Source: a virus (taxonomy: Duplodnaviria > Heunggongvirae > Uroviricota > Caudoviricetes). From it: a stretch of DNA of 64,000 nt. The number at the start of each line of letters is the position of its first letter. Positions within the stretch are counted from its first letter, which is position 1. The position numbers and the translations under genes are program-made. Positions 1 through 64,000 of the stretch are shown here, in pieces. The stretch is taken from positions 1-64,000 of the IMG/VR virus record IMGVR_UViG_3300020718_000011. One strand, written 5' to 3'. The notes under the pieces are model-generated. The model did not search any database. It was not told the DNA's origin and was given only the letters and a program-made list of their open reading frames with translations.

Positions 1-150
1 TCTATACTTTACCCGGTTGGGAATTATCAACTGGTATCAAAGGGGAGATAGAATTCTGTAAAGCCCACGGCATTGAGGTCATCTATCTCGAAGAGGATAC
101 CTCCTTACCCTATGAAATGAAAATGACCCAATGAAAATGATTGAATATTA

Positions 151-208
151 TGCACTTGGTCATTAATTTGGTCGATTTTAAGCATAAAATTTAAACACCA
201 AAATTGAC
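151..208. repeat. intergenic element copy 1 (TTGGTCGATTTTAAGCAT family)
   Basis: cacttggtcattaatttggtcgattttaagcataaaatttaaacaccaaaatt; related copies at about 39005-39048 and 59471-59520. Confidence 0.55.
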
Positions 209-276
209 TTTAATCATTACATATTATATCACTTTTTTGGTATGTTATTGAGCAAGTATTTTAACCATTTTTAAAT

Positions 277-531
277 ATGTTTAATATTATTTTTCTTGGG
301 CTTTTTATAGTATCATGTATTTCTATATTTCTAATACCAAAAAAATTAATAGAAAAGATTGATAATTTATTGTCACCTAAGTATTATATTTCAATAAAGG
401 ATGAGATTAAGATGGGTAAGATAAAGGATTATGAAATTCATCTAAAAAATGATCTGGATCCTCTTCCATTAGAAATACAAAAAAAAGGAGAGAAATTAAC
501 TAAAGCTTATCATCTACTAAAAAGGAAATAG
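277..531 (+). CDS. small membrane protein, KLTKAxxLLKRK C-tail family
   Basis: 84-aa ORF; N-terminal TM helix; C-terminus GEKLTKAYHLLKRK matches the tail motif shared by about 10 ORFs in this window. Confidence 0.45.
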   Translation: MFNIIFLGLFIVSCISIFLIPKKLIEKIDNLLSPKYYISIKDEIKMGKIKDYEIHLKNDLDPLPLEIQKKGEKLTKAYHLLKRK

Positions 532-532
532 A

Positions 533-832
533 ATGTTTGATGAAATAGAAGATATAGATAGGGCAATATCAAAATTGAGGGATAGAGAAGCCGATTTATT
601 TATTCAATTGGACAAGGAGAGAAAAAGGAATATGTCCAATAAGGATCCCATAGAGGAAAAGATGGCCCGTGAAATGAAACTCCAGATGGATGCCGGTGCT
701 ATAATTTATGCTATCTCTGGATATGAAGAATCCAAACGTTACATATTAAAGAATCGTGCTCTTCGGAGATGGCTCTATTGTATTGTTGGTTTATCAATAC
801 TTGGTTTATATGTAATCATAAAACATTTATAG
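533..832 (+). CDS. hypothetical protein with C-terminal TM segment
   Basis: 99-aa ORF starting 1 nt after the previous stop; coiled-coil-like N-terminus and hydrophobic C-terminus. Confidence 0.4.
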   Translation: MFDEIEDIDRAISKLRDREADLFIQLDKERKRNMSNKDPIEEKMAREMKLQMDAGAIIYAISGYEESKRYILKNRALRRWLYCIVGLSILGLYVIIKHL

Positions 833-949
833 TTATGTTTTTAAATTCAACACAAGGATTACCAAATATGGGAATTTTTAATGATCTATTTATATTCTTA
901 GGAATTGTTATGATAATTTCTTATTTATGGATTAAATCAAACACTAAAA

Positions 950-1201
950 ATGGGAATGAAAAAGAAAACACCAGCGGAGGAATCGAATGATACAAAAATT
1001 TTGAGTGCAATACCAATGACTCTTCATGAGTTTCATTTGGAGCAATTTCCCAATAATGTGATGATTAGTCAGCCATTCACACACGGATACAAGGTCACTT
1101 ATGCAGATGGGTATATTTCATGGTGTCCAAAAGATATTTATAATCGTTTAAATCAAACTAATGAAAAAGCAAATGTTTCTCTTCCTACTACTCTTGCTTA
1201 G
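950..1201 (+). CDS. hypothetical protein
   Basis: 83-aa ORF in the plus-strand block; overlaps neighbouring ORFs, so start and reality are uncertain. Confidence 0.3.
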   Translation: MGMKKKTPAEESNDTKILSAIPMTLHEFHLEQFPNNVMISQPFTHGYKVTYADGYISWCPKDIYNRLNQTNEKANVSLPTTLA

Positions 1202-1442
1202 TGGATGTAGTGGTGAATTAGATCCAAGCAAGGATTGGAGAATATCCAAAAAAACTATTTATACCGAATACGTAAGTCAGTTGGGATTATCTTCTTATAA
1301 GGTTACTGATGGTACCAATTCAGAGATTTTTGATGACTCCACCTATAAATACCATGTAGGAGATACTATTGGGCATCATAAATTTATTCCTGAACCTACT
1401 GTTGATAGCTCGAGGCGGGACAGTTTGAAACTATTAAAATAA
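1161..1442 (+). CDS. putative lipoprotein
   Basis: N-terminus MKKQMFLFLLLLLSGCSG is a signal peptide with an L-S-G-C lipobox. Confidence 0.4.
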   Translation: MKKQMFLFLLLLLSGCSGELDPSKDWRISKKTIYTEYVSQLGLSSYKVTDGTNSEIFDDSTYKYHVGDTIGHHKFIPEPTVDSSRRDSLKLLK

Positions 1443-1449
1443 TCCGGAT

Positions 1450-1611
1450 ATGAAATTACTAATCACAATAGTCTTAATCCTAGCTATTATATTTTCGGTA
1501 ATACAAATTATCGTAACTATTAATTGCTTCAGGAATAAATGGTCACAAAACTTTTTTGCCCTGATAATGGCAGCAATTTTTTGGGGTATATTTTACTACC
1601 TCAAAAGTTAA
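1450..1611 (+). CDS. small membrane protein (53 aa, below ORF-track cutoff)
   Basis: Read by hand: ATG..TAA ORF encoding two hydrophobic helices (MKLLITIVLILAIIFSVIQIIV...), in otherwise ORF-free DNA. Confidence 0.3.
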   Translation: MKLLITIVLILAIIFSVIQIIVTINCFRNKWSQNFFALIMAAIFWGIFYYLKS

Positions 1612-1823
1612 ATAGATATTTTATGTTTGGAATGTTAATGCGTCCCTCTGCCGCCACTGAAGAGGAATATGAAAAAATTTGGCAGTAGTCAAATTTCTGG
1701 ACTGGTGAGGATTTCCGAGGTTTCTATAACAAATATATTACCGCATCTCAACATGTTATTGAGTGCGCCAAAATATATTGTATTAAGAACTGGGAGAAAA
1801 TAACAGACTGGACTGATCTGGAT

Positions 1824-2579
1824 GTGGCAATTCACGATAACACCGGTACCTCTACCGAGTATTACAATTATGTTCCTAATCCTCGCCTGGATCTTAAGCC
1901 TTCTCCTAATAGGGGCGGTACAGATGCAGAAAGGGGTATTAAAAGACCTCGTCCAGTTAGAAGTGATGTTCTGGATAAAATGCTTCGGGGATTAGATGCT
2001 AGGGATAAGGCTAAACATAATCCAATAGTTTCTATTACTAGGGTAGTTTTGGATCCTACTGATGGAGATTTTTCCTTAACTATAAATGGAAAGGATCATT
2101 TATGGATTGATGGGGAAGCTATTATTGTGATTGCAGATTATATAGAACAAAAATTAAAGATTGAAGTTAAGAAAGAGATATTAAAACCGAAACTCCCTGA
2201 GTCAATTACCGAGTTTACCAGGGATATGTTTAACCTTAACAATAAGGTTAAAATTTCATTGGGTGGTAATCCTTCAATAACATATGATGTTGCAAGAGAC
2301 CTCAAGGAAATAATAGATAAGAAACATCCGGATTGGAAAATAGTTAAAAAGATTTGGGGGTTGGATGAACATCCAACCCATTATATTTTGGATGTTCGTG
2401 GTTTTAATGCAGAGGAGTTTGTAGAAGAAATATTAGAGGTGAGTAAATCTGAACATGAATCAGACGGAGGATATCTTATTCATATAGAAAATGTAAATGG
2501 GAAATTCGTAAATTGGGAAGAAAGAGAGGTCTATTCAATATTGTGGAACCAAAGATGTAAATTTTTCAGTAGAAGATAA
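1824..2579 (+). CDS. hypothetical protein (GTG start)
   Basis: 251-aa ORF whose track start codon is GTG; no recognisable motif. Confidence 0.45.
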   Translation: MAIHDNTGTSTEYYNYVPNPRLDLKPSPNRGGTDAERGIKRPRPVRSDVLDKMLRGLDARDKAKHNPIVSITRVVLDPTDGDFSLTINGKDHLWIDGEAIIVIADYIEQKLKIEVKKEILKPKLPESITEFTRDMFNLNNKVKISLGGNPSITYDVARDLKEIIDKKHPDWKIVKKIWGLDEHPTHYILDVRGFNAEEFVEEILEVSKSEHESDGGYLIHIENVNGKFVNWEEREVYSILWNQRCKFFSRR

Positions 2580-2599
2580 GAAATTGATAAATATTTAAT

Positions 2600-3256
2600 A
2601 TGGAAGAATTTATTTTATTAGACGACTTTACAAAAGATATATTTGGCATCAAAGAATTCGGGGTAATTATTGACATTAGTGATGATACCGATTCTATCAA
2701 TAAGGAAATGTATAATGCTTTCCTGGGGTTTTTGGATAAGCATGATATTGGTTATAATCTCATTAGACAATCCAATGACGGGTTATATCAATTTAAGATT
2801 ACCAACTATAATGCGGAGGAACTAAGAAAGCTACTTCCAAAAATTGTCAATGATGAGGATGAAAAGGGAGTAGATGATATTACCATTCATGGGGAATGTG
2901 CTATTGTTCCTTCCGGAACAGGGGCTCTAGGAAAAAATCAAATAGATGCCTCAATAAAGTATAATATTTATTGGAATAGGGAAACTGGATTTTATAAAAT
3001 GTGGGATTGGCGTTGGGATCTTGAAAGCTCTATTTATAGTGGTAATGGTTCTTCTGGATCATCAGGAAGTGCTGGTACTTCTGGAAGTTCTGGTACTTCT
3101 GGGATGTATAGAGTCAATACAAGTACTTCCGGGACAGGAACTGTTAGCGGATCTAGCGGAACTAGCGGAACTAGCGGATTTTTGCTAAAAGATTTAGCGT
3201 TATTAGAAAGGTTAGTTAAGTTTATTGAAAAACCAATTACTTTCTTAAATGGATAA
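2600..3256 (+). CDS. hypothetical protein with Gly/Ser-rich linker
   Basis: 218 aa; low-complexity GSSGSSGSAGTSGSSGTSG...SGTSGTSG tract encoded by nucleotide tandem repeats around 3040-3190. Confidence 0.5.
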   Translation: MEEFILLDDFTKDIFGIKEFGVIIDISDDTDSINKEMYNAFLGFLDKHDIGYNLIRQSNDGLYQFKITNYNAEELRKLLPKIVNDEDEKGVDDITIHGECAIVPSGTGALGKNQIDASIKYNIYWNRETGFYKMWDWRWDLESSIYSGNGSSGSSGSAGTSGSSGTSGMYRVNTSTSGTGTVSGSSGTSGTSGFLLKDLALLERLVKFIEKPITFLNG

Positions 3257-3701
3257 TAAGATAAATGGTAAAAAAACAATATCTACAAATAGTGGATTAA
3301 TTGTAAAATCTAGTTATTTTACTGCTGCTCTTTTTGGATTAGAATATAGGGTTCATATTTCCTTTAATTATTGTGAAGTTGGGCCTAGGTATTTTGAAGA
3401 AGGATGGAGAGATGGTATTAATGCTATTGTTTACCAACAAATAGTTGATCTAATAGATACGCATTGTGATAGGCCTGAATTAACAGGACTTAATTCAACT
3501 ACATTTCGTTATAGCTTTATTGGGATTACTCCCGAAACATTAATTAATAAGTTGCCTTTAGTTGAACGTCAAAGCGACATCAATATAAAAGTAGTAGAAG
3601 CATTTCAAGGGGATCTATGGATTTATTGGAGACCTGATATTGGATTATATCGTAGCAAAACAAGAAGACATATTTGGGGCAACAATAGAGATTTTATATG
3701 A
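3249..3701 (+). CDS. hypothetical protein, tandem paralog A
   Basis: Shares FTAALFGLEYRVHI... and IYWRPDIGLYRSKT motifs with the next ORF. Confidence 0.5.
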   Translation: MDNKINGKKTISTNSGLIVKSSYFTAALFGLEYRVHISFNYCEVGPRYFEEGWRDGINAIVYQQIVDLIDTHCDRPELTGLNSTTFRYSFIGITPETLINKLPLVERQSDINIKVVEAFQGDLWIYWRPDIGLYRSKTRRHIWGNNRDFI

Positions 3702-4081
3702 AACTAAGTCCATTTACGGCTGTGTTATTTGGATTGGAAAAACAAATCCATATCTATTATCTTGGTTATAATAGATATGGTTCAAGGGATTATGAAAACG
3801 ACCATACACAAACCATATCTAAAATAATTGATTCAGTAATTCCGAGTTGGTTAATGGCTAATGCGGCTTATATCCATTTTATAGCGGAACAACCTTATAA
3901 TGATAGAAGGAGGGTTATTTATAATTTACCTGTTTGGGTAGATGAATTATATTATAGTTTACCGCTAATGGAAAATCAAGAATATCAATATCAATTGAGG
4001 ATGGCTCAGGTTGGTGATACCGGGTATAAAGATTACTATGTATATTGGAGAGAGGATTTCGGTCTTTATAGAACTACCTAA
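3698..4081 (+). CDS. hypothetical protein, tandem paralog B
   Basis: ATGA overlap with upstream gene; FTAVLFGLEKQIHI and VYWREDFGLYRTT motifs match paralog A. Confidence 0.5.
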   Translation: MKLSPFTAVLFGLEKQIHIYYLGYNRYGSRDYENDHTQTISKIIDSVIPSWLMANAAYIHFIAEQPYNDRRRVIYNLPVWVDELYYSLPLMENQEYQYQLRMAQVGDTGYKDYYVYWREDFGLYRTT

Positions 4082-4176
4082 ATATTACAATAAAATTAAT
4101 ATCTCAAGAACTGAAACATTGTTCAAATTTCTTGATAAAATTGTTATCTCTGTAACACCTAGGTTATGATGTATGT

Positions 4177-4866
4177 CTAAGAGCCCAAATTGAATTTCTC
4201 AAAACTTATCAAATGATTCAAGTTTTCATTGGGCATATCGCTTCGAGTCACCATATTATCAGTCGCAACTAGTTCAAGCGCTTTGACAGGAATTGCTTTA
4301 TTAGTCATATATGCTTCGTCCCCTACTGTATCATCATACCCATGTGGATCTTCTTCCCATTCACACATAGCGATTTTATTATCTATAAGCCAAATGTCAA
4401 AATTCTTGGCTCTAGAGATACAAATCTTATTAATTCTGGAATTTAATCTTCTTTCCAATTCCATCATATCTTCACTATATCCAAAGCTAGCAATTTTTTG
4501 TTGATGCTCGTTTCCCCTCATTCTTTCGTCATGCTCTGACTTAAATCTTGCTCTTTCTCCATCAAAATCAATATCCTCCTTCCCTTCCTGTACAATCTCT
4601 TCGTATTCTTCATCGGTAAACCCATGAACAATAAGAGGAACTGGAAATACTCTATTTCTAACATCAATTATATCATACGCATCTAAATCATTTCCCATAG
4701 GAACACCGAATATCTTGGGCTCCCCCAAACTTGCATGTAATTCTTCACGCTGCTCCTTATCAAATTGTTTACTCTCTATCACAGCCTTAGGTACCAATCC
4801 ATTCTCCAATATAGATTCCCTATTTTCATTAGATGAGATGTGCAAATAATATCTACTTTCCATATC
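4177..4866 (-). CDS. acidic hypothetical protein
   Basis: Track ORF runs to 4914, but its first 16 codons are the reverse complement of the conserved promoter element at 4886-4940; start moved to the internal Met (MESRYY). Confidence 0.5.
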   Translation of the reverse strand, partial: DMESRYYLHISSNENRESILENGLVPKAVIESKQFDKEQREELHASLGEPKIFGVPMGNDLDAYDIIDVRNRVFPVPLIVHGFTDEEYEEIVQEGKEDIDFDGERARFKSEHDERMRGNEHQQKIASFGYSEDMMELERRLNSRINKICISRAKNFDIWLIDNKIAMCEWEEDPHGYDDTVGDEAYMTNKAIPVKALELVATDNMVTRSDMPNENLNHLISFEKFNLGS

Positions 4867-4885
4867 GTATTTATCTTTTATATTT

Positions 4886-4940
4886 TCTTTAACATTTAGT
4901 ATTTTTTTTGTCAAAGACTTTTTATTATATTTGTATGTTT
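4886..4940 (+). promoter_or_regulatory. class-A phage promoter (TCTTTAACA...TATATTTG)
   Basis: ttctttaacatttagtattttttttgtcaaagactttttattatatttgtatg; -7 box TATATTTG = Bacteroidota TAnnTTTG; about 15 nt before ATG 4955. Confidence 0.6.
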
Positions 4941-4954
4941 AAAAAATGTATTAA

Positions 4955-5290
4955 ATGAAACGACTATTTATACCATTACTGCTATTAATAGGAGCATGTA
5001 ACAATCCAGTAGCCCAGACAAATTTTGACAAGGTTAAGGCAGAACATCCAGCCGGGCGAATATTCTCGGAGCAGCCACAAGTAAATGGAAAAGACTGGGT
5101 TGTCCGGGAAGGGGATGCTATTTACAATGTAGAAATGGATCAAAATGGTGTCCCAAAATCTACATTATTAATTGAAAGGTGGAATCCAGCCTGGGATACT
5201 GCAACACCAAAGAAAGACACAGTTCCAGCAGATGCTCCTCCATTGGATAGTATTAAGAAACTAAACAATGATTCCATAACACACAAATAA
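4955..5290 (+). CDS. putative lipoprotein
   Basis: MKRLFIPLLLLIGACNN signal peptide and lipobox; preceded by canonical phage promoter. Confidence 0.5.
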   Translation: MKRLFIPLLLLIGACNNPVAQTNFDKVKAEHPAGRIFSEQPQVNGKDWVVREGDAIYNVEMDQNGVPKSTLLIERWNPAWDTATPKKDTVPADAPPLDSIKKLNNDSITHK

Positions 5291-5297
5291 TACCAAA

Positions 5298-5603
5298 ATG
5301 AGTTTACCAAAGAAAAGTTCGAACAATGCCAAAGGCATATCGTTAATCGCTTTCCTCCTTATTGGGGGATCAATTTTATTGTGGCAATGTACAGGAAATT
5401 ACCGAGCAAGGTATTTGGGTGGTAGCCAAACAATCAACCTTCCTGCCGGCCAGAAACTGATGAATGTTACCTGGAAGGACAATGAGATCTGGTATCTCAC
5501 ACAGCCAATGTCTCCGAATGAAGTTCCTGTAACTTCTACCTTCCACGAAAAATCTTCTAAGGGAGTTTTGGAGGGTACAATTATTATTAACGAGTCTAAA
5601 TAA
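5298..5603 (+). CDS. membrane protein
   Basis: 101 aa with an N-terminal TM helix (ISLIAFLLIGGSILLW); 8 nt after the upstream gene. Confidence 0.45.
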   Translation: MSLPKKSSNNAKGISLIAFLLIGGSILLWQCTGNYRARYLGGSQTINLPAGQKLMNVTWKDNEIWYLTQPMSPNEVPVTSTFHEKSSKGVLEGTIIINESK

Positions 5604-6025
5604 TTATTAGGGAAACCTGGAAAAAGTGGGTTATGTGGATTCCAGTGGCGGGGTTTTTAACCGTATCTAATCCCGACATAAAAAGGATACTGGATGATAA
5701 GAAATATCTATCCTGGATATATGGAATTTGGCAAGCCCTTGCAATTATTGGAATTATAATTTTAATGCAATATCCGCATGTTGGGAAGTAAACTAAAATG
5801 TGCTTCTGAGGTAATAATGGAACATTGAAAATTACTGATGGGGAATACAAAAATAAGGATAAGGGGAAATTCTATTTTGCTATTGATCCAGTAAATAAAG
5901 ATGCTAAAATCCAACTTTTACCAAAAATTGATGTGACAAGTAGATTTGTTAAAATGGAGCTGATAAAAATACTTTTATCTCAACCGGTAATAGAATAATA
6001 GAACAACTTTTAAAAGATAGAATCA

Positions 6026-6673
6026 ATGCTAAATAAGGATTCCACAAAGGAGGAGATATACCAGGAACTCCTAAAACGTACTGGATATAAAGACGACCAA
6101 GTAATCGAGGCTTATATGTACGGGTCTCGTGTATATGGTAATTCTCGGTCTGATTCGGACTGGGATTTTATTGTTATTATTAAAGCCAACCAAATTCATA
6201 CCGAACAATTTTCAGACAATTTAATAAACGTTAATTTCTATTACTTACACCAACATCACCAGAGGATTAATGAACACGAACCTTCTGCCCTGGAGTGCGT
6301 GTTTTTACCAGAAAAATTCATTCTTAAATTAAAGGACCCAAATTTTTATAAGTCCTTTAAACCAGACCTAGTTAAATTGAGACATGCTTTTTGTGCAAAG
6401 AGCTCTAATTCCTGGGTTAAGGCAAAGAAAAAATTAACAGTACCTGAATCATATAATGATAGCGTTGGAAAGAAATCATTATGGCATGCGATCCGTATAA
6501 TCTTTTATGGCATACAAATTTCTACGGAAGGAAAAATCACTAACTATGCCTGCTGTAATGGATTCTATGACAATGTTATGTATTGTAATGACTGGAGCGA
6601 ACTTTATGAAATATACAAAACCAAGTATAATGAGACACTAACAGAATTTCGTAAACACGCCAAAAAAGAATAG
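6026..6673 (+). CDS. Pol-beta-superfamily minimal nucleotidyltransferase
   Basis: YGSRVYGNSRSDSDWDFIVII fits the GS-x9-13-DxD nucleotidyltransferase signature; 215 aa. Confidence 0.5.
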   Translation: MLNKDSTKEEIYQELLKRTGYKDDQVIEAYMYGSRVYGNSRSDSDWDFIVIIKANQIHTEQFSDNLINVNFYYLHQHHQRINEHEPSALECVFLPEKFILKLKDPNFYKSFKPDLVKLRHAFCAKSSNSWVKAKKKLTVPESYNDSVGKKSLWHAIRIIFYGIQISTEGKITNYACCNGFYDNVMYCNDWSELYEIYKTKYNETLTEFRKHAKKE

Positions 6674-6674
6674 T

Positions 6675-6872
6675 ATGATTTTCACAGGAGGAAGGGATAA
6701 GCTTATGGAGGCTGCACAGAGACATCGTAATTTAGCTGGGAAATTACAACAGATTAAAGATCCAGACGAAAAAACTCTTCATAACATAGAAGCCCATATT
6801 CGCTGTGCTAATCGAATAACCTCATTATACGTATCTAAATATATTAGAAATTTACATAGCTCTGGATTATAA
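6675..6872 (+). CDS. small hypothetical protein
   Basis: 65 aa; TAATG-coupled to flanking genes. Confidence 0.35.
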   Translation: MIFTGGRDKLMEAAQRHRNLAGKLQQIKDPDEKTLHNIEAHIRCANRITSLYVSKYIRNLHSSGL

Positions 6873-7384
6873 TGGACACAAATAATATAGTTGAGAAAAT
6901 TGAGAAAATCCTAGGGATTAGGATAAAGAATATTGATCTCCAAACTCCTATTAAGGAAATTACCCATAAGGAAGCATTAACGGATTTGGATGCTGTTGAA
7001 AAGTATATCATTGAATTGCGTAGGGCTATCAAGAAAATGCCAGTAATAGTAGAGGCAGACCGAATACCTCCTGGGCTTGATCCACATCAGGTAATTTTGG
7101 AAACTGATAAGTGGCTCAAAGAAAGGAAAATGACAAATCCAGATTGGGAAATTCTTTGGATTCATCCTAAAACAGGACAAGTAGTATATTCCAAATATCT
7201 CTGCGATCCAGAAGACGATGGGTATATTAAAGGATTCCAAATAGCATTTGATATAAGCACTAATAAAATGATTTGCCGTAACTGCGATAATATTTGGGTA
7301 TCTTTAAATTCAAGGGGATTCGTAAGAGTAGAAGGCTCATTAGAAGAATTTAAAACAACTTATTCAAAATGGACAAACAAATAG
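6872..7384 (+). CDS. hypothetical protein
   Basis: 170-aa ORF; no recognisable motif. Confidence 0.5.
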   Translation: MDTNNIVEKIEKILGIRIKNIDLQTPIKEITHKEALTDLDAVEKYIIELRRAIKKMPVIVEADRIPPGLDPHQVILETDKWLKERKMTNPDWEILWIHPKTGQVVYSKYLCDPEDDGYIKGFQIAFDISTNKMICRNCDNIWVSLNSRGFVRVEGSLEEFKTTYSKWTNK

Positions 7385-7993
7385 AAGTAAGTATTCCTGT
7401 AAATTTTATTGGCATACTGGGAGAGGATGGTAGATGGCTAAGAACAGAAGGCTATGGAAGGATTTGGGTTGATGATATAACAAAAGGGGCTATTAAGAAC
7501 CCTGTCCATATAAGAACCTTACAAAGAAAACTGTAAAGGGGTATGAAAGAAAATACCTATCCATATTCAGAAGGAGTAAATCCCCAAGTAGTTAGGATAA
7601 AAGAAGTAATAGTTGAAATAATAGAACCTAGATTCACACTCACTGATTGGTTGGATTTTTTAGAAGAAGTAAGAAATGGAGAATTCTAATTTAAGGCATT
7701 CATGTAAAGAGTGTCCATGGACTAATGATTCTAAGAATAATAGAACTATGATAGAATCTATTAATAGATGGTGTGAAAATGGGGGTAGAAAGAATACTGA
7801 GCATAGGTGTCATATGATTAGTACAAACATATGGAATACAACAACACCTGAAAATATTTGTATTGGATCATTAAATAATACATCACATTAAGAAAGTGAA
7901 GGATAATGAAAGTGGTTTCTATAAAATAGATTATTATTTAGGATTACTTTCTAACACCACCATTTAGTAAATAAGAATAAAAACACAACCTTT

Positions 7994-8644
7994 ATGATTC
8001 GCATTGGTATTACAGCCGGAATTGGCGCAGGAAAAACAACAGTATGTCAGGAATTTGAAAAAGTGATGAAAATTCCTGTGTACTATTCAGATCATTGGGC
8101 CAAGTGGCTGATGGTGAATGATCCACAGGTTAAACAAGACATCATCAATCTCCTTGGTGCTGACTCCTATCAACCCGATGGTCTTTTAAATCGTAAACAT
8201 ATTGGAGATCTAATATTTAATAATCTGGAGCTGGAAAAGAAGGTTCAGATAATATTAAAGGAGCCATTCAAAAAGCATTTAGACAATTGGTGTAAAGAAC
8301 AGGAAGAGAATATGAGTGATTGCCATTATGCCCTTATTGAATCTGCAATTTTCTACGAAACAAATACATCTAACCAAGTTGATCTTATGGTTGGTGTGGA
8401 TGCCCCATTGAATATGAGGATTGCTAGAGCCATGAAAAGGGATATGGTAACCGAAGCAGAAGTAATGCGTCGTATTAAACTCCAAAAACATGATGAGAAT
8501 ATGAAGTATTGCGACTTTATCATCCATAATAGCAATAAGGAGGAGATGGTAAAGCAAACAAGGGGTCTTCATATTACACTAATTAAAATAGCATATCTTG
8601 CATTAGGTATTAGCGTTAATTGCGGAGGAGTTTCTATTCGATAA
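7994..8644 (+). CDS. dephospho-CoA kinase-like P-loop kinase
   Basis: N-terminal IGITAGIGAGKTTV Walker A at the CoaE position, plus CoaE-like downstream pattern (DxD region, RD.V..E). Confidence 0.55.
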   Translation: MIRIGITAGIGAGKTTVCQEFEKVMKIPVYYSDHWAKWLMVNDPQVKQDIINLLGADSYQPDGLLNRKHIGDLIFNNLELEKKVQIILKEPFKKHLDNWCKEQEENMSDCHYALIESAIFYETNTSNQVDLMVGVDAPLNMRIARAMKRDMVTEAEVMRRIKLQKHDENMKYCDFIIHNSNKEEMVKQTRGLHITLIKIAYLALGISVNCGGVSIR

Positions 8645-8655
8645 GAATAATTTTT

Positions 8656-9255
8656 CTAGTTAATCCTATTACTCTTTTTAATATTATCAATTTTCCATAA
8701 TGGTTGAAAATTACTATAATGATTTAATTTAATAAGATCCTCTTCATTTAAAGCCGAACTAATAGGTATTATATGATCATATTCCCATTCACCATAATTA
8801 TTCCATGACATCCCATCCACGAATTTATTCTCTATCCATATTTTAAATTCTTTATACGAACAACCCAAGATTCTATATGTTTTTGATGTTTTTGTATATC
8901 CTTGATTTTTAATAGCATTTCTTATAAGATTTCTAATGTTACTACTCATTTTAAAAATAGGATCAATATTTCGTTTTTCGTTCACATAATTGTTTCTCTT
9001 TTTTCTAATTTTTGTTAGCTCTATTTCAGATTTTTTAATTGAACTTTTATCTTTAATTTTTACTTTTTCTCTATAATAATTTTTTGCATATTCGTTTAGT
9101 TTTTTTCTGTTATTTTTACTATATTGATTAGAATAATTTTTCCTTCTCCCTAACTCTTCGGGGTCCTTATGAGTTTCTAAATATAATTTAGTTCTATTAG
9201 AGATAGTTTCCTTGTTCTTTTTATAATATTCCTTATAATATTCTTTCCTATCCAT
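8656..9255 (-). CDS. HNH homing endonuclease
   Basis: C-terminal ILGCSY..W..DHIIPISSA...NHYSNFQPLW..DN..KSN His-Me finger motifs; Lys/Tyr-rich YYKEYYKKNKE N-terminal repeats. Confidence 0.8.
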   Translation of the reverse strand: MDRKEYYKEYYKKNKETISNRTKLYLETHKDPEELGRRKNYSNQYSKNNRKKLNEYAKNYYREKVKIKDKSSIKKSEIELTKIRKKRNNYVNEKRNIDPIFKMSSNIRNLIRNAIKNQGYTKTSKTYRILGCSYKEFKIWIENKFVDGMSWNNYGEWEYDHIIPISSALNEEDLIKLNHYSNFQPLWKIDNIKKSNRIN

Positions 9256-9257
9256 TA

Positions 9258-9268
9258 TCTATATATCA
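9258..9268 (-). promoter_or_regulatory. class-B ATATATA box
   Basis: Minus strand reads gatatatagataATG, immediately before the HNH gene start at 9255. Confidence 0.3.
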
Positions 9269-9291
9269 AATAGCTTTTAAGATTTTATATA

Positions 9292-9346
9292 ATCTTTAAC
9301 ATTTAGTATTTTTTTATTCAAAAACAATTTATTACTTTTGTCTTAT
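9292..9346 (+). promoter_or_regulatory. class-A phage promoter
   Basis: atctttaacatttagtatttttttattcaaaaacaatttattacttttgtcttata; -7 box TACTTTTG; drives 9359. Confidence 0.6.
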
Positions 9347-9358
9347 AAATTTTAATCA

Positions 9359-9868
9359 ATGAGTGAGATTATAAAAAACTTAAAGAAAGGTTCCTTACTG
9401 ATAGCAGAACCCGATATGATTGATCCTGTCTTTTCCCAATCGGTTATATTAATTTGTAACCATGACGAGGATGGAACATTGGGATTGATTCTTAATCAGG
9501 TGTTTCCTCAAACGATGGAAGCTATGACTGGTATGACAATCCATTCAGGTTTTCCTGTTAATGTTGGAGGCCCAATGACAGAGGGTGGCGGAATAATGCT
9601 CCATCATGATAACTCCCTCTATGGTGGTGATGAAATAGCCAATGGAATTTATATTGGAACGAAGGATTCCCTCAGAGCATTAGAGGGATTTATATCACAC
9701 CAGGATGCCAACAAGAACAAGGCAAAAATATACGTGGGATATGCCGGTTGGGGTAAGGGCTCTTTGGAGTTAGAAATCCTTGACGGCAATTGGGCGGTAA
9801 AAGAAAGTACCGTAGACATAGTTTTTAATTCAAATGCAGATACGCTCTGGACAACATTATCCAAATGA
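9359..9868 (+). CDS. YqgE/AlgH (UPF0301) family protein
   Basis: GSLLIAEP.M.DP.F..SVILIC.H...G..GLILN...GGP.....I.LH....GYAGWG.G.LE.EIL.G.W matches YqgE/AlgH across its length. Confidence 0.6.
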   Translation: MSEIIKNLKKGSLLIAEPDMIDPVFSQSVILICNHDEDGTLGLILNQVFPQTMEAMTGMTIHSGFPVNVGGPMTEGGGIMLHHDNSLYGGDEIANGIYIGTKDSLRALEGFISHQDANKNKAKIYVGYAGWGKGSLELEILDGNWAVKESTVDIVFNSNADTLWTTLSK

Positions 9869-10344
9869 CTATAGACAAATTCTTCGAAACCTTAGACAAA
9901 TTCTACACAAAAGTAGGACATACTCCTTGTTGTATAAAATTCTATGCACAACAGAGTACCTTCAGCTTTGAGGTTCATGACAGCACACAAACTTGTTATA
10001 CTGATGAATCCTTAATCTATGAATCTCAGGTTTATTGGTGGAGATCACCAAAGGATATGGACAAGATTATTAAGAATATCAGGTCTTTCTGTAACGACTT
10101 TAAAGAGAAAGCAAAGAAATGGCCAGTTTGGGTTGGAGCATTACCAGATAATGCTCCAGATGGGCCAGTACATTATAATCCATTACCTACCAAAAGGGCT
10201 GAAGTTTATACCGGAGAGAATGCAATTCCCTTCTTCTATACGGAAAAGGCTTGCCAAAACTGGTGTGATAATCATACCTACCAGGGCGAATGGCTATGGG
10301 AAGGAAAAGATCATAGACACAAAAAACCGAAGGTAAAAAAATGA
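9865..10344 (+). CDS. hypothetical protein
   Basis: 159 aa, Cys/Trp-rich with basic C-terminus; ATGA overlap upstream. Confidence 0.45.
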   Translation: MTIDKFFETLDKFYTKVGHTPCCIKFYAQQSTFSFEVHDSTQTCYTDESLIYESQVYWWRSPKDMDKIIKNIRSFCNDFKEKAKKWPVWVGALPDNAPDGPVHYNPLPTKRAEVYTGENAIPFFYTEKACQNWCDNHTYQGEWLWEGKDHRHKKPKVKK

Positions 10345-10970
10345 TGTGGAACGAACAAGAAGCTGATGTTTACCTAGAAAAGGTATTAACAAATCTCGAA
10401 AGAATTAAACCATTTGAGGTAACAGTTCTTACTGGAGCCAATGGTTCTGGTAAATCATTAGTTCGTAAGGTCCTACCACAAAGGATGGCAGAGGAATTAA
10501 ATATACCAAAGGAAAGGGTTATAGGATCTACCTCGATGGAAAGAAGAATGGGAACACCATTCCTAAGTGATAGCCCATGGCAGCCAACCTCTATGGAAAC
10601 ATGGAATCAGATACGCCAAATCTTAAATCAACTGGATCGTTATATTGTTATAGATGAACCGGAAATTGGTACTGACGAGGATGTCCAAATGGCAATCATA
10701 GGTAAAATAAATGATGCGGTAAAGGAAGTTTATGACAAAGGGGATTTTAAAGGTTGCCTTATCATTACCCATAGCAAATTATTTGTTCGCCTTATCAGAC
10801 ATCACCAATTTATAAACCTTAATGGTTTAAGTGAGGATGAATGGCTAGATCGGTTACCAGTAAGAGCAGATCTGGAAGAATTAAAACATAATACTCACGA
10901 ATTAAAACATAATACTCACGAATTATTTCTGGCGGTAGAACGTCGAATTAAAGCTAATAAAGATAAGTAA
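10341..10970 (+). CDS. P-loop ATPase (ABC/AAA-like)
   Basis: Walker A LTGANGSGKS, Walker B YIVIDEPEIGTDED, H-loop IITHS; C-terminal in-frame ELKHNTH tandem duplication. Confidence 0.55.
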   Translation: MMWNEQEADVYLEKVLTNLERIKPFEVTVLTGANGSGKSLVRKVLPQRMAEELNIPKERVIGSTSMERRMGTPFLSDSPWQPTSMETWNQIRQILNQLDRYIVIDEPEIGTDEDVQMAIIGKINDAVKEVYDKGDFKGCLIITHSKLFVRLIRHHQFINLNGLSEDEWLDRLPVRADLEELKHNTHELKHNTHELFLAVERRIKANKDK

Positions 10971-11530
10971 TGGACCAAGAAAATACACTTCATTTAGTAA
11001 AAATATTTGCCGATATTGCTCATGGCGAGCAAAAACGGAAGTATACAGGAGAAAGGTATATTGTTCATCCAGTTCGTGTAATGGAAATTTGCAAAACGGT
11101 TACGGATGATATTCCAACATTAGTTGGTGCATTATTACATGATGTGTTTGAAGATACTACTACAACCGAGGCTGAGGTAAGAAAATTTCTAAGGGAATTA
11201 ATGACAGAGGAAGAGACCGAAGAAGTAATATTGATCATCCACGAACTTACCGACGAATTCATCAAAGAAAAATACCCTCAGTGGAATAGGGAAAAAAGGA
11301 AAAAATTCGAGGCGGAAAGACTCGGAACGATTACTGCAAAATCCCAGACTATTAAATATGCGGATGTGTATGATAATACAGAGGACATCCTTGCCTATGA
11401 TCGCAAATTTTCCTTTACCTATGTTCCAGAGGCTATGGATATGATGACCCAAATGAAACGGGGCAATAAAACATTACGAAAGAAAGCGCTGGAAGGCATA
11501 ATGGTAGCACTTGAAAAACTAGATCTCTAA
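10970..11530 (+). CDS. HD-domain (p)ppGpp hydrolase-like protein (SpoT/Mesh1 type)
   Basis: AHGEQKRKYTGERYIVHPVRV ... ALLHDVFEDT matches the SpoT/RelA hydrolase HD motifs. Confidence 0.65.
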   Translation: MDQENTLHLVKIFADIAHGEQKRKYTGERYIVHPVRVMEICKTVTDDIPTLVGALLHDVFEDTTTTEAEVRKFLRELMTEEETEEVILIIHELTDEFIKEKYPQWNREKRKKFEAERLGTITAKSQTIKYADVYDNTEDILAYDRKFSFTYVPEAMDMMTQMKRGNKTLRKKALEGIMVALEKLDL

Positions 11531-11531
11531 T

Positions 11532-12281
11532 ATGGCAGAGGAATATAAAGTTATCTTATACTTACAACCCGGTAATGAATTGCTGGCCAAGAGGAATGAG
11601 ATTTCTTATGCCGAACTAACTGTACTTGGGTGGGAACATCTAACGCACGATATTCGTGGTGTTCTTTCTGGTCGTCTTGAATTAGTTACATCCAGTGGAA
11701 CATTAAAGAAAGATAGCCTATTGGAAATACATCCAAGGGATCTAAAATCTGGCCATATACGTAAGGTAGAAATAATACCAACAAAAATTACAAAGGAATG
11801 GAAATCTTGGGGATTATCCTCTACCTTTATTGAATTTGACCCAAATTTATTAATGCCATTTAATACTCAAAGACTTCAGACTTGCAAATGTTTATACGAA
11901 CACCATACGGGATTACCTCGTACTAAAAATTGTATGAAAAGATGCGAAGCCCAAATAAACGCAACTAAAGAAAGAATTATGTTACCGCTTGAAAATCTTT
12001 TGGAAAAAGAAGACCTCACAATAGAGGAATTGAAAAAAAGACTGGACCATATTGAGAATTTGGTCAAAGATTTTAATGGTAGTCCGCGTAGGTATTATCG
12101 TATGAAAACACCTCCATCTGATATGGAAGGTGTTATAAGGGAAGCAGCTACGGTTTTATTTCCTGATATGAAGGTTGATAATCCTGTAGTTGTAGAATGG
12201 ATAATGGAATTTTATCCTGTTGACAAAAAAATTGAAATTTGGCCAGACGGAAGTGCCTGGGTAAGAACAATATTAGTATAA
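11532..12281 (+). CDS. hypothetical protein
   Basis: 249-aa ORF starting 1 nt after the upstream stop. Confidence 0.5.
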   Translation: MAEEYKVILYLQPGNELLAKRNEISYAELTVLGWEHLTHDIRGVLSGRLELVTSSGTLKKDSLLEIHPRDLKSGHIRKVEIIPTKITKEWKSWGLSSTFIEFDPNLLMPFNTQRLQTCKCLYEHHTGLPRTKNCMKRCEAQINATKERIMLPLENLLEKEDLTIEELKKRLDHIENLVKDFNGSPRRYYRMKTPPSDMEGVIREAATVLFPDMKVDNPVVVEWIMEFYPVDKKIEIWPDGSAWVRTILV

Positions 12282-12330
12282 GAGTGTTTATTTTTAACAA
12301 TCATCAATTAACCAAAACAAGTTAACGCGT

Positions 12331-13188
12331 ATGAAACGATTAAAGTTAGGGCTATTCGCAGCAATGGCCATCGCGTCCTTAGCAGGATGTTCCGGAGTAT
12401 CACCAGGAGGTGATGAGGAAGCAGTATTAATAGAGAAACCATGGATCTGGGGGCATGGAGGTGTTGATGATGAGCCAGTCACTTCTGGTAATTCTTGGGT
12501 GGCACTATCAACAGACGCCGTCAAGTTTAAAATTACCCCTGCTAAGTACACCGAGGAATTTGATAACTTGATGACCTCGGACAATAACCCGGTAACCTTT
12601 TCGGTGTACATTACACTCCAGGTACAAAAAGGAAAAACTCCCATACTTTATAAAGGCTGGGGCGACAAATGGTATGAGAATAGCCTACAGGCTCAGGTGC
12701 GTACGATGGTAAGAGACAAAGCCAGCCCATTCAAAATGTTTGATCTCACAACAAAAAGGGAAATTTCATCTACAATTGAGCAGGATCTTACAAAAAACAT
12801 CAATTCCCTTATTACCAGTATAAAGGATAAGGATGGTAAATCACTACCCGTTACTCTTATTAACGTAGCCGTTGGTGCTATTACTCCGCCGAAAGAGGTG
12901 ATAGATGAAACGAGCAAGACCGCTGCGCAGAACCAGGCCAAGCTTACCCAGGATGCCAGAATTGCAGTGGAGCAATCCCGTAAGAAGGCCGACATCGAAA
13001 AGGCCAATGCGGATATAGCCTATATGCAAACGATGAACTTTACACCCGACCAGTATTTACGGTTGAGGGAACTGGAAATTCGTAAGGAGACAATTGAGCT
13101 TGCCAAAGACGGTAAAGCTCCTCTATCTCTTAATGTCATAATGGGACAGGGGCAGAATATTACACCGACCGTACAGGTAGGTAAATAA
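12331..13188 (+). CDS. SPFH/band-7 domain lipoprotein
   Basis: MKRLKLGLFAAMAIASLAGCSG lipoprotein signal; C-terminal TPPKEVIDETSKTAAQNQAKL..ARIAVEQS..ADIEKANADIA resembles the SPFH/prohibitin region; GC noticeably above genome background; strong terminator follows. Confidence 0.6.
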   Translation: MKRLKLGLFAAMAIASLAGCSGVSPGGDEEAVLIEKPWIWGHGGVDDEPVTSGNSWVALSTDAVKFKITPAKYTEEFDNLMTSDNNPVTFSVYITLQVQKGKTPILYKGWGDKWYENSLQAQVRTMVRDKASPFKMFDLTTKREISSTIEQDLTKNINSLITSIKDKDGKSLPVTLINVAVGAITPPKEVIDETSKTAAQNQAKLTQDARIAVEQSRKKADIEKANADIAYMQTMNFTPDQYLRLRELEIRKETIELAKDGKAPLSLNVIMGQGQNITPTVQVGK

Positions 13189-13208
13189 TCAATACTGATA
13201 TTACAATT

Positions 13209-13245
13209 AACCTCGGCCAGCTGTGAGTTGGCCGAGGTTTGTGGT
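13209..13245 (+). terminator. intrinsic terminator after SPFH lipoprotein gene
   Basis: aacctcggccag-ctgtgagt-tggccgaggttt: 11-bp GC-rich stem, 9-nt loop, then TTTGTGGTT. Confidence 0.7.
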
Positions 13246-13260
13246 TGAAAATATTTCCTT

Positions 13261-13479
13261 ATGTCTAGTCATACAGTACTATTCTTTATTTGTGCGTTCC
13301 TTGTTTGGTATTCAATAATTTATATCTCACTATATGCACTCTTTTATAAAACCTTCGATCTAAGAAAGTGGATTCCAGACAAATATCTCGTCTGGATATT
13401 ACTAGCAGTAGCCCTAATCATTGACTACTTCTTATTCCCGTACGCCATGCTACTCTTGCTCCTACTAAATTTAATCTAA
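13261..13479 (+). CDS. small membrane protein
   Basis: 72 aa, two hydrophobic helices. Confidence 0.35.
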   Translation: MSSHTVLFFICAFLVWYSIIYISLYALFYKTFDLRKWIPDKYLVWILLAVALIIDYFLFPYAMLLLLLLNLI

Positions 13480-13484
13480 CTAAT

Positions 13485-13784
13485 ATGCGTACCGAAGAAG
13501 AAATAAAGGTGAAGCTGATCTCTCTTAGAGAGGTTGCTCATGATATACAGAAGAGAAGCGATAAACTATTTAGGGAAATGAGTGAAGGTCTTGGTCATCT
13601 GCCAATGGAAAGATTAGAATCCATTAATGAAGAAATTGGCATGATGAGGAATAGAGCTTTTGAACTTTTGGCAAACGCACGAGCCATGAAATGGTGTCTT
13701 GGTGAAATTGACGATATTGATTTCGCGATGAATACCGCTGCTGGAATCATAGAAAACGCACAGGATGGCTTTGATACTTTATAA
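13485..13784 (+). CDS. hypothetical protein
   Basis: 99-aa ORF. Confidence 0.4.
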   Translation: MRTEEEIKVKLISLREVAHDIQKRSDKLFREMSEGLGHLPMERLESINEEIGMMRNRAFELLANARAMKWCLGEIDDIDFAMNTAAGIIENAQDGFDTL

Positions 13785-13785
13785 A

Positions 13786-13845
13786 TTCTTTAACACTTGG
13801 AATTTTTTTATTCAAGAACAATTTATTACATTTGTCTTATATAAA
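13786..13845 (+). promoter_or_regulatory. class-A phage promoter
   Basis: ttctttaacacttggaatttttttattcaagaacaatttattacatttgtcttatat; TACATTTG; drives 13851. Confidence 0.6.
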
Positions 13846-13850
13846 ATTAT

Positions 13851-14072
13851 ATGAAAGAGTCAATAGTTAATATACTTGGAAAGAACCATAAGCATACAAT
13901 AGGCTTCAAGGAAACCCAAGAAATTAGTGGACTCTATACATACAAGGGAGAGATTTATTGTATCCATGCTGGTGAGGATTTTCCATTTGAGAATGTTTCA
14001 GAAGCTGGTAAAAAGAAAATACATCAAGCCATTTTAGATGGTAAATATAAAATCGATAGGACTATACAATGA
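13851..14072 (+). CDS. hypothetical protein
   Basis: 73 aa directly downstream of canonical promoter 13786-13845. Confidence 0.45.
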   Translation: MKESIVNILGKNHKHTIGFKETQEISGLYTYKGEIYCIHAGEDFPFENVSEAGKKKIHQAILDGKYKIDRTIQ

Positions 14073-14608
14073 CACCGGAACAAAGGAAACATTATTTTAA
14101 GGGGGGCAAATTTATTGCTATCTATGGTCCTGTAAAGCTAGATATAGCTTGGGAGTCTAAAATGATGATCGGGAAGAAAATTGAGGTCTATCAGAATTGT
14201 TTAAATACTCCTATGGAGAATGGGCAATTCAGATTTAATTCACCTGCTATTTATGGATGGTTTCCAGAAGAGGATATTAAGGATTTGGAAATTATTGACG
14301 AATTTATAGATTTTCCAGAACCTACTACACAATATTGTTATAGGATGACTCTCACTGATCCAGTAGCCATATTCAAAAATTTTGGTAAAGGCAATTGGGG
14401 AAAGAAAGTAATTACTACCCGGGAATATAATACAGACCAGGATGATTACGTTCTAAATAAGTTACTGGATCCTATGCCTGATACCATTGAAAAAAGGATT
14501 TTAGATTTAACCGTACCCGAAAATGAATATCCGGCATGGGAAGAAATCTATCCTCCTAAAATTAAGTCGAATATTAAATTAGAAGATATAAATGAGCAAG
14601 CCAACTAA
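14069..14608 (+). CDS. hypothetical protein
   Basis: 179 aa; ATGA overlap upstream. Confidence 0.5.
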   Translation: MTPEQRKHYFKGGKFIAIYGPVKLDIAWESKMMIGKKIEVYQNCLNTPMENGQFRFNSPAIYGWFPEEDIKDLEIIDEFIDFPEPTTQYCYRMTLTDPVAIFKNFGKGNWGKKVITTREYNTDQDDYVLNKLLDPMPDTIEKRILDLTVPENEYPAWEEIYPPKIKSNIKLEDINEQAN

Positions 14609-15020
14609 ACAAGTTATAGTTTGGAATAATGGGCTAAGGAATAAGTCTGGAGGAAAAATACGTGCAGGTAAATTCGCTGCCCAAATAAGCCATGCGAGTA
14701 TGGCATTTATAACACGGGGTGGATATTTTACAAAGCCTACTATGGTTGATGGTGCTATCTTTATGAACCCCAATATGTCTAATCCTGCCGAGGCAGAGGA
14801 TTGGATGGAAAATTCATTTACGAAAGTAGTACTAAAGGTTAATTCCGACGAGGAGCTTTTGGAAATTTATAACAAGGCAAAGTCTGCAGGTTTAGAGGTA
14901 CATTTAATAACAGATGCAGGCCGAACAGAATTTAATGGCCCTACAAGAACATGTGTTGGAATAGGACCAAATTATTCCGAACTTGTAGATGCTATCACTG
15001 GACATTTAGAACTCATGTAA
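14592..15020 (+). CDS. pth2: peptidyl-tRNA hydrolase, PTH2 family
   Basis: GKFAAQISHASMA and TKVVLKVNSDEELLEIYNKAKSAGL..HLITDAGRTEF..PTRTCVGIGP match the PTH2 signatures (GKxAAQxxHA, DAGxT..LAIGP). Confidence 0.75.
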   Translation: MSKPTKQVIVWNNGLRNKSGGKIRAGKFAAQISHASMAFITRGGYFTKPTMVDGAIFMNPNMSNPAEAEDWMENSFTKVVLKVNSDEELLEIYNKAKSAGLEVHLITDAGRTEFNGPTRTCVGIGPNYSELVDAITGHLELM

Positions 15021-15394
15021 TGGAAGAAGAAATAAAAACACTACCGGAAGGAATTGAAGAGGTAATACCTGCAAAGGTTCAGCCTGAAGTAATAATAGAA
15101 CCTTTGCAAGCACCTCTAAAGTTTGTGGCAGAATATGAATTTGCCCTAGTGGAAGTTCCAAAAGGAACTATGAAGTATTTTGAAACTTCTAGGGTCAAGG
15201 ATGAATTGGCAGATTGGTTAGTGAAAAATGGGTATCCTGATACTGGAGATTTTTATAAAAATTTTCGTTGTCTTCGTGATGTTTTAGGATTTAAACATGT
15301 AATGACTCAACTAAGACATAAATCCAAGGACAACATACAAACCTATACCGCAGAAATAAAAGAAAACTTAAAAGTGGAAAAAGAAACAGACTAA
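15020..15394 (+). CDS. hypothetical protein
   Basis: Track ORF starts at 14951 inside pth2; the TAATG-coupled Met (MEEEIKTL) is the likely start. Confidence 0.45.
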   Translation: MEEEIKTLPEGIEEVIPAKVQPEVIIEPLQAPLKFVAEYEFALVEVPKGTMKYFETSRVKDELADWLVKNGYPDTGDFYKNFRCLRDVLGFKHVMTQLRHKSKDNIQTYTAEIKENLKVEKETD

Positions 15395-15406
15395 AAAATA
15401 CTAACT

Positions 15407-15751
15407 ATGGATAAGGAAAATATGCGGAAATATGCCAATGATGTTTTAGAACTTACAAAAGGTATATCTAGAAACAATGCCAGTAATGAGTTAAGGGCAT
15501 TGGATGATCTTTCCGGATTCGTCTTGGAATTAACCCAAGAGCCTTATAAGAAATTGGAAGCAATTACTGACGAGGATGCTATAAAGGCATCAGAAATTCT
15601 TGGTGGTGTTGGTCATATATCAAATGAAGCAAAAATACACCAATTGAAGGAATTACTATCTAAATATCATAATGGCCAAACTAATATTCCTGGGTATAAT
15701 TGGTATAAGTTATTTCAATTTTTGGAGAAGGAGCTTTATATAATCGACTAA
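15407..15751 (+). CDS. hypothetical protein
   Basis: 114-aa ORF. Confidence 0.45.
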   Translation: MDKENMRKYANDVLELTKGISRNNASNELRALDDLSGFVLELTQEPYKKLEAITDEDAIKASEILGGVGHISNEAKIHQLKELLSKYHNGQTNIPGYNWYKLFQFLEKELYIID

Positions 15752-15762
15752 AAATATTAACT

Positions 15763-16230
15763 ATGGGATGGTGGGGATTTGGAATAATGGAAGGTGATTC
15801 ACCTCTTGATATGGAAGCAATCATATTTGATACTCTTAAGATAGATCAGTATGATCAAGCACAGCAGGATAAAATTGGTCCTGCTCTGACAGAGCAGCAG
15901 GAAAAAATCTTCCATATGATAAAGAACCATAAGAAAATTATGGCCGAGACCAAATGTATTGGACATCAGGTTCTGGCTTATCTTATGATGAAGCATGGAT
16001 CTACAATGAAGCCAGAGGTAAAAGAGCTTCTTATTAAATCCATCCAAAAAGATGATTGGGCTAAAGGTGATGACAAGCGGAAGAAAAAAATTTCTAAATT
16101 ACTTACTGCAGTAGTTGGATATGAAAATACCCAAATAGAATTACCACAAAAGGGATTATTTGAGGTTTTGGGGGAACATCTCAAAAGTGGAAAGTCTGGA
16201 TTAATAAACGTGATTCCAAAAACAAATTAG
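15763..16230 (+). CDS. hypothetical protein
   Basis: 155-aa ORF. Confidence 0.45.
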   Translation: MGWWGFGIMEGDSPLDMEAIIFDTLKIDQYDQAQQDKIGPALTEQQEKIFHMIKNHKKIMAETKCIGHQVLAYLMMKHGSTMKPEVKELLIKSIQKDDWAKGDDKRKKKISKLLTAVVGYENTQIELPQKGLFEVLGEHLKSGKSGLINVIPKTN

Positions 16231-16259
16231 TTTTATTTTTAAACCAATAAATAGTAAAA

Positions 16260-16622
16260 ATGAAAATTCTAAAATTGGCTGCATTGACAGCTATAGCCGT
16301 AAATGGCTCGAACACAGCAATCCCTGAATGGGCAAAAGAAAGTATTTGGGATCTTACAACAGAAGGTTATATAGCCCCACGGGTTATTGCTGCTGTTTCG
16401 GTAGATCCCCCGGGATACGTAGTAACAGAAAAAGGGCAGAAGCTGGTATCTATGTTGGAGGCATGTTCTGACTATTTCGGGGTGCACCAGGATCTAAAAG
16501 AGGGTGCAGCAGAAGCATACTCCGCAGCCAAAGAGGATACAGGAAAAATTATTAACGAGGGAAAGAAGAAGTTTAACAGTATGTTGGATTTTCTGAAAAT
16601 TCCATTACATGAAGAAAAATGA
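16260..16622 (+). CDS. putative secreted protein
   Basis: N-terminal MKILKLAALTAIAVNGSNTA signal-like segment; TGA/ATG coupling to rtcB. Confidence 0.45.
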   Translation: MKILKLAALTAIAVNGSNTAIPEWAKESIWDLTTEGYIAPRVIAAVSVDPPGYVVTEKGQKLVSMLEACSDYFGVHQDLKEGAAEAYSAAKEDTGKIINEGKKKFNSMLDFLKIPLHEEK

Positions 16623-17836
16623 CAGAAAAACAAATTGCAGTAGATTATTTCTGCGAACCTGATAAGATTGATGAGAATGCTAAAGCCCAATTAGACCAGT
16701 ATAGTAAAATGCCGGGATTGGAGAAGCTTTGTGCTTTCCCTGACATCCACTTTTGTGACGAGAAAGCCATTCCAGTAGGTGTGGCTTTCTCTACTCGGGG
16801 TATATTCTATCCACTCGTAACCGGCAAAGATGTTGGGTGTGGTGTTGGCTATGCCCGAATAGGAAAAAAGTATTTACTAAAACCTTTTGATAAGAGCAAA
16901 CATTACAATGCTTTGGAACGGGCTCATCGTGATATGACCGACGAAGGATTGGGGGGAGGAAATCATTTTCTATCTTTGGAAGAGGATGACGAATATCTTT
17001 ATGTCATTTGCCATACTGGTACAAGGAATAGGGGTATAGCTCTTTACCAAGAAGGCTATCAAATGGTAAAAGAATACTCCAATGAAATTGGGGAGGAGGT
17101 TAAGTATGTTTCCTGGGAATGGATGAGAGAGAAACATCCAGAATACTTAATGAGCGTTTTGAGAATTCCGGATTATGCAACCAAGCGCAGGGCGGATTTC
17201 GTATTCAAAACAATAACCTTCCTTCAAAAGAATGGGTATCTGGAAAACACAAAGCCCATAGAAAAAGATTACTTGTCCCGAGATTATTGGATTAAATCAA
17301 TAATGGATGAATACCATCCTGATCTTGGTATACCAGGGAAGGAGTGGCTCCCAAAGACAAAAAGGACTCCAATTGAAATAAATGGGATACCTTATGAGTG
17401 GCATGATTCGATGCACAATCATTTAGAATTCAAAGAAGATGGATCAATAATACACAGGAAAGGAAGTACGGAAATAAATCCTGGCGATGAGGTAGCTATT
17501 CCCCTTTCGATGACCAGGGGAACATTGATAGTAAAGGTTCATCCGTTTCATGATATAACAGGAGCACTTAATTCTTGTTCTCATGGAGCAGGTAGAAAGC
17601 TATCACGATTTGATTCCATGAAACATTGGCGAACAGTACTGAAGGCTAAGGAAAGAAAAGCATATGAGGAAAGGTTTTCGGAGCTACTTGATAAGAGTGG
17701 GAAATTTCCTTCTGGATACCTCCAGGAATTTGACTACGCATACAAAGATTCGTCGGACATTCTGACGATGCAACCATATTTAAGAAAGGTAACTCAAACA
17801 ATACCTATTGTAACTATTAAATACACAGAAATCTAA
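16619..17836 (+). CDS. rtcB: RNA-splicing ligase RtcB
   Basis: GKDVGCGVGYA, GGGNHFLSLEED, ICHTGTRNRG, WHDSMHNH and SHGAGRKLSR line up with RtcB metal/GTP motifs (GvDIGCGm, GGGNHF, HSGSRG, HNhA, HGAGR); 405 aa. Confidence 0.75.
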   Translation: MTEKQIAVDYFCEPDKIDENAKAQLDQYSKMPGLEKLCAFPDIHFCDEKAIPVGVAFSTRGIFYPLVTGKDVGCGVGYARIGKKYLLKPFDKSKHYNALERAHRDMTDEGLGGGNHFLSLEEDDEYLYVICHTGTRNRGIALYQEGYQMVKEYSNEIGEEVKYVSWEWMREKHPEYLMSVLRIPDYATKRRADFVFKTITFLQKNGYLENTKPIEKDYLSRDYWIKSIMDEYHPDLGIPGKEWLPKTKRTPIEINGIPYEWHDSMHNHLEFKEDGSIIHRKGSTEINPGDEVAIPLSMTRGTLIVKVHPFHDITGALNSCSHGAGRKLSRFDSMKHWRTVLKAKERKAYEERFSELLDKSGKFPSGYLQEFDYAYKDSSDILTMQPYLRKVTQTIPIVTIKYTEI

Positions 17837-18121
17837 TTTGATGATAGAGAAGATATTAATATGTTTTATTGTTCCTATCTTATATGTAGTAATAATGAAA
17901 ACAATTATAAAAATAGATGCAGATCGACAGCCACATCTATTATATATATCCTTTATTATTACTCTGTTTATTCAAATGGCTGTAGTTTATCATTTAAAAT
18001 GATGTAATGAAAAAGGTAGAAGTCAACGCAGGGAATTTCCAAAAACAATTGGCCATTACGAATATTATTGATACCGAATATTATAAAAATAACGACACTT
18101 ACTTTAATTTAGTAGAACAAG

Positions 18122-18871
18122 ATGGCACAGATAACTAATTTAGATACAATGACCTTAGATATTACGAAGCCTTTAGTTCTGCAAGATCAGGAATTAGAGT
18201 TTCGTAAGTTATCATTATTGACTGGTTATAATGGGGCAGGTAAATCTTTTATTCAGGTAAGTGCATTTGTTCTATGCCAGGTAGGAAATGTGATAGTAGC
18301 TGGGGGAAAGGACGAGGAATTAAAAATGTCTGCCCAATTCATCATTGATACCTGTTTTGATAGTAAGGAGATTACAGGATTACTTAGCTGTAAGTTTGAT
18401 AATGATGCCCTACTCCGCATAGTAATGGCCGAAGGAAAGGTAGTTTATGTTTACTTCGATGGATTCGCGGATGTAAAATATATTCCTTCTGTTACCTATA
18501 TGTCCTCTGCAATGAGAACTTTCAATGCAATTAAAAGTTATCTTGTTGCACGGAAGATGGTAATGAAAGCTGTGAATGGTGACATGAATCAATTGGTCGG
18601 AACATTAGTAGAGGACTTCAAACTATATGATGTAATGTATATTGAAGGCCTCATTATGAAGATGCCAAAGGTTGCGGATGAAAAGGTGATGAAATTCTTA
18701 GATTCATTTGAGCTAAAAACAAAGGTTGATGTTGTGTCATTCGGTGTTGACCTGGAAAAATCCGAATTCTATCTAATTGAAAAAAAGGACGGAGAAGAAA
18801 AAACAACTTACTTGTCTCAGATGAGCGTAGGTAATCAGGCTATTTATAATATGATGTTAGCAAACGCTTAA
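18122..18871 (+). CDS. P-loop NTPase-like protein (Walker A, ABC-signature-like, no clear Walker B)
   Basis: LLTGYNGAGKSF Walker A; C-terminal YLSQMSVGNQ resembles the ABC LSGGQ signature; no hhhhDE seen. Confidence 0.45.
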   Translation: MAQITNLDTMTLDITKPLVLQDQELEFRKLSLLTGYNGAGKSFIQVSAFVLCQVGNVIVAGGKDEELKMSAQFIIDTCFDSKEITGLLSCKFDNDALLRIVMAEGKVVYVYFDGFADVKYIPSVTYMSSAMRTFNAIKSYLVARKMVMKAVNGDMNQLVGTLVEDFKLYDVMYIEGLIMKMPKVADEKVMKFLDSFELKTKVDVVSFGVDLEKSEFYLIEKKDGEEKTTYLSQMSVGNQAIYNMMLANA

Positions 18872-18873
18872 TT

Positions 18874-19173
18874 ATGGAGAATAAATTTCCCGAGATAGAG
18901 GGTATTGATTATGGAAAAATTAACGAGACAATCAATAAGTTTGTTGAGCTCCTAAAAGCTAAAGATTATGAAAATGCTATTCCAGTAAGGAATGATATAG
19001 TAGAAATGTTAAAACCATTTAAGGCTTTAATGGTAGTTAATTCTTTCAATAACAAGAACAATCAATATGTTAATGAGGAAACTAAAGAGCTATTAAAACC
19101 TATTGATGAGTATATTAGAACTTTATCCGTGGAGGAGAAGGAAAAAATTAAATTAATACTAATAGGAAAATAG
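18874..19173 (+). CDS. hypothetical protein
   Basis: 99-aa ORF. Confidence 0.4.
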   Translation: MENKFPEIEGIDYGKINETINKFVELLKAKDYENAIPVRNDIVEMLKPFKALMVVNSFNNKNNQYVNEETKELLKPIDEYIRTLSVEEKEKIKLILIGK

Positions 19174-19178
19174 TTTAT

Positions 19179-19433
19179 ATGGCAACCTTTGTAGCAGATA
19201 AGTACGATTGGAAAAATGATCCAGATCTTCCAAAGGCAGGAAGCATCATTAATGATGGCAAATGGGAAGTAGTAAAAGCCGAAGCCGTCACAGTAGAAAA
19301 ATTAATGGCTTGGGCAGAAGATTCTGGAGGTAGGGAACCCGATTTAGTAGAAGGTTCAGGAGCGGTTACTATTATGGACCATTCATCTAGACCCTTCCTT
19401 AAATATATTGTTTGGTATAAAAATGTAACATAA
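19179..19433 (+). CDS. hypothetical protein
   Basis: 84 aa on the plus strand; the overlapping minus-strand ORF 19175-19447 is treated as shadow. Confidence 0.4.
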   Translation: MATFVADKYDWKNDPDLPKAGSIINDGKWEVVKAEAVTVEKLMAWAEDSGGREPDLVEGSGAVTIMDHSSRPFLKYIVWYKNVT

Positions 19434-19792
19434 TGGCGAAGGATCACTTAATGCTTTATACAATGTATCCCGCTGAAAATCTGACAGGAGAATTAACTAC
19501 TACGTTAGACTTATGCGAATGTGGATTAAGAACAGCTACAACTCGTAGTTATCCATTAGGAAAGGTTGGAGAGATTATTACATTTAATAAAAGGCCACAG
19601 CAATATAGGATAACAGAAGTAGTCAAATTGGATACAGTAAATACGATTGATCCAATTTGGATTGAACAATGGTCTAATAAAGAACAGTGGACAATTAATC
19701 ATTTTCATAAAGTAATGGGAGGAAAAACCGTACATCTTGGATCGTGGCAAACCTCCTTTGAAAAAATACCAATGTCAAAACCTTTAATGTAA
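19433..19792 (+). CDS. hypothetical protein
   Basis: 119 aa; TAATG coupling. Confidence 0.45.
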   Translation: MAKDHLMLYTMYPAENLTGELTTTLDLCECGLRTATTRSYPLGKVGEIITFNKRPQQYRITEVVKLDTVNTIDPIWIEQWSNKEQWTINHFHKVMGGKTVHLGSWQTSFEKIPMSKPLM

Positions 19793-19796
19793 ATAT

Positions 19797-20270
19797 ATGA
19801 CTGAATTTGATTTAAGAGAACTAGCAAATGTAACTCATTCCATTTCTCATTTCCATAGCTTACATGCACAACTTATACAATTAGCCTCTCATGAGACACC
19901 AATTCAGGATGGGTTAAAAGATTATTGGACAAGAAGAGTTATGCCGCATACCAAAAATAAAAGTATGGGTTGGCTCGAGCCAGGATATGAGACCTCTTTA
20001 TGGAGACAATGTAATATACATATTATAATCCAAAATTGGGGTAGTACATCTGGTGGCTGGGGTGGAATAGGAGGTGCTGCAATGACAGATTCCTATACTA
20101 CCATTATAGAAAACAAAATTTTCTATATTGCTGGTGTATACTATGGAGGAAGGTTGGCTTATCTTGTAGAGATTAATGATGCCTATATGGAATATAAGAA
20201 AGTGGGGTTTATTAGTATGCCAGCAATGGATTCAACCAGTGGATTAAAAATTCTTTATAAAAGTAAGTAA
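19797..20270 (+). CDS. hypothetical protein
   Basis: 157 aa; Gly-rich WGSTSGGWGGIGGA segment. Confidence 0.45.
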   Translation: MTEFDLRELANVTHSISHFHSLHAQLIQLASHETPIQDGLKDYWTRRVMPHTKNKSMGWLEPGYETSLWRQCNIHIIIQNWGSTSGGWGGIGGAAMTDSYTTIIENKIFYIAGVYYGGRLAYLVEINDAYMEYKKVGFISMPAMDSTSGLKILYKSK

Positions 20271-20277
20271 TTTTAAT

Positions 20278-20652
20278 ATGGTACGATCAGATTTATTTTT
20301 GCCTCAAGAGTTATCTAATTTATTAATTAGTAAAGGATTTGATTGGGAGGTTATTGGAATTTATGGGGGATCCACTGGAATAATGCTATCTAGTGCGAGT
20401 GTTGGATTTAAATCTGCTCACCATTATTATGAAAAGAACGGAGCAATTCTTTGGTATCAGGCGGAAGGATTTTTACGACAAAAAGGATACTCAGTAGAGA
20501 TTTCTTCTTCTTATAGTAATAGGTATAAAACCATTATATACGTATGGGAAATTCGTGTAGCAGGTAAGGTATTTGCAAATCCACGTATTGAACATAATGA
20601 CCATGATAAATGTTTACATGAGGGAATAATCGAGTGTATAAAATTATTATAA
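20278..20652 (+). CDS. hypothetical protein
   Basis: 124-aa ORF. Confidence 0.45.
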   Translation: MVRSDLFLPQELSNLLISKGFDWEVIGIYGGSTGIMLSSASVGFKSAHHYYEKNGAILWYQAEGFLRQKGYSVEISSSYSNRYKTIIYVWEIRVAGKVFANPRIEHNDHDKCLHEGIIECIKLL

Positions 20653-20731
20653 TCTAGTTTCAGTTTGAATAGAAATCTATTAACTATTACATACTTAATT
20701 TCATTATAATAATTGGTAATATATACAGGAT

Positions 20732-21445
20732 ATGAAGAACCTTAAAGATATAAACGAATTCCTTAATGAGAACGAAGAATCTGTAACCTTTACGGGTGCG
20801 GATATGATTAATGGTACCAAAAAATGGGAAATTTGCGGTGAATATTTTGGAAGTTTGATGGGATTAAGTGAAAGGGAAAAGGCAGTTGCTGGTGAATTCG
20901 AATATCTTATATCAGAGGGGAAAGAACAATGGGATGATAAATGGGATGACTATGAAGATACGTTAGATGATGATGAGATAGATCTCAGTGAATACGTTCA
21001 AATGGAAACAGATGAAGAATTATTGGGCCATATGATCTGGAATACCGGGGATCAAGTCCATGATGGAGCATATACAGAAGAGGAAAATCCAGATGGAGGA
21101 TGGTTTAGTGAGGAGGATTTTGATATCGTTATGGAAAAATATGTTTTAGTACCGGGATTATCTAGACCAGACCATATAGAATTTTATTACCTAACTGGAA
21201 TGGCTTTTGTCAATTATATGATGGATAGAAATCCAGTCTTTTGTTGGAAATATTTAGGAAAGGACCAAGTTATTGATAGTATTAAGTCTAATGTAGAAAA
21301 AGGAGTTCCTATGGATTATCTCCAAATTATCAAAATGATGAATACCAAAATACCCAATATTAAACAAATCATGATTAAGAAAGGGATTAATATGGAACGA
21401 ATTAATAAATTATCTAAAGGCTTTCGTCTTCTCCAAAGAAAGTAA
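20732..21445 (+). CDS. acidic protein, MKxLK / KLxKAxxLLKRK family
   Basis: N-terminus MKNLKDINEFLNE and C-terminus GINMERINKLSKGFRLLQRK match the family motifs; highly acidic middle; ATATATA box upstream. Confidence 0.55.
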   Translation: MKNLKDINEFLNENEESVTFTGADMINGTKKWEICGEYFGSLMGLSEREKAVAGEFEYLISEGKEQWDDKWDDYEDTLDDDEIDLSEYVQMETDEELLGHMIWNTGDQVHDGAYTEEENPDGGWFSEEDFDIVMEKYVLVPGLSRPDHIEFYYLTGMAFVNYMMDRNPVFCWKYLGKDQVIDSIKSNVEKGVPMDYLQIIKMMNTKIPNIKQIMIKKGINMERINKLSKGFRLLQRK

Positions 21446-21488
21446 TATATGGAAGGAAACTTATGAAAAGATTCAATCTATAACATTT

Positions 21489-21905
21489 ATGAAGTTAACG
21501 ACTAGAAGAGAAAAGAATGCCAAATTAACATCTGATGAACTGGATGATAATTTTCTTTATCTTGAGAGCTTGTTTAAAACCCGGGGGAGTGTAACAATTT
21601 CTATTGAAGAATATAACAATCTTTTCCGATATAAGGAACAAATAGATAAAGGTTTAGTATCTGTTACTATCACTCATAAAAATGAAAAAGGGGACGATGT
21701 AAGTGTAGATAATACATTAATGCTCCAAAGAAATATTACCTCCCCGATAACAGAAATACTGAATGCCAATAGGAATATGTTAAAATTATTAGAAGGAAAG
21801 AATTCTGAAATACTAAATTCCTATAAAAATGGTAAACTCCCATACAAAAGACCAAGCTTATGGCAGCATATCAAAGATTGGTTTAAAAATTCCCTTTGGC
21901 AATAA
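21489..21905 (+). CDS. small protein with fibre-type N-terminal motif
   Basis: MKLTTRREKNAKLTSDELDDNFLYL resembles the N-termini of fibre proteins 25616-27442 and 27773-29506. Confidence 0.5.
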   Translation: MKLTTRREKNAKLTSDELDDNFLYLESLFKTRGSVTISIEEYNNLFRYKEQIDKGLVSVTITHKNEKGDDVSVDNTLMLQRNITSPITEILNANRNMLKLLEGKNSEILNSYKNGKLPYKRPSLWQHIKDWFKNSLWQ

Positions 21906-21916
21906 ATTTTATATTA

Positions 21917-21970
21917 TCTTTAACATTTGGTATTTTTTTATTTAGAAACTTTTTATTATATTTGTATTCA
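21917..21970 (+). promoter_or_regulatory. class-A phage promoter
   Basis: atctttaacatttggtatttttttatttagaaactttttattatatttgtattca; drives 21982. Confidence 0.6.
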
Positions 21971-21981
21971 ATTAATTGAAT

Positions 21982-22302
21982 ATGAAAGATAAGGATTATA
22001 CATGGGATTCAGAATTTGCAGGCTATGTTAGCATGGGATCTACCCATGAATTTGCTATAGTCCAAATAAAGGATAAGTTCTTCATTGAAGATATTAGGGG
22101 TGAGGATCTTATGAATGCTCCTAGGTTACCATTGATAAAAGAATTAGCCAATCTCTATATAAATCAATTACAAGCATATTTAGATCAGGACCCTGATAAT
22201 CAGGAAAGCGAAAGACTTTATAATGGGGGCCTATTCAACAATATGTGTATTGAGTATTTTAAAGAAAACGCAGAAGAAAAACGAATTTTAGATAGTATAT
22301 GA
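21982..22302 (+). CDS. hypothetical protein
   Basis: Track start 21976 is TTG; the ATG (MKDKDY) 6 nt downstream follows promoter 21917-21970. Confidence 0.45.
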   Translation: MKDKDYTWDSEFAGYVSMGSTHEFAIVQIKDKFFIEDIRGEDLMNAPRLPLIKELANLYINQLQAYLDQDPDNQESERLYNGGLFNNMCIEYFKENAEEKRILDSI

Positions 22303-22511
22303 AAAAGGTAACAAATACACTCCTAATTGTAGTTGGAGGAATATTATTAATAGGACTAGGAATTACCGGTGGTGGGTTAGTAACTCAGGCTTTTAAAATA
22401 GAAGTACCTGAAAGAGTTGGAACCACCATTGAAAATACCAAACCAAATATTGACACTATACATTATCCAGCAATTAATCCACATGATTTGGATATGTGTG
22501 ATAACTATTAA
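22299..22511 (+). CDS. small membrane protein
   Basis: 70 aa; N-terminal TM helix LLIVVGGILLIGLGITGGGL; ATGA overlap. Confidence 0.4.
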   Translation: MKKVTNTLLIVVGGILLIGLGITGGGLVTQAFKIEVPERVGTTIENTKPNIDTIHYPAINPHDLDMCDNY

Positions 22512-22514
22512 TCC

Positions 22515-22838
22515 ATGGCTAAAAATAAAGAACGAATACTCTGTGCAGCTATACTTTTTAATGGAAGATTAGTAGCTGGGTATCGACATAGTGATTGCTA
22601 TGAATTAATAGAATCTTTGATCCCAGATTTAAAGTTACCAGAAAGCCTTCCTCATGGATTTCTTACATCTCATAAACGTTATGTGAGTAGGGAGGAAGGA
22701 TATTTGATTGCCAAGGAGAATGACCAATTGTTACTTAAACCAAAATTGGATGATAGAGGAGAAATACTAACCTCTGAGGATCTTTATTTTGATCCAGAGG
22801 ATTTCTTTGGATTAACAAAAAAAGTATATGTTGGTTAA
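22515..22838 (+). CDS. hypothetical protein
   Basis: 107-aa ORF. Confidence 0.45.
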   Translation: MAKNKERILCAAILFNGRLVAGYRHSDCYELIESLIPDLKLPESLPHGFLTSHKRYVSREEGYLIAKENDQLLLKPKLDDRGEILTSEDLYFDPEDFFGLTKKVYVG

Positions 22839-23061
22839 TTTTGCACCACTTACCCAAAATACATATAACATTATAAATATAATGGTTAATGATGGTGTTG
22901 TAGCAGATTATAAGAAATTGATTGGATTGGTTGAAAGTGACCTACCTGGTATAGATATAAGAAATGAAATGATTAGAAGGGGATTTGATTTCGAGAAGGC
23001 CATGAAATTAACTAGGGCCAAAATGATTCTAAAACGAAACCCTAATTCGTTTACCGAGTAA
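22828..23061 (+). CDS. hypothetical protein
   Basis: 77 aa; last gene of the plus block. Confidence 0.4.
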   Translation: MLVNFAPLTQNTYNIINIMVNDGVVADYKKLIGLVESDLPGIDIRNEMIRRGFDFEKAMKLTRAKMILKRNPNSFTE

Positions 23062-23305
23062 GTTTCTTATTATTTCCCAGCTGTACAAATATATCATGTG
23101 CATTACTATATGCTTCGTCAGTTGGACAATATGTGTGCCCATCTGGCATTAATTCTCCATAGCCGTTATTAGCAAACATATAAACCAGTGATGGCTTACT
23201 AGGCATTGTAGTTCTATTCGATACTATGGAGATTCCATTTATTACTAAGCTCCAAGAGGTTAGATCCATGGAAAATGTTAATGTGTAATAACTAGGTGAT
23301 GACAT
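23051..23305 (-). CDS. hypothetical protein (fibre module, distal)
   Basis: 84 aa, last gene of the minus-strand fibre operon. Confidence 0.4.
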   Translation of the reverse strand: MSSPSYYTLTFSMDLTSWSLVINGISIVSNRTTMPSKPSLVYMFANNGYGELMPDGHTYCPTDEAYSNAHDIFVQLGNNKKLTR

Positions 23306-23643
23306 TATAATATAGTTAGATTAGATATTTTTCCGGAAATGGTATCATAATTAAAAGAAACCTTAGTTTGTTTTAATATTAATTTACCCTTCTGATCCTT
23401 TGTAAGTACTTCTTTATTATATTGAATAGTACGAGCTGGACTAGTTTCTTCAAGTGTAATCGAAGTGGGAATTATATTAGATTCATATTTAGTATCAATA
23501 AATACAAATCCATTAGGTAGATCTGATTCTTTAAAAAATATATTGGGTTGTAATGGATCAGAAGATGCATCAACCAATATACTACCAGATTTGGTAATTT
23601 TATTATAGCTTAATATTATTCCTGTATATGCTTTTGCTGCCAT
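23305..23643 (-). CDS. hypothetical protein (possible fibre assembly/accessory)
   Basis: 112 aa immediately downstream of the 500-aa fibre-like gene. Confidence 0.45.
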   Translation of the reverse strand: MAAKAYTGIILSYNKITKSGSILVDASSDPLQPNIFFKESDLPNGFVFIDTKYESNIIPTSITLEETSPARTIQYNKEVLTKDQKGKLILKQTKVSFNYDTISGKISNLTIL

Positions 23644-23656
23644 TTTTTATTTTTTA

Positions 23657-25159
23657 TTAATCATAATAGTAATCTAATACCACATTATAGGCGAGTAGAT
23701 TTCCAGTATAATTTCCATCTACATCTTTTTCTCTCCAGAAACTAATCTCTCCTCCTTGCCCTCTATTTCCTATAGAAAATGGATCGGTTATAGGAGTTCC
23801 ATCATACCAAGTAGCTCCCCAGTTTCCAGGACCGAAATATTGGATTGTTCCAGCAGGAACTGTTATTTTAAAGTAATCAGGTAGCCACTGAAAGTTAGCA
23901 ATTACCCAAACCGTTGTATCTGAGGTTCCATCTCCTCCACCAATTACTATTTCTCCTGTCCAGTGTGAATATTGGTCAATATTTGCATCTATTAGAAATC
24001 CGTCCTGTATATAAAAAGTTCTTCTTAATGTACTTATACCTTCTGTCAAATTTACTGTTCCATAAAATGGCTGGTCTAAATAAATTACATCCCAATTCCA
24101 AGGTCTCCCAGTAAATGTACCAGATACTACTTGTCCTGCTTGCAAAGCACTTACGTCTAATATAACCTGATTATTTAATTCTACTCCATTTAATGAACAG
24201 TAAGATCCATTTGAGTTTATATATGAATATCCCCTAAAAGCAGATGCCTCCATAGATATATTAGCATTAACATAATTACTTCCTCCATCCTGTGAAAGAT
24301 CATTATCCCAAAAATTATCATTATTGAAAGGAAATGGATTATCGCTATAATGTGTTGACTTATTGTTATTAGAATCCCATTCTAATGAAGGTGAGGAAGA
24401 TTGGTCTTGTCCCCAAATTCCCCCATCTAAAAAATATTTTACGTTTCCAAAATAACCAAATGACAACGGAGGGGTATCTCCAGATTCTACTACCAATGTA
24501 ATTATAGTTGTACTATAATTTGTCTGGTCTATTGTATTCATCTCATATAGGTAGATATTGGTATTGTAATCAGTATACCAATTATCTTGATATCCATTAG
24601 TAAAATTACTAATTAACGTTGTCAATAGATTTGTTGATTGGTCAAATTCTATAGTATTTGATATTTGTGTTGATCCTATCATTAGATGGAATGCCCCGCT
24701 AGTATCTCCAGAATAACCACCTATTATTATTTCCCCTGGAATATATAAGGGTCTCTTAATTAAAATATTTTGATTAACTAACCCTTGTTTTACGTCTACG
24801 TAAATTCCAGAGCCAAAATCAGAGAAGATATCAGTAATATTATATTTACCATTAGCATAAAAACCCAAATTCTCAAATTGAGAAAGTGTTAGAGGAATAT
24901 ACCCATCATAAGTTAGAATCCTCTTTGAAAGGGATCTACTATAAGTTCCATCATATAGTAGTGTTAACTGATCACTATTATTTCCATCATACCTCGCAAT
25001 TAAATTAACGTTACCATCATCTATTAATATCTGATTAGAACTTATTGAATTGACATTAGCTGATTGGACCATTATCTGAATTCCATTAGCTGGTACTAAA
25101 GTAAATGGAAATCCCGAATTAGGTGCATTGTTAATTTGATTTATTATATATGTTGGCAT
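23657..25159 (-). CDS. tail fibre / receptor-binding-like protein
   Basis: 500 aa, Asn/Gly/Ser/Thr/Tyr-rich beta-rich composition typical of fibres; in the fibre operon. Confidence 0.5.
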   Translation of the reverse strand: MPTYIINQINNAPNSGFPFTLVPANGIQIMVQSANVNSISSNQILIDDGNVNLIARYDGNNSDQLTLLYDGTYSRSLSKRILTYDGYIPLTLSQFENLGFYANGKYNITDIFSDFGSGIYVDVKQGLVNQNILIKRPLYIPGEIIIGGYSGDTSGAFHLMIGSTQISNTIEFDQSTNLLTTLISNFTNGYQDNWYTDYNTNIYLYEMNTIDQTNYSTTIITLVVESGDTPPLSFGYFGNVKYFLDGGIWGQDQSSSPSLEWDSNNNKSTHYSDNPFPFNNDNFWDNDLSQDGGSNYVNANISMEASAFRGYSYINSNGSYCSLNGVELNNQVILDVSALQAGQVVSGTFTGRPWNWDVIYLDQPFYGTVNLTEGISTLRRTFYIQDGFLIDANIDQYSHWTGEIVIGGGDGTSDTTVWVIANFQWLPDYFKITVPAGTIQYFGPGNWGATWYDGTPITDPFSIGNRGQGGEISFWREKDVDGNYTGNLLAYNVVLDYYYD

Positions 25160-25644
25160 TTTAAATGGTCATAAATTATATTCACTATATTATTTTCTTT
25201 TATACCTTTATTTGGATACTTTGCCCAGGCTAGGTTAGTTACATCTATATATAGATCATCTACTACAACCCAATTTTCTACCTCATTATTTTGTAGCCAA
25301 TTCAAGATTTCTAATTTCCTATTTTCCTGTATAGATAAACCATTAAATCTAATTATAGGAGTAAATCCTATTGGTCTTTTAATAACCCCTTGTTTTATAT
25401 AAAAATCCCCCATATAATCCAGGGATACTCCAAATCTCCAATCAGAGGATATTACTATCTCACTATTTGTTTCTTCTAATATTCGATTTAATATTTTAAC
25501 TGCATCCTTATCAAAATCTTCAAATTTATTATGGCCTTTTAATTCGGAATATGTTGGAAGACTTGTTTTCTCCCTTATGATTTCCTTATTACTAAGACAC
25601 ATAATGCCATAATGGTCAAGAAATAAAACATTCATAATTTTCAA
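25144..25644 (-). CDS. HAD-fold-like protein (motif I degenerate)
   Basis: NVLFLDHYGIM (DxDG-like, second Asp missing) and WVVVDDLYID (HAD motif IV-like); overlaps the 3' end of the Hint-containing fibre gene. Confidence 0.35.
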   Translation of the reverse strand: MKIMNVLFLDHYGIMCLSNKEIIREKTSLPTYSELKGHNKFEDFDKDAVKILNRILEETNSEIVISSDWRFGVSLDYMGDFYIKQGVIKRPIGFTPIIRFNGLSIQENRKLEILNWLQNNEVENWVVVDDLYIDVTNLAWAKYPNKGIKENNIVNIIYDHLKCQHI

Positions 25645-27442
25645 ATTTTAATAAATTGTTAACATATTTTTCTATAGCAGATAAATCAAATACTTGTTCT
25701 GCTAATCTAAGCCCTTCATAATATTTATTTGGTATGTTTTCAAATTCATTCCTTTCTCTCATATTCCTGTTATCTTTAATAAATTTCATATTCTCTATAG
25801 GGTAAATATTATTATATCTGCATGAAGTTAATATATCATTTCCAAATAGATTTATGTGACCAGAAGTAATAATATTATAGTATTCTACATCCTCATTTAT
25901 AACTTCTTTACTTATTAGTTTAATTTCTTTACTATGTGAATTGAATGTGGTTGTTCCAATTGGAGTATCCTCTGTCATGGGGTATGTAAACATCCCCCTC
26001 TCTTTATTAAAAATCCTATGTTGACTAATGGTTTTTAATTCAGTCCCGTCACTAAAGGTCAATAGGTTATATTTGTTAGAAGTTCCTGGTAATTTAATCC
26101 ATAATGGCTTTGCAGAATCAAATCTTCCTTCATCAAAGTTCCAAACCATTAATGCATCCTCATAAGTAATATCTTCAATATTCTTATAGGAATAGTTAGA
26201 AAGTAATATTCTCGTACCTTTGGCTAAACATAATTCTAATATATTAATAATACCACAATATTGATAACCACTAAGATCTAATGTAGTTCCTGATAAAACT
26301 TGATCAATATAAAGGTTTACCGAGAAGGTAGAAATAGTATTGGTTAATACACATTTAGAATAGCTAATATCTGTAGGGAATGTGAAAACGCTCATATCAT
26401 TTGAATAAGAACACTCATAATGAGAGGTATCATTATTTAAAGAAATAGTACTAAAAGACCATCCATACCCGAATCCATTAAACTCGCAGTGCATAACATC
26501 ACCTTGGTTATTATAATGACTTACATAGGAATTGTTTTTATAGGTTGCATAAATTTCACCAGAATTACTATCTGCCCAGAAATATGATGTATCCTCTACA
26601 TATATTACTATAGTTCCGCTATTATTATTCGTTTGTATTCCTGAACTAAATCCCCTAACGTGACCTTCTATAGATCCAGTATTATAAGGAGCATAATAAG
26701 CCTGATAGTTGCCATTAACATCAACAAATATACTTCCCTGGTTACTATATAGATATACGTAAGCAGATGTTCCAGTTATCGTCCCAGTTATCGTCCCAGA
26801 ATTATTTAATGTGTCTATAGTTACTTCGTAAGTATTTATAATAAAATCGTGTATATTATCATCTCCCCATTGGAAATTAGTTAAATTACTACCACCTAAT
26901 GGTATTCTATTCCCTCTCTTATCTTCTCTCCAATATAATACATCCGATCCAAAATTATATTGTACTTTATCCCAATCCAAAATATATCCTTCCGTTAAAT
27001 TAGCAGTGAGTATACTATAAGCATTTCCGTTCTGATCTGGGGGTGTACCATTTATAGAAGTAATATCAACTACTTCATAATGAGAATTGTTCCATATAAC
27101 AATATCAGCATTATTATATCCGCTCTCTGAAAGTTGTTTCCAGACACCCCTAATATTGGAAGACAATTGACCCACCAGCTGAAAATCTGCTACATAAAAA
27201 CTTGCTATTGCATTCTCATCAATCGTATTAGGGGTTGTACAAAAAGCTATTAGCCCCGCATCTCCTCTATCCGAAATAAATATATGATAACCAGCAGGCA
27301 ATAGATTATTACCCTGGGTAGTTACCCAGTTTGCATAGGTATCGCTAATGATACCACCACCAGAGGATAATAATTCAAAATTATTATCTAAATCCGCCAT
27401 AGTTAATCTTGATCCCTTATCCCTTTTTAATATTAGACTCAT
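25616..27442 (-). CDS. tail-fibre-like protein with C-terminal Hint/intein-like domain plus 68-aa C-terminal module
   Basis: N-terminal MSLILKRDKGSRLTMADLDNNFELL fibre motif; Asn-rich repeats; aa 405-540 CLAKGTRILL..DGTELKTISQHRIF..VEYYNIITSGHINLFGNDILTS-C match intein/Hint blocks A, B, F, G. Confidence 0.6.
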   Translation of the reverse strand: MSLILKRDKGSRLTMADLDNNFELLSSGGGIISDTYANWVTTQGNNLLPAGYHIFISDRGDAGLIAFCTTPNTIDENAIASFYVADFQLVGQLSSNIRGVWKQLSESGYNNADIVIWNNSHYEVVDITSINGTPPDQNGNAYSILTANLTEGYILDWDKVQYNFGSDVLYWREDKRGNRIPLGGSNLTNFQWGDDNIHDFIINTYEVTIDTLNNSGTITGTITGTSAYVYLYSNQGSIFVDVNGNYQAYYAPYNTGSIEGHVRGFSSGIQTNNNSGTIVIYVEDTSYFWADSNSGEIYATYKNNSYVSHYNNQGDVMHCEFNGFGYGWSFSTISLNNDTSHYECSYSNDMSVFTFPTDISYSKCVLTNTISTFSVNLYIDQVLSGTTLDLSGYQYCGIINILELCLAKGTRILLSNYSYKNIEDITYEDALMVWNFDEGRFDSAKPLWIKLPGTSNKYNLLTFSDGTELKTISQHRIFNKERGMFTYPMTEDTPIGTTTFNSHSKEIKLISKEVINEDVEYYNIITSGHINLFGNDILTSCRYNNIYPIENMKFIKDNRNMRERNEFENIPNKYYEGLRLAEQVFDLSAIEKYVNNLLKFENYECFIS

Positions 27443-27453
27443 TTTAACTTCTT

Positions 27454-27780
27454 TTATTTAACTACTGCCATAAAAGGGGAATTGTTTACCTTATGTCCAA
27501 TATCACCTCTAACAATATCTCCAACTTTTAATTGATAGTTAACATCGATAACAATATCACCATTAACTGTTATCTCATAATTTTTTATCATATTAACTGC
27601 ATCTTGTAATGGAATAGATATTAATTCTGCAACAAAATTAGGAAATGCTTCAATAGACAATCTCCTTGTCTTATCTGTTACCTTTGGGTAATATTTTTTA
27701 TACTTACTATTAAAATCCCTTCTTATCTGATCCTTTTGTTGGGCTTTAGATAAAATACCGGATCCATTTGAATTAGTCAT
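27454..27780 (-). CDS. small protein, possible S4-like fold
   Basis: C-terminal ITVNGDIVIDVNYQLKVGDIV resembles the S4 motif (VNG..V....L..GD.I); sits between two fibre genes. Confidence 0.3.
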   Translation of the reverse strand: MTNSNGSGILSKAQQKDQIRRDFNSKYKKYYPKVTDKTRRLSIEAFPNFVAELISIPLQDAVNMIKNYEITVNGDIVIDVNYQLKVGDIVRGDIGHKVNNSPFMAVVK

Positions 27781-29506
27781 TTATATAAGAGTAATTTATA
27801 TTCTTTAGTGTGATCTCATAATATATTGTACCACCTGTTATTGTATTTGTTGCTACTGATGCTAATATTTGTTGGTAATTATCAGCAGGATTAACAGTAT
27901 AGCTAACTTCACCATTAGACAAATCAAAATACCAAATTTTGTTATTAAGATTACTAAATACACCATTTGTTGAATTAACAATGCAAGATGAATTACCAAC
28001 ACTAAGTCCCATTGTAAATACTGGATCATCCCCATCTGCCTTAGTGCCATCTATTAATTGTATTACTCCCCTTTCTATATAAAATCCATATGGTACTGGG
28101 ATTAATGGAATAGTTACAGAACCGATTGACCCTGCTCCACTATCACCATTAAACCCGAATTGTCCTTGATATCTTATAGTATTATAATGATAGTCGGTTG
28201 ATGAAAAAGTAAGATTATTGATTGTACCAAAATCACCCATATATAAATAAAAACCTTGTAAGGATTGATTATTTATATATAAATTAGTTCCCACTATGGT
28301 ACTAAGTCCAGAACCAATAAGAGTACTCAATTCAAAACTACTACTAGTTATGTTTATTCCATAAATATAACTTCCATTGGTAGTAATACTATCCATATTA
28401 CTATTTGTTAATGTTATATTATTCCAATAACTACTATTAGTTAATTCTAAATAATAAACATTTGAATTGGATAGGGTTGTACCCTGAAAACTAGACTCAT
28501 TATTCATATTAAGATTATAAATACTTGACCCAGTAAAAGTACAATTATAAAATTGGGAATAATTATTTATTGTTATTTGGTAGATACTTGTATTTGTTAA
28601 ATTGAGTTCCCCCAGATCAGAATTATTGTTAATGGAAATATTATATAAGGATGAACTATCTATAGTAAGACCAACAATAGAAGAACCATTTGTTACTAAT
28701 ATATCTTCTAGATATGGATTACTACCAATTAATTGATATGCTCCAAAGATAGAATAGTTTAATAGTGTTATTGCTTGTATAGAACCAGTAATATTGTTTA
28801 GGCATTCAAAATAGGAGTCCTCTATATTACAAGAACCAATACCCCTTGATCCATTATAAGGATCCCCCCACCTAAAAACAGCTATTGGATTAAATCCACA
28901 AAAAAACCAGTTTCTTGTTTCATAAGTAATAGAAACTCTATTATTAGAAACAATTTCATGCCTGGATGAGATGAAGTCATCAGCAAAGTCATAGGTAATT
29001 TCATCCCATGAAATATTATAATAAGAAGATATATTATCCCCCGTCGGAGGTAGAGAAATCCAGTCAGTAGTTTCAAGAGTAAAATAATCAACACTAGTTC
29101 CAGTAGATCCTGTTAAATTTTGCCATAATGTTCCACCATAGATAACAACATCATTTATATTATAAGATCCATTATAATCCCAAACCGGAAAATTTAAATA
29201 TTGGGGATTATAAAATTGACCAATCCCATTTGGAGAAAACTGATTTGTAGATAAACCATTAATTAAAATATTAGTACCCCCATACAAAGAAATATCTACC
29301 CCTGATATTATATAAATTTGTCCTGGAATAACACTTGAATTGGATACAAGGGTTTGGGCATCAGTTAATGATAGAGAAGTTATTCCTATAAAGGAAGAAT
29401 CATCATCGGTTATATAGTTAATACAATCCCTTAAATAGGTAAAATTACCATCCATTTCCACGTATGTAAGCTTTGAACCTTTATCTTGTCTTAATATTAG
29501 ACCCAT
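27773..29506 (-). CDS. tail fibre / tailspike-like protein with Asn-rich beta-helix-type repeats
   Basis: N-terminal MGLILRQDKGSKLTYVEMDGNFTYL; long run of N-x-S/T repeat units (NISINNNSDLGELNLTNTSIYQITINNYS...). Confidence 0.55.
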   Translation of the reverse strand: MGLILRQDKGSKLTYVEMDGNFTYLRDCINYITDDDSSFIGITSLSLTDAQTLVSNSSVIPGQIYIISGVDISLYGGTNILINGLSTNQFSPNGIGQFYNPQYLNFPVWDYNGSYNINDVVIYGGTLWQNLTGSTGTSVDYFTLETTDWISLPPTGDNISSYYNISWDEITYDFADDFISSRHEIVSNNRVSITYETRNWFFCGFNPIAVFRWGDPYNGSRGIGSCNIEDSYFECLNNITGSIQAITLLNYSIFGAYQLIGSNPYLEDILVTNGSSIVGLTIDSSSLYNISINNNSDLGELNLTNTSIYQITINNYSQFYNCTFTGSSIYNLNMNNESSFQGTTLSNSNVYYLELTNSSYWNNITLTNSNMDSITTNGSYIYGINITSSSFELSTLIGSGLSTIVGTNLYINNQSLQGFYLYMGDFGTINNLTFSSTDYHYNTIRYQGQFGFNGDSGAGSIGSVTIPLIPVPYGFYIERGVIQLIDGTKADGDDPVFTMGLSVGNSSCIVNSTNGVFSNLNNKIWYFDLSNGEVSYTVNPADNYQQILASVATNTITGGTIYYEITLKNINYSYIND

Positions 29507-29518
29507 TATATCCTTATT

Positions 29519-29701
29519 TTATTCTACGTAACCATCATCTACATATCCATCTACAATGTAATCGGATCCTTGTCCATATCCAGTAATTGCATATGTTAGT
29601 AATATTTCATTCCTATAAAGAACATATTTTCTCTCAATCTCTTGTTCAGAAAGATCCAGATACAAAAATTGCTCCTTAAATCTATCTAATGTAGGTACCA
29701 T
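29519..29701 (-). CDS. small hypothetical protein (first gene of fibre operon)
   Basis: 60 aa; ATATATA box just upstream. Confidence 0.3.
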   Translation of the reverse strand: MVPTLDRFKEQFLYLDLSEQEIERKYVLYRNEILLTYAITGYGQGSDYIVDGYVDDGYVE

Positions 29702-29747
29702 GATAGTATTATATATCTGTTATATAATATTCCTTTTTGTCAGTATT

Positions 29748-30539
29748 TTATTTTCTCTTTAGTAATTTGTTAGCCTTATCTAATTTAGTTAATCTTTCCA
29801 TTTCTATGCCTCTTGATCCCATTTTACTCTCTATATCAGGAATAGCTTGCTTAAATAAATTAATTATAAATCCATAATCTAACATAGTTCCCTGGTCAGA
29901 AATCTCTTTTAATTGGTCCAATACTAGATTTACCCCGGTATTTTCTCCGATACCTCCAACTAATTCATCCAATTTTTGAATTATGTGTACTGCGTCCCGA
30001 TTTTTATATAGTTCAGTCTTAAAGAAATGGTCAGTTATGAAAGTTCTCATTCTACCTGTTTTAGTTGCTCCCAAAAATATAAAATGTTTGGTTCTAGCTT
30101 CCATTTCAATAATAAACTTACCAACTGTGGGTGGAAGAGGTGGCTCCCATTCATTAAATGTCCTACCACCATTTAGACTATGGTGTGGAGAAACATCGTC
30201 AATCGTCATAAAAAAGAAGATCCTTTTATAAATTTCGCTCTGGCATCCTCTTTCCCAATCTTCCTCAGCCTTTTCCATACATTCATTGTATTCATCTGTA
30301 CCCTCTTCAAATTCAATAAAATCCCCGTCTACATCATCAAAAAATATGGTTGAAATATCAGCGGGGGTGCCTTTTTGTGGTTTTTCTTCAGAAAGTGGAT
30401 ATAGTGTAAAAAGCATACCACCGGTCTCATCATTCCCTTGGGGAACGCCCCACCAACAGTAGCTATTAATCCACCTTTTATTAGAGGGGGCTACTTCTGA
30501 CTCATTTAAGAAATTATCCCAATTAATTATTTTTCCCAT
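29748..30539 (-). CDS. acidic protein, KLTKAxxLLKRK C-tail family
   Basis: C-terminus SRGIEMERLTKLDKANKLLKRK; N-terminus MGKIINWDNFLNE resembles 20732-21445. Confidence 0.55.
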   Translation of the reverse strand: MGKIINWDNFLNESEVAPSNKRWINSYCWWGVPQGNDETGGMLFTLYPLSEEKPQKGTPADISTIFFDDVDGDFIEFEEGTDEYNECMEKAEEDWERGCQSEIYKRIFFFMTIDDVSPHHSLNGGRTFNEWEPPLPPTVGKFIIEMEARTKHFIFLGATKTGRMRTFITDHFFKTELYKNRDAVHIIQKLDELVGGIGENTGVNLVLDQLKEISDQGTMLDYGFIINLFKQAIPDIESKMGSRGIEMERLTKLDKANKLLKRK

Positions 30540-30542
30540 AAG

Positions 30543-30552
30543 GTATATATAG
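30543..30552. promoter_or_regulatory. palindromic TATATATA box in 27-nt divergent intergenic region
   Basis: aggtatatatagaaaaataatcaagc lies between divergent family genes 30539(-) and 30567(+). Confidence 0.3.
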
Positions 30553-30566
30553 AAAAATAATCAAGC

Positions 30567-31229
30567 ATGAAACATTTAAAACAATTCTTATTAAATGAGG
30601 GAAAAATATCTAAAGATATTTTAAATTCTATTATTAGTTTAGATAGATGGGGAGCATTTGAGCTTTATATTAAATGTATTACACCTGATACAGAAGAAGG
30701 AATAGCAATACAAAAAGAAATGATAAGCTGTTTTAGCCAAGGAAAAGGGGAATGGGATGTAGGTACAGATCTATATAGAGAGGATGAATTGGAAAATATT
30801 CAAAATGGTACATATGTACAGGATCAGAATGATATGGAATTAATTATCAATATCTGGCAATCAGTTATTGATAATGCCGATGTTGATAATAATTTTGGAA
30901 ATGTTGAAATCCATTCAAATGATGCGGAAAAATTCGGAGAAGAATATATGTACGATTCTAATGATTCCTTTATAGCAGAATTAGAGCCCCTCGAATTCTT
31001 AGAAGAAGTAATAATTAGGATAGATCCAGAAATAGAAAAATTAATAAATTCAGGATCCATTAAAAATGCAGTGGGAATGGGTATTATAGTAGATTATGAT
31101 CTACTATTACCGATTATTTTTAAACTTTACCCACCAATAGAGAAGAAATTTAGATTAGAGGGTGTAGATGTAGAAAGAATGAATAAATTAACAAAGGCAT
31201 CAAGAATTTTGATTAGAGGAAAAAATTAA
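30567..31229 (+). CDS. acidic protein, MKxLK / KLTKAxxIL family
   Basis: N-terminus MKHLKQFLLNEG; C-terminus GVDVERMNKLTKASRILIRGKN; divergent from 29748-30539 with a shared palindromic TATATATA box between them. Confidence 0.5.
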   Translation: MKHLKQFLLNEGKISKDILNSIISLDRWGAFELYIKCITPDTEEGIAIQKEMISCFSQGKGEWDVGTDLYREDELENIQNGTYVQDQNDMELIINIWQSVIDNADVDNNFGNVEIHSNDAEKFGEEYMYDSNDSFIAELEPLEFLEEVIIRIDPEIEKLINSGSIKNAVGMGIIVDYDLLLPIIFKLYPPIEKKFRLEGVDVERMNKLTKASRILIRGKN

Positions 31230-31798
31230 AGCCCTATTCTCTTAATAAAGTCATTTACTTCTTGGTCGTGTTCTAAGATGATAAGCCAAATGAATAATAG
31301 TACAATATGAATTGTTTCGGGTATAGCCAAGCTTCCAATTAAATGAACACAAATTCCTGGTAAAAATACAGATAAAATTCCTATAAACATACTTAATTGG
31401 GCAATTCTAAAACTAATTTTGTGTATCTTCATACCAAAAAGGAAAATTAATACAGAGACCCCGATAAAATAAGCAAAAGCTACAAAATCATGTAGACTAT
31501 AGTTCATATTTATAACTGCAGTAGCTATGAGATTTCCAATAAGAAATTTATTAACCCATTGTAAAGTTCTAGAATCAGTAAATCTACTTATGGAATCCTT
31601 TATCTTATAATAAAGAAGTGCAGATACTAATAATAATCCTCCATTCCATATCCAGCCATTCTCATTAATCCCTAACATCGATAGAGACATCTTACTAAAT
31701 TTTAGATCCTTAGTATGAAAGGTGTAGACCAAAATACTAACGAATGCTAAAATAGAAACATATAAATGTATAGCTTTTATTAATCTAACCTTTTTCAT
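31226..31798 (-). CDS. polytopic membrane protein
   Basis: 190 aa with about 5 hydrophobic helices. Confidence 0.5.
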   Translation of the reverse strand: MKKVRLIKAIHLYVSILAFVSILVYTFHTKDLKFSKMSLSMLGINENGWIWNGGLLLVSALLYYKIKDSISRFTDSRTLQWVNKFLIGNLIATAVINMNYSLHDFVAFAYFIGVSVLIFLFGMKIHKISFRIAQLSMFIGILSVFLPGICVHLIGSLAIPETIHIVLLFIWLIILEHDQEVNDFIKRIGL

Positions 31799-31839
31799 AT
31801 TAATATCTATCCATGATAACTATTAATATCTTTTATATT

Positions 31840-31895
31840 TTCTTTAACATTTAGTATTTTTTTTATCAAAGACTTTTTATTATATTTGTATATAA
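31840..31895 (+). promoter_or_regulatory. class-A phage promoter
   Basis: ttctttaacatttagtattttttttatcaaagactttttattatatttgtatata; near-identical to the 4886 copy; drives 31908. Confidence 0.6.
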
Positions 31896-31907
31896 AATTA
31901 GGGAATT

Positions 31908-32330
31908 ATGATAGTAAACATATTAAAATTAACGTCCCATAATCTACTCTTATCCAGTGATATAATCACTGGAAACGGAGCATTACTACTAATAGTGGGA
32001 ATAGGTTTATTAGCCCTTTGGGGACTTTTTGAATTGATAGACAGAAATAAATACGAAATCTATAAAGAGGACGCGGAGATAATGGATCATTTATTTACGA
32101 ATGATTCTGCAGGGGAACAAATGACAGTAGGGATTGCTACTGGTGGGATGGTATCTGCTTCTACTGATACGTGGAGTTTAAAGATCCGGAAAAAAGATGG
32201 AAATATTATTAAGGTTGAAGTTGGACCTAAATATTATAATTCAATAAAGAATGGAGATAAGGTTCATATAGGTTGTAAGGTATTTTGGATATCAAAGAGG
32301 CGTTCGTCCTGGTCAATTTATCATAATTAG
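31908..32330 (+). CDS. membrane protein
   Basis: 140 aa; TM helix LLLIVGIGLLALWGLF; preceded by promoter 31840-31895. Confidence 0.45.
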   Translation: MIVNILKLTSHNLLLSSDIITGNGALLLIVGIGLLALWGLFELIDRNKYEIYKEDAEIMDHLFTNDSAGEQMTVGIATGGMVSASTDTWSLKIRKKDGNIIKVEVGPKYYNSIKNGDKVHIGCKVFWISKRRSSWSIYHN

Positions 32331-32331
32331 T

Positions 32332-32607
32332 ATGTCAAGGTATAAGAATTTTAGCTCGGATAGAAGATATGAGGTGGCATATGGATATGATCCAGTACCA
32401 ATGGGAGGTTATTTCTTTCAAGTATTCGATAGGAATGCAATTAATGAAACAAACGACGAGGGTGTAATAGTTGACGAAGGACTTATGCCAGGAATACCAA
32501 GTAATGAAATGTTAGCACATTTGGAAAATTTGGAAAAATGGAATATCAAACTTACGGACAGGATAGCACAGCACAAGGTATTAGTAGCGTTAGATATGCC
32601 GATATGA
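32332..32607 (+). CDS. hypothetical protein
   Basis: 91 aa; first of an ATGA-coupled chain. Confidence 0.4.
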   Translation: MSRYKNFSSDRRYEVAYGYDPVPMGGYFFQVFDRNAINETNDEGVIVDEGLMPGIPSNEMLAHLENLEKWNIKLTDRIAQHKVLVALDMPI

Positions 32608-32819
32608 GTCAAGCACCTAAAATACCCGATGTAGTAATAGTACCCTTTAAAAACTTCTATGTTATTAAAGGATTTACTGACGTGGCAAAAGAAAAGTTTA
32701 AACCTTCGGAAGGTCACAAATATGCTTACTATACCAGATCATTTGCTGCACTAAATACTATTATAGTTGTATGTCTAATGTCCGGACTTTCTTGGCACAA
32801 GGAAAAAGAAATAGAATGA
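32604..32819 (+). CDS. hypothetical protein
   Basis: Track ORF 32538-32819 trimmed to the Met (MSQAPKIPD) whose ATG overlaps the upstream TGA stop (ATGA). Confidence 0.35.
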   Translation: MSQAPKIPDVVIVPFKNFYVIKGFTDVAKEKFKPSEGHKYAYYTRSFAALNTIIVVCLMSGLSWHKEKEIE

Positions 32820-33073
32820 GTAAAAATGGAATAGAGAAAGCTCGTTATTTTGATTGGGGTCTTATTAGAATTATAAAGCCTAAACGAAGAAGGCAATTAA
32901 GAACCTTATATAATTCTCTCCGTGAATCCAACCAGGAATTTTTTCACAGGATGTATGGCTCTGATATAGATGCTATACCTAAAGAGAAGCTCCGAAGAGC
33001 AATTGAACAATGCCAGGTAACAATAAAAAAGGATATTGAAAATATAGAAGCGACATTCATACGAATAAAATGA
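32816..33073 (+). CDS. hypothetical protein
   Basis: Track ORF 32771-33073 trimmed to the ATGA-coupled Met (MSKNGIEK). Confidence 0.4.
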   Translation: MSKNGIEKARYFDWGLIRIIKPKRRRQLRTLYNSLRESNQEFFHRMYGSDIDAIPKEKLRRAIEQCQVTIKKDIENIEATFIRIK

Positions 33074-33624
33074 CAAAAGAAACCAGCCCTGCTTTAAATA
33101 AGATAAGGGATTTTAAAATAAAACTCCTAACTGACCTATACAATTCTATAGGTAAAGAGGATCAAATAATTTTCCAAGATTTGTTTGGGTTTCCAATCGA
33201 GGAAATCGAGGATATGGTATTTGAAACTGCAGTTACCATGTGTGAGGATGTGATTACTAAACAAAATGCAGTACTACGGGAAACTATATTAGCCAAACAA
33301 GAATTAAACCATCTTGGACTTCTTGGATATGATTACTTATCCTCTTGTATAACTGAAAATGGTAAAGGCGTTCTTTGGGTATTTAACCACGGCAGCTATT
33401 CTAAAATAAGACACCATCTCTGTGAGTTTATAGATAATGATCGTAAGTTCTCAGAGATAGAGGACTGGTTGATAGACACCTTTTATGATTATAAGTTTCC
33501 TGCAATCCCTACTATTACTTCGATAGAATCAGGGAATAAGGAGCAATATGACGGTAGTTTATTAATTAATTATCCGTCCGGTGAAATTGGTGAAGAATGT
33601 ATCAGGATAAATTTTAAATACTAA
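33070..33624 (+). CDS. hypothetical protein
   Basis: 184 aa; ATGA overlap upstream. Confidence 0.45.
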   Translation: MTKETSPALNKIRDFKIKLLTDLYNSIGKEDQIIFQDLFGFPIEEIEDMVFETAVTMCEDVITKQNAVLRETILAKQELNHLGLLGYDYLSSCITENGKGVLWVFNHGSYSKIRHHLCEFIDNDRKFSEIEDWLIDTFYDYKFPAIPTITSIESGNKEQYDGSLLINYPSGEIGEECIRINFKY

Positions 33625-33626
33625 TT

Positions 33627-33992
33627 ATGAGACCAACATATTTATTAGCCATTGCAATTATAATTCTATCGATTGCTAATTCCATACAAGATATGAGGAT
33701 TAGTAGGCTAAGAGATAGATTAAATCATACTAATGAATTACTATTAATGGTAGATGAGAAGGTAAATCTCATATACGAATCCCAAAAAGCAAATGATACA
33801 ATCTATTGGAGGAACTTTGCCTATCAGGATTCTGTTAATGATACTGTTGCCTATTATATAAGGACTCTTGATAATAGGGCCCTTAAACTATATGGTAATG
33901 ATACATTCTTAAAAAGGAAAATATATCAACTCTATGGTAATGATACTTTCTTAAAAAACGAAATAACTAAGCTTAAAAATAAACACGACTAA
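33627..33992 (+). CDS. membrane-anchored protein with in-frame tandem repeat
   Basis: N-terminal TM helix; LYGNDTFLK(R/N) unit repeated twice, encoded by a 39-bp tandem repeat (about 33888-33966). Confidence 0.4.
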   Translation: MRPTYLLAIAIIILSIANSIQDMRISRLRDRLNHTNELLLMVDEKVNLIYESQKANDTIYWRNFAYQDSVNDTVAYYIRTLDNRALKLYGNDTFLKRKIYQLYGNDTFLKNEITKLKNKHD

Positions 33993-33995
33993 ACA

Positions 33996-34559
33996 ATGGC
34001 AAAGACAACAAAAAACAGGAAGGCTCAAAAAGCCGAAGTAACAAAGGTTCAGTTTGACAAGGCACTTGGGGATTACAGCACTAATCTTCAAACCCTTACG
34101 GATATAACTTCCGCACGGGATGTCAAGATAAAGGCAATCATGGATGAGTATGCAGGACAGATTGGAAATCTCCAGTCAGTACAGGGTGCTCAATTTGAAA
34201 CCCTAAAGAACTTCTGCCTGCAGAACAAGGATACTCTCTTCTCCGAAAAGAAAAGGAGTATGAAAACCGCATTACTGATTCTTGGCCTACGAAAAGATAC
34301 ACCAAGTGTTGTCTTGAAAAGCGGAAAGAGGTGGGAAGATGTTATCAAGTTGATGAAGGAAAAACTTCCCGGTTTCATTCGTACCAAGGAGGAGCCCAAC
34401 AAAGATGAGATTTTGGCGAAGAGGTCAGAAATTGGCCTGCAGTTAAATGAATGCGGAATTACAATCAAGCAGGAGGAGAAATTCTTCATTACCCCAATAG
34501 GGAAAGAAGAAACTCCAATTGTAACATTGGCCCCGGAAGCGGTAGAGGAAGTAAAATAA
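33996..34559 (+). CDS. hypothetical coiled-coil protein
   Basis: 187 aa, basic N-terminus, helical-looking. Confidence 0.45.
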   Translation: MAKTTKNRKAQKAEVTKVQFDKALGDYSTNLQTLTDITSARDVKIKAIMDEYAGQIGNLQSVQGAQFETLKNFCLQNKDTLFSEKKRSMKTALLILGLRKDTPSVVLKSGKRWEDVIKLMKEKLPGFIRTKEEPNKDEILAKRSEIGLQLNECGITIKQEEKFFITPIGKEETPIVTLAPEAVEEVK

Positions 34560-34576
34560 TTAAATAATCCTATAAA

Positions 34577-34885
34577 TTGAGAGCTATGCAAATTTGTGAA
34601 TCCCCTTTTGATTTTTGGTATTGTTTTACAACCTTTTATATAGCTACTATTTTTCTGGCTGGAGAGTTTGTCAGAATGGAAGCTAAATATGAAGGATGGA
34701 AAAATCCAGAAGAAACAGAGTTAATATTCTTTTATTGGATACCAATTATCAATACCTGTCTATTGTTAATGTTTTATGCCAGCTTCCGATACGACCTTTA
34801 TATACTTAAACATCGTATGGTGAGGGAAGTAGAAAAGATAATAAGGGAAGATGATGGAGAGGATATTATAAACAAATTTCTATAA
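34577..34885 (+). CDS. membrane protein
   Basis: 102 aa with two hydrophobic helices. Confidence 0.4.
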   Translation: MRAMQICESPFDFWYCFTTFYIATIFLAGEFVRMEAKYEGWKNPEETELIFFYWIPIINTCLLLMFYASFRYDLYILKHRMVREVEKIIREDDGEDIINKFL

Positions 34886-35233
34886 ATGTCGGTATCCAAG
34901 AAAATTCAAGAGCTAGTAAAGGACTCGGTTGATTATGGCATTAATCAAGCTTTACCGGAATTTATGATTTTCTTTGTCCATGCTAAGGCAAGAAGATTGC
35001 CACAAAGGGGTTGGGCTGTTATCGGAGCAACTACCAAAAAAGAAGCGAAAGAGATAGCTCAAAATGATGGATGGCTACATACTGCACGGGTAGTATCTGT
35101 CTATACCTTTGAAGAGTATTGTAAGGGAATATGTTATATTGATAATCCGGACGAAGAGTATAATCGTTTGAAGAAACTTAAAAAATTACCCAAGAAGATT
35201 CGGGATTGGCACGAATTGGAATGGGGAATATAA
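34886..35233 (+). CDS. hypothetical protein
   Basis: 115 aa; starts 1 nt after the upstream stop. Confidence 0.45.
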   Translation: MSVSKKIQELVKDSVDYGINQALPEFMIFFVHAKARRLPQRGWAVIGATTKKEAKEIAQNDGWLHTARVVSVYTFEEYCKGICYIDNPDEEYNRLKKLKKLPKKIRDWHELEWGI

Positions 35234-35238
35234 ATATT

Positions 35239-35721
35239 ATGACGGACGCAATACAAAATGGTTATACCTGGATTAAGGTAAAACAATTCAAGGAGGAAGA
35301 CTATCCCACCTTAGAAGAAAAGTACGAAGCTCTCAAGGTTCATCACCAAAAGGAGACAGAGTTCTTGATTAAGAAGGTTAGGCAATTGGACAAAGAGGAA
35401 TCTGAGTCTCCTTGCCAAAATTTCATAATGTCCTTATTTGATGTAACCAGATTATGCCAAAGGTGTAAGGATTCCAAAACGGGAAAGTGCTCTGTTATTT
35501 CTAATGTGAAGGATGTAGCAAAAAGATTGCAGGAGGCTGCGGATGCATTGATATTTGATACAGACATTAACGATGCCATAAATGCAGTAGATGCACTGGA
35601 TAGTTTAAATAGCCTCAACGTTCTTGAAAAAGAACAAGCCGATACTCTAATAGAGAAACTAAAGGTCTCATTGAGATCTATTCGTAACCGTAACAAAATG
35701 GATAATGGCAAAAAAACATAA
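35239..35721 (+). CDS. hypothetical protein
   Basis: Track ORF 35206-35721 trimmed to the first non-overlapping Met (MTDAIQNG). Confidence 0.45.
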   Translation: MTDAIQNGYTWIKVKQFKEEDYPTLEEKYEALKVHHQKETEFLIKKVRQLDKEESESPCQNFIMSLFDVTRLCQRCKDSKTGKCSVISNVKDVAKRLQEAADALIFDTDINDAINAVDALDSLNSLNVLEKEQADTLIEKLKVSLRSIRNRNKMDNGKKT

Positions 35722-36433
35722 TAGTATTGATGAAGCCCTAAAGGCTGGCAATAAGCTCCACATCTTCCGCTCGGGTGGAGGATTACGTGTTATTAACATG
35801 TGGGATCGTAATGATGTAACCGAAGGATCTATTTATTATGGGGAATGCTTTAATTTAAAAGAGGCACTCCGCATATTAGGTGATGATATTAAAGCAGGCG
35901 GACGTAAATATAAAGAAGTGTATGGTCCAATAGAACCGCATTATCTAACTGGTGCATATTGGGAAGGTACGGACAAAGGAGATCGTTGGGTAGTACTTGG
36001 ACACACAATAGATGCCGAATGGTGTGATGAATTCAAAGGCCATGAACATATGGAAGTTACGCTGAAGGGTCTTTTGGATTACAGAAGAACCCCCAAAGAA
36101 ATAACTGGTCCTGCAGAGAAGGGAGAAACAATTTGGTGGAAATATACTGATTCCGAAATGGTATATCTCACCGAACAATTCATCTTTCCTGGTAATGGAG
36201 AAATTGGAGCATCAACTAAAACAATACTAAATCCATTAAAGGAAGAAGAGGTACGTTTTCCTAAAGCATTAGTCGTTGGCGAAGGGGATACTTTTCAATC
36301 CGCATTGGATGATGCCATAATAAAAGTGGAAATTCTCGAAGAAGAGAATAAGAATAAGCCATACGTAATTATGGATGGAGCAGACAGAAAAGCATATTTA
36401 CAAAAACATAAAAACCCAGAGGTAAAAGTATGA
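35705..36433 (+). CDS. hypothetical protein
   Basis: 242-aa ORF. Confidence 0.5.
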   Translation: MAKKHNSIDEALKAGNKLHIFRSGGGLRVINMWDRNDVTEGSIYYGECFNLKEALRILGDDIKAGGRKYKEVYGPIEPHYLTGAYWEGTDKGDRWVVLGHTIDAEWCDEFKGHEHMEVTLKGLLDYRRTPKEITGPAEKGETIWWKYTDSEMVYLTEQFIFPGNGEIGASTKTILNPLKEEEVRFPKALVVGEGDTFQSALDDAIIKVEILEEENKNKPYVIMDGADRKAYLQKHKNPEVKV

Positions 36434-36819
36434 CAGTACTAGTAATGGGAGGAGAGGAAAAGGAAAAACTCCACTCCCTGAAAGAATACGCAGAAGCTCA
36501 CGAGGTGTCGCTTGATGATCTATTTGACCAAATGAATGGTCATAGGCCTTCTGTTGGAACTATGCCAGAGTACACCAGGTATATCCCTGATAGTTTTAAA
36601 GTTGTCTATAGTATCGAACAACAGCCCAAAGCAGATGTTCGCCACTGTTCCATCTCGTGTAAAACCAAAGCTCCTGCCATCGAAGCAGTAGATATGATAA
36701 TGAAAGAGCTCGGTTATGAAAATACGCTCGAATCTGGGAATTGCCATGTATATCTCGAGGATATGGATGATGGAAAGAAAGCTGTCAATGTGATTGAGAT
36801 TATTCGAATGAGACCTTAA
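36430..36819 (+). CDS. hypothetical protein
   Basis: 129 aa; ATGA overlap upstream. Confidence 0.45.
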   Translation: MTVLVMGGEEKEKLHSLKEYAEAHEVSLDDLFDQMNGHRPSVGTMPEYTRYIPDSFKVVYSIEQQPKADVRHCSISCKTKAPAIEAVDMIMKELGYENTLESGNCHVYLEDMDDGKKAVNVIEIIRMRP

Positions 36820-36829
36820 GAATTTAGTT

Positions 36830-37399
36830 ATGACAGATAAAAAGATTAAGATACTAAATTACAAAGAAGAATTGGACAAATATATGGCTAATGAGGATTA
36901 CTACGAGCCACAAATGAACATCCTTCTTAATGCAGACAATCCACCACAAGGAGATTGGTATAAGGCTATCGGGAAAAGAATGTATGAACAATTCGGAGGA
37001 AACCTTCCAACCGCGTTAAAAAACTATGAGGATATTATAAAAGATACCTCATGGAAAGGGAGATTGAAAAGATTAACAGGTGATGTATATTCCCGGATGG
37101 CTATTATGTTCCTAACTAATACATTGGGTCCAACTTTACTAGAAGATATGTTTGGTAAGCCTCTTCTTCATAGTAAATTCGGAGAGGGGTTTGATCATGA
37201 TAGACACCAAGGAGAGCAATACGCATCATATTTTGTTGAGATACTTGGTATCAAAACGCATATAGGATATGATCACAGGGGAACATCAATTGAATTTGGC
37301 AAGTATAAAGATAAGATGGGAGGAGAGACTACACCAGCACCAACTATGTTAGCATATTGTATTGCCGAGTTAGTAGAAAGGGTAAAAGAAGTAAGTTAA
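36830..37399 (+). CDS. hypothetical protein
   Basis: 189-aa ORF. Confidence 0.5.
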   Translation: MTDKKIKILNYKEELDKYMANEDYYEPQMNILLNADNPPQGDWYKAIGKRMYEQFGGNLPTALKNYEDIIKDTSWKGRLKRLTGDVYSRMAIMFLTNTLGPTLLEDMFGKPLLHSKFGEGFDHDRHQGEQYASYFVEILGIKTHIGYDHRGTSIEFGKYKDKMGGETTPAPTMLAYCIAELVERVKEVS

Positions 37400-37418
37400 C
37401 AAATAAATAATATAAAAA

Positions 37419-37802
37419 ATGGCAGGAATTACATGGCTAATTGATACGGATCAATATACAAACAAACAATTAAAAAAATTGTCGGGTATACTTTATGATT
37501 ATGACTACTCTATCTCTAAACATATAGATCAAGAATTAGAGCAAAGAGCAGCTAAGGAAGAAGAATCCAAACGAATCCGAGATCAGGTAGCAAAAGTAGA
37601 GGCTGAAGAGGCAAAGAAACACCAGAGTAAAAAAGGAGAAGGTGGTATACCACTGGGGAGAAAACCAAAATGGACACCAGAAGCTATTCGCATAGAAGCA
37701 GTTAAACACAAACTTCGTTCAGATTTTTCGAAGGGAGCACCTGGTGCTTATTCGGCAGCTAAAGGTTTTGGAATGATGGAAGAATTATTTCCACTAAAAT
37801 AA
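37419..37802 (+). CDS. hypothetical protein, possible C-terminal HTH
   Basis: GRKPKWTPEAIRIEAVKHKLRSDFSKGAPGAYSAAKGFG loosely resembles transposase_8/InsN-type HTH; weak. Confidence 0.35.
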   Translation: MAGITWLIDTDQYTNKQLKKLSGILYDYDYSISKHIDQELEQRAAKEEESKRIRDQVAKVEAEEAKKHQSKKGEGGIPLGRKPKWTPEAIRIEAVKHKLRSDFSKGAPGAYSAAKGFGMMEELFPLK

Positions 37803-37810
37803 CAATAAAA

Positions 37811-38230
37811 ATGGCTAGAAGTAAATATAAAGAAATAAAAGACGCATCCCCATATTTTATTTTCTCTTTTGTGTTAATGATATTAACATTTTTGTTTATA
37901 ATTATAACTAAAGAAGAAAAAATGGAAATAAGTCATACCAGCTTATTCAAGTTAATTATTACTATTTCCCTTCTTTTTTCTATTTTTCTATTTTCAATAG
38001 GGGAATCATATGATCCAACATTAGATAGTGAGTATACCAAACTTAATCATATAAAGGATGGATTGGATTTTTTAATTGATGGTGATATAAGAAATTATAT
38101 AGAAACATCTCACAAATATTCTATTCCTAATTATGATAATTTAGTATTGAATTTAGCTAAAAAGAAAGGAATTGGGTTAAACATACTTAGAAAAAGAATT
38201 AAAGCTTCCAAAATATTAAATAGAAAATAA
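37811..38230 (+). CDS. membrane protein, weak member of the LLKRK C-tail family
   Basis: Two N-terminal TM helices; C-terminus GIGLNILRKRIKASKILNRK. Confidence 0.45.
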   Translation: MARSKYKEIKDASPYFIFSFVLMILTFLFIIITKEEKMEISHTSLFKLIITISLLFSIFLFSIGESYDPTLDSEYTKLNHIKDGLDFLIDGDIRNYIETSHKYSIPNYDNLVLNLAKKKGIGLNILRKRIKASKILNRK

Positions 38231-38253
38231 TTTATAAAAGTAGTATTGGATAG

Positions 38254-38706
38254 TTATTTATTAGAATTTTCTACATCTTCTAATTTCTTGAGTATATCCA
38301 GCATCATTTGATTCTGATTAGCTATCATTTCATTTTGGTTCTCAAGATGTTTTAGAATTGTTTCTACTTCTAACTCTGCTTTTTTGTTTATTTCAAAGTC
38401 TTCATCCGCCCTGGCTTCTGAATGGGCTGATTGTAGATTTTGTCCTATCATAATTAATGGTAGGAGTACCAATTGTAATAGAGATGAAGAGATAAACATA
38501 ATCACCGTCATTGTTGCAGGAAAAGCAACAGGAATCATTGTTAGGATAATAGTAAAGATAAAGAACCCGAATGTACCAACCTTACTTACAATCCACAAAG
38601 CAACCTTATTACCAATTGACATCCCTTCCCTTTGTTGGATATTAATATTTCTTATTGGTTCAATAATTGCTTTTATCTCATCAACACTTTTTGTTTTTTG
38701 GAACAT
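38254..38706 (-). CDS. membrane protein with C-terminal coiled coil
   Basis: Two TM helices then QNLQSAHSEARADEDFEINKKAELEVE..; the DUF1003 comparison is from memory and not an HMM hit. Confidence 0.4.
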   Translation of the reverse strand: MFQKTKSVDEIKAIIEPIRNINIQQREGMSIGNKVALWIVSKVGTFGFFIFTIILTMIPVAFPATMTVIMFISSSLLQLVLLPLIMIGQNLQSAHSEARADEDFEINKKAELEVETILKHLENQNEMIANQNQMMLDILKKLEDVENSNK

Positions 38707-39004
38707 AATTTTCTTTTATATTTTTAGTTTATTTTATTTAAAAGTTTCTCCTTGGACTATGGATTACATATTTGTTAAATCGTCTATTCCTTTCCAAAAT
38801 TCTATAGTCTAATAAAGGTAAGGGAACTAAATATATACATAATAAATAAAATTCTTTAATAAATATAATATGATACTCATTAACATTATTTATATACTAT
38901 CCGGGATTTCCTTCTCAACCTGGTTTATGAAGGAAGCTATTTATGACCAGTTTGGAAAATAGCTTTAATTCATTTAAAAATGATATAAAATATGCCCTTG
39001 GAAT

Positions 39005-39048
39005 GCACTTTTGGTCGATTTTAAGCATGAAATTTTAAATCCAAAATT
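39005..39048. repeat. intergenic element copy 2
   Basis: gcacttttggtcgattttaagcatgaaattttaaatccaaaatt; inverted ends ttttgg/ccaaaa. Confidence 0.55.
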
Positions 39049-39141
39049 ATTTTTAATATAAATCATTAGGGAGAAGAAATAGGATTGCTAACAAGCAACT
39101 ATATTAATTTAGTTATTTTTTAGCTATCTAGGTTTGGCCAA

Positions 39142-39717
39142 TTATTTTCTTAGTAATAATTTGGCTGCCCTTATTCTTTTTTCTATTCCTCCCAAATCTC
39201 CCCCTTCTTGAACCCACTTATCTTTAATTCTTTCTTCCCAATCTCTTATAAAAAATCCATTAAATATATCTACGTATTTACTTAAATTTGTTTTCAAAAG
39301 AGTTAAAGCATAATCCACATATAGTTCTTTATATTCTTCTGAATTGATAAGTTCCCAGAAACTACCCTTCGTATCTTGGCCATTATAATATTCCTCTTTC
39401 CATCTTGGTCCATAACCATATAGTTCATTTAGTTCCCCCGGATTTTTTTTACTTATTCTATAAGTAACAATTGTATCAACCCCATTCATTGGAGCATATA
39501 AACAAAATATATTCTCTCCCGTATAGTAATACCCCCATAATTTTTTACCCATTTCTCCATTTTTTGGTAAAATAAATTCTAATTGAGGATTTTTATCAAA
39601 CATTTCCTCAATCTCTGGGTATTGATTTAAAAAAGCCCAAAAATCATCAATTTGGGTAAACATATTCATTATGGGAGGATTAATAGACAACTCCTCATAT
39701 AGTTTTAAATGCTTCAT
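39142..39717 (-). CDS. MKxLK / LLLRK C-tail family protein
   Basis: Track ORF extends to 39882; the internal Met gives the family N-terminus MKHLKLYEEL and has an ATATATA box upstream; C-terminus GGIEKRIRAAKLLLRK. Confidence 0.5.
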   Translation of the reverse strand: MKHLKLYEELSINPPIMNMFTQIDDFWAFLNQYPEIEEMFDKNPQLEFILPKNGEMGKKLWGYYYTGENIFCLYAPMNGVDTIVTYRISKKNPGELNELYGYGPRWKEEYYNGQDTKGSFWELINSEEYKELYVDYALTLLKTNLSKYVDIFNGFFIRDWEERIKDKWVQEGGDLGGIEKRIRAAKLLLRK

Positions 39718-39996
39718 TATCCTTATATATTTCAATACTCCTTGGATAAATACTACCATGAAACATCTTTTAGAATGGGTAAAATATGTTAAGATCCATC
39801 GGAGGGATTTCGATCCGCCTAGAAGGATTAAATATGTCAAACCATATAATGATTTAGTACAGGATAAGGAATACGAAACCACATTTAAACATAAATCTCC
39901 AATAGACCATAAATGGTATTATCATATACCAGAATTAAATGGAGCATATAGAACTAATGCTTTTGTGGATATTTCGGTATAAATGACTTTAACATA

Positions 39997-40045
39997 TCTT
40001 TAACAAAGCTCTTCAATGCCATTCAGAATAAATGTCATATATTTG
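39997..40045 (+). promoter_or_regulatory. class-A phage promoter (variant)
   Basis: atctttaacaaagctcttcaatgccattcagaataaatgtcatatatttg; TATATTTG box; upstream of small ORF 40062. Confidence 0.45.
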
Positions 40046-40061
40046 CCTAAAGATAAATTGT

Positions 40062-40244
40062 ATGAACATACTCATATACGTTTGCCAAAAGGATATGATT
40101 ATCCCATTTGTTGATACTGACAGGGGAGGGGCAAAGAAGGATCCTACTTATAAAGGGATTAATAAAGGGATTTTATCGTTAAAGTTGATGGCAATCTTTG
40201 GTGGAAACCCGAAAAACAAGGAGATTCATTTCATTCACAGGTAG
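40062..40244 (+). CDS. small hypothetical protein
   Basis: Track ORF 40032-40244 begins inside promoter element 39997-40045; trimmed to Met MNILIY. Confidence 0.3.
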   Translation: MNILIYVCQKDMIIPFVDTDRGGAKKDPTYKGINKGILSLKLMAIFGGNPKNKEIHFIHR

Positions 40245-40298
40245 CTTCATTGGATGATATGCTAGATAACGAAGAATGGTTTAAAAGGAATTATTAAT

Positions 40299-40484
40299 AT
40301 GATCTGGATTATAATAGGAATATGGACTATAATAGCTATCGTCACAATGGCTATTACAAAGAACGAAAGACAAAAAAGTCAATTAATGAAAAATCACATG
40401 TGGTTATATAAAATATTAACTCTACCAATACAGATAGTGTTATTATTAATATTTGTTATAATTATACTATTTTCAGAAACATAA
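40299..40484 (+). CDS. small membrane protein
   Basis: 61 aa, two TM helices (IIGIWTIIAIVTMAI.., IQIVLLLIFVIIILF). Confidence 0.3.
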   Translation: MIWIIIGIWTIIAIVTMAITKNERQKSQLMKNHMWLYKILTLPIQIVLLLIFVIIILFSET

Positions 40485-40590
40485 AATTTAAAAATATGGG
40501 AAAGATAATAATGTTAGGCTTGATAGTAATAATTTTCCTTGTAGTTGCTTGGAAGAATGGATGGTTAAAAAACAATGGTGATGATAATAT

Positions 40591-41343
40591 TTGGCATTAA
40601 AAATAATTAGAATTTTTATGTTGTCTTGGTTCAAAAAATTTGGGGGAAAAGATAATTCACCTAAACCGGATTTAAGTGAATTATTTACTAGTAAAAAATA
40701 TCAGGATATCTTTCAATTGTTTGGAATCCATAGGGTGTATACGCCTGAAAAGATTAAGGATGATCCGAAAAATAAAGAGATGGGATGCTTAAAAATTGGG
40801 TGGTATTATTGTTATGAATTAGATAATGGAATTCTGGAAAATCCAGCCCTTTGGGGATTATTTTATCCTTTACTATTTCCAATTAAAGAAGCAGAAACTT
40901 TACAATTTGCTTCTATTATAGTTTATGGAAAAGAGAAGCGACGCCATATTATAAATAAGGCAACTCAAAGTATTACTGTTGGCCCTGCTTCTATAGAAGA
41001 ATTGGAAATGGCTATTTCCATACATTTCATTATGTGTATGAATGATCTAATAGAAAAGGGTAATATAATAAATTATTCCTGTATACCAAATCTAATTTAT
41101 GTTAGGATGATTGAGCATTGTTTATTATATCCCACTAGACCAGATGGATATAATCCGGTTGGAGTATTAATCTCAACATTGAATTCCTGTATACAAAAAG
41201 GAGATATATTGGATTATAAACATATAATAAAACAATCAGAAAAAATATGTACTAGTGATACTATTATCTCAGGAATCCAGGATATTAAAAGAATGGAGAA
41301 CTTAACAAAAGCGCACTCCCTCCTAAAAAGGAAACATAAATAA
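40591..41343 (+). CDS. KLTKAxxLLKRK C-tail family protein
   Basis: C-terminus GIQDIKRMENLTKAHSLLKRKHK; the IS element begins just after its stop; the true start may be Met-10 (MLSWFKKF). Confidence 0.5.
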   Translation: MALKIIRIFMLSWFKKFGGKDNSPKPDLSELFTSKKYQDIFQLFGIHRVYTPEKIKDDPKNKEMGCLKIGWYYCYELDNGILENPALWGLFYPLLFPIKEAETLQFASIIVYGKEKRRHIINKATQSITVGPASIEELEMAISIHFIMCMNDLIEKGNIINYSCIPNLIYVRMIEHCLLYPTRPDGYNPVGVLISTLNSCIQKGDILDYKHIIKQSEKICTSDTIISGIQDIKRMENLTKAHSLLKRKHK

Positions 41344-41346
41344 CTA

Positions 41347-42314
41347 TATAGGTATAGGCGTTTAGATCGCAATGCTGTAGCTTTGCCTTATGGAGAGGCG
41401 AATTACCTTTGCAGGTGTGAATTCAATTATGTTCCACCAACGGTTTAAAACAGACGACGACTGCCTGGAATATTTATCTGGCGTTAAATGGGAGAATGGA
41501 TTTAGCTGTAAGAGATGCAACAATGATAAATATTGTGCTGGTAAAAAGCCGTTCAACAGACGATGTACCAAATGTCGGTATGAGGAAAGTCCAACATCGG
41601 GTACTATGTTTGACAAGGTTAAATTTTCAATTTTAAAGGCATTTCACATTGCTTTTAAAATAAGTACAAAGAAGAAAGGGATGTCCAGTTTAGAGTTAAG
41701 CAATGAGTTTGACCTGCGCCAAAAGACTTGTTGGGAGTTTAAATGGAAACTACAGCAGGCCATGGCAAGCAGTCTAAAATACCCTTTAACAGGAACGGTA
41801 CACGTAGATGAGTGTTACATTGGGGGCCCCGAAGAGCAAAAAAGAGGTAGAAGTAAAGGCGATAAAAAACTCATTGTTTTAGTATTAGAGATTATTGATG
41901 GTGGTGTAGGCAGAGCATATGCTGAAGTGATAGAACATTCATCGGCTAAAGAATTGGGCGCATTTTTGAGGAAATATGTATCCAAGGATGCAAAGATTAT
42001 ATCGGATGAATGGCTCGGTTATACTCCCTTAAAAACAGAATTTACGAAATTGGAGCAAGTGGCATCGGATGACGGAAAAAACTTTAAAGACATACACATT
42101 CATATAATGAATATAAAAAGCTGGTTAAGAGGTATTCACCACCATTGCAGTAAGGAACGTATTCAAGGATACCTGGATGAATATCACTTTAGATATAACA
42201 GAAGACAAAAAATGGGGGTAATCTTTGATTCCCTTATAAAACGAATGGTCAAAAATGATCCAATACGCTTGTTATCAAAGGATTGATATTGCGACCTAAG
42301 TGCCTATACCTATA
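41347..42314 (+). mobile_element. IS1595-family insertion sequence (about 970 bp)
   Basis: Single transposase ORF flanked by 13-bp terminal inverted repeats TATAGGTATAGGC (41347-41359) / GCCTATACCTATA (42302-42314), and ACTA immediately outside both ends (candidate 4-bp target duplication). Confidence 0.65.
41390..42286 (+). CDS. IS1595-family transposase
   Basis: N-terminal zinc ribbon (CKRC...CTKC) and the hallmark VDECYIGGPEE (DEtyIGG) of ISXO2-like/IS1595 DDE transposases. Confidence 0.75.
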   Translation: MERRITFAGVNSIMFHQRFKTDDDCLEYLSGVKWENGFSCKRCNNDKYCAGKKPFNRRCTKCRYEESPTSGTMFDKVKFSILKAFHIAFKISTKKKGMSSLELSNEFDLRQKTCWEFKWKLQQAMASSLKYPLTGTVHVDECYIGGPEEQKRGRSKGDKKLIVLVLEIIDGGVGRAYAEVIEHSSAKELGAFLRKYVSKDAKIISDEWLGYTPLKTEFTKLEQVASDDGKNFKDIHIHIMNIKSWLRGIHHHCSKERIQGYLDEYHFRYNRRQKMGVIFDSLIKRMVKNDPIRLLSKD

Positions 42315-42649
42315 ACTATATTAATGTATTCCAAAAAGTTGCATAAGCATATCATCCGTTATTTCATTATTTCCCTTTGGTAATGGCTTATCTTCTTTAT
42401 ATGTTTCGACTAAAATTTTTTCAACCTTATAAACAATCTTCTCTTTTTGTTTTCACAAATTAGCTCATGTAGTCTTAACATTTCGTCATCTGTTGACATG
42501 TGTTTAACCCATCTTTTGGCATTATCCATGGATTCCTTATTGCTCTTAGCTGTATTAGCAACATCCCAACAAAACTGCATGCACTCCCCTTACATTTTAA
42601 TTGAGTACAAATCTATCCTATACTCTTGGGGAAGGATTAAATAATTAAT

Positions 42650-43048
42650 ATGGATTATAAATTAATAGCATACGAAAATAATATTCGCCTTACAGAGATT
42701 GGAGAATATGACGATGATGCTAATGAGTATCTAAACAGGAGTAGTTGCTGTGGTCATCTATATGGTGGGGAAGCAGAAATTATTTTGGGTGTTTATGAAG
42801 ACCAGGAATTAAAAGACCTTTCTTTCCTACATGAATTTGCCCATGTAAAATATACTTATTCTGATTGGAGTATTAATCACATACTAACTAGATATGAATG
42901 GGAGCTCCAAGTTTGGAATAATACTTATAAACTAGCCAATGAATATAAGTTCTATATTTCCCCTAATGCAATGAGATGGGCACATGAACAATTAGCTACC
43001 TATATAGGTTGGGAAGAAAGAGAAATTCGTAATTACAAAAGATATTAG
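42650..43048 (+). CDS. hypothetical protein
   Basis: 132-aa ORF. Confidence 0.45.
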   Translation: MDYKLIAYENNIRLTEIGEYDDDANEYLNRSSCCGHLYGGEAEIILGVYEDQELKDLSFLHEFAHVKYTYSDWSINHILTRYEWELQVWNNTYKLANEYKFYISPNAMRWAHEQLATYIGWEEREIRNYKRY

Positions 43049-43049
43049 A

Positions 43050-43313
43050 ATGCCATATATTAAACAAGAACAACGTCCAGAATTAGACGAAGCATTAAAA
43101 CCATTGATAGCAGCATTGAAAGCATCTGAAATGGATCAAGTAGATGGTAAATTAAACTATTCTATTACCAGAATACTAAAAGCAGTATATCCACGAAGCT
43201 ATTTCTCTATGAATAGGGCTCTTGGTGTATTGACTGCTATCCAATTAGAGTATTACAGAAGGGACGTAGCCCCTTACGAAGAGATTAAGGTTCGTGAAAA
43301 TGGTGATTTATAA
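43050..43313 (+). CDS. hypothetical protein
   Basis: 87 aa; 1-nt spacing upstream. Confidence 0.4.
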   Translation: MPYIKQEQRPELDEALKPLIAALKASEMDQVDGKLNYSITRILKAVYPRSYFSMNRALGVLTAIQLEYYRRDVAPYEEIKVRENGDL

Positions 43314-43321
43314 TTTTATAA

Positions 43322-43378
43322 TTTTTTTAACATTTGTAATTTTTTTAGTCAGATAATTTTGTTTATATTTGTATGAAC
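43322..43378 (+). promoter_or_regulatory. class-A phage promoter
   Basis: ttttttaacatttgtaatttttttagtcagataattttgtttatatttgtatgaa; drives 43398. Confidence 0.55.
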
Positions 43379-43397
43379 ATTAAATTTATAAAAAACT

Positions 43398-43775
43398 ATG
43401 AGCGATCCAAAAAACAAAAGGTCCAGCATTGGTTACTCTAAAGCGGACGACAAAATTATCAAGGAGCACGTAGCTGCTAATCCTGGTAACAAACAGGCAG
43501 CATTCAAATCCGCTGCCGCTATAATTGCCCGGAAATGGACGTCGATAAGCGCCCATTACTATGCACAGTTAGTAAAAAGTAAGAAGAACAAACCAAATGC
43601 TACATCAATTCCCACCCTAACAACTACACACGAACCCCAGGTACGTGTTATCCGAAGGGCTAAAAAGGGATACCCCGAACAGGAGATTGACCTCGGTGAG
43701 GTAGCTCTTTCCCTAATAATCCCAAAACTCAGCCAAAAGGCCAAGGCATCGCTTATCCGTAAGCTCCTGGCCTAA
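43398..43775 (+). CDS. basic hypothetical protein
   Basis: 125 aa, Lys/Ala-rich; preceded by promoter 43322-43378. Confidence 0.45.
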   Translation: MSDPKNKRSSIGYSKADDKIIKEHVAANPGNKQAAFKSAAAIIARKWTSISAHYYAQLVKSKKNKPNATSIPTLTTTHEPQVRVIRRAKKGYPEQEIDLGEVALSLIIPKLSQKAKASLIRKLLA

Positions 43776-43863
43776 TTAGTACTGAGCCTCTAAATAATGG
43801 AGTTCCCTAAAAAGGCTCCATTATTTAGTGTAAATGTATATGGGTTTCATCATATATACTTAT

Positions 43864-44541
43864 ATGAAGAACCTACTATTACTATTTGGGTTTATATTCC
43901 TAAGCCTGATAGCTTGCTCGTCCAAAAGAAGCTTTACGAAAGCAGTTCAAAAATCAACAAATTCGGTAGTAAGAGTAGTAGTCTATCTTCGAAATCCAAA
44001 TAACGATTCATTACAGGTTTACAAAATAGGATCAGCAATAGTAATCAAGAAGGAAGGATATATTGTTACCTGTAATCATATTATAGAATGTGCAGATAGT
44101 ATATTAGTGATAGCTAAATCTGATACACTAACTGCAAAAATAGTAAATCATAATCCTAAATTAGATATAGCTCTTCTAAAAGTTCATCAAGTCTCAAACT
44201 TGATCCCTATTAATATAGGAACTTCTAAATATTTAGAAGTCGGAGAACCAATTTTAAATATTGGATATCCTCTTTACTTAGGTAAAACAGTTACTTCCGG
44301 AATTGTTAGTGCAAGAATGAAATACCCAGATACTACTGTAGTTAATATGACTTATATCCAAACAGATGCAGTACTCAACCCCGGTAATTCTGGAGGAGCA
44401 CTTGTTAATATTGATGGAGAGTTAGTAGGAATAAATGGTATGCTCGTATCAATGACAGGATACTACATTGGATATTCCTTTGCAATTCCTATTGATGAAG
44501 TTCTTCCTACTTTAAATAAATGGATAGAGAAGGATAAGTAA
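43864..44541 (+). CDS. trypsin-like (S1) serine protease, lipoprotein
   Basis: MKNLLLLFGFIFLSLIACSS signal/lipobox; TCNHII..(His), DIALLKV (Asp), NPGNSGGALVN (Ser) catalytic-triad motifs in S1/HtrA order; start trimmed from 43834. Confidence 0.75.
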   Translation: MKNLLLLFGFIFLSLIACSSKRSFTKAVQKSTNSVVRVVVYLRNPNNDSLQVYKIGSAIVIKKEGYIVTCNHIIECADSILVIAKSDTLTAKIVNHNPKLDIALLKVHQVSNLIPINIGTSKYLEVGEPILNIGYPLYLGKTVTSGIVSARMKYPDTTVVNMTYIQTDAVLNPGNSGGALVNIDGELVGINGMLVSMTGYYIGYSFAIPIDEVLPTLNKWIEKDK

Positions 44542-44739
44542 CTTAAAGTGATTCCCTTAGAGCTTTAACTACTGCCTGTGTATGGGCTATTGTCTTTAAT
44601 CTCTTTACTTGATTGCTCCTATTTGGTTTTGGTGATTTGGGTGCCTTCTTTGCTTTTGCCATTGGATAAAATAATATTAGGCTATTTATCCTGATATTGC
44701 CTTGTTATTATTTTTACCATTCTATATACTAATTATATT

Positions 44740-45540
44740 TTAAAAAATTCCTTCTGGGTCTTCATCATCAGGAAGCCTATTGTCTAAATTCATAATTCGT
44801 AGATTCTCCTGATTCTTTAGTTCAATTCTTTCTGCTCTAGATAATACAACAGGACTATTCCTTTTCATTAAGTTTGCAGCAGCTGATAATTTTTTAGCTC
44901 TTTGAACATTCAATTTATTAAGTTCGGATGGTAATATTTTATTTTGGTCTATTAATTCCTTAAAAATAACTTCATAATTAATTAGAACCCCTGAATCTAT
45001 CATCTTTTTAATTGGACCTATCGCCATATCAGCGGAGTCAGGAAGTAACCAAATAAGTATATTTTTCGAAATTGGATTATCCCAAAATATTTTTTGGGAT
45101 AATAAATCTATAAATCCTATACCATTTTCTTTCATTGCAGTAATCTTATTCCTGTTATAGGTTCTTTTATTTTCATATCCATAAGCTACATTAGGATCAT
45201 TATCATTCTTAACCTTATTTAATTCAACTGCCGCCTGGTAGTAAACAAATTTACGAATACTAGTATTCCAATCATCTAAGGTTTCCATTTTAAGCCCATT
45301 AAGAATAATATACCTATCCTCTATTCTACCCTTCTTAGGGTAAAAAATATAAGTTCTTCCCATCAAATTTTCGTCTTTATGAAAAAATTCTACCTTTCTA
45401 GCACCAGAACCAGTCTCCTTATAAGGGACAAATCTCATTTCAAAACCTTTCCATACATCTTTCATGGCTGGAAGATTATTAAGTTGTTCGATAGTAGGAA
45501 TACTATCCCAATTTTCCGTTAATGGTATTAAATGTTTCAT
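44740..45540 (-). CDS. MKxL family-like protein with C-terminal extension
   Basis: Internal start gives MKHLIPLTENW; QRAKKLSAAANLMKRN tail motif followed by a 40-aa extension. Confidence 0.45.
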   Translation of the reverse strand: MKHLIPLTENWDSIPTIEQLNNLPAMKDVWKGFEMRFVPYKETGSGARKVEFFHKDENLMGRTYIFYPKKGRIEDRYIILNGLKMETLDDWNTSIRKFVYYQAAVELNKVKNDNDPNVAYGYENKRTYNRNKITAMKENGIGFIDLLSQKIFWDNPISKNILIWLLPDSADMAIGPIKKMIDSGVLINYEVIFKELIDQNKILPSELNKLNVQRAKKLSAAANLMKRNSPVVLSRAERIELKNQENLRIMNLDNRLPDDEDPEGIF

Positions 45541-45620
45541 ATATGAGGACATTTCAGTCCATTTAATTATATTCTATAAAGTAAGATACCTATCAAAATG
45601 GTTATAGGTTATTAAAAAAC

Positions 45621-46559
45621 TTATTTTCTCCTTAGTAGATGGAATGCCTTTGTTAATTTTTTTGCCCGTATCATATCATCACCATAGAACTTAACCTTTG
45701 GATATTCCTTTAACATCTCTATATAATCACAAAGGATACCATTCCTAATACCTTTATCGAAAAGATCCTGTAAATTAATACCCATTTTAATTAAGTCCTG
45801 TTCATTGTTACCAAGATCCGGTAACATCTTAAGCATAACACTATAGTATATTTCTACTATATCTTTAGGCCTATTAACCAATTGGATTAATTCTTCCTTT
45901 CTTTTTCCCAATTGGATTAAAGAATAAGTAATACTTCCATGATTTTTCTTTACGAATTCTTCCATATTAGATATAACTATTGGTCGTATACTATCTAATA
46001 AGACCTTTTTATCTATTCCAATGAATCCAACGATGTCATCCAACTTCATTTTAACCTGTCTTGGCCCATCTCTTACTATAATAATCTTCGTATACCCTTC
46101 AAAGTATCCAAGGAAAATGGGATTTAATGATTCTAATAATTCCTCTTTTGTAAATCCAAGAGTAATAAATCCATTGATATGATCTCCCAATGCTACTAGA
46201 CCGGCATGGGTATTAATTACCATCTGGGCATATTGTACAAGACTTGTTGTTACAAGCCCTTTAATTTTTTCTACCAATTCTCTTTCGGCAAAACCTAAAC
46301 TAATATATTCATTTTCCTTATTTTTTAAGGAATCTATTTTTTCGCCGTTGATAATAACGCTTTTGGCTTCCTTTGCAAAATCATTAAATACTAAATCCCT
46401 GATACCAGATAGTAATTTATCCCTATTAGCCCCATTTTTAATATAACCATTAATTTTTGCACGAAGAAGGCCGATCTTACCAAGGCCATTTGTGGTCTTA
46501 AAGAAGCTACGCAACTCATCAACATAGTCTATATCTTTATAGAACTTCAAATTCTTCAT
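45621..46559 (-). CDS. MKxLK / KLTKAxxLLRRK family protein with internal repeats
   Basis: N-terminus MKNLKFYKDIDY; C-terminus DDMIRAKKLTKAFHLLRRK; internal GFTKEELLESL.. repeats shared with 47579-48385. Confidence 0.55.
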   Translation of the reverse strand: MKNLKFYKDIDYVDELRSFFKTTNGLGKIGLLRAKINGYIKNGANRDKLLSGIRDLVFNDFAKEAKSVIINGEKIDSLKNKENEYISLGFAERELVEKIKGLVTTSLVQYAQMVINTHAGLVALGDHINGFITLGFTKEELLESLNPIFLGYFEGYTKIIIVRDGPRQVKMKLDDIVGFIGIDKKVLLDSIRPIVISNMEEFVKKNHGSITYSLIQLGKRKEELIQLVNRPKDIVEIYYSVMLKMLPDLGNNEQDLIKMGINLQDLFDKGIRNGILCDYIEMLKEYPKVKFYGDDMIRAKKLTKAFHLLRRK

Positions 46560-46580
46560 TACTCTATTTATCCATTATGT

Positions 46581-47075
46581 TTAGTGCAATATATGTAGTA
46601 AAATTGCTAATAGAAGAAGAGAAGAAAGCATACCCAGGGCAAACCAAATAAATTTGGCCAATCGTGGAGTTTTTTTATCCTCTACCTTGATGAGATCACT
46701 ATTTTTAGCATTGATATATTTTTCTAGCGTTTCCTGGTTAACCCCTGCCTTAAGAAGTAATTCCTTTTGAGTTATTAATGAGTTAACAATATCTCTGGAT
46801 ATTACTAGTTGATCCTCGTACTCCTTTTTTGCATAGGTGTATAGAGACTCAATTTTATTGGAAATTTTTCCGAGATCCCTACCCAATTCCTCCAGGTTTT
46901 TGCTATCTAATGGATTAGATTCTTGGAGATTCCAATCGGTTCCATAAGTATTCTTTTCTACTTGAGAAACTAGGGTACCAAGGAATTTTTCTACCTCTTC
47001 TTTGGAATTAAAGTTTCTCGTGATACTTAATTTTAACATGGTATCAGTAAATTTTGATGTTAACAATGAAAACAT
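46581..47075 (-). CDS. tail-anchored coiled-coil membrane protein
   Basis: 164 aa; C-terminal TM helix FIWFALGMLSSLLLLAILLHIL; canonical minus-strand promoter upstream. Confidence 0.45.
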   Translation of the reverse strand: MFSLLTSKFTDTMLKLSITRNFNSKEEVEKFLGTLVSQVEKNTYGTDWNLQESNPLDSKNLEELGRDLGKISNKIESLYTYAKKEYEDQLVISRDIVNSLITQKELLLKAGVNQETLEKYINAKNSDLIKVEDKKTPRLAKFIWFALGMLSSLLLLAILLHILH

Positions 47076-47079
47076 TTAA

Positions 47080-47135
47080 TAATATACAAATGTAATGAAT
47101 TGTTTTGACATAAAAAAATACCAAAAGTTAAAGAT
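47080..47135 (-). promoter_or_regulatory. class-A phage promoter on minus strand
   Basis: Reverse complement reads ctttaacttttggtatttttttatgtcaaaacaattcattacatttgtatatta; drives 47075 and probably 46559. Confidence 0.55.
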
Positions 47136-47282
47136 TTTATAAAGTAGCTTTAATTTATATAAACGATAAAATAGAATATCCATCTATTCCCGAAATTTTA
47201 TAGCAATAAAAAGCAAAGGAAATAGAACGTCTCTTGGTCTTTAAAACCTCTCCTGTTTCTGGATTAAATAAATCTAATGTGC

Positions 47283-47582
47283 TCACATTAAAATCATATT
47301 TACGTCCAATATATCCGGAATTTTTTGTTTGCTAACGGTTGTAAAAATTCTAATCACATCATATGGTTTAATTCCTTCATCAAATTCTGCAACAAAATAT
47401 CTATCATTTTGATACAAAACATTAAACATAAAGGAACCCTTCCCTTCAAAATGTTTTATAATATAAGGAAGTAAGTCCTCCGGAATGCTTGAATTTGTGG
47501 TAGATATCATGATATAATTACCAAGACTAAATAGTGCTTTAGTCCAATCACTTAATTGTTCATATATCTTTAGATACTTCAT
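47283..47582 (-). CDS. small protein with family N-terminal motif only
   Basis: MKYLKIYEQLSDW N-terminus but no LLKRK tail; ATGA-coupled to the upstream gene. Confidence 0.4.
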   Translation of the reverse strand: MKYLKIYEQLSDWTKALFSLGNYIMISTTNSSIPEDLLPYIIKHFEGKGSFMFNVLYQNDRYFVAEFDEGIKPYDVIRIFTTVSKQKIPDILDVNMILM

Positions 47583-48385
47583 TTTCTTTTTAGTAATTTG
47601 TATGCCTTGGTTAATTTGTTTGCTTTGTCCAATTCCTCTGGAGTAATTTCAATAGAAGGATATTTAGCTAACAATTCTTTGTAATCCATCAAAAACCCTT
47701 TCCTTATTCCACCTATAATAATATACTCTGACTTATCTATAATATCCTTCCTGTATTGTGGTAGTTTTAGGTATTCATCAAATAGGATATCATAAAAAGA
47801 ATCCATTAATCTATTTGGAGTATTAACTAATTCTAATAATTCACCCAATTTCCTTTTAATATACACAAATGGAGAAATTGAATTAATCATCATCTTAATA
47901 TACCTATCCATTCCTTCTATGACCAAATCCTCTATTAATCCCTTTAGATGTGATCCTTCTATACCAAGATCTTTATTCCAAGAATTAATTTTTAACTTGA
48001 CGTAAAAAGGTCCATTTGAACCTTTTAACATCATATTAGTGTAATCTATAAATCCTTGATCTATAATAGGTATTGCTCTGGTTATTAATTCATCTCCATT
48101 AAATCCAAGATTTATAAAATCATCCAATTTATTTTTTATAAATCTAGTATTGTCAGTCGATCCAATCATCATCTTGACATATTTTTCGAACCACTCTAGA
48201 ACTATATCATGAATACTGTCCAATAGATCTTCTTTTGGTATTCCAGCTTCTATGAAAATTTCCATATTTTGTTTAATGTATTTACTCGCATTGCTAGAAC
48301 CTATAAACATCCTGGTATATCTTATAAATTCTTGTATTCGTGGGTCTTCTGGATTGAAAGTCTCAAATATCTGGATATATTTCAT
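47579..48385 (-). CDS. MKxLK / KLTKAYKLLKRK family protein with internal repeats
   Basis: N-terminus MKYIQIFETF; C-terminus EELDKANKLTKAYKLLKRK; three internal Y..MMIGS..FIK.KL..F..LGF..EL repeats. Confidence 0.55.
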   Translation of the reverse strand: MKYIQIFETFNPEDPRIQEFIRYTRMFIGSSNASKYIKQNMEIFIEAGIPKEDLLDSIHDIVLEWFEKYVKMMIGSTDNTRFIKNKLDDFINLGFNGDELITRAIPIIDQGFIDYTNMMLKGSNGPFYVKLKINSWNKDLGIEGSHLKGLIEDLVIEGMDRYIKMMINSISPFVYIKRKLGELLELVNTPNRLMDSFYDILFDEYLKLPQYRKDIIDKSEYIIIGGIRKGFLMDYKELLAKYPSIEITPEELDKANKLTKAYKLLKRK

Positions 48386-48420
48386 TACTTATATATATTC
48401 GATATCTACCTTAAATATTT

Positions 48421-48480
48421 CTTAACGTTTCATTAACAATACATATTTTTTTCGTCAGAACTTTTTATGTACTTTTGTGT
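48421..48480 (+). promoter_or_regulatory. class-A phage promoter (variant)
   Basis: ttcttaacgtttcattaacaatacatatttttttcgtcagaactttttatgtacttttgtgtatat; TACTTTTG box; drives 48509. Confidence 0.45.
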
Positions 48481-48508
48481 ATATTCTCACATTAAAAAAC
48501 ACAATCGT

Positions 48509-49366
48509 ATGGGTATCAATTTAAAAAAAGAGCTCGACCAAAGTAAGGAGCAGCAATTAGAACGTTCCGTTAATGAGAGGGATTCTGTCCAGGAGGTAAA
48601 ACTGCTATTGGCAGGAGAGGACCAGGAAGATAAAAGGATCCTTCGCAATCTCGGTAGCAATTCCACCGTAATGCAGCTGGAAAACTTCAAGGGTGATAAC
48701 ATTCAATGGGAGAACCTGGAAAAGGAATATGGCCAAGTCTTTACTATAGACCAAATTAAACAATTGGCAGTAGACTACAGACTCCGCTTTCTTAATTCCA
48801 ATCACTTTGTTGGCGATATGGATCGAGAGGTAACCGCCAAGATAAAAGAATTCTCTAAGGCTACTGGAGTAAAATTGGACGATTCCACCTTACGCTATAA
48901 TTTCTATATCCTTTCTGTACCCAGCAGTTTTTCATTGACTACTGTTCGGGCAACCCGCTTTGAAGAGTGGAAGGAAAGGAGAAGGTTAGCAGCACTTGAT
49001 CCAGTACTCTTCTATAAAATAGACGATACGCACTATCGCCTGATTCACCAATGGGGCAAAGAGTTCACTACCTGGAGAAGAATTCTCGGGTATCGCTGGA
49101 GAAATCATAATACTTACCGAACTACAAACTTCTTTTTCCTGGTTCCAACATTCTCATTATTGATGGCTTTGATATTCCCTGGTGCTATTTGGAATAACCC
49201 GATATTAACCCCGTTCTGGATTCTTTTGGCGTCTGCCTTTTCTGCCTGGGTATTGAATATCAAGGTAATTAAGGAAAATGGGCATTTTTCTGAAGGTACT
49301 ACTGAATATCACGAAAATTTCTTCACCCCAACAAATTGGAACAGCACAGAAAAGCTGGTAGGATAA
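48509..49366 (+). CDS. membrane protein
   Basis: Track start 48467 lies inside promoter-like DNA; Met MGINLKK chosen; C-terminal half has 2-3 TM helices. Confidence 0.45.
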   Translation: MGINLKKELDQSKEQQLERSVNERDSVQEVKLLLAGEDQEDKRILRNLGSNSTVMQLENFKGDNIQWENLEKEYGQVFTIDQIKQLAVDYRLRFLNSNHFVGDMDREVTAKIKEFSKATGVKLDDSTLRYNFYILSVPSSFSLTTVRATRFEEWKERRRLAALDPVLFYKIDDTHYRLIHQWGKEFTTWRRILGYRWRNHNTYRTTNFFFLVPTFSLLMALIFPGAIWNNPILTPFWILLASAFSAWVLNIKVIKENGHFSEGTTEYHENFFTPTNWNSTEKLVG

Positions 49367-49367
49367 T

Positions 49368-49736
49368 ATGAAAAAGATAATCATACCATTAACATTTACT
49401 GGGCTTCTTTTAATCTCTGGAAGCTTCTTATACCTGTCGGAATTAAGGCACTTTAAAAATCAGCCGCAGTTCACATTAGATACCAAGGAAAGGCCTCTTT
49501 CTTTGGCAGAGGTTAAATTGACCAGCGTCAAGATACAACCAAATGTTAACTATTCCATTAAATATGCAATAGAAACAATGGTAATTACTACTGGATGGAA
49601 AATACATTCTCATTCCGATACGACATCAATCTGGATGCAGGCCGAATCTGAAACCGATGGTAATGGTAAAGCACTTACGCAGCCATCACTTCCAAAGGGT
49701 GGCAATTTTAATTGGGGAACATTAAACTTTAGATAA
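49368..49736 (+). CDS. putative secreted protein
   Basis: MKKIIIPLTFTGLLLISGSFLYL signal-anchor. Confidence 0.45.
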   Translation: MKKIIIPLTFTGLLLISGSFLYLSELRHFKNQPQFTLDTKERPLSLAEVKLTSVKIQPNVNYSIKYAIETMVITTGWKIHSHSDTTSIWMQAESETDGNGKALTQPSLPKGGNFNWGTLNFR

Positions 49737-50087
49737 TTGGATGCTATTGTAGTAGAAAATGAAATACCAAAGAGTATTGGGTATTTCTTGGACCAAAGAT
49801 TGGGGACAGAACCAGAATTATCTGATTGGAAGGTTGTTTTATATTCTAGAGTATCTCCGGAGAGAGCTGCATATGATCCTAACTACATAACGATCCATTT
49901 TAAATATATTGGTTTAAAATACCAACGTGTTCATGATGTGGATTTTCTGGCTGCTAAAATGGCATTACTTAGATTGTTTAATGCTGACCTTATCTGGTTT
50001 CAGATTAGTGAAACTAATGAGCATAGAGATTTCTGGGCTATCATTCGAGATATTGACCATTCTAAATCTTGGACTAGGTTTAAATAA
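49737..50087 (+). CDS. hypothetical protein
   Basis: 116-aa ORF. Confidence 0.45.
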   Translation: MDAIVVENEIPKSIGYFLDQRLGTEPELSDWKVVLYSRVSPERAAYDPNYITIHFKYIGLKYQRVHDVDFLAAKMALLRLFNADLIWFQISETNEHRDFWAIIRDIDHSKSWTRFK

Positions 50088-50092
50088 TTGCT

Positions 50093-50446
50093 ATGGTAAA
50101 TGAATTAGTAAAACATAAAACCCTATCAATGGGTATAGGATGTATAGCAAAGGTATACAAGAAACACTATACTGTTAATTGGGGACTTGATTCTCATTCT
50201 AAGGTTCTCCAAAAGGACGTAGAACTAATAGATACATCTCTTTGTCCTACTGTTAAGTTTAGCGATTATAAGAACAGGATCCTAATGGCAGATCCAGTAA
50301 CCAAAAATCTCAATGAAGTTATCCTCGGTAATGTTGTACAACGCTTCGTTGGTATTGGTTGGATTAATAGAAAGGTAGTAGACGAGAAAGACCTCAAAAA
50401 AATACCTAGAGTAGTAGCAGATGAATTATGGACACGGTTTAAATAG
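50093..50446 (+). CDS. hypothetical protein
   Basis: 117 aa; last gene before the 730-bp non-coding region. Confidence 0.45.
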   Translation: MVNELVKHKTLSMGIGCIAKVYKKHYTVNWGLDSHSKVLQKDVELIDTSLCPTVKFSDYKNRILMADPVTKNLNEVILGNVVQRFVGIGWINRKVVDEKDLKKIPRVVADELWTRFK

Positions 50447-50520
50447 CCCAGTATTCCCCAACCACATGACCCCCACCTAGTATACACACCCATCCCCCCG
50501 GGAGACCCCCTGCGTGTCTA
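50447..50520. repeat. C-tract-rich island (G-quadruplex potential on minus strand)
   Basis: cccagtattccccaaccacatgacccccacctagtatacacacccatccccccgggagaccccctgcg: six C-runs of 3-6 in an otherwise AT-rich genome. Confidence 0.5.
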
Positions 50521-50571
50521 TCTATAGTAAATAATTAAACCTCGAATTATTCTCCCCTAAATACTTAAAAC

Positions 50572-50603
50572 TTCCGAACCAAGAAATATTACTTGGTTCG
50601 GAA
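50572..50603. repeat. 12-bp perfect inverted repeat (hairpin)
   Basis: TTCCGAACCAAG-aaatatta-CTTGGTTCGGAA in the 730-bp non-coding region. Confidence 0.7.
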
Positions 50604-51074
50604 TAAATATGTGGATAAAATAACCAAAAGTGTTAGAACCTACAAAGACCGGAGTTAAGAAAAGTATATCACAATCTACAAGGATGGTAAAAATTACATA
50701 TAATGGAATTTCTATGTTAGCAGTAGCAATTAGTTTTGTTAGTGGAGCATATTATATGGAAAAATATTATCTACTACAAGATGGTAATATAGGTTTAGAG
50801 TATGGGGATTTTGATTCTATAGTTGGCATGAATCCATCCGAATTATTTAATAGTAAAATGTAATCTATTATAGATTTACCTTCATTATAATAGATAGAAA
50901 TTAATTAGGATTATCCCATAATCCCACCTCCGGTTTATGGATCCGGAAAAAGGAATCCCCTTCAATAGTTTGCGGGAAAACATTAAAGGTTTGTTAATGA
51001 CATTTGCATTCAGGTTTACAAAAAAAATGCAAACTCGCCCGAAGCACCCCCGCGGAATTTTCGGAGAACATATT

Positions 51075-51155
51075 TAACAAAGATTTAACAATGGAATTTT
51101 TTTTATTCAAGAACTATTATTATCGCGGGCGTGTGTGCGGGCTTCTTATTATTAT
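51075..51155 (+). repeat. promoter-like element with the -7 box replaced by a GC-rich block
   Basis: agatttaacaatggaatttttttattcaagaactattattatcgcgggcgtgtgtgcgggc; upstream half is class-A promoter, downstream half is a GC island related to the 56491 and 56615 blocks. Confidence 0.5.
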
Positions 51156-51177
51156 AAAAATTCAAGGAGTTTCTTAA

Positions 51178-51795
51178 CTATATAATTTTATTACTCTTTT
51201 TTAAATTATCTAATTTCCATAATGGTTGTAGATTTGTATAATGGTTTAATTTAATAACCTCTTCGAATGTTGTCGCACTATCTAATGGTATTATGTGGTC
51301 TATATGCCATTTTCCATAATTTTCTATAGTCATTCCATCTACAAATTTAGATTTAATATACTCTACGAAAAATTCAGGTGTACAACCTAATATATCAAAT
51401 GTCTTACTTTCTTTAACTAATCCTTTCCTCTTAAAAGAACCATATACTAAGTTTCTAGTATTGGCTTTAAATTTATACAATGGGTCAATTTTCATTCTGT
51501 TCTTACGGTACTCTTTCATTTCTTCCTTTACTTCAGAATATGGCTTTCTCTTTTTTGGTTTAATCTTATAGTATTCGTTTTGCTTTTTATTAAGTTCTTT
51601 TCTCTTTTCTGGTTCCTTTCTATTTTCTAGTATACTCCCTTTATTTTTTAGATAGTAACTATTAGACTCTTCCTTTATCTTATCCTCATTCTTTTTGTAA
51701 TACTCCTTTTTATATTTCCTAATTTTCTCTTTATTAAGTTCTCTATATTTTTTCTGGTACTCACTCATATTTTGAGTCTTATTGGGTTCTTTCAT
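51178..51795 (-). CDS. HNH homing endonuclease
   Basis: DPLYKF...ILGCTPE..W..DHIIPLDSA..NHYTNLQPLW..DN..KSN; KEYYKKNEDKIKEE N-terminal repeats; ATATATA box upstream. Confidence 0.8.
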   Translation of the reverse strand: MKEPNKTQNMSEYQKKYRELNKEKIRKYKKEYYKKNEDKIKEESNSYYLKNKGSILENRKEPEKRKELNKKQNEYYKIKPKKRKPYSEVKEEMKEYRKNRMKIDPLYKFKANTRNLVYGSFKRKGLVKESKTFDILGCTPEFFVEYIKSKFVDGMTIENYGKWHIDHIIPLDSATTFEEVIKLNHYTNLQPLWKLDNLKKSNKII

Positions 51796-51820
51796 GTCTA
51801 TTATATTTTATCTATATATC

Positions 51821-51830
51821 TGAGTTATTG
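51821..51830 (-). promoter_or_regulatory. class-B ATATATA box
   Basis: Minus strand reads gatatatagataaaatataatagacATG before HNH 51795. Confidence 0.3.
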
Positions 51831-51891
51831 CCTAATTTTTAGAAAACTTATTACGCATAACGAAAACGCACACAATTAAATTCCTTAACAA

Positions 51892-51950
51892 ATCTTTAAC
51901 TTAAAAAATTTTTTTATCTTGAAAACATGCTTTATATTTGCTTTATCAAT
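51892..51950 (+). promoter_or_regulatory. class-A phage promoter
   Basis: aatctttaacttaaaaaatttttttatcttgaaaacatgctttatatttgctttatca; drives 51984; this sequence block is duplicated at 56850. Confidence 0.55.
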
Positions 51951-51983
51951 TTAATTATTAACAATTAAACAAGTTTAAAAAAA

Positions 51984-52526
51984 ATGGAAAAGACAGCATC
52001 GGCCAACACGGCCACAGACACAAAAACAACCGGAGCACAGGGTGCAGAGGTTGTAGTAACAGAGCAGCCTGCTGCAAGCAGCGTTAGCATCGTTCCAACA
52101 GCGGTAGCCGTAGAGGTACCAAAAGTTCGCCTGTTCTGGCAGAAAGCGTGCGGATCTATGAAGGATTCTACCCTTACGCCAATTAAAGACGACGAAGTAT
52201 TTGTAAGGACCTCTCACCAGGTAGGCGTTATCCCTGCCGGCGCACCGGATGGCACTGCACCAGTTGCAGAGACCGTTTACAGCATGAAGCGCGGTAAAAG
52301 GATCTACTACACACCTTCTTCTTTCATTACCGATGCACAGCGTCTCGCTGCTGATACCGCGACTGACCTCAAGGTAAAAGAGAAAGAGGCAGCAGCCAAG
52401 GTAAAGGCTGATGAAAAAGCCAAGAAAGAGCAGGCGAAAAAGGATGCGGCAGCAGCCGGTCCAAAAGTAGTAGCTGGCCCAACAGTGGTAGCGGCTCCGG
52501 CAACAATTACCGAAAAATCTCTCTAA
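51984..52526 (+). CDS. Ala/Lys/Thr-rich protein, paralog A of a duplicated pair
   Basis: Core VPKVRLFWQKACGS..TLTPIKDDEVFVRT.H.VGVIPAGA..GTAPV..VYSMKRGKRIYYTPSSFITDAQR with AKVKADEKAKKEQAKKDAAAAGPKVVAG tail; GC and codon usage above background; own promoter and bidirectional terminator. Confidence 0.55.
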   Translation: MEKTASANTATDTKTTGAQGAEVVVTEQPAASSVSIVPTAVAVEVPKVRLFWQKACGSMKDSTLTPIKDDEVFVRTSHQVGVIPAGAPDGTAPVAETVYSMKRGKRIYYTPSSFITDAQRLAADTATDLKVKEKEAAAKVKADEKAKKEQAKKDAAAAGPKVVAGPTVVAAPATITEKSL

Positions 52527-52543
52527 AGGGGTACATCGGAATT

Positions 52544-52582
52544 AAAAGAAAAACATCAGCTTAGTGCTGGTGTTTTTCTTTT
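52544..52582. terminator. bidirectional intrinsic terminator between convergent genes
   Basis: aaaagaaaaacatcagc-ttagt-gctggtgtttttctttt: about 17-bp stem with A-rich 5' arm and U-rich 3' arm, between 51984-52526(+) and 52561-53394(-). Confidence 0.6.
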
Positions 52583-53394
52583 GTCCAATTTAATTTATTT
52601 CGTTTGCTTTGATTATCAGGAGCCCATAATGGCTGGAAATTTGTATAATGGTTCAATCTTATAATTTCTTTTTGGGTAGTAGCGGAACTAGATGGTATAA
52701 TATGATCAATTTGCCATAGATTTCTATTATCCCACGACATTCCTTCCCAAAATTGAGATTCTATATGAATTTTAAATTGTTCTATGGTACATCCTAATAT
52801 TTCTTGGGAACGTGAATTTTTACTAAATCCATTATTTTTTAGGGATTGCCTTATTAGGTTACTTGTCTCTTTAGAAAACTTAAATAAGGGATCTCTTTTT
52901 AATCTCTCTTTTATATAATTACCATTTCTTTTAGCGATGGCTTTTTTATTTTCTATATAATATTGTTTTTTATCAATGGAGACTTTATTCTTGTTTTTTA
53001 GATATTTCTCTTTATCCTTTTCTATCCTTTTCTCCTTATGTAATTGATATGATTTTTTGTTATTAGATAATATTTTCTCTTTATTTAATTGATAGAGCTC
53101 TCTTCTACGTGCTAATTTTTCTTCCCTATTTGCTTGATAGAGTTCTTTTTTACGAGTTAATTCCTTATCCTTATTTAGTTTATAATATTCTCTTTTATTG
53201 GAATTTATTTCATCCCTTTTTAATTGTCTATTTTCTCTCCTTCTTTTTAATTTCTCTCCCTTGTTTAATTTATAAAGCTCATTTCTATTAGATAATTTTT
53301 CCTCGTGTGTCATATAGTATTTTATATTAACTATATATTTAAGTTTCAACCGGGGTATGCTTGTGTTTATCCAATCCATCTTTGATCGATTCAT
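52561..53394 (-). CDS. HNH homing endonuclease
   Basis: DPLFKF..ILGCTIE..W..DHIIPSSSA..NHYTNFQPLW..DN..KRN; long Lys/Glu/Tyr repeat N-terminus; likely true start MTHEEK (about 53313), which is preceded by an ATATATA box. Confidence 0.8.
   Translation of the reverse strand: MNRSKMDWINTSIPRLKLKYIVNIKYYMTHEEKLSNRNELYKLNKGEKLKRRRENRQLKRDEINSNKREYYKLNKDKELTRKKELYQANREEKLARRRELYQLNKEKILSNNKKSYQLHKEKRIEKDKEKYLKNKNKVSIDKKQYYIENKKAIAKRNGNYIKERLKRDPLFKFSKETSNLIRQSLKNNGFSKNSRSQEILGCTIEQFKIHIESQFWEGMSWDNRNLWQIDHIIPSSSATTQKEIIRLNHYTNFQPLWAPDNQSKRNKLNWTKEKHQH
53329..53340 (-). promoter_or_regulatory. class-B ATATATA box
   Basis: Minus strand reads aaatatatagttaatataaaatactatATG before the probable internal start of HNH 52561-53394. 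Confidence 0.3.
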
Positions 53395-53468
53395 TGGTCG
53401 AGGGAGCGCCCCGCAATTCAGTAAGAAATTTAATAAAATCAGTAAAAGTGGAAAGATATATAGGGTAT

Positions 53469-53822
53469 ATGAAAACTATAAAAGAATTTGATAACTATAC
53501 TCCTCTTAATGAGGATGAAACTACCGGTGGCTCTTTTGACGTAGCTAGGTTTAGTATTGCTGTTAAAAGGTGTGCAGCAGCATTGGAAGAACATGATATA
53601 GGTAAATTTGTTAGTATCTACAGCAGCCAGATAAAGAGTGTAATTAATAGTCCAGAAGCTCGTCAGAGAACGGATTTAATTAAACAATTGGCAGAAAGTA
53701 TCGAGATAGCAAAGGAAGGAATGAGCCCAGAAGAAAAGAGAGAGGTATTTGTTCTTATTATGCCTAAACTAACAGAGCAAATAGATAAAGATCCTGAGTT
53801 AAGGGCTAAGTACGAAATATAG
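53469..53822 (+). CDS. hypothetical protein
   Basis: Track ORF 53361-53822 overlaps the HNH gene start; trimmed to Met MKTIKEFDNY. Confidence 0.4.
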   Translation: MKTIKEFDNYTPLNEDETTGGSFDVARFSIAVKRCAAALEEHDIGKFVSIYSSQIKSVINSPEARQRTDLIKQLAESIEIAKEGMSPEEKREVFVLIMPKLTEQIDKDPELRAKYEI

Positions 53823-53861
53823 GTTAGAGATCCCCCTGGAGGCCCCTTGTGTAAGAGAAGA

Positions 53862-54317
53862 TTAATGTATTCTTTGGAAGTCTGGTTCTGGCCAGACTTT
53901 TTTATTGTAGGCTTCCATTAGAATTTTCACTACGTGTTCAAATATAAATGGGATTTCTCCCATTTCAAAGGTTCTTATAGTAGAAGGTACCAAAGGATCT
54001 AATTCCGTTGCGTTGTATTCCTGTCCTTGTAAAACATTAAAAAACCAATTAGATTTTTCTATATCATAATATAGTATACATAAAACACCTACATCTTTAT
54101 AGATATCCTCTTCTGTGGAGTTCCCATATACATATGTGGATTGTGTCCAAAGAGAATTTGGATTAGGTAAAATATAATCAACCCTAGTTGTTATATGAAC
54201 AGCAGGCATTACCCACTTAGTCATAGCTGCTTGTGCATTCCTATAATGAGATAGCATAAAAAGAATGAGGATAATAATAAACACATTAGTCCCCCCTATG
54301 GGCCCCTTGTGTTCCAT
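53862..54317 (-). CDS. hypothetical membrane-anchored protein flanked by direct repeats
   Basis: 151 aa; N-terminal TM helix; the CDS is bracketed by near-identical 22-bp direct repeats containing GGCCCCTTGTGT. Confidence 0.45.
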   Translation of the reverse strand: MEHKGPIGGTNVFIIILILFMLSHYRNAQAAMTKWVMPAVHITTRVDYILPNPNSLWTQSTYVYGNSTEEDIYKDVGVLCILYYDIEKSNWFFNVLQGQEYNATELDPLVPSTIRTFEMGEIPFIFEHVVKILMEAYNKKVWPEPDFQRIH

Positions 54318-54580
54318 TATACCGTTACTTTAATGATGAGGATTTTATCTTTATATTTGTCCGTAGATTGCTCTAAGGTTTCGACGCGGAAGGTCTCGTT
54401 GGGCTTTGCTACGTGTTTATTAAGAAACTCTCCGACTGAGATTTTAGTTCCCTTATGTTCACCAGTAAACCCTATATCATCGAGTGCGTCTTTATGAGAT
54501 TTGATTAGTCTTAGTTGCGCCCAGTTCTCTGATTTACCCTGGACTCTTGTTACACGAAAGGTCTCGATTTTAACTGCCAT
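54317..54580 (-). CDS. hypothetical protein
   Basis: 87 aa with internal ETFRVTRVQG / ETFRVETLEQ repeat. Confidence 0.4.
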   Translation of the reverse strand: MAVKIETFRVTRVQGKSENWAQLRLIKSHKDALDDIGFTGEHKGTKISVGEFLNKHVAKPNETFRVETLEQSTDKYKDKILIIKVTV

Positions 54581-54908
54581 GGTTCGTGGTAGATTTAATT
54601 AGTTAGATAATTGTAATGGGGTTATTTCTTCTTTACGAAGTACTTATAGTATAGAACCGCACAAATGATAATTGCTACTACCATATATGCTTGAGGTTCC
54701 GTTTCTGCCTGTAGAAATAATGGACTTCGGATATGGAGAGTGGAAACTTGCATATTGGTATCGTTTTTGAGGATAAGTCAATAAAATGATATTAACAAAA
54801 TCTTAGAGCAAATTTAATGAAAAGTTAACAAATAAAAAAATCCAAAATGTTAAATTTGCGTTAAAGAATTTTAACATCTCCCGGCTTAATTCTGTATACT
54901 TATTTCCT

Positions 54909-54919
54909 GATATATAGAT
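54909..54919 (+). promoter_or_regulatory. class-B ATATATA box (T4-late-like)
   Basis: gatatatagat ends 3 nt before the ATG of GIY-YIG gene 54922. Confidence 0.3.
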
Positions 54920-54921
54920 TT

Positions 54922-55734
54922 ATGAAAGGTTATATTTATAAAATAACAAGCCCATCTGGTAAAGTTTATATAGGTCAAACTAAAAATATTTCTAATAGGA
55001 AGAATAGTTATAAAGGATTTAATACTCCTAGCACTTCTATAAAAGCTCAAATTAAATTATATAATAGTCTTAGTAAATATGGATGGGATAATCATAAATT
55101 TGAAGTTATAGATGAATGTCAATTTTGTGGTATTAATAATTGGCTATTGGATTCTTTAGAAATTCATTGGATAAATGAATATGATAGTTTTAATAATGGA
55201 TTAAACTGTACTAAAGGTGGATCTGGCCAGTGCGGACATAAACATTCAATAGAAGCTAAACTAAAAATGGGTAACTCAATGAAGGGAAGGGTTATGTCAG
55301 AGCAAACTAAACAAAAAATAAGTAATTCAAACAAAGGAATACTTATTCACACAAAAAGAAAACCTCTTTCTGATGAGACCAAACAAAGAATAAGTAATTC
55401 AAATAAAGGAAGAACTCATGCTAAATACGAGAGAACCCCTCATTCAGAGGAAACTAAACAAAAGATGAGTAATTCTCAAAAGGGTAGGGTACCATCAGAA
55501 GAAACTAAAAAGAAAATAAGTAATTCTAAAAAAGGAACGGTATGTTCAGAAGAAACTAAACAAAAGATGAGTAATTCTCAAAAGGGTAGGGTTACATCAG
55601 AAGAAACTAAACAAAAAATAAGTAGTTCACACAAAGGAAAGAAACAAATCCCGCATTCAGAAGAAACTAAAAAGAAAATAAGTAATTCTCTTAAGTCAAA
55701 GAAAACTAATTTGAATAATCTACTTCTATTCTAA
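54922..55734 (+). CDS. GIY-YIG homing endonuclease with NUMOD3-like repeats
   Basis: MKGYIYKITSPSGKVYIGQT (GIY-YIG), KYGWDNHKFEVI, NGLNCTKGG; about 7 repeated SEETKQKISNS(N/Q)KG(R) modules; ATATATA box upstream. Confidence 0.8.
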   Translation: MKGYIYKITSPSGKVYIGQTKNISNRKNSYKGFNTPSTSIKAQIKLYNSLSKYGWDNHKFEVIDECQFCGINNWLLDSLEIHWINEYDSFNNGLNCTKGGSGQCGHKHSIEAKLKMGNSMKGRVMSEQTKQKISNSNKGILIHTKRKPLSDETKQRISNSNKGRTHAKYERTPHSEETKQKMSNSQKGRVPSEETKKKISNSKKGTVCSEETKQKMSNSQKGRVTSEETKQKISSSHKGKKQIPHSEETKKKISNSLKSKKTNLNNLLLF

Positions 55735-56344
55735 AATTTGATATAGGTTGGTCTTCAATAATAAGGAGTAACTTAGATATAAGTTCTGCCCTATTTAGTG
55801 AACCTGCTAATGAGAATGTTACCTGGGAGTGAACTGGTACAGTTTCAATTGGTGGTGCCGGAGGTTGTATTGGTCCTTGGTGCTGTATAATTGGACTAAC
55901 ATCCAAGATAATAGTTTCTTGGTCTTTGGTCTTTACCTGTACTTGTTGTTTGGCTTTTGCTCTTTCATCGAGTATAGCCTGTCTTTCACGTTTCTCTTTT
56001 TCTTTGTGTTCCTTTTTGGCCTTCTTGAGTTTGTATTCCTCAGACGAATAATATGTGTAAGCCTTTTGATTAAGTTCGTAGATCGCTCCAGTTACTCTGG
56101 TAGCCAAATGAACTGCAGTTGTATTAGAAGGTTTGGAGTACTTCCAATCAAATACAAAGCCACCTAGTTTTGAGCTTTCCAATATTTCCAATACTCCCAT
56201 CTCTTCTAATACCTTAAAGAAGCGAGCATCTAATTTATGGTCTTCTATAAATGCGGTTTTTTTAATGGGAACCACCTTCTGTACCATATCCTGTAGTACA
56301 TTTAGTGCGTCTGTGTAATTTTCTATACTAAGTTGTTGTGACAT
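55706..56344 (-). CDS. hypothetical protein
   Basis: Track ORF starts at 56380; Met MSQQLSIENY chosen; Lys/Glu-rich coiled-coil middle and Pro-rich segment. Confidence 0.45.
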   Translation of the reverse strand: MSQQLSIENYTDALNVLQDMVQKVVPIKKTAFIEDHKLDARFFKVLEEMGVLEILESSKLGGFVFDWKYSKPSNTTAVHLATRVTGAIYELNQKAYTYYSSEEYKLKKAKKEHKEKEKRERQAILDERAKAKQQVQVKTKDQETIILDVSPIIQHQGPIQPPAPPIETVPVHSQVTFSLAGSLNRAELISKLLLIIEDQPISNFRIEVDYSN

Positions 56345-56443
56345 TTTTAAGAAAGAATTTAATATAACGTAAATATACATAAAATATTTTAAGGTTAAAA
56401 ATCAATAGCTGTAATATTTTGTTAAAGAAATTATTTATACACA

Positions 56444-56625
56444 TTAACAACTCCCTAACAATTTATTCAAAAACTATTGTTTATTATTCGCGCTCGTGCG
56501 CCCACCCGCGCGAGGAGAATTTCGCAGAGGCACCCCCGCGCATGATATTACAATGAGTTTAAAAGCTTTAACAACTCCCTAACAATTTATTCAAAAACTA
56601 TTGTTTATTATTCACACGAGCGTAC
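56444..56625. repeat. two 47-bp perfect direct repeats, each abutting a GC-rich quasi-palindrome
   Basis: TTAACAACTCCCTAACAATTTATTCAAAAACTATTGTTTATTATTC at 56444-56490 and 56568-56614; followed by gcgctcgtgcgcccacccgcgcg and, inverted, cacgagcgtacgcgcacgc. Confidence 0.7.
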
Positions 56626-56701
56626 GCGCACGCACTTTTTTATATTTATATCAAAAATTCAAAGAGTTTACACAAAGAGTTGGGTCTCTACTCTTTTAAT
56701 T

Positions 56702-56775
56702 TTCTTTAACATTACCTTAACAACATTTATTTTTTTATTTTGAAACGATTCTTTAAATTTGCTTCAACAATTTAA
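56702..56775 (+). promoter_or_regulatory. class-A phage promoter (upstream copy of a tandem pair)
   Basis: ttctttaacattaccttaacaacatttatttttttattttgaaacgattctttaaatttgcttcaaca; TAAATTTG box. Confidence 0.45.
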
Positions 56776-56849
56776 TTATTAACAATACAAAAAATAATTA
56801 AAATGGAGTATAAAAAAACGAAACGAAACTCTATTAAATTCATTAACAA

Positions 56850-56910
56850 ATCTTTAACTTTAAAAATTTTTTTATCTTAAAACGATTTCTTAAATTTGCT
56901 TTATCAATTT
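56850..56910 (+). promoter_or_regulatory. class-A phage promoter
   Basis: atctttaactttaaaaatttttttatcttaaaacgatttcttaaatttgctttatca; drives 56940. Confidence 0.55.
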
Positions 56911-56939
56911 AATTATTAATAATCAAAAATCAAAAAAAA

Positions 56940-57653
56940 ATGAGCAACAACAAACACAGTAAAGGACGCGGCGCAGCCGGTCACACAACAGGCAGCGAGC
57001 ACACTTCTGCTGAACACACTGACACTGCAATCGACACTGCAATCGACACTGCAGAACACACTGACACCGCAACGGAAGAAACCAAAACGGAAACTACCGA
57101 GGCCAGCGCAGAACACACCGACCCCGCAACAGAAACTGCAGAACACACAGAGCCAGCACCAGAAGTGAAAGTTACTGAAACACCTGCTGCTTCTACCCTG
57201 TCTATCGTGCCAACCGCAGTGGCCAAGGAAGTACCAAAAGTTCGTCTCTTCTGGCAGAAAGCGTGCGGATCAATAAAAGAAAGCACTCTCACCCCTATCA
57301 AGGATGATGAAGTATTCGTTCGCACTGCCCACACCGTAGGTGTCATCCCTGCAGGTGCAGCAGAAGGTACTGCACCTGTTATCGAAATCGTTTACAGCAT
57401 GAAGCGCGGTAAAAGGATCTACTACACACCTTCTTCTTTCATTACCGATGCACAGCGCGTTGCAGCCGACCTGGCCACTAATACGAAGAACGCAGAAAAG
57501 GAAACCGCAGCCAAAGTAAAGGCTGATGAAAAACTGAAAAAAGAGCAGGCGAAAAAGGACGCAGCCGCAGCCGGTCCTAAGGTAGTAGCGGGAGCAACAA
57601 TAGTTGCCGCACCAGCAGCAGCCACAGAAACCGCTACCGAAGAAGTAAAATAA
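56940..57653 (+). CDS. Ala/Lys/Thr-rich protein, paralog B
   Basis: Same conserved core and AKVKADEKLKKEQAKKDAAAAGPKVVAG tail as 51984-52526, plus N-terminal AEHTDTAIDTAIDTAEHTDTA repeats; tandem promoters upstream; terminator downstream. Confidence 0.55.
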   Translation: MSNNKHSKGRGAAGHTTGSEHTSAEHTDTAIDTAIDTAEHTDTATEETKTETTEASAEHTDPATETAEHTEPAPEVKVTETPAASTLSIVPTAVAKEVPKVRLFWQKACGSIKESTLTPIKDDEVFVRTAHTVGVIPAGAAEGTAPVIEIVYSMKRGKRIYYTPSSFITDAQRVAADLATNTKNAEKETAAKVKADEKLKKEQAKKDAAAAGPKVVAGATIVAAPAAATETATEEVK

Positions 57654-57711
57654 GAATATCCCATTTCGGGTATCATATTAAAGATGTCCGTGGCGGATTA
57701 GGTTAGAGAAC

Positions 57712-57748
57712 AAAACCCCGGCGGCGTAAGCTCGCTGGGGTTTTCTGT
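57712..57748 (+). terminator. intrinsic terminator after paralog B
   Basis: aaaaccccggcggcgtaagctcgctggggttttctgtg: stem AAAACCCC/GGGGTTTT with an extended inner stem, then a T-run; followed by the 14-bp palindrome tgtgtagctacaca. Confidence 0.6.
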
Positions 57749-57812
57749 GTAGCTACACATCTTAAAAAATCATATATTATTAAACACTGGACCGATGGGT
57801 TGTAGAGGGCGC

Positions 57813-58400
57813 CTACAAAATTTTATTACTTTTCCATATGTTATCAGAAGCCCATAATGGTTGAAAATTACTGTAATGGTTTAATTTAATTATCTCATCC
57901 TCGTTGGTTGCACTATCTATTGGTATGATATGGTCAAAATGCCATTTACCATAATTAGACCAATCCATTCCTTCCGTAAATTTATTCTCAATCCATATTT
58001 TAAATTCCTCATAAGAGCAGCCAAGTATTTGGTAAGTAGAGGATTTTTTCGTATAACCATTTCTACGAATACTTTGTGCTATGGTTCTTTTAATCTTTTG
58101 GTGTAATTTATAAAGTGGATCTACCTTCATTCTTTCTCTAAGACGTAATTTCCTTCTACTACTTCTCTCTTCTTTTGTTAGTGGTATTTTAGGTTCCTTT
58201 TTTGGAAGTTTTTCGTAGCATCTCTTTTTGGCAGCTACGCATTTCTCTTTATTGTTTTTATAATACTCTTTTTGGTATTCCTTCTTACTTTCCTTATTTC
58301 TTTCATACCATTCTGCCATTCCAGTCCTTTTGTGCATAATTTTTATTTTTATATATCTAATGTTTACGTCTCGAAAACCAGGAATTCTGTGTTTATACAC
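57813..58400 (-). CDS. HNH homing endonuclease
   Basis: DPLYKL..ILGCSYEEFKIW..DHIIPIDSA..NHYSNFQPLW..DN..KSN; true start probably an internal Met (MHKRTG/MAEWYER), which is preceded by an ATATATA box. Confidence 0.75.
   Translation of the reverse strand: MYKHRIPGFRDVNIRYIKIKIMHKRTGMAEWYERNKESKKEYQKEYYKNNKEKCVAAKKRCYEKLPKKEPKIPLTKEERSSRRKLRLRERMKVDPLYKLHQKIKRTIAQSIRRNGYTKKSSTYQILGCSYEEFKIWIENKFTEGMDWSNYGKWHFDHIIPIDSATNEDEIIKLNHYSNFQPLWASDNIWKSNKIL
58349..58360 (-). promoter_or_regulatory. class-B ATATATA box
   Basis: Minus strand reads agatatataaaaataaaaattATG before the internal start of HNH 57813-58400. Confidence 0.3.
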
Positions 58401-58403
58401 ATT

Positions 58404-58461
58404 CTTTAACGTTATCTTAACAAATAGTATTTCACAATACAGAAACGATTTGTTATATTTG
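58404..58461 (+). promoter_or_regulatory. class-A phage promoter with no downstream protein gene
   Basis: ttctttaacgttatcttaacaaatagtatttcacaatacagaaacgatttgttatatttg; TATATTTG; about 190 nt later an intrinsic terminator, no substantial ORF. Confidence 0.45.
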
Positions 58462-58464
58462 CTT

Positions 58465-58661
58465 TTTAATAATAATTATTTAAGCGTACCTAAATTGTTT
58501 GACTATGATAAGGAATAAAGGTTCTCCATAAGTAGTAACTTATTTATTATATTATATTTAGATTATGTCCGAAGACCGAATAAGTCCAGAGTAGGAAAAG
58601 ATTAATTTAGTTTGAGAATGGCAGGATAGAATTAGTTACTATTCTGCCATTTTTGTTTTTT
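58465..58661 (+). ncRNA. candidate about 190-nt non-coding transcript (promoter to terminator, no ORF)
   Basis: Class-A promoter 58404-58461 followed by only tiny ORFs (under 12 codons) and the strong terminator at 58617-58661. Confidence 0.3.
58617..58661 (+). terminator. plus-strand intrinsic terminator
   Basis: tggcaggatag-aattagtta-ctattctgcca: 11-bp stem (one G.U), then TTTTTGTTTTTT; overlaps the 3' end of minus-strand GIY-YIG gene. Confidence 0.6.
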
Positions 58662-59330
58662 AGAGTGAGCTATCTTTAATGAATTACTCATCTTTTGTTT
58701 GGCTTCAGGAGTATTAAATTTTTCCTTCATCATAAGTTTTAATTTTAACTTATGCTCATCAGATAATGGTTTTCTTTTAGCCCTATTATTACCTTCCCTA
58801 ATTTTTTGTTTAGTCTCTTCAGATATAGGATTTCTAGTTTTACCCTTTAATGAGATGGATATTTTCTTCTTAGTTTCATCCGTAACAAATTTACGTTTAT
58901 CTATTTTTGGTTGATCTATTTTAGCCTTAGCTATTTTTGGTTTACTATCTCTATCTTTTATTAATCCCAATAAATTTCTATTTTTATTTCCTTTTAATGA
59001 ATTGGATATTTTTATTTTCATCTCTTCGGATATACTAGTAGTTCCACCACCTCCTTCCGTACAATTTAATCCATCCTTAAATGAGTTAAATTTAGAAATC
59101 CAGTATATCTCTCTTTCAAAAAGTATAGGGTCCTTATTATTATCCAATGTGAGTTCTTCTATTACTTCTTTAGTATGATTCTCCCATCCATATTTATTTA
59201 CGGACCAATATAATTTATGTTGTTTCCTATCAACTCCATATTTATATCTTTCGTTTATACTATTTTTAGTTGTACACCCTATATAAATACGTCCGGTTGG
59301 GCTAGTAATTTTATAGATAAGTCCTTTCAT
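58632..59330 (-). CDS. GIY-YIG homing endonuclease with NUMOD3-like repeats
   Basis: MKGLIYKITSPTGRIYIGCT, KYGWENHTKEVIEEL, DGLNCTEGGGG; repeated SEEMKIKISNSLKG / TDETKKKISISLKG / SEETKQKIREGN modules. Confidence 0.8.
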   Translation of the reverse strand: MKGLIYKITSPTGRIYIGCTTKNSINERYKYGVDRKQHKLYWSVNKYGWENHTKEVIEELTLDNNKDPILFEREIYWISKFNSFKDGLNCTEGGGGTTSISEEMKIKISNSLKGNKNRNLLGLIKDRDSKPKIAKAKIDQPKIDKRKFVTDETKKKISISLKGKTRNPISEETKQKIREGNNRAKRKPLSDEHKLKLKLMMKEKFNTPEAKQKMSNSLKIAHSKKQKWQNSN

Positions 59331-59332
59331 GT

Positions 59333-59345
59333 TACTATATATTGC
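59333..59345 (-). promoter_or_regulatory. class-B ATATATA box
   Basis: Minus strand reads caatatatagtaacATG before GIY-YIG 59330. Confidence 0.3.
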
Positions 59346-59470
59346 TCTTACTTATACATCATTGCCTGGGTGTTAAGTAGATAACAATTTTAGCAGAGTT
59401 TTTCATTTTAGTTCCAGCTATTAATACATATTTGTTTTTCTTATATTACTCAACAAAATGCCCTATAATA

Positions 59471-59520
59471 ATCACTTTGGTATATCACTTTGGTCGATTT
59501 TAAGGCATATTTAAAGCGAC
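59471..59520. repeat. intergenic element copy 3
   Basis: tcactttggtatatcactttggtcgattttaaggcatatttaaagcgaccag; arms tttggtcg/cgaccag. Confidence 0.55.
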
Positions 59521-59620
59521 CAGAAGTAATTATAATATCATCAATAATGCCCCCGGGGTGGTGCTGAAATTTTGACACCAAAATAAAGACCTTCTGTGGT
59601 CAGGTAAAAATACTTTATAA

Positions 59621-59680
59621 TTTCTTTAACGATGGTAATTTTTTTATTTGATAACTATTTATTACATTTGTCTTATAATT
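59621..59680 (+). promoter_or_regulatory. class-A phage promoter
   Basis: ttctttaacgatggtaatttttttatttgataactatttattacatttgtcttata; drives 59687. Confidence 0.6.
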
Positions 59681-59686
59681 TTTTAT

Positions 59687-60031
59687 ATGAAACTTTCAAA
59701 GATAGTAGACCACATACAAACGATGCCACAGGGACTTAATGCCGAGGCACGTGATAAACATTGGTCCAAGCTAAAATTAACCGAAAACGAGATGCTATTA
59801 GCAGAGCGTTACTATAATGTAGAATGCTATGTTAGCTTACCAGATTGGGGAAGGTTTTGGTTAATGTGGGATATGTCTAACGGTCACAAGGGAGGTAAAG
59901 GTTATATGTGGGTGTTCCGTACTAAAAAGGAAGCTCTTGACCATAAGAGAGACCAGAAAAAAAGAGGTGGTGCTTCTTTAAGTTTACCACAAAAGGTGGA
60001 AATACCAAACCGTAAGAATATTTACAATTAA
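59687..60031 (+). CDS. hypothetical protein
   Basis: Track ORF begins with a TTG inside promoter 59621-59680; ATG Met MKLSKIVDH chosen. Confidence 0.45.
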   Translation: MKLSKIVDHIQTMPQGLNAEARDKHWSKLKLTENEMLLAERYYNVECYVSLPDWGRFWLMWDMSNGHKGGKGYMWVFRTKKEALDHKRDQKKRGGASLSLPQKVEIPNRKNIYN

Positions 60032-60044
60032 CTACTTTATATAA

Positions 60045-60098
60045 TCTTTAACGCTGGTAATTTTTTAATTTGAATACTATTTATTACATTTGTATTAA
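60045..60098 (+). promoter_or_regulatory. class-A phage promoter
   Basis: aatctttaacgctggtaattttttaatttgaatactatttattacatttgtattaag; drives 60114. Confidence 0.6.
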
Positions 60099-60113
60099 GA
60101 AAAAAATATAAAG

Positions 60114-60314
60114 ATGTTTGAATTAGACGAAATACCGGATTGGATGGTACAATACATCCCAGAAATTACAGATGGTTCTCATACTACCATCGAAGGGATT
60201 AAAGAGGATGTGAGAAAACTAAAACCCCTACATATGGAAGGTGGAATGGTAGTTATGCTCAACTCTCGGATAGCTCTTTTAAATAACCTCAAAAAGGCAG
60301 ACAACTTAAAATAG
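60114..60314 (+). CDS. small hypothetical protein
   Basis: 66 aa after promoter 60045-60098. Confidence 0.4.
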   Translation: MFELDEIPDWMVQYIPEITDGSHTTIEGIKEDVRKLKPLHMEGGMVVMLNSRIALLNNLKKADNLK

Positions 60315-60320
60315 TTAACT

Positions 60321-60737
60321 ATGTACGACAGGAACAAGGAAATAGAACGCGTATCAGAAGAACTCAAATACTATGCAAATAGTTGGGGTGTAGCAGTGGC
60401 AGAGGAGGGTGAGAAGAACGCAAAGTTGATATTCCAGAAATTGGTACACGAAGCTCGTATGCTTGGACTGGAAGCTACAAAAACATTTCCTGATGGTACT
60501 CCTGTATTCAAAACCATGATACTACAAATACCTGAAGAGCTAATAGGTGCAGACAATTCTGGTGCGGTACAAAGAGCTATTAATTCTTTATGTAAGGGTA
60601 TTCAAATTGGTTGGGTTTCTACATTGACAAGAAGGTTTGATGGGAACCAGGATTACCAAATCGAGTATCGTGAATTGAACCTCGAAGAGAAAAAACAACT
60701 CTCCATAAGGAGAACTTATAAGAAACATAATAAGTAA
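60321..60737 (+). CDS. hypothetical protein
   Basis: 138-aa ORF. Confidence 0.5.
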   Translation: MYDRNKEIERVSEELKYYANSWGVAVAEEGEKNAKLIFQKLVHEARMLGLEATKTFPDGTPVFKTMILQIPEELIGADNSGAVQRAINSLCKGIQIGWVSTLTRRFDGNQDYQIEYRELNLEEKKQLSIRRTYKKHNK

Positions 60738-60804
60738 ACATATGCTTAACTGGATTGATGTTGATGACCCTTATACGTCACACATCTATTAAATCGATAA
60801 CGAA

Positions 60805-61269
60805 ATGACCAACCAATTGCAATATCTACAATCCGTTGATGGCTTTTATAAGTACAAGGTCAATCATGAGTTACAAAGGATTACGCGTATCAGTAATAAT
60901 AAGCGTACCTTTCCCGAGTGGACAGAGTTGGATGAGATAATGAATAATACTACCAAGTTGTCCAAACAGAAATGGCGTATGGTAGAAAATACGTTCTACA
61001 TATCTCAAAAATGGGAATGGGAATATAATGGTGAAAGGTATCGTATATCTGATATACCATTCGAAAAGGAACAACTCCAACCTAATCCTAATTGGCAAAA
61101 TGGAGGAGGTTATCCTTCACTCGCTTTTAATAATGGACAGATATGGGAAACCGCAATTTGCGGTAACTACTTTCCCCAAATGCCACTAATCAGAACGGAC
61201 AAGGATGGTAAGGTAATTCGCAGATGGACTAATATTAAATATGTTCTCAACTTTGAAAAAATTTCGTAA
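60805..61269 (+). CDS. hypothetical protein
   Basis: 154-aa ORF, Trp-rich. Confidence 0.5.
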   Translation: MTNQLQYLQSVDGFYKYKVNHELQRITRISNNKRTFPEWTELDEIMNNTTKLSKQKWRMVENTFYISQKWEWEYNGERYRISDIPFEKEQLQPNPNWQNGGGYPSLAFNNGQIWETAICGNYFPQMPLIRTDKDGKVIRRWTNIKYVLNFEKIS

Positions 61270-61424
61270 TGACAATAGAACTGAAACCAATTTATCCACC
61301 ACAACCAAAATCAATGGTACCTCGCAAAGCTACCATCATTGTGGTTCAACCCGTAACTTCACCACGGGGAGACAAGGGGACAGCGTTTATAGGTGATATT
61401 CCAAACCAGCAAACAAGTTAAGTT

Positions 61425-61745
61425 ATGCCAGACCAGGAACAAAAATTAACGGACGACAAAATCCTCAACATCAAGAGCTATACCGAAAGGAGTTTTCTTG
61501 TTTGGGGTAAGGAAGCAACCATGTTACACAAGACCATGTTAATGGATCATGGTGGACAATATGGTAAGTTCTGGAAACAACAGAAACTCCAGGACAGAGG
61601 ACTTACACACGAGATACCTGATGACCGCAAGGAGAACAAAGGTGAAAACCTGAAAGGGTATATGTTCCCTGCCACCAAAAGGAGTGCGTTGATAACTAAC
61701 CTCATTATGATGGACATCAATTATACCGACTGGGATGCCCGTTAA
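61425..61745 (+). CDS. hypothetical protein
   Basis: 106-aa ORF. Confidence 0.45.
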   Translation: MPDQEQKLTDDKILNIKSYTERSFLVWGKEATMLHKTMLMDHGGQYGKFWKQQKLQDRGLTHEIPDDRKENKGENLKGYMFPATKRSALITNLIMMDINYTDWDAR

Positions 61746-62022
61746 GCCACTAAGCCAGAACATGCTGGACGTCAATGAACTAATGGTTCAGATTGACAAT
61801 TTAAGTACTGAGCTTAAGGATACGTGGACAGAGTATAATAGGCTCAATGGGAGGTTAAGGGAACTATTTGATACCAGAGTAGACGTTGAGTGGAGAGATA
61901 CCTGGAAATCCAAAGAGTCAGCCGATACCAAAATAAAAGACCTACGAAAAGTTATTCGTGAGAAGAAGCAACTCGCAGTAACCATTATAGACGGTTTAGA
62001 TAAAAAAATATATGAGCAGTAA
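61735..62022 (+). CDS. hypothetical coiled-coil protein
   Basis: 95 aa overlapping the upstream gene by 11 nt. Confidence 0.45.
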   Translation: MPVKPLSQNMLDVNELMVQIDNLSTELKDTWTEYNRLNGRLRELFDTRVDVEWRDTWKSKESADTKIKDLRKVIREKKQLAVTIIDGLDKKIYEQ

Positions 62023-62305
62023 TAAGGGTGGAACAACTGGCGGTACAAGTAACTTCGCAGACCTCGCAGACATACTTGCCAGAACATCAAAGGATGGTGT
62101 GGAATGCAGGGTTCATACTAATGCAAGTTGCGTTAATTGTGGGGTCATTCATAAAACAATGGTGCGGGTTGGAGCATTTATAATGTGTAACCCATGTTGG
62201 GAACACAACTTCAATGTGGACTTAATTCCTATGGAAGGTCCACTCCGAGAAAAGTATTTAGTATTCTTAAAAAGATACCAAAATGAAGTCGACAAAGAAG
62301 AGTAA
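62012..62305 (+). CDS. small Cys-rich (zinc-ribbon-like) protein
   Basis: C..C (CVNCGVIH) and C..C (CNPCWEH) pairs. Confidence 0.45.
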   Translation: MSSNKGGTTGGTSNFADLADILARTSKDGVECRVHTNASCVNCGVIHKTMVRVGAFIMCNPCWEHNFNVDLIPMEGPLREKYLVFLKRYQNEVDKEE

Positions 62306-62597
62306 AATTAAACATGGTGATATAGTATCCTGTATGTCAACCTCTGACCCTGGTAGTCTTGCCAATGGCGTTAAGAGAAGAGTGTTCTGTGTAGCACTCT
62401 ATGTGGACATACAAAAGAACCCAGGATTTATGGGTGGTGAAAAGAGTGGACTCTATTTATTCAGGGGTCAGTGGTATGGAAACAATAAGTTAAACAGTAG
62501 GAGCTACGGAAAGTGTTATGGTATGGTCTCCGAAGGATGGTACAAACCCATGTATCGTGTAGGTCATGCTAATAATTGGACAACTAATTTAAACTAA
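62283..62597 (+). CDS. hypothetical protein
   Basis: 104-aa ORF. Confidence 0.45.
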   Translation: MKSTKKSKIKHGDIVSCMSTSDPGSLANGVKRRVFCVALYVDIQKNPGFMGGEKSGLYLFRGQWYGNNKLNSRSYGKCYGMVSEGWYKPMYRVGHANNWTTNLN

Positions 62598-62598
62598 T

Positions 62599-62829
62599 AT
62601 GAGCTTTGTATTTACACCAATAGCAGGTTTACAATGTGAGGATAGCTACTTACATGGAGCAGGAAATCGGGACACAATGGGATATTCTGGATTTATCGAA
62701 TATGTTGGACCAGATTATTTCATACTAAGAATTTTTAGTGCACCTGACGAGTTACCAATAATAGTATACAAAAAAAGCTATCACGCAATACAGGAAAACG
62801 ATTTTGAACCTTCAAGAAGTAAAGGATGA
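62599..62829 (+). CDS. hypothetical protein
   Basis: 76-aa ORF. Confidence 0.4.
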   Translation: MSFVFTPIAGLQCEDSYLHGAGNRDTMGYSGFIEYVGPDYFILRIFSAPDELPIIVYKKSYHAIQENDFEPSRSKG

Positions 62830-63101
62830 AGAGATATAAAGTAATCTCCCCTAATTTTGGTGGAGTCGATAAGTTCGATGAAGATTGGTTGTTTCTGGTC
62901 ATGGGTATTAAAATAGAAATGACCAATATCGTAATGACCCGATTAAAAAAACTACCGGGTACTGACGTTAAGGAGATACAGGATGATGGTGTTGTCCAGG
63001 ACATAACCTCTTTCTATGCTAACCTAAACGAAAAACAATTGGAACAAATAAGAGCATTAGGTTTCTACTGCTCTGAACAACATGGTGCATTTAATCCTTA
63101 A
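62826..63101 (+). CDS. hypothetical protein
   Basis: 91 aa; ATGA overlap. Confidence 0.4.
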   Translation: MKRYKVISPNFGGVDKFDEDWLFLVMGIKIEMTNIVMTRLKKLPGTDVKEIQDDGVVQDITSFYANLNEKQLEQIRALGFYCSEQHGAFNP

Positions 63102-63150
63102 CAAATTCTTAACAAAGACTATTAAAACTATTCTTTATATTTGTATCTAA
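63095..63150 (+). promoter_or_regulatory. class-A phage promoter (short-spacer variant)
   Basis: cttaacaaattcttaacaaagactattaaaactattctttatatttgtatcta; drives 63163. Confidence 0.45.
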
Positions 63151-63162
63151 AATTAAATTTCT

Positions 63163-63477
63163 ATGTCAGTAAGAATTCGATCCACCTGCGATAAGCATGC
63201 AGGTCGCGCACTGGGTATCTCCGATGAACGTATCCAACAATTTGAAGAGGTAATTCAAAACATCCTCCAAAAGAACGAGAGGATTTGTTACACCAGAATA
63301 GGTGAGATCGTATCCCAACAACTCGACCTGAACGAGAAGGAGCTATTCTTCGTTGGTATGATGATTGGTGGTCTCGCCCAGTTCAACATGATAGTAGAAG
63401 GTGCAATACGTGCCAGCGAGATGATGAACATCGACGATTCTCCTGTACCTGTTGTAAAACAAATGGCTTACGCATGA
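63163..63477 (+). CDS. hypothetical protein
   Basis: 104 aa after promoter 63095-63150. Confidence 0.45.
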   Translation: MSVRIRSTCDKHAGRALGISDERIQQFEEVIQNILQKNERICYTRIGEIVSQQLDLNEKELFFVGMMIGGLAQFNMIVEGAIRASEMMNIDDSPVPVVKQMAYA

Positions 63478-63776
63478 AACGTAAACTAAAGAAATGGCTA
63501 TATGGTCCGAGTGTGTATGTACACAAGGGTAATAATCTTTGGGTACTTCGAGAACCTAATGTACCCAAGCCAACAAAACCATTATTTAAAACATTATGGT
63601 ATTTTGGTATGGGTATTCTAACTCAAATAGTTCTCATAAGTTTCGCAGGTTACTTATTTGGGAAACACGAATACCTTATTTGGTTAATAATGTTAGTACC
63701 TATTTCCATTCTTCTTGGTTCACTTAGGGAACTATTCAAAGAGTTTAAACATTATCTTTACTACCACGCTTTTTAA
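63474..63776 (+). CDS. membrane protein
   Basis: 100 aa, two TM helices; ATGA overlap. Confidence 0.45.
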   Translation: MKRKLKKWLYGPSVYVHKGNNLWVLREPNVPKPTKPLFKTLWYFGMGILTQIVLISFAGYLFGKHEYLIWLIMLVPISILLGSLRELFKEFKHYLYYHAF

Positions 63777-63915
63777 TTTCTCATCCCCCATAAACCTCCT
63801 GGCATTCTCCGTAAAGAGTGCCTTTTTTTTGACCAATTATATTATAAATATGAAGATATATTTTTTGCGGGGGTGCCTCACCTATATTTTAAATACAAGC
63901 AAACTACTTTATAAA

Positions 63916-63972
63916 ATCTTTAACAAATCTATTTGACAAACTTATTAAATTATTTCATACATTTGTATTAAT
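63916..63972 (+). promoter_or_regulatory. class-A phage promoter
   Basis: aatctttaacaaatctatttgacaaacttattaaattatttcatacatttgtattaat; a truncated ORF (MRMIK) starts at about 63986. Confidence 0.5.
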
Positions 63973-64000
63973 AAAATTAGGAATTATGAGAATGATAAAA

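Follow-up and report, generated by a model that had tools for sequence, protein, structure and literature searches.

The DNA analysed here is a stretch of 64 kb (the window) from a very large freshwater phage with a genome of at least 474 kb; an RtcB identical to the one described below is encoded on a contig of 473,921 bp, and the best deposited relatives are uncultured phages of 460-735 kb. The window consists mostly of ORFans, plus homing endonucleases and Mu Gam. Six open reading frames were considered (6026-6673, 10341-10970, 10970-11530, 14592-15020, 16619-17836 and 18122-18871), all on the plus strand and all in agreement with the independent gene calls of the source. A preliminary description had placed four RNA-directed enzymes among them, namely an RtcB ligase, a PTH2 peptidyl-tRNA hydrolase, a SpoT/Mesh1-type HD hydrolase and a minimal nucleotidyltransferase (NTase). 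Their presence, coordinates and strand are borne out, and the RtcB, PTH2, HD/HD_4 and Polbeta profiles are all matched above the Pfam cut-offs, with concordant PHROGs and NCBIfam results. The gaps between the plus-strand genes of this block are short or overlapping, and the four genes are interspersed with unrelated genes for CoaE, AlgH and SPFH proteins and a minus-strand HNH endonuclease (Pfam search). Neither tRNA genes nor structured RNAs were found in the 64-kb window, nor was any promoter or terminator signal above background that would mark an operon. Because the category was chosen post hoc, the confinement of four such genes to 11.8 kb of the 64 kb (p ~0.02) is weak evidence for a real cluster.

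The gene at 16619..17836 (+) encodes an RtcB-family 3'-phosphate/5'-OH RNA ligase of 405 aa, which by family, fold and active site is an intact predicted RNA ligase. It scores 87.2 bits against PF01139 (cut-off 27) and matches phrog_1075 (1.4e-38). Across 24-26 homologues there is no variation at the motif residues D71/C74 (GKDVGCG), N115/H116 (GGGNHF), H132 (CHTG), H266/N267 (HNH) and H322 (SHGAGR), which align with the motifs of the P. horikoshii and T. thermophilus enzymes (D95/C98, N202/H203, H234 and H404 in the former); the metal ligands (Asp, Cys and three His residues) and the HGAGR histidine that is guanylylated are all present. An AF2 model (pLDDT 82.8, pTM 0.85) retrieved 16 PDB matches with Foldseek at E<=5e-12, all of them RtcB (TM 0.54-0.62), the next match being at E=0.1. 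Phylogenetically, the phage protein falls in a compact and separate Bacteroidota/phage clade (376-405 aa), sister to Chitinophagaceae and Cytophagales proteins (53-56% identity), and no conserved gene partner was found beside the bacterial members of this clade. The phage probably infects Bacteroidota, as judged from these sequence affinities, and the largest huge phages have been predicted to infect Bacteroidetes (Al-Shayeb et al.). Immediately upstream, a gene for a 120-aa protein without assigned function (16260..16622, +) overlaps the RtcB start with its stop. It has no Pfam, PHROG or PADLOC match and is conserved in this lineage only: one related phage (L003) has an orthologue with 51% identity immediately before RtcB, and another (L015) has a 120-aa gene likewise placed.

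The PTH2 gene (14592..15020, +, 142 aa) encodes a peptidyl-tRNA hydrolase of the archaeal/eukaryotic type, as had been proposed, with 103.1 bits against PF01981 (cut-off 23) and 93.6 bits against TIGR00283 (cut-off 82); it stays below the cut-off of NF003314 (97 vs 126). Its catalytic residues K27, D108 and T112 align with K18, D86 and T90 of S. solfataricus Pth2 (1xty) and are invariant across four phage orthologues. In both L003 and L015 a 52% identical orthologue is found at the corresponding position.

The product of 10970..11530 (+, 186 aa) is a stand-alone RelA/SpoT-type HD hydrolase, that is, a Mesh1-like small alarmone hydrolase (SAH). It matches HD (PF01966, 39.7 bits), HD_4 (PF13328, 31.0 bits; cut-off 27.2) and, locally, TIGR00691 spoT_relA (2.2e-14); there are only HD/HD_4 domain matches and no synthetase domain. 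Its PDB matches are exclusively Rel/SpoT hydrolase domains, Mesh1, Lmo0812, a ppApp hydrolase and SAHs. The motifs H18xxQxR23, H33, H57-D58-x2-E61-D62 and A131-D132-x3-N136 provide the full catalytic set of Mesh1 (R23, H33, H57-D58, E61-D62, D132 and N136, corresponding to R24, H35, H61-D62, E65-D66, D122 and N126 in Mesh1), and the SpoT/Mesh1-type assignment is thereby supported. The preceding gene (10341..10970, +), whose stop overlaps the HD start, encodes a small ABC-type (AAA_15/21-like) ATPase of 209 aa with Walker A (G32ANGSGKS) and Walker B (Y101IVIDE) motifs, sub-threshold AAA_21/ABC_tran/AAA_13 matches and weak matches of the PtuA/AriA type; it is a variable gene. Immediately downstream lies a gene for a 249-aa protein without assigned function (11532..12281, +) and without a match in any library searched, whose pairing with the HD gene is conserved in L003, where a 61% identical orthologue directly follows.

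The fourth enzyme (6026..6673, +, 215 aa) is a Pol-beta-superfamily NTase resembling gp109 of Bacillus phage G (Polbeta PF18765, 29.8 bits; cut-off 26.9). The Pol-beta assignment of the preliminary description is therefore real; the suggestion of a CCA-adding enzyme is not, as the protein has neither the head-neck-body-tail architecture (>350 aa) nor the PolyA_pol and tRNA_NucTransf2 profiles. The family, of about 200 aa and specific to large viruses, combines an NTase core with a helical bundle. In its general layout the model may be comparable to RlaP, in which a C-terminal helical domain packs its terminal helix on the NTase domain; the match of the phage protein to RlaP (PF10127) is below threshold (12.1 bits vs 23), and only 11 of the family's 31 members match that profile at E<=1 (best 4e-4), over the N-terminal core alone. 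The best fold match is HalB, the DNA-synthesising nucleotidyltransferase of the Hailong defence system (PDB 9dbh).

Two further genes belong to the neighbourhood. A stand-alone HAD phosphatase of the 'Swiss Army Knife' (SAK) RNA-repair type (25144..25644, -; HAD_SAK_2 PF18143, 68.2 bits, cut-off 27.5; phrog_1818) overlaps the large ORF on either side of it (23657-25159 and 25616-27442); it is an additional RNA-repair gene outside the 6026-17836 range described earlier, and the same domain adjoins a bacterial RtcB homologue (L016) and occurs downstream in L003. The other (18122..18871, +) encodes a 249-aa protein with an ABC/AAA_15-like N-terminal half. It has a Walker A motif (G35YNGAGKS), lacks Walker B, ends after a signature-like 'SVGNQ' motif and matches AAA_15 at E=0.0075 and 16 bits only. 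Of the two P-loop ATPases announced in the block, the one at 10341-10970 alone has a Walker B motif, and the ATPase label of the present protein is unproven. Its orthologues (74% identical in L015, 54% in L003) share the same C-terminal end, and within this lineage the gene follows RtcB one or two genes on.

Gene linkage is retained only in L003 and L015, whose RtcB proteins are 65-66% identical to the present one and in which the order HD hydrolase, PTH2, RtcB, Walker A-only protein is preserved. The last three keep their order in three phages at 52-74% protein identity, with PTH2 and RtcB 1.6-4 kb apart. L003 already lacks the NTase, the ATPase at 10341 and AlgH. Partners within 10-20 kb are absent from all ten more distant RtcB loci (nine in huge phages, and L017) and from all twelve PTH2-centred loci, and no linkage recurring across phylogenetically independent genomes was found. 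This lineage-specific linkage is a direct observation, as are the enzyme families, folds and intact active sites; taken together, the genes resemble an accessory arm that is specific to this lineage and whose enzymes act independently, and not a conserved module. Gene adjacency here probably comes from shared descent in one phage lineage, not from an obligate pathway.

We consider it reasonably probable that this region is an accessory arm of a phage of at least 474 kb, likely infecting Bacteroidota, whose enzymes were acquired and act separately while keeping the host translation machinery usable. The substrates, the timing and the source of the pressure (host defence or the infection itself) are inferences. 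RtcB would seal RNA ends bearing a 2',3'-cyclic or 3'-phosphate and a 5'-OH, such as metal-independent RNases leave, using GTP and Mn2+; PTH2 would free peptides or N-blocked amino acids from tRNA dropped off or released from stalled ribosomes; the Mesh1-like enzyme would strip the 3'-pyrophosphate from (p)ppGpp/(p)ppApp and might do so at tRNA CCA ends modified by toxSAS; and the SAK-type phosphatase would trim terminal phosphates. The gp109-like NTase would most plausibly add nucleotides to a nucleic-acid 3' end in an RlaP-like manner, a role that is weakly grounded given the sub-threshold RlaP score and a best fold match to a DNA-synthesising defence enzyme. The gene set itself has already been described for jumbo phages: a review lists RtcB, PTH2, HD-alarmone phosphodiesterases, RlaP/CCA NTases and SAK-HAD phosphatases as counter-defence genes (Iyer, Anantharaman, Krishnan, Burroughs & Aravind 2021, Viruses 13:63, sections 3.4.8-3.4.9), and the same families, with a Pol-beta NTase, and the same proposed purpose, defence of the translation apparatus against host attack, recur here. 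However, that repertoire is a genome-level co-occurrence in cultured jumbo phages and not a physical cluster, whereas five families lie within 20 kb in this uncultured freshwater phage, its NTase qualifies neither as a true RlaP nor as a CCA-adding enzyme, and the clustering is kept only in the closest relatives.

A possible but rather doubtful alternative, not mutually exclusive with counter-defence, is that these enzymes take over translation and host physiology for reasons unrelated to defence. The SAH would then lower (p)ppGpp so that the stringent response is blocked and ribosome synthesis stays high, PTH2 would recycle peptidyl-tRNA that drops off under heavy phage translation, and RtcB would mend RNA nicks caused by stress or by nucleases of the phage itself, all alongside phage aminoacyl-tRNA synthetases, Fmt and ribosomal proteins. 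Such translation genes do occur in the same arm of related phages (tRNA-synt_1b, Fmt and S4 in L003; L7/L12 adjoining PTH2 in L018), the neighbouring CoaE and AlgH are host-like metabolic or regulatory genes, and Al-Shayeb et al. read the translation genes of huge phages as redirecting host translation. Nevertheless, undamaged translation is not known to involve RtcB or the SAK-HAD phosphatase, and the review literature ties RtcB, PTH2 and the alarmone phosphodiesterases to conflict.

The preliminary description had instead seen in the four enzymes a counter-defence toolkit against tRNA-targeting abortive infection. Read as one co-regulated module of these enzymes and the ATPases, selected as a unit to reverse such systems (anticodon nucleases, toxSAS and GNAT toxins), this is in our judgement unlikely. 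The rationale is plausible, fits published work and matches the jumbo-phage hypothesis above: each activity has a documented anti-toxin precedent, the genes share one strand with short or overlapping gaps, and the NTase family occurs near RNA ligases or tRNA arrays in other phages. The PTH2-RtcB-Walker A protein order kept with the two close relatives could also reflect some selection for co-expression, in favour of such a module. Against it stand the partnerless RtcB and PTH2 loci elsewhere, the losses from L003, the intervening CoaE, AlgH, SPFH and HNH genes and the lack of an operon-defining signal above background. SAHs such as Mesh1, ATfaRel and PaSpo neutralise toxSAS by reversing tRNA CCA pyrophosphorylation, restoring aminoacylation competence, and the phage enzyme is likewise a single-domain HD_4 protein with the R/H/HD/ED/D-N set; it is, however, flanked by the ABC-type ATPase and the conserved 249-aa ORFan and is not part of a toxin-antitoxin pair, since no toxSAS gene is adjacent.

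In bacteria, RtcB occurs in the rtcBA system of EcRtcB1 (tRNA repair), the Pseudomonas rtcB-rlaP-rtcA operon and the EcRtcB2-PrfH pair (16S rRNA repair). The fold and all metal-ligand and guanylyl-histidine residues are shared, and as in Pseudomonas there is a Pol-beta NTase nearby, although here it is 10 kb off and below the RlaP threshold; the phage locus has no RtcA, RtcR, archease or PrfH, and its RtcB belongs to a separate clade. Because the substrates of RtcB paralogues exclude one another (EcRtcB1 acts on tRNA, EcRtcB2 on 30S), tRNA-specific repair by the phage enzyme is an assumption. It is nonetheless very improbable that this RtcB repairs rRNA instead and forms with PTH2 an analogue of the PrfH-RtcB2 rescue-and-repair pair, as the short PTH2-RtcB spacing and best NCBIfam matches to the RtcB2-type models PRK09588 and TIGR03073 might suggest: the scores are far under the cut-offs (92.7 vs 407 and 65.3 vs 271.8 bits), PrfH is absent from the window and from beside the bacterial homologues, PTH2 is unlinked to RtcB in other phages, and known PTH2 enzymes act on free and not on ribosome-bound peptidyl-tRNA.

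The NTase lends itself to a further, highly speculative proposal, to which we give little credence: the gp109-like proteins would be an uncharacterised virus-specific clade that extends or synthesises short oligonucleotides as a counter-measure, or tags or repairs RNA 3' ends in a manner distinct from RlaP. For instance, the enzyme might restore the supply of oligo-dA by which a Hailong-type channel is kept shut; HalB is its closest solved fold. The transmembrane effector HalA is not adjacent here. If true, this NTase would represent a new anti-defence enzyme class common to bacterial and eukaryotic giant viruses. Association with RNA ligases varies, one lying 1.6 kb away in phage Nate and none near the homologues of L018, L019, XacN1, RAS14 and phage G. 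The clade is found in 65 deposited large phages and in giant viruses of the Klosneuvirus type.

All six ORFs of the block, encoding a nucleotidyltransferase (NTase, 6026-6673), an ATPase (10341-10970), an HD protein (10970-11530), a PTH2 peptidyl-tRNA hydrolase (14592-15020), RtcB (16619-17836) and a Walker-A protein (18122-18871), were recovered on the plus strand with exactly the boundaries of the preliminary description, and the source's independent gene calls concur. RtcB scores 87 bits against PF01139. The protein is divergent: a PDB search with its single sequence gave 0 matches, and it was aligned with the P. horikoshii and T. thermophilus RtcB structures through a profile of 24 clade members. 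In this alignment D71/C74, N115/H116, H132, H266/N267 and H322 (SHGAGR) fall on the metal-ligand and guanylyl-histidine motifs, with no variation across the clade, and the structural matches of the AlphaFold model (pLDDT 82.8) are all RtcB, 16 of them at E<=5e-12. PTH2 scores 103 bits, exceeds the equivalog cut-off of TIGR00283, and aligns its K27, D108 and T112 with the catalytic residues K18, D86 and T90 in S. solfataricus Pth2. The HD protein is above the cut-off for both HD and HD_4 and carries the complete Mesh1-type catalytic set; its PDB matches are limited to Rel/SpoT hydrolase domains, Mesh1, a ppApp hydrolase and small alarmone hydrolases, enzymes of the last type being able to undo the pyrophosphorylation of tRNA by toxSAS. 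The RtcB, PTH2 and HD identities initially proposed thus withstood the test set for them, the profiles being passed and the catalytic residues being in place. Judging by these residues, the locus would be a clean, catalytically intact addition to the jumbo-phage repertoire for RNA repair and translation rescue.

The preliminary description had further read RtcB, PTH2, the HD enzyme and the NTase as a counter-defence toolkit against tRNA-targeting abortive infection. For jumbo phages, Iyer et al. (2021) already count RtcB, archaeo-eukaryotic PTH2 and HD-alarmone phosphodiesterases among the means of countering host attacks on translation, along with RlaP/CCA NTases and stand-alone SAK-HAD phosphatases. 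The same families and the same purpose appear there, and this interpretation therefore restates an existing hypothesis; the counter-defence idea for this enzyme set is already known. Al-Shayeb et al. (2020) note the ligation by huge phages of tRNAs that host defences have cleaved, as part of a broader redirection of translation. The rationale holds along with the identities, but coordination as a toolkit, a CCA-repair role for the NTase and tRNA specificity do not find support. Should neutralisation of anticodon nucleases, toxSAS or GNAT toxins by these enzymes be demonstrated, studies of phage counter-defence would gain useful reagents. Three leads emerge from the locus: the Bacteroidota/phage RtcB clade, the NTase family of large viruses, and the conserved ORFans that accompany RtcB and the alarmone hydrolase.

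The RNA-directed genes of the window cluster in its 6-26 kb stretch; for four such genes to lie inside 11.8 kb out of 64 kb, the probability, calculated post hoc, is about 0.02. The order CoaE, HD, 249-aa ORFan (11532..12281), SPFH, PTH2, 120-aa ORFan (16260..16622), RtcB and Walker-A protein is retained in two contigs of related phages, L003 and L015 (RtcB 65-66% identical). The linkage is already eroding in L003, which is without the NTase, HNH, AlgH, 159-aa and ATPase genes and has a class-Ib tRNA synthetase, Fmt and an S4-domain gene in place of the missing block genes. None of the other block genes was found within 10-20 kb of RtcB in nine huge-phage loci (40-46% identity) or in a further RtcB locus, L017 (54%), and a conserved RtcB neighbour was sought in these ten distant loci with no success. 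Likewise, none of twelve PTH2-centred loci from diverse large phages has RtcB, an NTase of the window type or the HD enzyme within 10 kb. The order kept in the two relatives and absent from the distant RtcB and PTH2 loci points to synteny by descent inside one lineage, not to a recurrent module, and the partners expected of a coordinated toolkit are missing from those loci. As a trait of one lineage, this clustering calls for caution against treating adjacent genes in the accessory arms of huge phages as pathways. In one related 453 kb phage (L018), a ribosomal protein L7/L12 gene directly precedes PTH2 with overlapping coordinates (14452-15322) and a gp109-like NTase lies 4 kb upstream, with no RtcB or HD gene within 10 kb.

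In a distance tree, the window RtcB clusters with phage-like contigs, its sister group being Chitinophagaceae/Cytophagales proteins (53-56% identity); those of other huge phages lie outside. Such a position would fit exchange with hosts in the Bacteroidota, a phylum in which the largest huge phages are predicted to have their hosts (Al-Shayeb et al. 2020). RtcB paralogues may have mutually exclusive substrates, EcRtcB1 acting on tRNA and EcRtcB2 on cleaved 16S rRNA in 30S subunits. The top NCBIfam matches of the window RtcB are RtcB2-type models with scores far under their cut-offs, and assigning it to tRNA is thus unsupported; the substrate in the Bacteroidota/phage clade may be tRNA or rRNA. 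Neither a common partner nor PrfH was found in the examined neighbourhoods of bacterial RtcB homologues. In two IMG/VR contigs (L009 and L010; about 10229-11035), the RtcB homologue is divided into two ORFs under code 11, which could reflect stop-codon recoding or a pseudogene.

The product of 6026-6673 is a genuine Pol-beta NTase with invariant G33-S34, D45-x-D47 and D64, and belongs to a family of proteins about 200 aa long that is well conserved, at roughly 50% full-length identity. This gp109-like family is widespread and specific to large viruses: it occurs in 65 deposited genomes, nearly all of them large phages, including Bacillus phage G (gp109) and XacN1 (ORF208). Fifteen Prevotella phage records are also among its members. 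The nearest viral models are NTases of Klosneuvirus-type giant eukaryotic viruses (TM about 0.8), some of which carry fused EndoV or exonuclease domains; next come jumbo-phage 'nucleotidyltransferases' and baculovirus HE65. The neighbours in other phages are often related to tRNA, RNA repair or NAD, with no constant partner. In phage Nate an RNA ligase lies at a distance of 1.6 kb, phage G and a Vibrio jumbo phage have tRNA arrays in the neighbourhood, and in XacN1 and RAS14 the neighbours are NadM-Nudix/NADAR genes. A similar arrangement of two domains is seen in RlaP, which was recently shown to extend damaged RNA 3' ends by one or two nucleotides. Given this likeness and these neighbours, an RlaP-like RNA-end-extending activity is our best guess, and the CCA repair first suggested finds no support. 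Membership in RlaP (PF10127) is not established, the NTase scoring 12 bits against a threshold of 23 and 11 of 31 family members matching at E<=1.

The window originates from a contig of a freshwater metagenome (JGI 3300020716), and an identical RtcB is carried by a contig of 473,921 bp. By protein, the closest deposited relatives are uncultured phages of 460-735 kb, whereas a DNA-level search of the phage collection found no deposited phage similar to the window. The source is an uncultured phage from freshwater, at least 474 kb in size, with Bacteroidota as its probable hosts. Scans of the whole window gave no tRNA or tmRNA gene and no Rfam match at gathering thresholds; sigma-70 promoters and intrinsic terminators did not exceed shuffled expectation, though the consensus may not fit Bacteroidota. 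Nearly all genes in 4955-21905 are on the plus strand with short gaps or overlaps, the sole exception being a homing-endonuclease-like gene of HNH/endonuclease-VII type (8656-9255, minus strand) between CoaE and AlgH; the region of this insertion is missing in L003. The remainder of the window consists mainly of ORFans, plus Mu Gam, an IS1595-family transposase lying inside the phage contig (41390-42286; Zn_ribbon_IS1595 and DDE_Tnp_IS1595) and two more homing-endonuclease-like genes (GIY-YIG/NUMOD3, 54922-55734, plus strand; NUMOD3, 58632-59330, minus strand).

Two P-loop ATPases had been proposed in the block. The 10341-10970 protein, missing in L003, does possess Walker A and Walker B motifs, with weak ABC/AAA_21-type matches; near its C-terminus, residues 183-197 include a perfect tandem duplication (ELKHNTH ELKHNTH). 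The 249-aa protein at 18122-18871 has only Walker A, lacks Walker B and the H-loop, and stops just past an ABC-signature-like motif. Its C-terminal end is the same in L003 and L015, so this is not an assembly truncation; nor is the missing half encoded by the ORFs downstream, which are not conserved. An ABC_tran gene upstream of RtcB in Chitinophaga and this Walker-A protein downstream in the phage prompted us to consider an RtcB-ATPase pairing, which was ruled out: the similarity is limited to the P-loop, and neither the neighbour in a bacterial RtcB homologue locus (L016) nor phage Nate gp173 is related. PADLOC gave only weak generic matches (PtuA, AriA, NsnB, PDC-S09) for the ATPases, the NTase and the ORFans.

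RtcB and the alarmone hydrolase have conserved ORFan partners, and PHROGs and Pfam searches of the block's conserved ORFans gave 0 matches. A 119-aa ORFan (19433-19792), syntenic downstream of RtcB and 71-80% identical in L003 and L015, also has no library match. The SPFH/Band-7 protein (12331-13188) is by far the most conserved of the block, with 89% identity to its L003 orthologue against 52-70% for its neighbours; L017 also has a Band_7 gene near RtcB. Beyond the range first described, a stand-alone 'Swiss Army Knife' HAD phosphatase (HAD_SAK_2; 25144-25644, minus strand; PF18143, 68 bits) overlaps a 608-aa and a 500-aa ORF in an apparent three-gene operon (23657-27442, minus strand). These two flanking proteins, which have no Pfam, PHROG or PADLOC match, could be RNA-repair components. 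The arrangement in L003 is similar, with 591-aa, S4, 750-aa and HAD_SAK_2 genes.

Follow-up and report, generated by a model that had tools for sequence, protein, structure and literature searches.

In the 64,000-nt stretch of DNA from a giant uncultured phage that we analyzed (hereafter, the window), the heptamer ATATATA stands upstream of 14 genes. This signal is strictly defined and strand-specific, and it is under selection, being concentrated at gene starts and purged elsewhere. It serves as an alternative to promoters of the host type, TAnnTTTG. We think that this box is a compact phage-specified promoter for non-early genes, resembling the T4 late promoter in architecture but not in sequence, and we give this reading a probability of roughly two in three. 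The box is real, and it would represent a novel version of a familiar type of signal.

Location of the ATATATA box

The sites are shown in Table 1. The initial annotation had listed 13 of the box-bearing genes, and the quoted sequence and start codon were found at each of them; the site before 53469 had been missed. The internal starts 53313, 58337 and 43864 are also those of the gene calls in databases, the products of which are 250, 174 and 225 aa long. A single palindromic copy serves the two divergent genes 30539 and 30567, the intergenic spacer of which is 27 bp.

Table 1. Copies of the ATATATA box in the window and the genes that follow them
Feature	Position	Strand	Distance to ATG and gene
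box (GATATATAG)	9260..9266	-	4 nt to ATG 9255, EndoVII/HNH-like endonuclease gene 8656-9255
box	20719..20725	+	6 nt to ATG 20732 (237 aa; MKNLKDINEFLNE... family)
box (GATATATAA)	29710..29716	-	8 nt to ATG 29701, tailspike-like operon head
palindromic TATATATA	30544..30551	both	4 nt to ATG 30539(-), 15 nt to ATG 30567(+)
box	39724..39730	-	6 nt to ATG 39717 (191 aa, MKHLKLYEE...)
box	43852..43858	+	5 nt to ATG 43864 (trypsin-like protease, lipoprotein signal peptide)
ATATATATA	48390..48398	-	4 nt to ATG 48385 (268 aa, MKYIQIFE...; head of 48385->47283)
box (GATATATAG)	51813..51819	-	17 nt to ATG 51795 (EndoVII/HNH-like endonuclease)
box	53332..53338	-	18 nt to ATG 53313 (250 aa, EndoVII/HNH-like family paralogue)
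box (GATATATAG at 53455-53463)	53456..53462	+	6 nt to ATG 53469 (117 aa, MKTIKEFDNYTPLNE...)
box (GATATATAG)	54910..54916	+	5 nt to ATG 54922 (GIY-YIG/NUMOD3 endonuclease)
box	58350..58356	-	12 nt to ATG 58337 (EndoVII/HNH-like endonuclease, 174 aa)
box	59336..59342	-	5 nt to ATG 59330 (GIY-YIG-type endonuclease with NUMOD3)
orphan ATATATATA	17941..17949		intergenic 17836-18122; no other copy in the early-type blocks (47 kb)
orphan box	38831..38837	+	intergenic; 32 nt to 30-codon hydrophobic ORF 38870-38962
intragenic copies	24224-, 24741+, 25151-, 25247+/25252-, 28239+, 28275+/28280-		within 23657..29506 (-)

Apart from endonuclease genes, the box stands before a tailspike-like operon, members of a paralogous gene family and the gene of a lipoprotein protease. 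The operon runs on the minus strand from 29701 to 23051 and consists of eight genes, including that of a 577-aa beta-helix tailspike-like protein, an assignment made from fold matches with low TM-scores. The N-termini of the box-headed protein family resemble the T4 capsid-targeting sequence (comparison with PMC8442874). All eight intragenic copies of ATATATA lie inside the tailspike-like operon, which is the only coding DNA of the window with any. These copies may be either tolerated or used as internal or antisense starts; the copy at 25247 has a conserved counterpart at position 14722 of L108, a related phage, where it likewise forms part of the codons for D-L-Y-I-D. Downstream of the orphan copy at 17941..17949, no convincing gene was found.

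Enrichment at gene starts and depletion elsewhere

A comparison with shuffled background had been proposed in the initial annotation, and its outcome was clear. ATATATA was present in 14 of the 119 upstream regions, sites that are not fully independent because several box-bearing genes are paralogues, whereas dinucleotide shuffles of the same regions gave 5.0 +/- 2.0 and none of the 2000 shuffles reached 14. When all upstream 7-mers were ranked, ATATATA came first (p = 7e-11). Over both strands of the whole window, the heptamer occurred 28 times, compared with 55.7 +/- 9.8 in shuffles, and its observed/expected ratio of 0.44 was the lowest among the 128 A/T-only 7-mers. The early-type blocks (46.9 kb) contained three overlapping copies against 22-32 expected.

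The exact heptamer was required. That is, 49% of its copies were near starts, against 0-17% for the 21 single-substitution variants (14% for ATAAATA), and none of these 21 variants showed an association with starts.

The box in related and control genomes

The related huge phages are represented by contigs of 330-474 kb. ATATATA was, independently, the first-ranked upstream 7-mer in four of them (L095, L096, L098 and L108). In L108 the box is kept at three orthologous operon heads with diverged flanks: at the orthologue of the 29701 head, L108 shares a 12-nt block, AGATATATAATA, with unchanged spacing, and the box is likewise kept at the orthologue of 30539 and at the orthologous head of 20732. 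In L098 it precedes an endolysin gene and also ribonucleotide reductase and methyltransferase genes. From the gene content we infer that the box class is middle/late in timing; the term "late" is too narrow because of the ribonucleotide reductase and methyltransferase genes in L098. In the controls, 12.5% of the 224 ATATATA copies in 80 unrelated AT-rich viral loci were near starts, and in Flavobacterium phage 11b this was true of one copy in 22.

Placement relative to transcription units and host-type promoters

The box was found at 14 of the 62 transcription-unit heads and at none of the 56 internal genes (p = 7e-5), and it always stood in the sense direction of its gene, although its core is nearly palindromic. 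The host-type Bacteroidota motif TAnnTTTG was likewise confined to transcription-unit heads. It occurred at 14 of them, none of which was a box-bearing head, and it was absent within 60 nt at all 14 box-bearing heads. The early-looking genes are covered by strong host-type promoters, and 34 of the 62 heads have neither motif. The second class of signal at gene starts that the initial annotation described is thus a distinct one, mutually exclusive with the host-type class.

In the information profile of the 14 aligned sites, conservation was confined to the heptamer and the position on either side of it, usually as G/A-ATATATA-G/A/C, and a following T was never seen. The same alignment showed nothing conserved from -45 to -2 that could be a -35 partner or an upstream element, and no conserved base 5-7 nt downstream of the box.

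These features bear on the idea that a DNA-binding regulator of the phage or the host uses the box as its operator, or that RNA is processed at the box to make translatable 5' ends, and that the box overlaps promoters which were not recognized. A strict sequence with a palindromic (TA)n core would suit a DNA-binding protein, and T4 intron endonucleases bind operators overlapping their own middle/late promoters (PMC2988022). However, no second conserved element lies nearby as the actual promoter, the 27-bp divergent spacer is too small for further elements, and the signal is strand-specific to its gene despite the near-palindromic core. The spacing floor described below also fits promoter geometry (PMC9723704). 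We therefore consider this idea rather improbable, and favor a promoter.

Spacing to the start codon and predicted leaders

The distances from the end of the box to the ATG at the 14 sites were 4, 4, 4, 5, 5, 5, 6, 6, 6, 8, 12, 15, 17 and 18 nt. Over the window and five related huge-phage loci, both the floor and the mode were 4 nt, and a spacing of 0-3 nt was seen in no case (P about 0.008). Nine sites in all had just 4 nt between the box and the ATG. Longer spacings ranged up to 18-27 nt, and the endonuclease gene of L087 had one of 124 nt.

In flavobacteria, the sigma-A box lies at -12..-5 (PMC9723704), and with this geometry a spacing of 4 nt would place +1 on the A of the ATG. Because the 4-nt floor equals the distance from the flavobacterial -7 box to the transcription start, many of the transcripts are predicted to be leaderless. 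If transcription starts about 5 nt past the box, the genes with spacings of 4-6 nt, which are about half, would produce leaderless mRNAs or mRNAs with 1-2-nt leaders, and the remaining box genes would have 8-20-nt leaders. Judging from this spacing, box-headed genes probably give mRNAs with almost no leader, in agreement with the very short leaders proposed in the initial annotation. No Shine-Dalgarno sequences were found in the genome.

A more far-reaching view, which we offer only tentatively, is that ATATATA-N4-6-ATG is a self-contained portable expression module with transcription starting at or next to the start codon. Much of the non-early proteome of the clade might then be translated from leaderless mRNAs, and endonuclease cassettes might carry the module between different Bacteroidota phages, in which case its reader would have to be common to all of them. 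If true, this would contrast with flavobacteria, where only about 5% of mRNAs are leaderless, and leaderless late messages might connect with the ribosomal-protein-like genes of the phages.

The tight spacing to the ATG would also fit a signal at the mRNA level. The box could be a translation-initiation element, such as an A/U-rich enhancer replacing Shine-Dalgarno pairing in the Bacteroidota host or a binding site for a phage translation factor or repressor, and the transcripts would then arise from promoters located elsewhere. The clustering of spacings at 4-6 nt, as for a ribosome-binding element, agrees with this, as do the lack of Shine-Dalgarno sequences and the phage-encoded ribosomal-protein-like domains (L12 and S4); Bacteroidia depend on upstream A-rich positions (PMC6847099). 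However, operon-internal genes need translation too and none of the 56 has the box, spacings reach the large values given above, and the exact heptamer is required rather than mere A/U richness. Moreover, the box and the host-type promoter box are mutually exclusive, and the depletion of ATATATA extends to both strands and to the interior of genes, where a start signal acting in RNA would be harmless. To our knowledge, the 3' tail of 16S rRNA has no complement to ATATATA, which also counts against a translation element. We regard such an element as unlikely.

Endonuclease genes and the box

The box was confirmed at each of the six endonuclease genes of the window for which it had been claimed. 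In Pfam, the product of 54922 matched GIY-YIG (1.7e-6) and NUMOD3 (1e-30), and the product of 58632-59330 matched NUMOD3 as well as phrog_314 and phrog_5123, which are homing-endonuclease PHROGs. The four genes called HNH are paralogues that are 41-52% identical. The genes at 8656, 51178 and 57813 match phrog_1035, "endonuclease VII" (down to 4e-13), and all four match phrog_28061, which has no known function; this is the sole match of 52561-53313, which is linked to the other three by 41-50% identity. Pfam HNH gave one weak match among the four (E 0.009). By these matches, the endonuclease genes of the window belong with the free-standing homing endonuclease genes, which have a GIY-YIG or His-Me (HNH/EndoVII) nuclease domain with NUMOD-type DNA-binding repeats.

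Copies of the endonuclease paralogues are scattered across this and related phages, and the contigs carrying the neighboring gene all have the same arrangement. Each free-standing endonuclease gene would possess its own copy of the box, so that its expression would be independent of, and often antisense to, that of its neighbors.

The initial annotation suggested that the box may travel with the endonuclease cassettes. Some evidence for this was obtained with GIY-YIG genes. Among relatives with the box, the three closest ones outside the window are in the viral contigs L002, L030 and L067, and there the box stands 2-6 nt before the ATG; no further called gene has it in L002 and L067, and one other gene start does in L030. 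Together with its presence at all six endonuclease genes here and at most of those in other loci, this could mean that the box is a part of the mobile cassettes, such as a cassette end or a homing-related sequence, and that it stands elsewhere by chance or past insertion. However, the box is not specific to endonucleases. Of the 14 sites, eight precede other genes, the box is kept at orthologous non-endonuclease heads in L108, and operons for endolysin, ribonucleotide reductase and structural-type proteins begin with it in relatives. It is also absent from the endonuclease genes L098 10001, L095 17059 and L096 13268. Cassette membership as the sole explanation of the box is largely refuted, and we consider it very improbable.

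Least probable of all is that chance produced the box in an AT-rich genome (34% G+C; 29% in intergenic DNA): such random occurrence is ruled out by the shuffles of the upstream regions, by the overall depletion of the heptamer with concentration at starts, and by the lack of the association for the variants and other A/T 7-mers and in unrelated AT-rich phages.

A phage-specified promoter as the proposed explanation

If the box is a promoter, it would be the core, and apparently the only, element of a phage-specified transcription class used in a clade of huge phages infecting Bacteroidota. It would act as a -10/-7-like element for an RNA polymerase with phage-altered specificity. The likeliest reader would be the core enzyme of the host, joined by a minimal sigma factor from the phage that resembles gp55 of T4. 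Minimal sigma factors, together with an orthologue of gp33, are reported from the group-2 jumbo phages of Bacteroidetes, which have no RNA polymerase of their own (PMC7824862). A phage polymerase seems a less likely reader. In the window and the fetched loci, no gene for gp55, gp33, gp45, a sigma factor or a polymerase was seen with Pfam. The three smaller contigs with the box at a GIY-YIG gene, two of which lack it elsewhere, are awkward for a factor specific to huge phages.

Comparison with known promoters

The T4-type late promoter, TATAAATA, lies at -13..-6 and depends on the gp55 sigma, gp33 and the gp45 clamp, with variants such as CTAAATA in phage Aeh1 (PMC1524935). The resemblance to it that the initial annotation noticed holds for the architecture. 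That is, both are single short strictly conserved A/T elements lacking a -35 region, both precede endonuclease genes as well as genes of the virion type (for the box, the tailspike-like operon), and both coexist with host-type early promoters. The resemblance does not extend to sequence, since the box of the window is ATATATA, and TATAAATA is at chance level (23 occurrences against about 19 expected), mostly away from starts. It also fails for spacing: the box lies closer to the start, with implied leaders of mostly 0-2 nt and no Shine-Dalgarno sequence, and if the box ended at -6, a spacing of 4 nt would put the first transcribed base within the ATG.

The Bacteroidota sigma-A promoter consists of TTTG at -33 and TAnnTTTG at -7 (PMC9723704). 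The box shares its host context and its restriction to transcription-unit heads, and the geometry implied by the 4-nt floor fits a box ending at -5. In contrast, its sequence is different, it has no -33 element, and the two are never found together. Six sigma motifs have been mapped in F. psychrophilum, and ATATATA is not one of them. The median length of host leaders is 24 nt, and only 5.5% of host mRNAs are leaderless (PMC9723704).

In jumbo phages of the phiKZ/AR9 type, early promoters, such as AAATATATATTAT-N6-G+1 in AR9, are read by the virion RNA polymerase (PMC5312081). Like the box, this is an A/T-only element containing ATATATA in a very large phage genome, and its start lies a few nt downstream, as is predicted for the box. 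However, those motifs are at least 13 nt long with a conserved +1, serve early genes and need phage multisubunit polymerases, whereas the box conserves only 7-9 nt and its gene content looks late. No phage multisubunit RNA polymerase was seen in the fetched parts of the genome.

In the first 50 kb of the Tenacibaculum jumbo phage PTm1, ATACATA was the first-ranked upstream word (9 of 28 copies), and we found no description of it in the literature searched. Some copies follow a hairpin plus T-run and are located about 10-25 nt before annotated starts, and the genes concerned include a head completion gene (155), the ORF at 9393 and the helicase gene at 37029. PTm1 is a cultured jumbo phage of Bacteroidota, and its 7-mer has the same shape as the box, although one base is changed and the spacing is longer.

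Finally, homing endonuclease genes of T4 can have endonuclease-specific promoters, among them that of I-TevI, which has a late promoter directly upstream of its ORF, and seg and mob genes (PMC2988022). The endonuclease genes of the window similarly have their own non-early promoter-like box before the ORF, and they lie inside foreign transcription units or run against them; no RNA hairpin sequestering an endonuclease start was found in the window. The initial annotation stated that free-standing endonuclease genes of T4 are often late, but half of them are promoterless and most others belong to the middle class (5 middle against 2 late; PMC2988022).

Distribution of the ATATATA box

All 13 sites quoted in the initial annotation were present in the window, and a 14th that it had overlooked precedes the start codon at 53469. 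Among the 7-mers in the 35 nt before the start codons of the window, ATATATA ranked first (p = 7e-11). Dinucleotide shuffles of the same upstream windows gave 5.0 +/- 2.0 genes with the word, as compared with the 14 observed, and 14 was reached in 0 of 2000 shuffles. The objection that ATATATA would occur as often at random positions of an AT-rich genome fails, because the word is depleted overall: 28 copies were counted on both strands against 55.7 +/- 9.8, and its observed/expected ratio (0.44) is the lowest among all 128 A/T-only 7-mers. The early-type blocks (46.9 kb, including 17 kb outside the window) hold one overlapping ATATATA cluster as against 22-32 copies expected. TTATATA, CTATATA, ATATATT and the T4 consensus TATAAATA occur at expectation; avoidance of TATATA as a restriction site was considered as the cause of the depletion and dropped, since TTATATA and CTATATA are not depleted. 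In 143 kb from this phage and two relatives, 49% of the ATATATA copies lie in sense within 30 nt upstream of a start, as compared with 0-17% for each of the 21 single-base variants. Chance is thus excluded in several independent ways, and ATATATA is a real, sharply defined signal.

The box was found at 14 of 62 heads of transcription units and at none of 56 operon-internal genes (p = 7e-5). Copies within genes number eight and are confined to a single operon (23657-29506). Two orphan boxes may drive small proteins or non-coding RNAs; a 30-codon hydrophobic ORF begins 32 nt after the second of them.

We found no conserved element upstream of the box at the 14 sites. A CCCGG-like patch was considered as a -35 element and dropped, because its distance to the box varies from 9 to 22 nt. 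The base 5' of the box is G or A in 10 of the 14 sites, and the base 3' of it is G, A or C, never T. When the window and five related loci were pooled, the spacing from the end of the box to the ATG had both its floor and its mode at 4 nt (9 cases at 4 nt, 6 at 5 and 5 at 6, with a tail at 12-27 nt). No case fell at 0-3 nt, the chance probability of which is about 0.008. Where two divergent genes are separated by a spacer of 27 bp, one palindromic TATATATA serves both.

Coordinates of the boxes, promoter modules and protein families
Feature	Position	Strand	Remark
Box overlooked in the initial annotation, GATATATAG	53455-53463		6 nt before ATG 53469
Orphan boxes	17941-17949; 38831-38837		intergenic, no convincing gene downstream
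ATATAAAAG	4876-4883; 31831-31838; 38714-38721	-	7-32 nt before three minus-strand genes without an exact box
Host-type promoter module	upstream of 4955, 9359, 13851, 21982, 31908, 43398, 46581(-), 51984, 56940, 59687, 60114, 63163		window
MK[HNT][LI][KQ]x[FY] family, window	20732, 29748(-), 30567, 39142(-), 45621(-), 47283(-), 47579(-), 53469		
Same family, KLTKAxxLLKRK C-terminus, window	277-531; 37811-38230		C-terminus only
MK[HNT][LI][KQ]x[FY] family, other loci	L096 4752-5959; L108 9091, 19083(-); L110 3930, 6907, 7130		

Source genome and relatives

The window is densely coding, with 33.8% G+C, and no Shine-Dalgarno sequences were found upstream of its starts. Exact-protein look-ups led to a metagenomic contig of 473,921 bp (ENA ERZ27271905 k141_26427) and to near-identical contigs from Trout Bog lake samples. 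The window is therefore part of a huge uncultured phage. To our knowledge, huge phages of Bacteroidota are known from metagenomes only, without a published account of how their genes are regulated. Neither at the DNA nor at the protein level was a relative found among GenBank phages, and IMG/VR gave no match to the 608-aa protein or to an exact 36-mer of the window and no close relative. The IMG/VR relatives of an HNH-like gene were set aside as a comparison set because they were too distant and differently built. Scans for tRNAs and Rfam families were empty.

Several other features of this genome were seen. An IS1595-family transposase lies at 41390-42286 (DDE_Tnp_IS1595 at 1e-26, with its zinc ribbon). 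In the left flank of the window (L087), a 237-aa protein (197-910) carries a C-terminal ribosomal L7/L12 domain (Pfam). At another locus of the same phage outside the window (L096), positions 5971-6740 form about 750 bp of non-coding sequence, strikingly rich in G+C for a genome of 34% G+C, with many G and C runs and with repeated CTTTAACA, CTTAACA and CCTAACA words; this word also occurs in the host-type promoter module. This stretch is flanked by outward-pointing ATATATA boxes and could act as an origin, as a packaging site or as a regulatory array.

The box recurs elsewhere. In L096, it stands 4-27 nt before five starts, namely those of three endonuclease genes and two operon heads of other kinds. 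Two further huge-phage contigs were found through endonuclease homologues: in L095 (401 kb) 7-8 of 9 copies precede starts, and in L098 (330 kb) 12 of 25, including those of endolysin, ribonucleotide reductase, methyltransferase and GIY-YIG genes. In a syntenic relative, L108, whose tailspike-like protein is 41% identical to that of the window, the box is retained at three orthologous heads although the flanking spacer diverges; at the head of the tailspike-like operon, L108 and the window agree exactly in a 12-nt block AGATATATAATA and in the 8-nt spacing. ATATATA ranks first among upstream 7-mers independently in the window and in each of these four. As controls, 80 unrelated AT-rich viral contigs (466 kb) contain the word equally often, yet only 12.5% of 224 copies lie near starts. 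The corresponding counts were 1 of 22 in Flavobacterium phage 11b and 3 of 17 in the first 50 kb of Tenacibaculum jumbo phage PTm1.

The host-type promoter class

Many plus-strand gene arrays of the window are preceded by TAnnTTTG, the -7 box of Bacteroidota sigma-A, which establishes the phylum of the host and marks out a first, host-type class of promoters. These promoters all repeat a single conserved module, about 65 bp long (...TCTTTAACaTTTgGTAtTTTTTTAt..N..TTATTAcATTTGT), in which the -33 and -7 boxes sit amid further conserved sequence. Assemblies appear to break at these copies of the module, and two loci (L082 and L083) begin at the identical base. A sigma-70 scan of the window gave 78 sites against 77.9 expected, so that promoters of the E. 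coli type are irrelevant here. TAnnTTTG marks 14 heads, none of them shared with the 14 box-bearing heads, and like ATATATA it is absent from operon-internal genes.

We provisionally dropped ATATAAAAG as a second form of the box, because the word for the most part reads, in reverse complement, as the far-upstream portion that is conserved in the host-type module; it belongs to the reverse complement of a module in 2 of 3 cases. The L108 orthologue of gene 31798 has a true ATATATA box in its place.

Genes 51984-52526 and 56940-57653, which are 84% identical over 148 residues, have one variant of the host-type promoter in common. Endonuclease genes flank both of them, and five such genes fall within this 9-kb stretch; the pair may be a duplicated target gene or a product of homing recombination.

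Genes headed by the box

The six endonuclease genes were confirmed. The gene at 54922 encodes GIY-YIG and NUMOD3 domains, and 58632-59330 matches NUMOD3 and homing-endonuclease PHROGs. The four HNH-like paralogues are 41-52% identical; three match an 'endonuclease VII' PHROG, and one member of the family has a weak Pfam HNH hit.

The box also heads a trypsin-like lipoprotein gene, the product of which matched only generic DegP-like proteins, and an eight-gene operon encoding a 577-aa protein. This protein was modelled as a parallel beta-helix with a pLDDT of 74, rising to at least 90 within the helix; it matched phage tail fibres, tailspikes and structural proteins of Cellulophaga phages best, at low TM-scores, so that the matches are evidence for the fold class only. 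Within the same operon, a small gene (27454-27780; L108 11769-12086) has a 105-aa orthologue in relatives that matches an S4 RNA-binding domain.

Another group is a large, divergent protein family with the N-terminus MK[HNT][LI][KQ]x[FY], often followed by FLNE, and often the C-terminus KLTKAxxLLKRK. Of the eight proteins that begin in this way, five have a box to themselves (p = 5e-4). A homologue search with a 268-aa member returned only itself. The N-terminus resembles MKTYQEFIAE, the capsid-targeting sequence of packaged internal proteins of T4, which is cleaved after E (PMC8442874). Taken as a lead, this analogy suggests that the family may represent packaged or ejected head proteins. Another possibility is that the conservation of its first codons (ATGAAACAT...) reflects a role in the RNA, as a feature of leaderless messages.

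Most box-headed genes had no match when their sequences were searched against PHROG, Pfam and PDB. The recognized content suggests non-early, partly virion-related expression, and the ribonucleotide reductase and methyltransferase genes in L098 argue against a strictly late class.

Function of the box

The reading that we regard as most probable is that ATATATA serves a clade of huge Bacteroidota phages as their own promoter for genes that are not early. The promoter would consist of a single element and be recognized by a polymerase whose specificity the phage has altered. This reading fits a distribution like that of the host-type promoters together with mutual exclusivity, the purging of the word from both strands elsewhere, the exactness of the heptamer, the lack of a second element and the shared 27-bp spacer.

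A translation signal acting in the mRNA would account for the tight spacing to the ATG, but such a signal does not explain why operon-internal genes lack the box, why the word is depleted on both strands, or why the spacing reaches 124 nt at one endonuclease gene. The latter is a further GIY-YIG-like gene (L087 995-1853), 10 kb left of the window, with GATATATAG 124 nt upstream and not beside its ATG; this is the sole ATATATA in that 9.5-kb flank. Its leader contains two nested inverted repeats, cctgcaagct...agcttgcagg and ctagatccctagtc...gactagggat. Folding of -60 to +30 at the six endonuclease starts showed no T4-like start-hiding hairpin (z-scores -0.6 to +0.9). An operator or processing site is a less probable reading; no other promoter-like element lies nearby.

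The initial annotation had proposed that the box may travel with the endonuclease cassettes. As a sole explanation this is refuted by the conservation of sites at other genes: the box is not specific to homing endonucleases. There is some support for the narrower idea that the cassettes carry the box. In the closest GIY-YIG relatives that bear a box, which lie in three other contigs, it stands 2-6 nt upstream of the ATG, and in two of these contigs no other called gene has one; two equally close relatives are without it. No presence/absence variants of the endonuclease genes were found.

For the promoter reading, the spacing has a consequence. The sigma-A box of Flavobacterium psychrophilum spans -12 to -5 (PMC9723704). 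If ATATATA lies likewise, a spacing of 4 nt places +1 exactly on the A of ATG, and a shorter spacing would lose the start codon. About half of the box transcripts are thus predicted to be leaderless or to have leaders of 1-2 nt; the share of leaderless mRNAs in the host genus is 5.5% (PMC9723704).

A promoter word this sharply defined offers a means of dividing the hundreds of genes that lack annotation in these phages into an early class, read by the host polymerase, and a class directed by the phage; it also helps to correct start codons and to delimit operons. It raises the testable question of which phage factor redirects the unusual Bacteroidota polymerase. If leaderless messages are as abundant as predicted, translation in these phages would follow an unusual strategy, and this within a phylum that already disregards Shine-Dalgarno sequences. 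The box also suggests how mobile endonuclease genes secure their own expression wherever they land.

Comparison with known systems

The literature searched contained no description of the ATATATA box. The likeness to the T4 late promoter noted initially holds for the architecture but not for sequence and geometry: the box is ATATATA with a 4-nt spacing class, and TATAAATA of T4 lies at -13 to -6 (PMC1524935), which is incompatible with that spacing. The accompanying analogy to late-transcribed T4 endonuclease genes needs softening, because half of the free-standing ones are promoterless and the promoters of the others are mostly of the middle class (PMC2988022). The early promoters of the AR9 and phiKZ virion polymerases (AAATATATATTAT-N6-G) look similar to the box; however, these are longer motifs that serve early genes and depend on phage polymerases (PMC5312081).

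For jumbo phages of Bacteroidetes (Lak, PTm1), the absence of a polymerase and the presence of minimal sigma factors and a gp33 orthologue have been reported (PMC7824862). By analogy, the likely reader of the box would be the host core enzyme with a minimal phage sigma factor. In PTm1 (L112 = AP019524, 1-50000), the top upstream 7-mer is ATACATA (9 of 28 copies). Some copies follow a hairpin-plus-T-run and lie about 10-25 nt before annotated starts, including those of the head completion gene (155), ORF 9393 and the helicase gene 37029. ATACATA may thus act in PTm1 as a phage promoter analogous to the box; since this jumbo phage of Bacteroidota is in culture, the comparison would be experimentally tractable.

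Follow-up and report, generated by a model that had tools for sequence, protein, structure and literature searches.

Several SPFH cages have recently been solved, namely those of HflK/C, prohibitin, erlin, stomatin, flotillin and QmcA, and all of them are anchored by protein segments; we know of no SPFH assembly located on the outer membrane's inner leaflet. In phages this class of gene is already annotated. Phage proteins of the family phrog_200 (Vi01-like Sajous1 gp200, Xanthomonas X1 WEM34456, Stenotrophomonas Siara gp060 and Tunturiibacter Tunturi_3 gp133) display 25-37% identity to the protein described here over 76-92% of its length, and in Burkholderia phage CSP3 the SPFH gene has been called a moron. 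A literature search yielded no paper demonstrating a function for a phage SPFH protein.

The locus described here lies in a 64-kb stretch of DNA (the window), which we infer from its gene content to be that of a phage. The three largest genes, the neighbours of the SPFH gene and the other high-GC genes gave mostly no matches in PHROGs and Pfam, and for this reason the type of phage cannot be fixed from structural genes, none of which was identified among the genes scanned. A tRNA scan of the window found no tRNA. A recurrent motif of ~50-60 nt (class A) was present upstream of about 11 genes in the window. The element TAnnTTTG was enriched upstream of the window genes, and Shine-Dalgarno cores were found there at a rate of 7.6%, compared to 11.7% at random. 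The promoter motif, the lack of Shine-Dalgarno sites and the nearest cellular homologs of the SPFH protein together suggest that the phage probably infects Bacteroidota. The features of the locus are as follows:

9293-9340, + strand: class-A promoter-like motif, TCTTTAAC-N8-ATTTTTTT ... TACTTTTG, with its TAnnTTTG element at 9333-9340
12282-12330, + strand: intergenic gap of 49 nt 5' of the SPFH gene, with no class-A motif, TAnnTTTG element or Shine-Dalgarno core
12331-13188, + strand: SPFH/Band-7 lipoprotein gene, first-ATG ORF of 285 aa (Pfam, PHROGs, AF2, Foldseek)
12331-12390, + strand: predicted signal peptide with lipobox LAGC, read from the sequence; Cys20 codon at 12388-12390
12457-12978, + strand: SPFH (Band_7) domain, aa 43-216 (Pfam, AF2 model)
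12892-13107, + strand: two long C-terminal helices, aa 188-234 and 239-259 (AF2 secondary structure)
13209-13250, + strand: conserved hairpin and tail, GGTTTGTGGTTGAA, with arms 13209-13221 and 13227-13239 and loop TGTGA (stability, covariation)
13261-13479, + strand: gene for a small membrane protein of 72 aa (ORF; two hydrophobic segments, hence 2-TM)
13485-13784, + strand: gene for a 99-aa protein (p99; ORF), the last before the next promoter motif
13787-13834, + strand: next class-A promoter-like motif, TCTTTAAC ... TACATTTG (motif search)

The sequence-only reading had described the product of 12331-13188 as an SPFH/band-7 lipoprotein and proposed a Pfam search for the Band_7 profile. This profile (PF01145) was matched over aa 43-216 with E=4.2e-18 and 66.4 bits, compared to a gathering score of 23.6 bits, and the phrog_200 'lipoprotein' profile was matched with E=1.3e-24 (aa 1-275 against profile positions 81-354 of 379). 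The AF2 monomer model of the protein had a pLDDT of 88.3, with low confidence in the last ~25 residues. Foldseek aligned this model over its full length to cage subunits of prohibitin, HflK/C, erlin and stomatin, with E down to 1e-13, and assigned a probability of 1.00 to prohibitin, HflK/C, erlin, stomatin, flotillin and QmcA over 250-310 columns. The description of the protein is thus borne out by profile, lipobox and prohibitin-like fold, with one correction: the SPFH region, previously placed at the C-terminus, is central, and the C-terminal third consists of two long helices. In the model these correspond to the CC1/CC2 wall helices of SPFH cages, and it is through them that the protein would oligomerise. 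An NCBIfam scan at E≤10 gave two chance-level matches only, neither of them HflK or HflC, and tblastn of the protein against the 64-kb window recovered itself and no second SPFH copy. The subfamily is small and discrete, with 472 representatives at E≤1e-3 among 1.84 billion; as predicted from its sequence, the product is a secreted, lipid-anchored member of it. The window protein adds one member to phrog_200, an already annotated phage family.

The N-terminus (MKRLKLGLFAAMAIASLAGC) displays the canonical lipobox L-A-G-C that had been claimed for it, at aa 17-20. With its n- and h-regions it reads MKRLK-LGLFAAMAIAS-LAGC and fits the pattern [LVI][ASTVI][GAS]C; Cys20 is kept in at least 90% of 64 aligned homologs, and a relaxed lipobox pattern is present in 102 of 120. 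The predicted membrane anchor next to the SPFH domain is therefore this cysteine followed by an 8-residue tether and not a TM helix or hairpin, which makes it a variant of the usual N-terminal SPFH anchor. As the lipobox is family-wide and the X1, Siara and Tunturi_3 homologs have paired C-terminal cysteines, a periplasmic location is predicted. According to the Lol rule of E. coli, a residue other than Asp at position +2 predicts sorting to the outer membrane. In proteobacterial phage homologs this residue is Ser or Thr and not Asp, which hints at such sorting. The signal for surface export of Bacteroidota lipoproteins consists of acidic residues at +2 to +5; a surface-exposed lipoprotein of this type was judged unlikely, the acidic residues of the window protein being located at +8 to +10 as part of the conserved first strand. 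A spanin (N-terminal lipobox plus coiled coil) was rejected, as a hydropathy scan revealed no C-terminal TM segment and the fold is that of SPFH.

No class-A motif was found in the gap preceding the gene (12282-12330), in agreement with the sequence-only reading; the nearest copies begin at 9293 and 13787. The SPFH gene is the sixth gene of a putative transcription unit beginning at 9293, and the class-A motif at that position is, by its sequence and placement, most likely the promoter of the unit. The 'classic moron organisation' previously ascribed to the gene does not hold, since in the window it has no promoter of its own and belongs to this larger unit.

The gene is followed by a hairpin (13209-13239) with a GC-rich stem of 11-13 bp and a stability of about -26 to -28 kcal/mol (z=-5.85 compared to shuffles), and no other 44-nt window on either strand of the 64-kb stretch is as stable. 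It is kept in the related phage loci L090, L003 and L005, with compensatory double changes at 5 of 11 pairs. The T-tract that follows is interrupted (TTTGTGGTTG; tail UUUGUGGUUG), and similar T/G-mixed tails follow other strong hairpins in the window. A consensus terminator scan did not include the hairpin among the sites called, probably because of this interruption. Of the proposal that this is the best intrinsic terminator in the window, the stability of the hairpin is borne out; its U-tract is weak, and a leaky intrinsic terminator is probable from the sequence. An Rfam search of 12000-14000 found nothing meaningful. Terminators located after the SPFH gene in L004, X1 and Siara are analogous to the window hairpin and non-homologous.

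Beyond the hairpin, L003 and L090 have a homolog of the 2-TM gene where the window has it, with 47-48% identity in L003 and 71% in L090, for which 38 aa could be compared. In L005 an analog follows the SPFH gene and hairpin; the public annotation of L001 has no gene call for this 72-aa ORF. PHROGs, Pfam and PADLOC gave no family match for its product, and PADLOC models likewise matched neither the SPFH protein nor the 249-aa protein encoded upstream (p249). A small membrane protein also adjoins the SPFH gene in X1. The 2-TM gene is absent beside the SPFH gene in L004, L026, L028, Siara and Tunturi_3, and a functional pairing of the two proteins is therefore not general.

An alignment-based scan of IMG/VR with the SPFH family retrieved 223 contigs. 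A single-protein scan of the same collection gave no confirmed relative, megablast of positions 10000-16000 against deposited phages gave no match, and neither did a metagenome scan with p249 that sought relatives lacking the SPFH gene. The phage relatives of the protein range from 58% to 100% identity, an identical protein being encoded on a 474-kb contig, the size of which makes a temperate lifestyle unlikely. In L003 and L090 the position and arrangement of the gene are the same as in the window. In L005, the class-A motif, SPFH gene, hairpin and 2-TM ORF are found together at a different site: tblastn within the fetched loci placed the homologs of p249 and p99, which flank the block in the window, next to each other (7879-8343 and 8350-8631), with the SPFH block about 1.4 kb beyond the pair. 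The difference between L005 and the window is a relocation of the block and not its presence or absence. L004 carries a 70%-identical SPFH copy in an unrelated neighbourhood. Judging by these arrangements, the block composed of SPFH gene, hairpin and small 2-TM gene behaves as a movable cassette.

Compared to 109 crude ORFs, the SPFH gene has a raised GC (0.446, mean 0.346; z=1.9) and GC3 (0.444, mean 0.294; z=1.8). The observation that its GC lies above that of surrounding genes is thus correct; it is not unique, with ranks of 5/109 for GC and 7/109 for GC3. Codon usage, which was to have marked the gene together with GC, is ordinary: synonymous usage ranked 54/89 overall and 7/27 among genes of at least 200 codons. 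Raised total GC recurs family-wide in the relatives of the gene, and the GC3 of the window allele (0.444) compares with 0.36-0.37 in the L003 and L090 alleles. The SPFH protein is the most conserved locally, with 89% amino acid identity compared to 46-61% for its neighbours, and its synonymous sites are near saturation between phage lineages. These data point to a long-resident, strongly constrained accessory gene of a large-phage lineage. That 89% identity is kept where the neighbours fall to about 50% indicates that the gene is of importance to the phage. The fraction of identical codons (0.62, compared to 0.51-0.52 for neighbours) weakly suggested that an allele had recently been exchanged with the L003 lineage, a reading that was not adopted.

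The nearest cellular relatives are chromosomal lipoproteins of Bacteroidota, 50-54% identical and located among housekeeping genes in Bacteroidota contigs; a conserved chromosomal context was also found for the Nitrospira homolog. In a neighbour-joining tree the phage copies form their own clade and the cellular groups branch deeper; the tree carries no support values, so that the direction and number of transfers are not fixed by it. From the relatives and the tree, a cellular Bacteroidota origin of the gene is plausible but old, and the family common to phages and Bacteroidota chromosomes was most likely captured from Bacteroidota long ago. Of the earlier claim of a host-derived gene, the Bacteroidota origin therefore remains plausible and a recent import does not, given the near-saturated synonymous sites and the ordinary codon usage. 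The suggested search for a Bacteroidota donor did find chromosomal relatives, the closest of them 54% identical.

Taken together, we consider it reasonably probable that the locus holds an old, Bacteroidota-derived, lipid-anchored SPFH scaffold in a movable cassette, acting on the host envelope. After its capture, the SPFH gene, hairpin and 2-TM gene would have travelled together as one block, both within phage genomes and from one to another. Transcription from the class-A motif at 9293 would reach the SPFH gene as the sixth gene; the hairpin would end most transcripts or stabilise their 3' end, and owing to the interrupted U-tract a fraction would continue into the genes for the 2-TM and 99-aa proteins. 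As read-through would be limited to this fraction, the scaffold would be made in excess over the membrane protein. Following Sec export and lipidation at Cys20, the 8-residue tether would hold the SPFH domain flat on a periplasm-facing membrane leaflet, and the C-terminal helices would drive homo-oligomerisation into a ring or dome fencing off a patch of the host envelope. The protein would thus function as a periplasm-facing oligomeric scaffold. Its likeliest clients would be the 2-TM protein encoded in the same cassette or else a membrane protein of the host, and the likeliest benefit an infected-cell envelope that is kept intact and/or closed to competing phages.

Another explanation of the raised GC and the hairpin, and a serious one even if it falls somewhat short of probable, is that they are the signature of a highly expressed gene, in which the hairpin acts mainly as a 3'-end stabiliser and GC3 stems from codon or composition selection. 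Four genes in the window, the SPFH gene included, have a downstream hairpin of -15 kcal/mol or stronger, and all four rank in the top ten by GC3 (p=6e-5); each of the three besides the SPFH gene is directly preceded by a class-A-like motif, and the family-wide rise in total GC points the same way. Against this, GC3 and hairpin strength display no overall rank correlation (rho=-0.16, p=0.13), and the GC3 of the window allele exceeds that of the L003 and L090 alleles. Raised GC and a strong terminator fit an expression/composition signature at least as well as a foreign origin, and their presence alone should not be annotated as the sign of a recent host-derived moron. High expression of the gene is compatible with an old envelope scaffold.

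The protein might instead be a dedicated superinfection-exclusion factor that acts alone or with the 2-TM protein and, like T5 Llp and T4 Imm and Sp, keeps competing phages from adsorbing or from getting their DNA into the cell. We regard this as unlikely, despite the predicted envelope location of the lipoprotein, the location of its gene in a group of small ORFans that follows a promoter motif of host type and resembles an early region, and the small membrane protein adjoining it in both the window and X1. In PhiSH19 the SPFH gene adjoins one annotated 'superinfection exclusion protein', but this adjacency is annotation only. PADLOC gave no match, the 2-TM protein matched nothing in PHROGs or Pfam, and the placement of the Bacteroidota and Nitrospira homologs among housekeeping genes argues for a more general envelope role.

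An improbable reading is that of an HflK/C-like regulator of FtsH, in which the lipoprotein would reside in the inner membrane, form a cage around FtsH and alter the degradation of phage or host membrane proteins. The full-length structural similarity to HflK/C in FtsH complexes agrees with it, the annotation of the PaBG homolog reads 'putative FtsH protease regulator', and with its lipid anchored in the inner membrane's outer leaflet the protein would match HflK/C topology. However, neither HflK nor HflC was matched in NCBIfam even at E=10, prohibitin leads the PDB sequence matches and HflK reaches only E=0.006, a single gene with a lipobox replaces the TM-anchored paralog pair, and Ser or Thr at +2 in the proteobacterial phage homologs predicts outer-membrane sorting.

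We give an equally small chance to a more specific form of the scaffold, in which the SPFH and 2-TM proteins would be a minimal scaffold-client pair analogous to SPFH-NfeD. The pair would assemble as a cage in the periplasm, possibly on the outer membrane's inner leaflet, and wall off part of the Bacteroidota envelope during infection, with the hairpin setting the stoichiometry of the two proteins. If true, such a pair could shut out competing phages or, over a long megaphage infection cycle, postpone the failure of the envelope.

Least tenable is a recently acquired host-derived moron, a self-contained foreign gene between two phage genes and expressed independently of the phage programme: raised GC and GC3, the strong terminator, the Bacteroidota chromosomal homologs, the adjacency of p249 and p99 in L005 and the gene's own promoter motif there are in its favour, but the gene lacks a separate promoter in the window, is found at the same place in L003 and L090 although synonymous divergence is near saturation, is closer to phage relatives (58% to 100%) than to any cellular one (54%), has ordinary codon usage and a raised GC common to its relatives, and encodes a protein found unchanged on a 474-kb contig for which a temperate lifestyle, the usual setting of morons, is unlikely, so that recent import is largely refuted and very improbable.

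The favoured old scaffold can be set beside the described systems as follows. It shares with classical morons the terminator directly 3' of the gene, the raised GC and the place between genes that are adjacent in a relative; unlike these promoter-gene-terminator units of temperate phages, it lacks a separate promoter in the window, is an old and strongly conserved resident, and is carried by an apparently very large, probably lytic phage. As in SPFH-NfeD operons (QmcA-YbbJ, PDB 8z5g), the SPFH gene adjoins a small membrane-protein gene. Here, however, the pairing is lineage-restricted and the 72-aa neighbour has no Pfam match, NfeD included; the precomputed Pfam lists contain no NfeD family within 10 kb on either side of the SPFH gene, and a 2-TM protein of this size would leave little room for NfeD's soluble domain.

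E. coli HflK/HflC-FtsH has in common with the window protein the SPFH domain with its CC1/CC2 helices and, as predicted for the latter, a place close to the membrane on the periplasmic side (14-17% identity; Foldseek E=1e-11 to 1e-10 over 290-300 columns). HflK/C is a TM-anchored hetero-oligomer of two paralogs, whereas the window encodes one lipid-anchored protein. The best structural matches, with the same domain order, are the cages of prohibitin PHB1/PHB2, erlin, stomatin and flotillin (8rrh, E=1.3e-13), a prohibitin-type cage also being the best PDB sequence match (9urz_B, E=2.3e-5); these are eukaryotic, TM- or hairpin-anchored and 12-19% identical.

The chromosomal SPFH lipoproteins of Bacteroidota (also of Nitrospira and Campylobacterota) are similar over their full length (50-54% identity), with the same lipobox and post-cysteine motif. 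They differ in being encoded by stand-alone genes among housekeeping genes, in variable neighbourhoods, and the cellular locus L091 has no conserved 2-TM partner. A lipid-anchored, periplasm-facing SPFH subfamily thus appears to be common to Bacteroidota chromosomes and hundreds of phage genomes. The phrog_200 members resemble the window protein in their N-terminal lipobox and similar length, and also in the place of their genes, which belong to the early or replication regions of lytic phages and often precede a terminator. Identity to the window protein remains below 40%, and the hosts are Proteobacteria or Acidobacteriota, not Bacteroidota; the covarying hairpin and the downstream 2-TM gene are features of the window's clade. 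Those among the homologs that belong to cultivable phages (Xanthomonas, Stenotrophomonas, Vi01-like) offer a way into the putative role of these proteins as viral membrane scaffolds.

The gene of interest is followed, on the same strand, by a hairpin and a small ORF:

12331-13188, plus strand: SPFH lipoprotein gene, ORF of 285 aa
12388-12390, plus strand: codon of the lipobox cysteine, residue 20 in the protein sequence
13209-13221 and 13227-13239, plus strand: arms of the hairpin identified by folding, loop TGTGA
13261-13479, plus strand: small 2-TM gene, ORF of 72 aa; the product contains two hydrophobic stretches and a basic loop

The N-terminus of the SPFH protein, MKRLKLGLFAAMAIASLAGC, runs from a basic n-region through a hydrophobic core to a canonical L-A-G-C lipobox, a pattern which marks it as an exported lipoprotein, as the sequence-only reading had proposed. 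The predicted Band_7 domain was also recovered: the Pfam profile matched residues 43-216 with 66.4 bits (gathering score 23.6; E=4.2e-18), and the phage family phrog_200, annotated 'lipoprotein', matched residues 1-275 (E=1.3e-24). The SPFH domain is central, however, and not C-terminal as first described; the coiled-coil part makes up the C-terminal third. No significant match was obtained in an NCBIfam scan that included HflK/HflC models, and none in a PADLOC scan. An AlphaFold2 model, for which an alignment of 64 homologs served as input, had a mean pLDDT of 88.3; in it an alpha/beta SPFH domain leads into helices 188-234 and 239-259, and the final ~25 residues are disordered. Foldseek aligned this model to human prohibitin complex subunits (E=1.3e-13), as well as to HflK/C (from FtsH complexes), erlin, stomatin, flotillin and QmcA, over 250-310 columns; in a PDB sequence search the top match was a prohibitin (E=2.3e-5), and HflK was found at E=0.006. 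As modelled, the protein has a complete cage-type SPFH architecture. The gene is single-copy in the window.

A search of 1.84 billion representatives yielded only 472 proteins at E<=1e-3, which indicates a small, discrete subfamily set well apart from mainstream Band_7 proteins, with the lipobox cysteine retained in nearly all of its members. The identical protein was found on 7 contigs, the longest of 473,921 bp, and relatives on phage-like contigs were 89% (locus L003), 84% (L090), 70% (L004), 60% (L005), 58% (P0007) and 48% (L006) identical. These contigs carry small ORFans in long co-directional runs, in which PTH2, T4_Y16D and similar genes recur. One further contig is filed twice, as JBBACR010000001.1 (L028; 425,361 bp, a GenBank 'Candidatus Pacearchaeota archaeon' MAG) and as the viral genome IMGVR_UViG_3300035208_004923 (L095) in IMG/VR; its phage-like pattern of 29 small co-directional ORFs in 12.8 kb suggests that it is probably a mis-binned megaphage. 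Unlikely bin labels occur among the other matches as well, for example Bifidobacterium breve, Clostridia and Peribacteria.

Confirmed relatives in cellular genomes number 356. Copies with 46-54% identity lie on Bacteroidota contigs beside housekeeping genes (dicarboxylate symporter, M20 peptidase, amino-acid permease, T9SS-sorted protein, malate dehydrogenase, LigA, HtpG, MutS), and Nitrospira copies (33-34%) have a conserved chromosomal neighbourhood. Bacteroidales isolates and MAGs (Palleniella, Muribaculaceae, Dysgonomonas and Bacteroides; loci L037 and L045-L052) carry copies with 36-40% identity within conserved runs of small same-strand ORFs, those of the isolates in phage-like contexts. 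As many 50-100-kb IMG/VR contigs (L099-L171) carry copies 37-42% identical to the window protein, these Bacteroidales loci are probably prophages, and temperate Bacteroidales phages would thus carry the family too. In a neighbour-joining tree the window protein, L003, L004 and L005 form one clade, sister to a Bacteroidota group that includes the phage-borne L006, L026 and L028, while the groups from Bacteroidales, Nitrospira and Campylobacterota diverge at deeper nodes. Comparison with Bacteroidota genomes, from which a donor had been expected, did reveal chromosomal homologs, but the window protein and its closest phage relatives form a separate clade.

The gene had been regarded as a host-derived moron on the basis of its GC content, its lack of a class-A promoter and its terminator. 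Against 109 crude window ORFs (GC mean 0.346, sd 0.052; GC3 mean 0.294, sd 0.082), its GC of 0.446 (z ~1.9, rank 5/109) and GC3 of 0.444 (z ~1.8, rank 7/109) are above average, though other genes match or exceed them. Synonymous codon usage is ordinary, with a per-codon divergence from the remaining window ranking 54/89, or 7/27 among genes of >=200 codons. Total GC is also high in relatives (z=2.1 in L003, 1.6 in L004, 2.1 in L005 and 0.7 in L006), with a lower GC3 excess (z 0.3-1.4). All four window genes with a downstream hairpin of <=-15 kcal/mol (the SPFH gene, 43398-43775, 51984-52526 and 56940-57653) are in the top ten by GC3 (hypergeometric p=6e-5), so that high GC combined with a strong terminator defines a small gene class here. 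Foreign origin explains this combination no better than an expression or composition signature does.

The other three members of this class have a class-A-like motif directly upstream. Gene 43398-43775 (GC 0.46; motif at 43324, strong hairpin at 43787-43830) encodes a 125-aa product without assigned function. The other two are paralogs (GC about 0.51; strong terminators at 52541 and 57707), and their products, rich in Ala/Thr/Glu/Lys, share the core VPKVRLFWQKACGS...YSMKRGKRIYYTPSSFITDAQR...AAKVKADEK.KKEQAKKDAAAAGPKVVAG and have no Pfam or PHROG match; their Lys/Ala-rich tails gave us an impression of histone-H1-like DNA-binding tails. As a recent mobile insertion, the SPFH gene is a weaker candidate than 8656-9255, a minus-strand gene of very low GC (0.24) within a plus-strand block just before the motif at 9293; the C-terminus of its product (…YDHIIPISSALNEEDLIKLNHYSNFQPLWKIDNIKKSN) resembles an HNH homing endonuclease. 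The 299-aa product of 48467-49366 (raised GC3, 0.44) has a weak, sub-threshold Pfam match to fatty-acid desaturase (E=0.002) which, if real, would make it a second accessory gene tied to membrane lipids. Further identified genes, the first four being host-like RNA, translation or nucleotide genes around the SPFH gene (9359-17836), are:

9359-9868: AlgH-like DUF179 protein
10970-11530: HD phosphohydrolase
14592-15020: peptidyl-tRNA hydrolase PTH2
16619-17836: RtcB RNA ligase
7994-8644: CoaE/PRK-like kinase
33996-34559: Mu Gam-like protein

The class-A motif, TCTTTAAC-N8-ATTTTTTT...TTATTAyATTTGTmT, is a recurrent, promoter-like intergenic element that spans ~50-60 nt:

4886, 9293, 13787, 21917, 31841, 43324, 51893, 56851, 59623 and 60045, plus strand: starts of good copies
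47112, minus strand: one copy

It terminates in TAnnTTTG (for example 9333-9340 and 13827-13834), the Bacteroidota -7 consensus, and is also present in L004 and L005. Its length far exceeds that of a plain promoter, so an UP-like element or a site for a regulator may form part of it. TAnnTTTG is enriched upstream of window genes and Shine-Dalgarno cores are not above chance (7.6% observed, 11.7% random), both consistent with a Bacteroidota host. Within the 49 intergenic nt that precede the SPFH gene there is no copy of the motif, in agreement with the sequence-only reading. Most simply, the gene is read as the sixth in a transcription unit from 9293, after the genes for the AlgH-like DUF179 protein, a 159-aa protein, a P-loop ATPase, the HD protein and a 249-aa protein (p249); the hairpin and two more genes, 13261-13479 and 13485-13784 (p99), then precede the next motif at 13787.

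The hairpin (13209-13239) folds at about -28 kcal/mol (z=-5.85 vs shuffles) and is the most stable of all 44-nt windows on both strands of the 64 kb. To call it the window's best intrinsic terminator is correct as to stability, but a consensus terminator scan of the window did not list it, presumably because its T-tract is interrupted (TTTGTGGTTG); similar T/G-mixed tails follow other strong window hairpins. The hairpin and its tail, GGTTTGTrGTTGAA, are kept after the SPFH stop codon in L090, L003 and L005. Of the 11 pairs given by RNAalifold, 5 show compensatory double changes, and all 'broken' cells could be traced to a shift of the window row in the alignment. Since synonymous sites are near saturation among these genomes, this conservation is good evidence, from sequence comparison, for selection on the structure. 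In L004 the gene is followed by a non-homologous terminator (stem plus T9) and then a class-A motif. Non-homologous hairpins also follow the SPFH gene in phages X1, Siara and Tunturi_3, that of Siara being annotated as a terminator. No Rfam family covers the window hairpin.

Where the identical locus is publicly annotated, the 2-TM gene is uncalled, and its product has no family match. It is conserved in position in L003 (47-48% identity) and L090 (71% over the 38 aa available), L005 has a 79-aa analog in the equivalent position, and in X1 a gene for a TM protein of 81 aa immediately precedes the SPFH gene; the neighbour is missing in L004, L026, L028, Siara and Tunturi_3. In L006 (10846-11337) and X1 (4697-4990, annotated DUF4884) the SPFH gene is followed, either immediately or two genes on, by another predicted lipoprotein gene.

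L003 and L090 share the window order of HD protein, p249, SPFH gene, hairpin and 2-TM gene, which in L003 continues with the gene for a 99-aa protein (p99) and in L090 ends with the sequence, inside the 2-TM ORF. In L005 the p249 and p99 homologs are directly adjacent, and a block of class-A motif, SPFH gene, hairpin and 2-TM ORF lies ~1.4 kb beyond them; none of the other genes around the L004 copy is shared with the window. These placements point to a relocating cassette, in which the hairpin and 2-TM gene accompany the SPFH gene. Identity between the window and L003 is 89% for the SPFH protein and 46-61% for its neighbours; with identical codons at only 0.49-0.62 of identical residues, divergence is old and the protein strongly constrained. 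The flanking genes are closer to L090 (HD 84%, p249 77%) than to L003 (52%, 61%), whereas the SPFH protein shows the reverse (89% with L003, 84% with L090), and GC3 of the window allele is 0.444 vs 0.36-0.37 in L090/L003. Allele exchange between phage lineages may lie behind this discordance.

Lipidation at Cys20 and a tether of only 8 residues would bring the SPFH domain to a membrane surface that faces the periplasm, a geometry that would match that of the TM-anchored HflK/C, and the C-terminal helices may assemble copies of the protein into a homo-oligomeric ring or dome around a membrane patch. A role as an FtsH-associated regulator is weakened by the proteobacterial phage homologs, which have Ser or Thr at +2 and never Asp. 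According to the E. coli Lol rule, this predicts sorting of these homologs to the outer membrane; their paired C-terminal cysteines are consistent with a periplasmic location. The interrupted U-tract suggests partial termination at the hairpin, so that more of the scaffold than of the 2-TM protein would be made. What the phage gains, guessed from location, early-region context and a weak hint in the PhiSH19 annotation, could be envelope stabilisation or exclusion of competitors.

As a class, phage SPFH lipoproteins were already annotated, in phrog_200 and in PhiSH19 (PMC3220722), an Erwinia jumbo phage (PMC6034870) and Sajous1 (gp200; PMC10892097); CSP3 orf75 was termed a moron by its authors (PMC10269572), a Pasteurella multocida prophage HflK/C-like protein was reported in outer-membrane vesicles (PMC9872710), and BFVD holds many viral Band-7 models. 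In the published work found on phage SPFH proteins, no function was demonstrated during infection. To these known systems the present analysis adds a Bacteroidota-phage clade, a covarying hairpin, a 2-TM gene that travels along, evidence for unit-wise relocation of the block, and a tie to a chromosomal Bacteroidota lipoprotein family.
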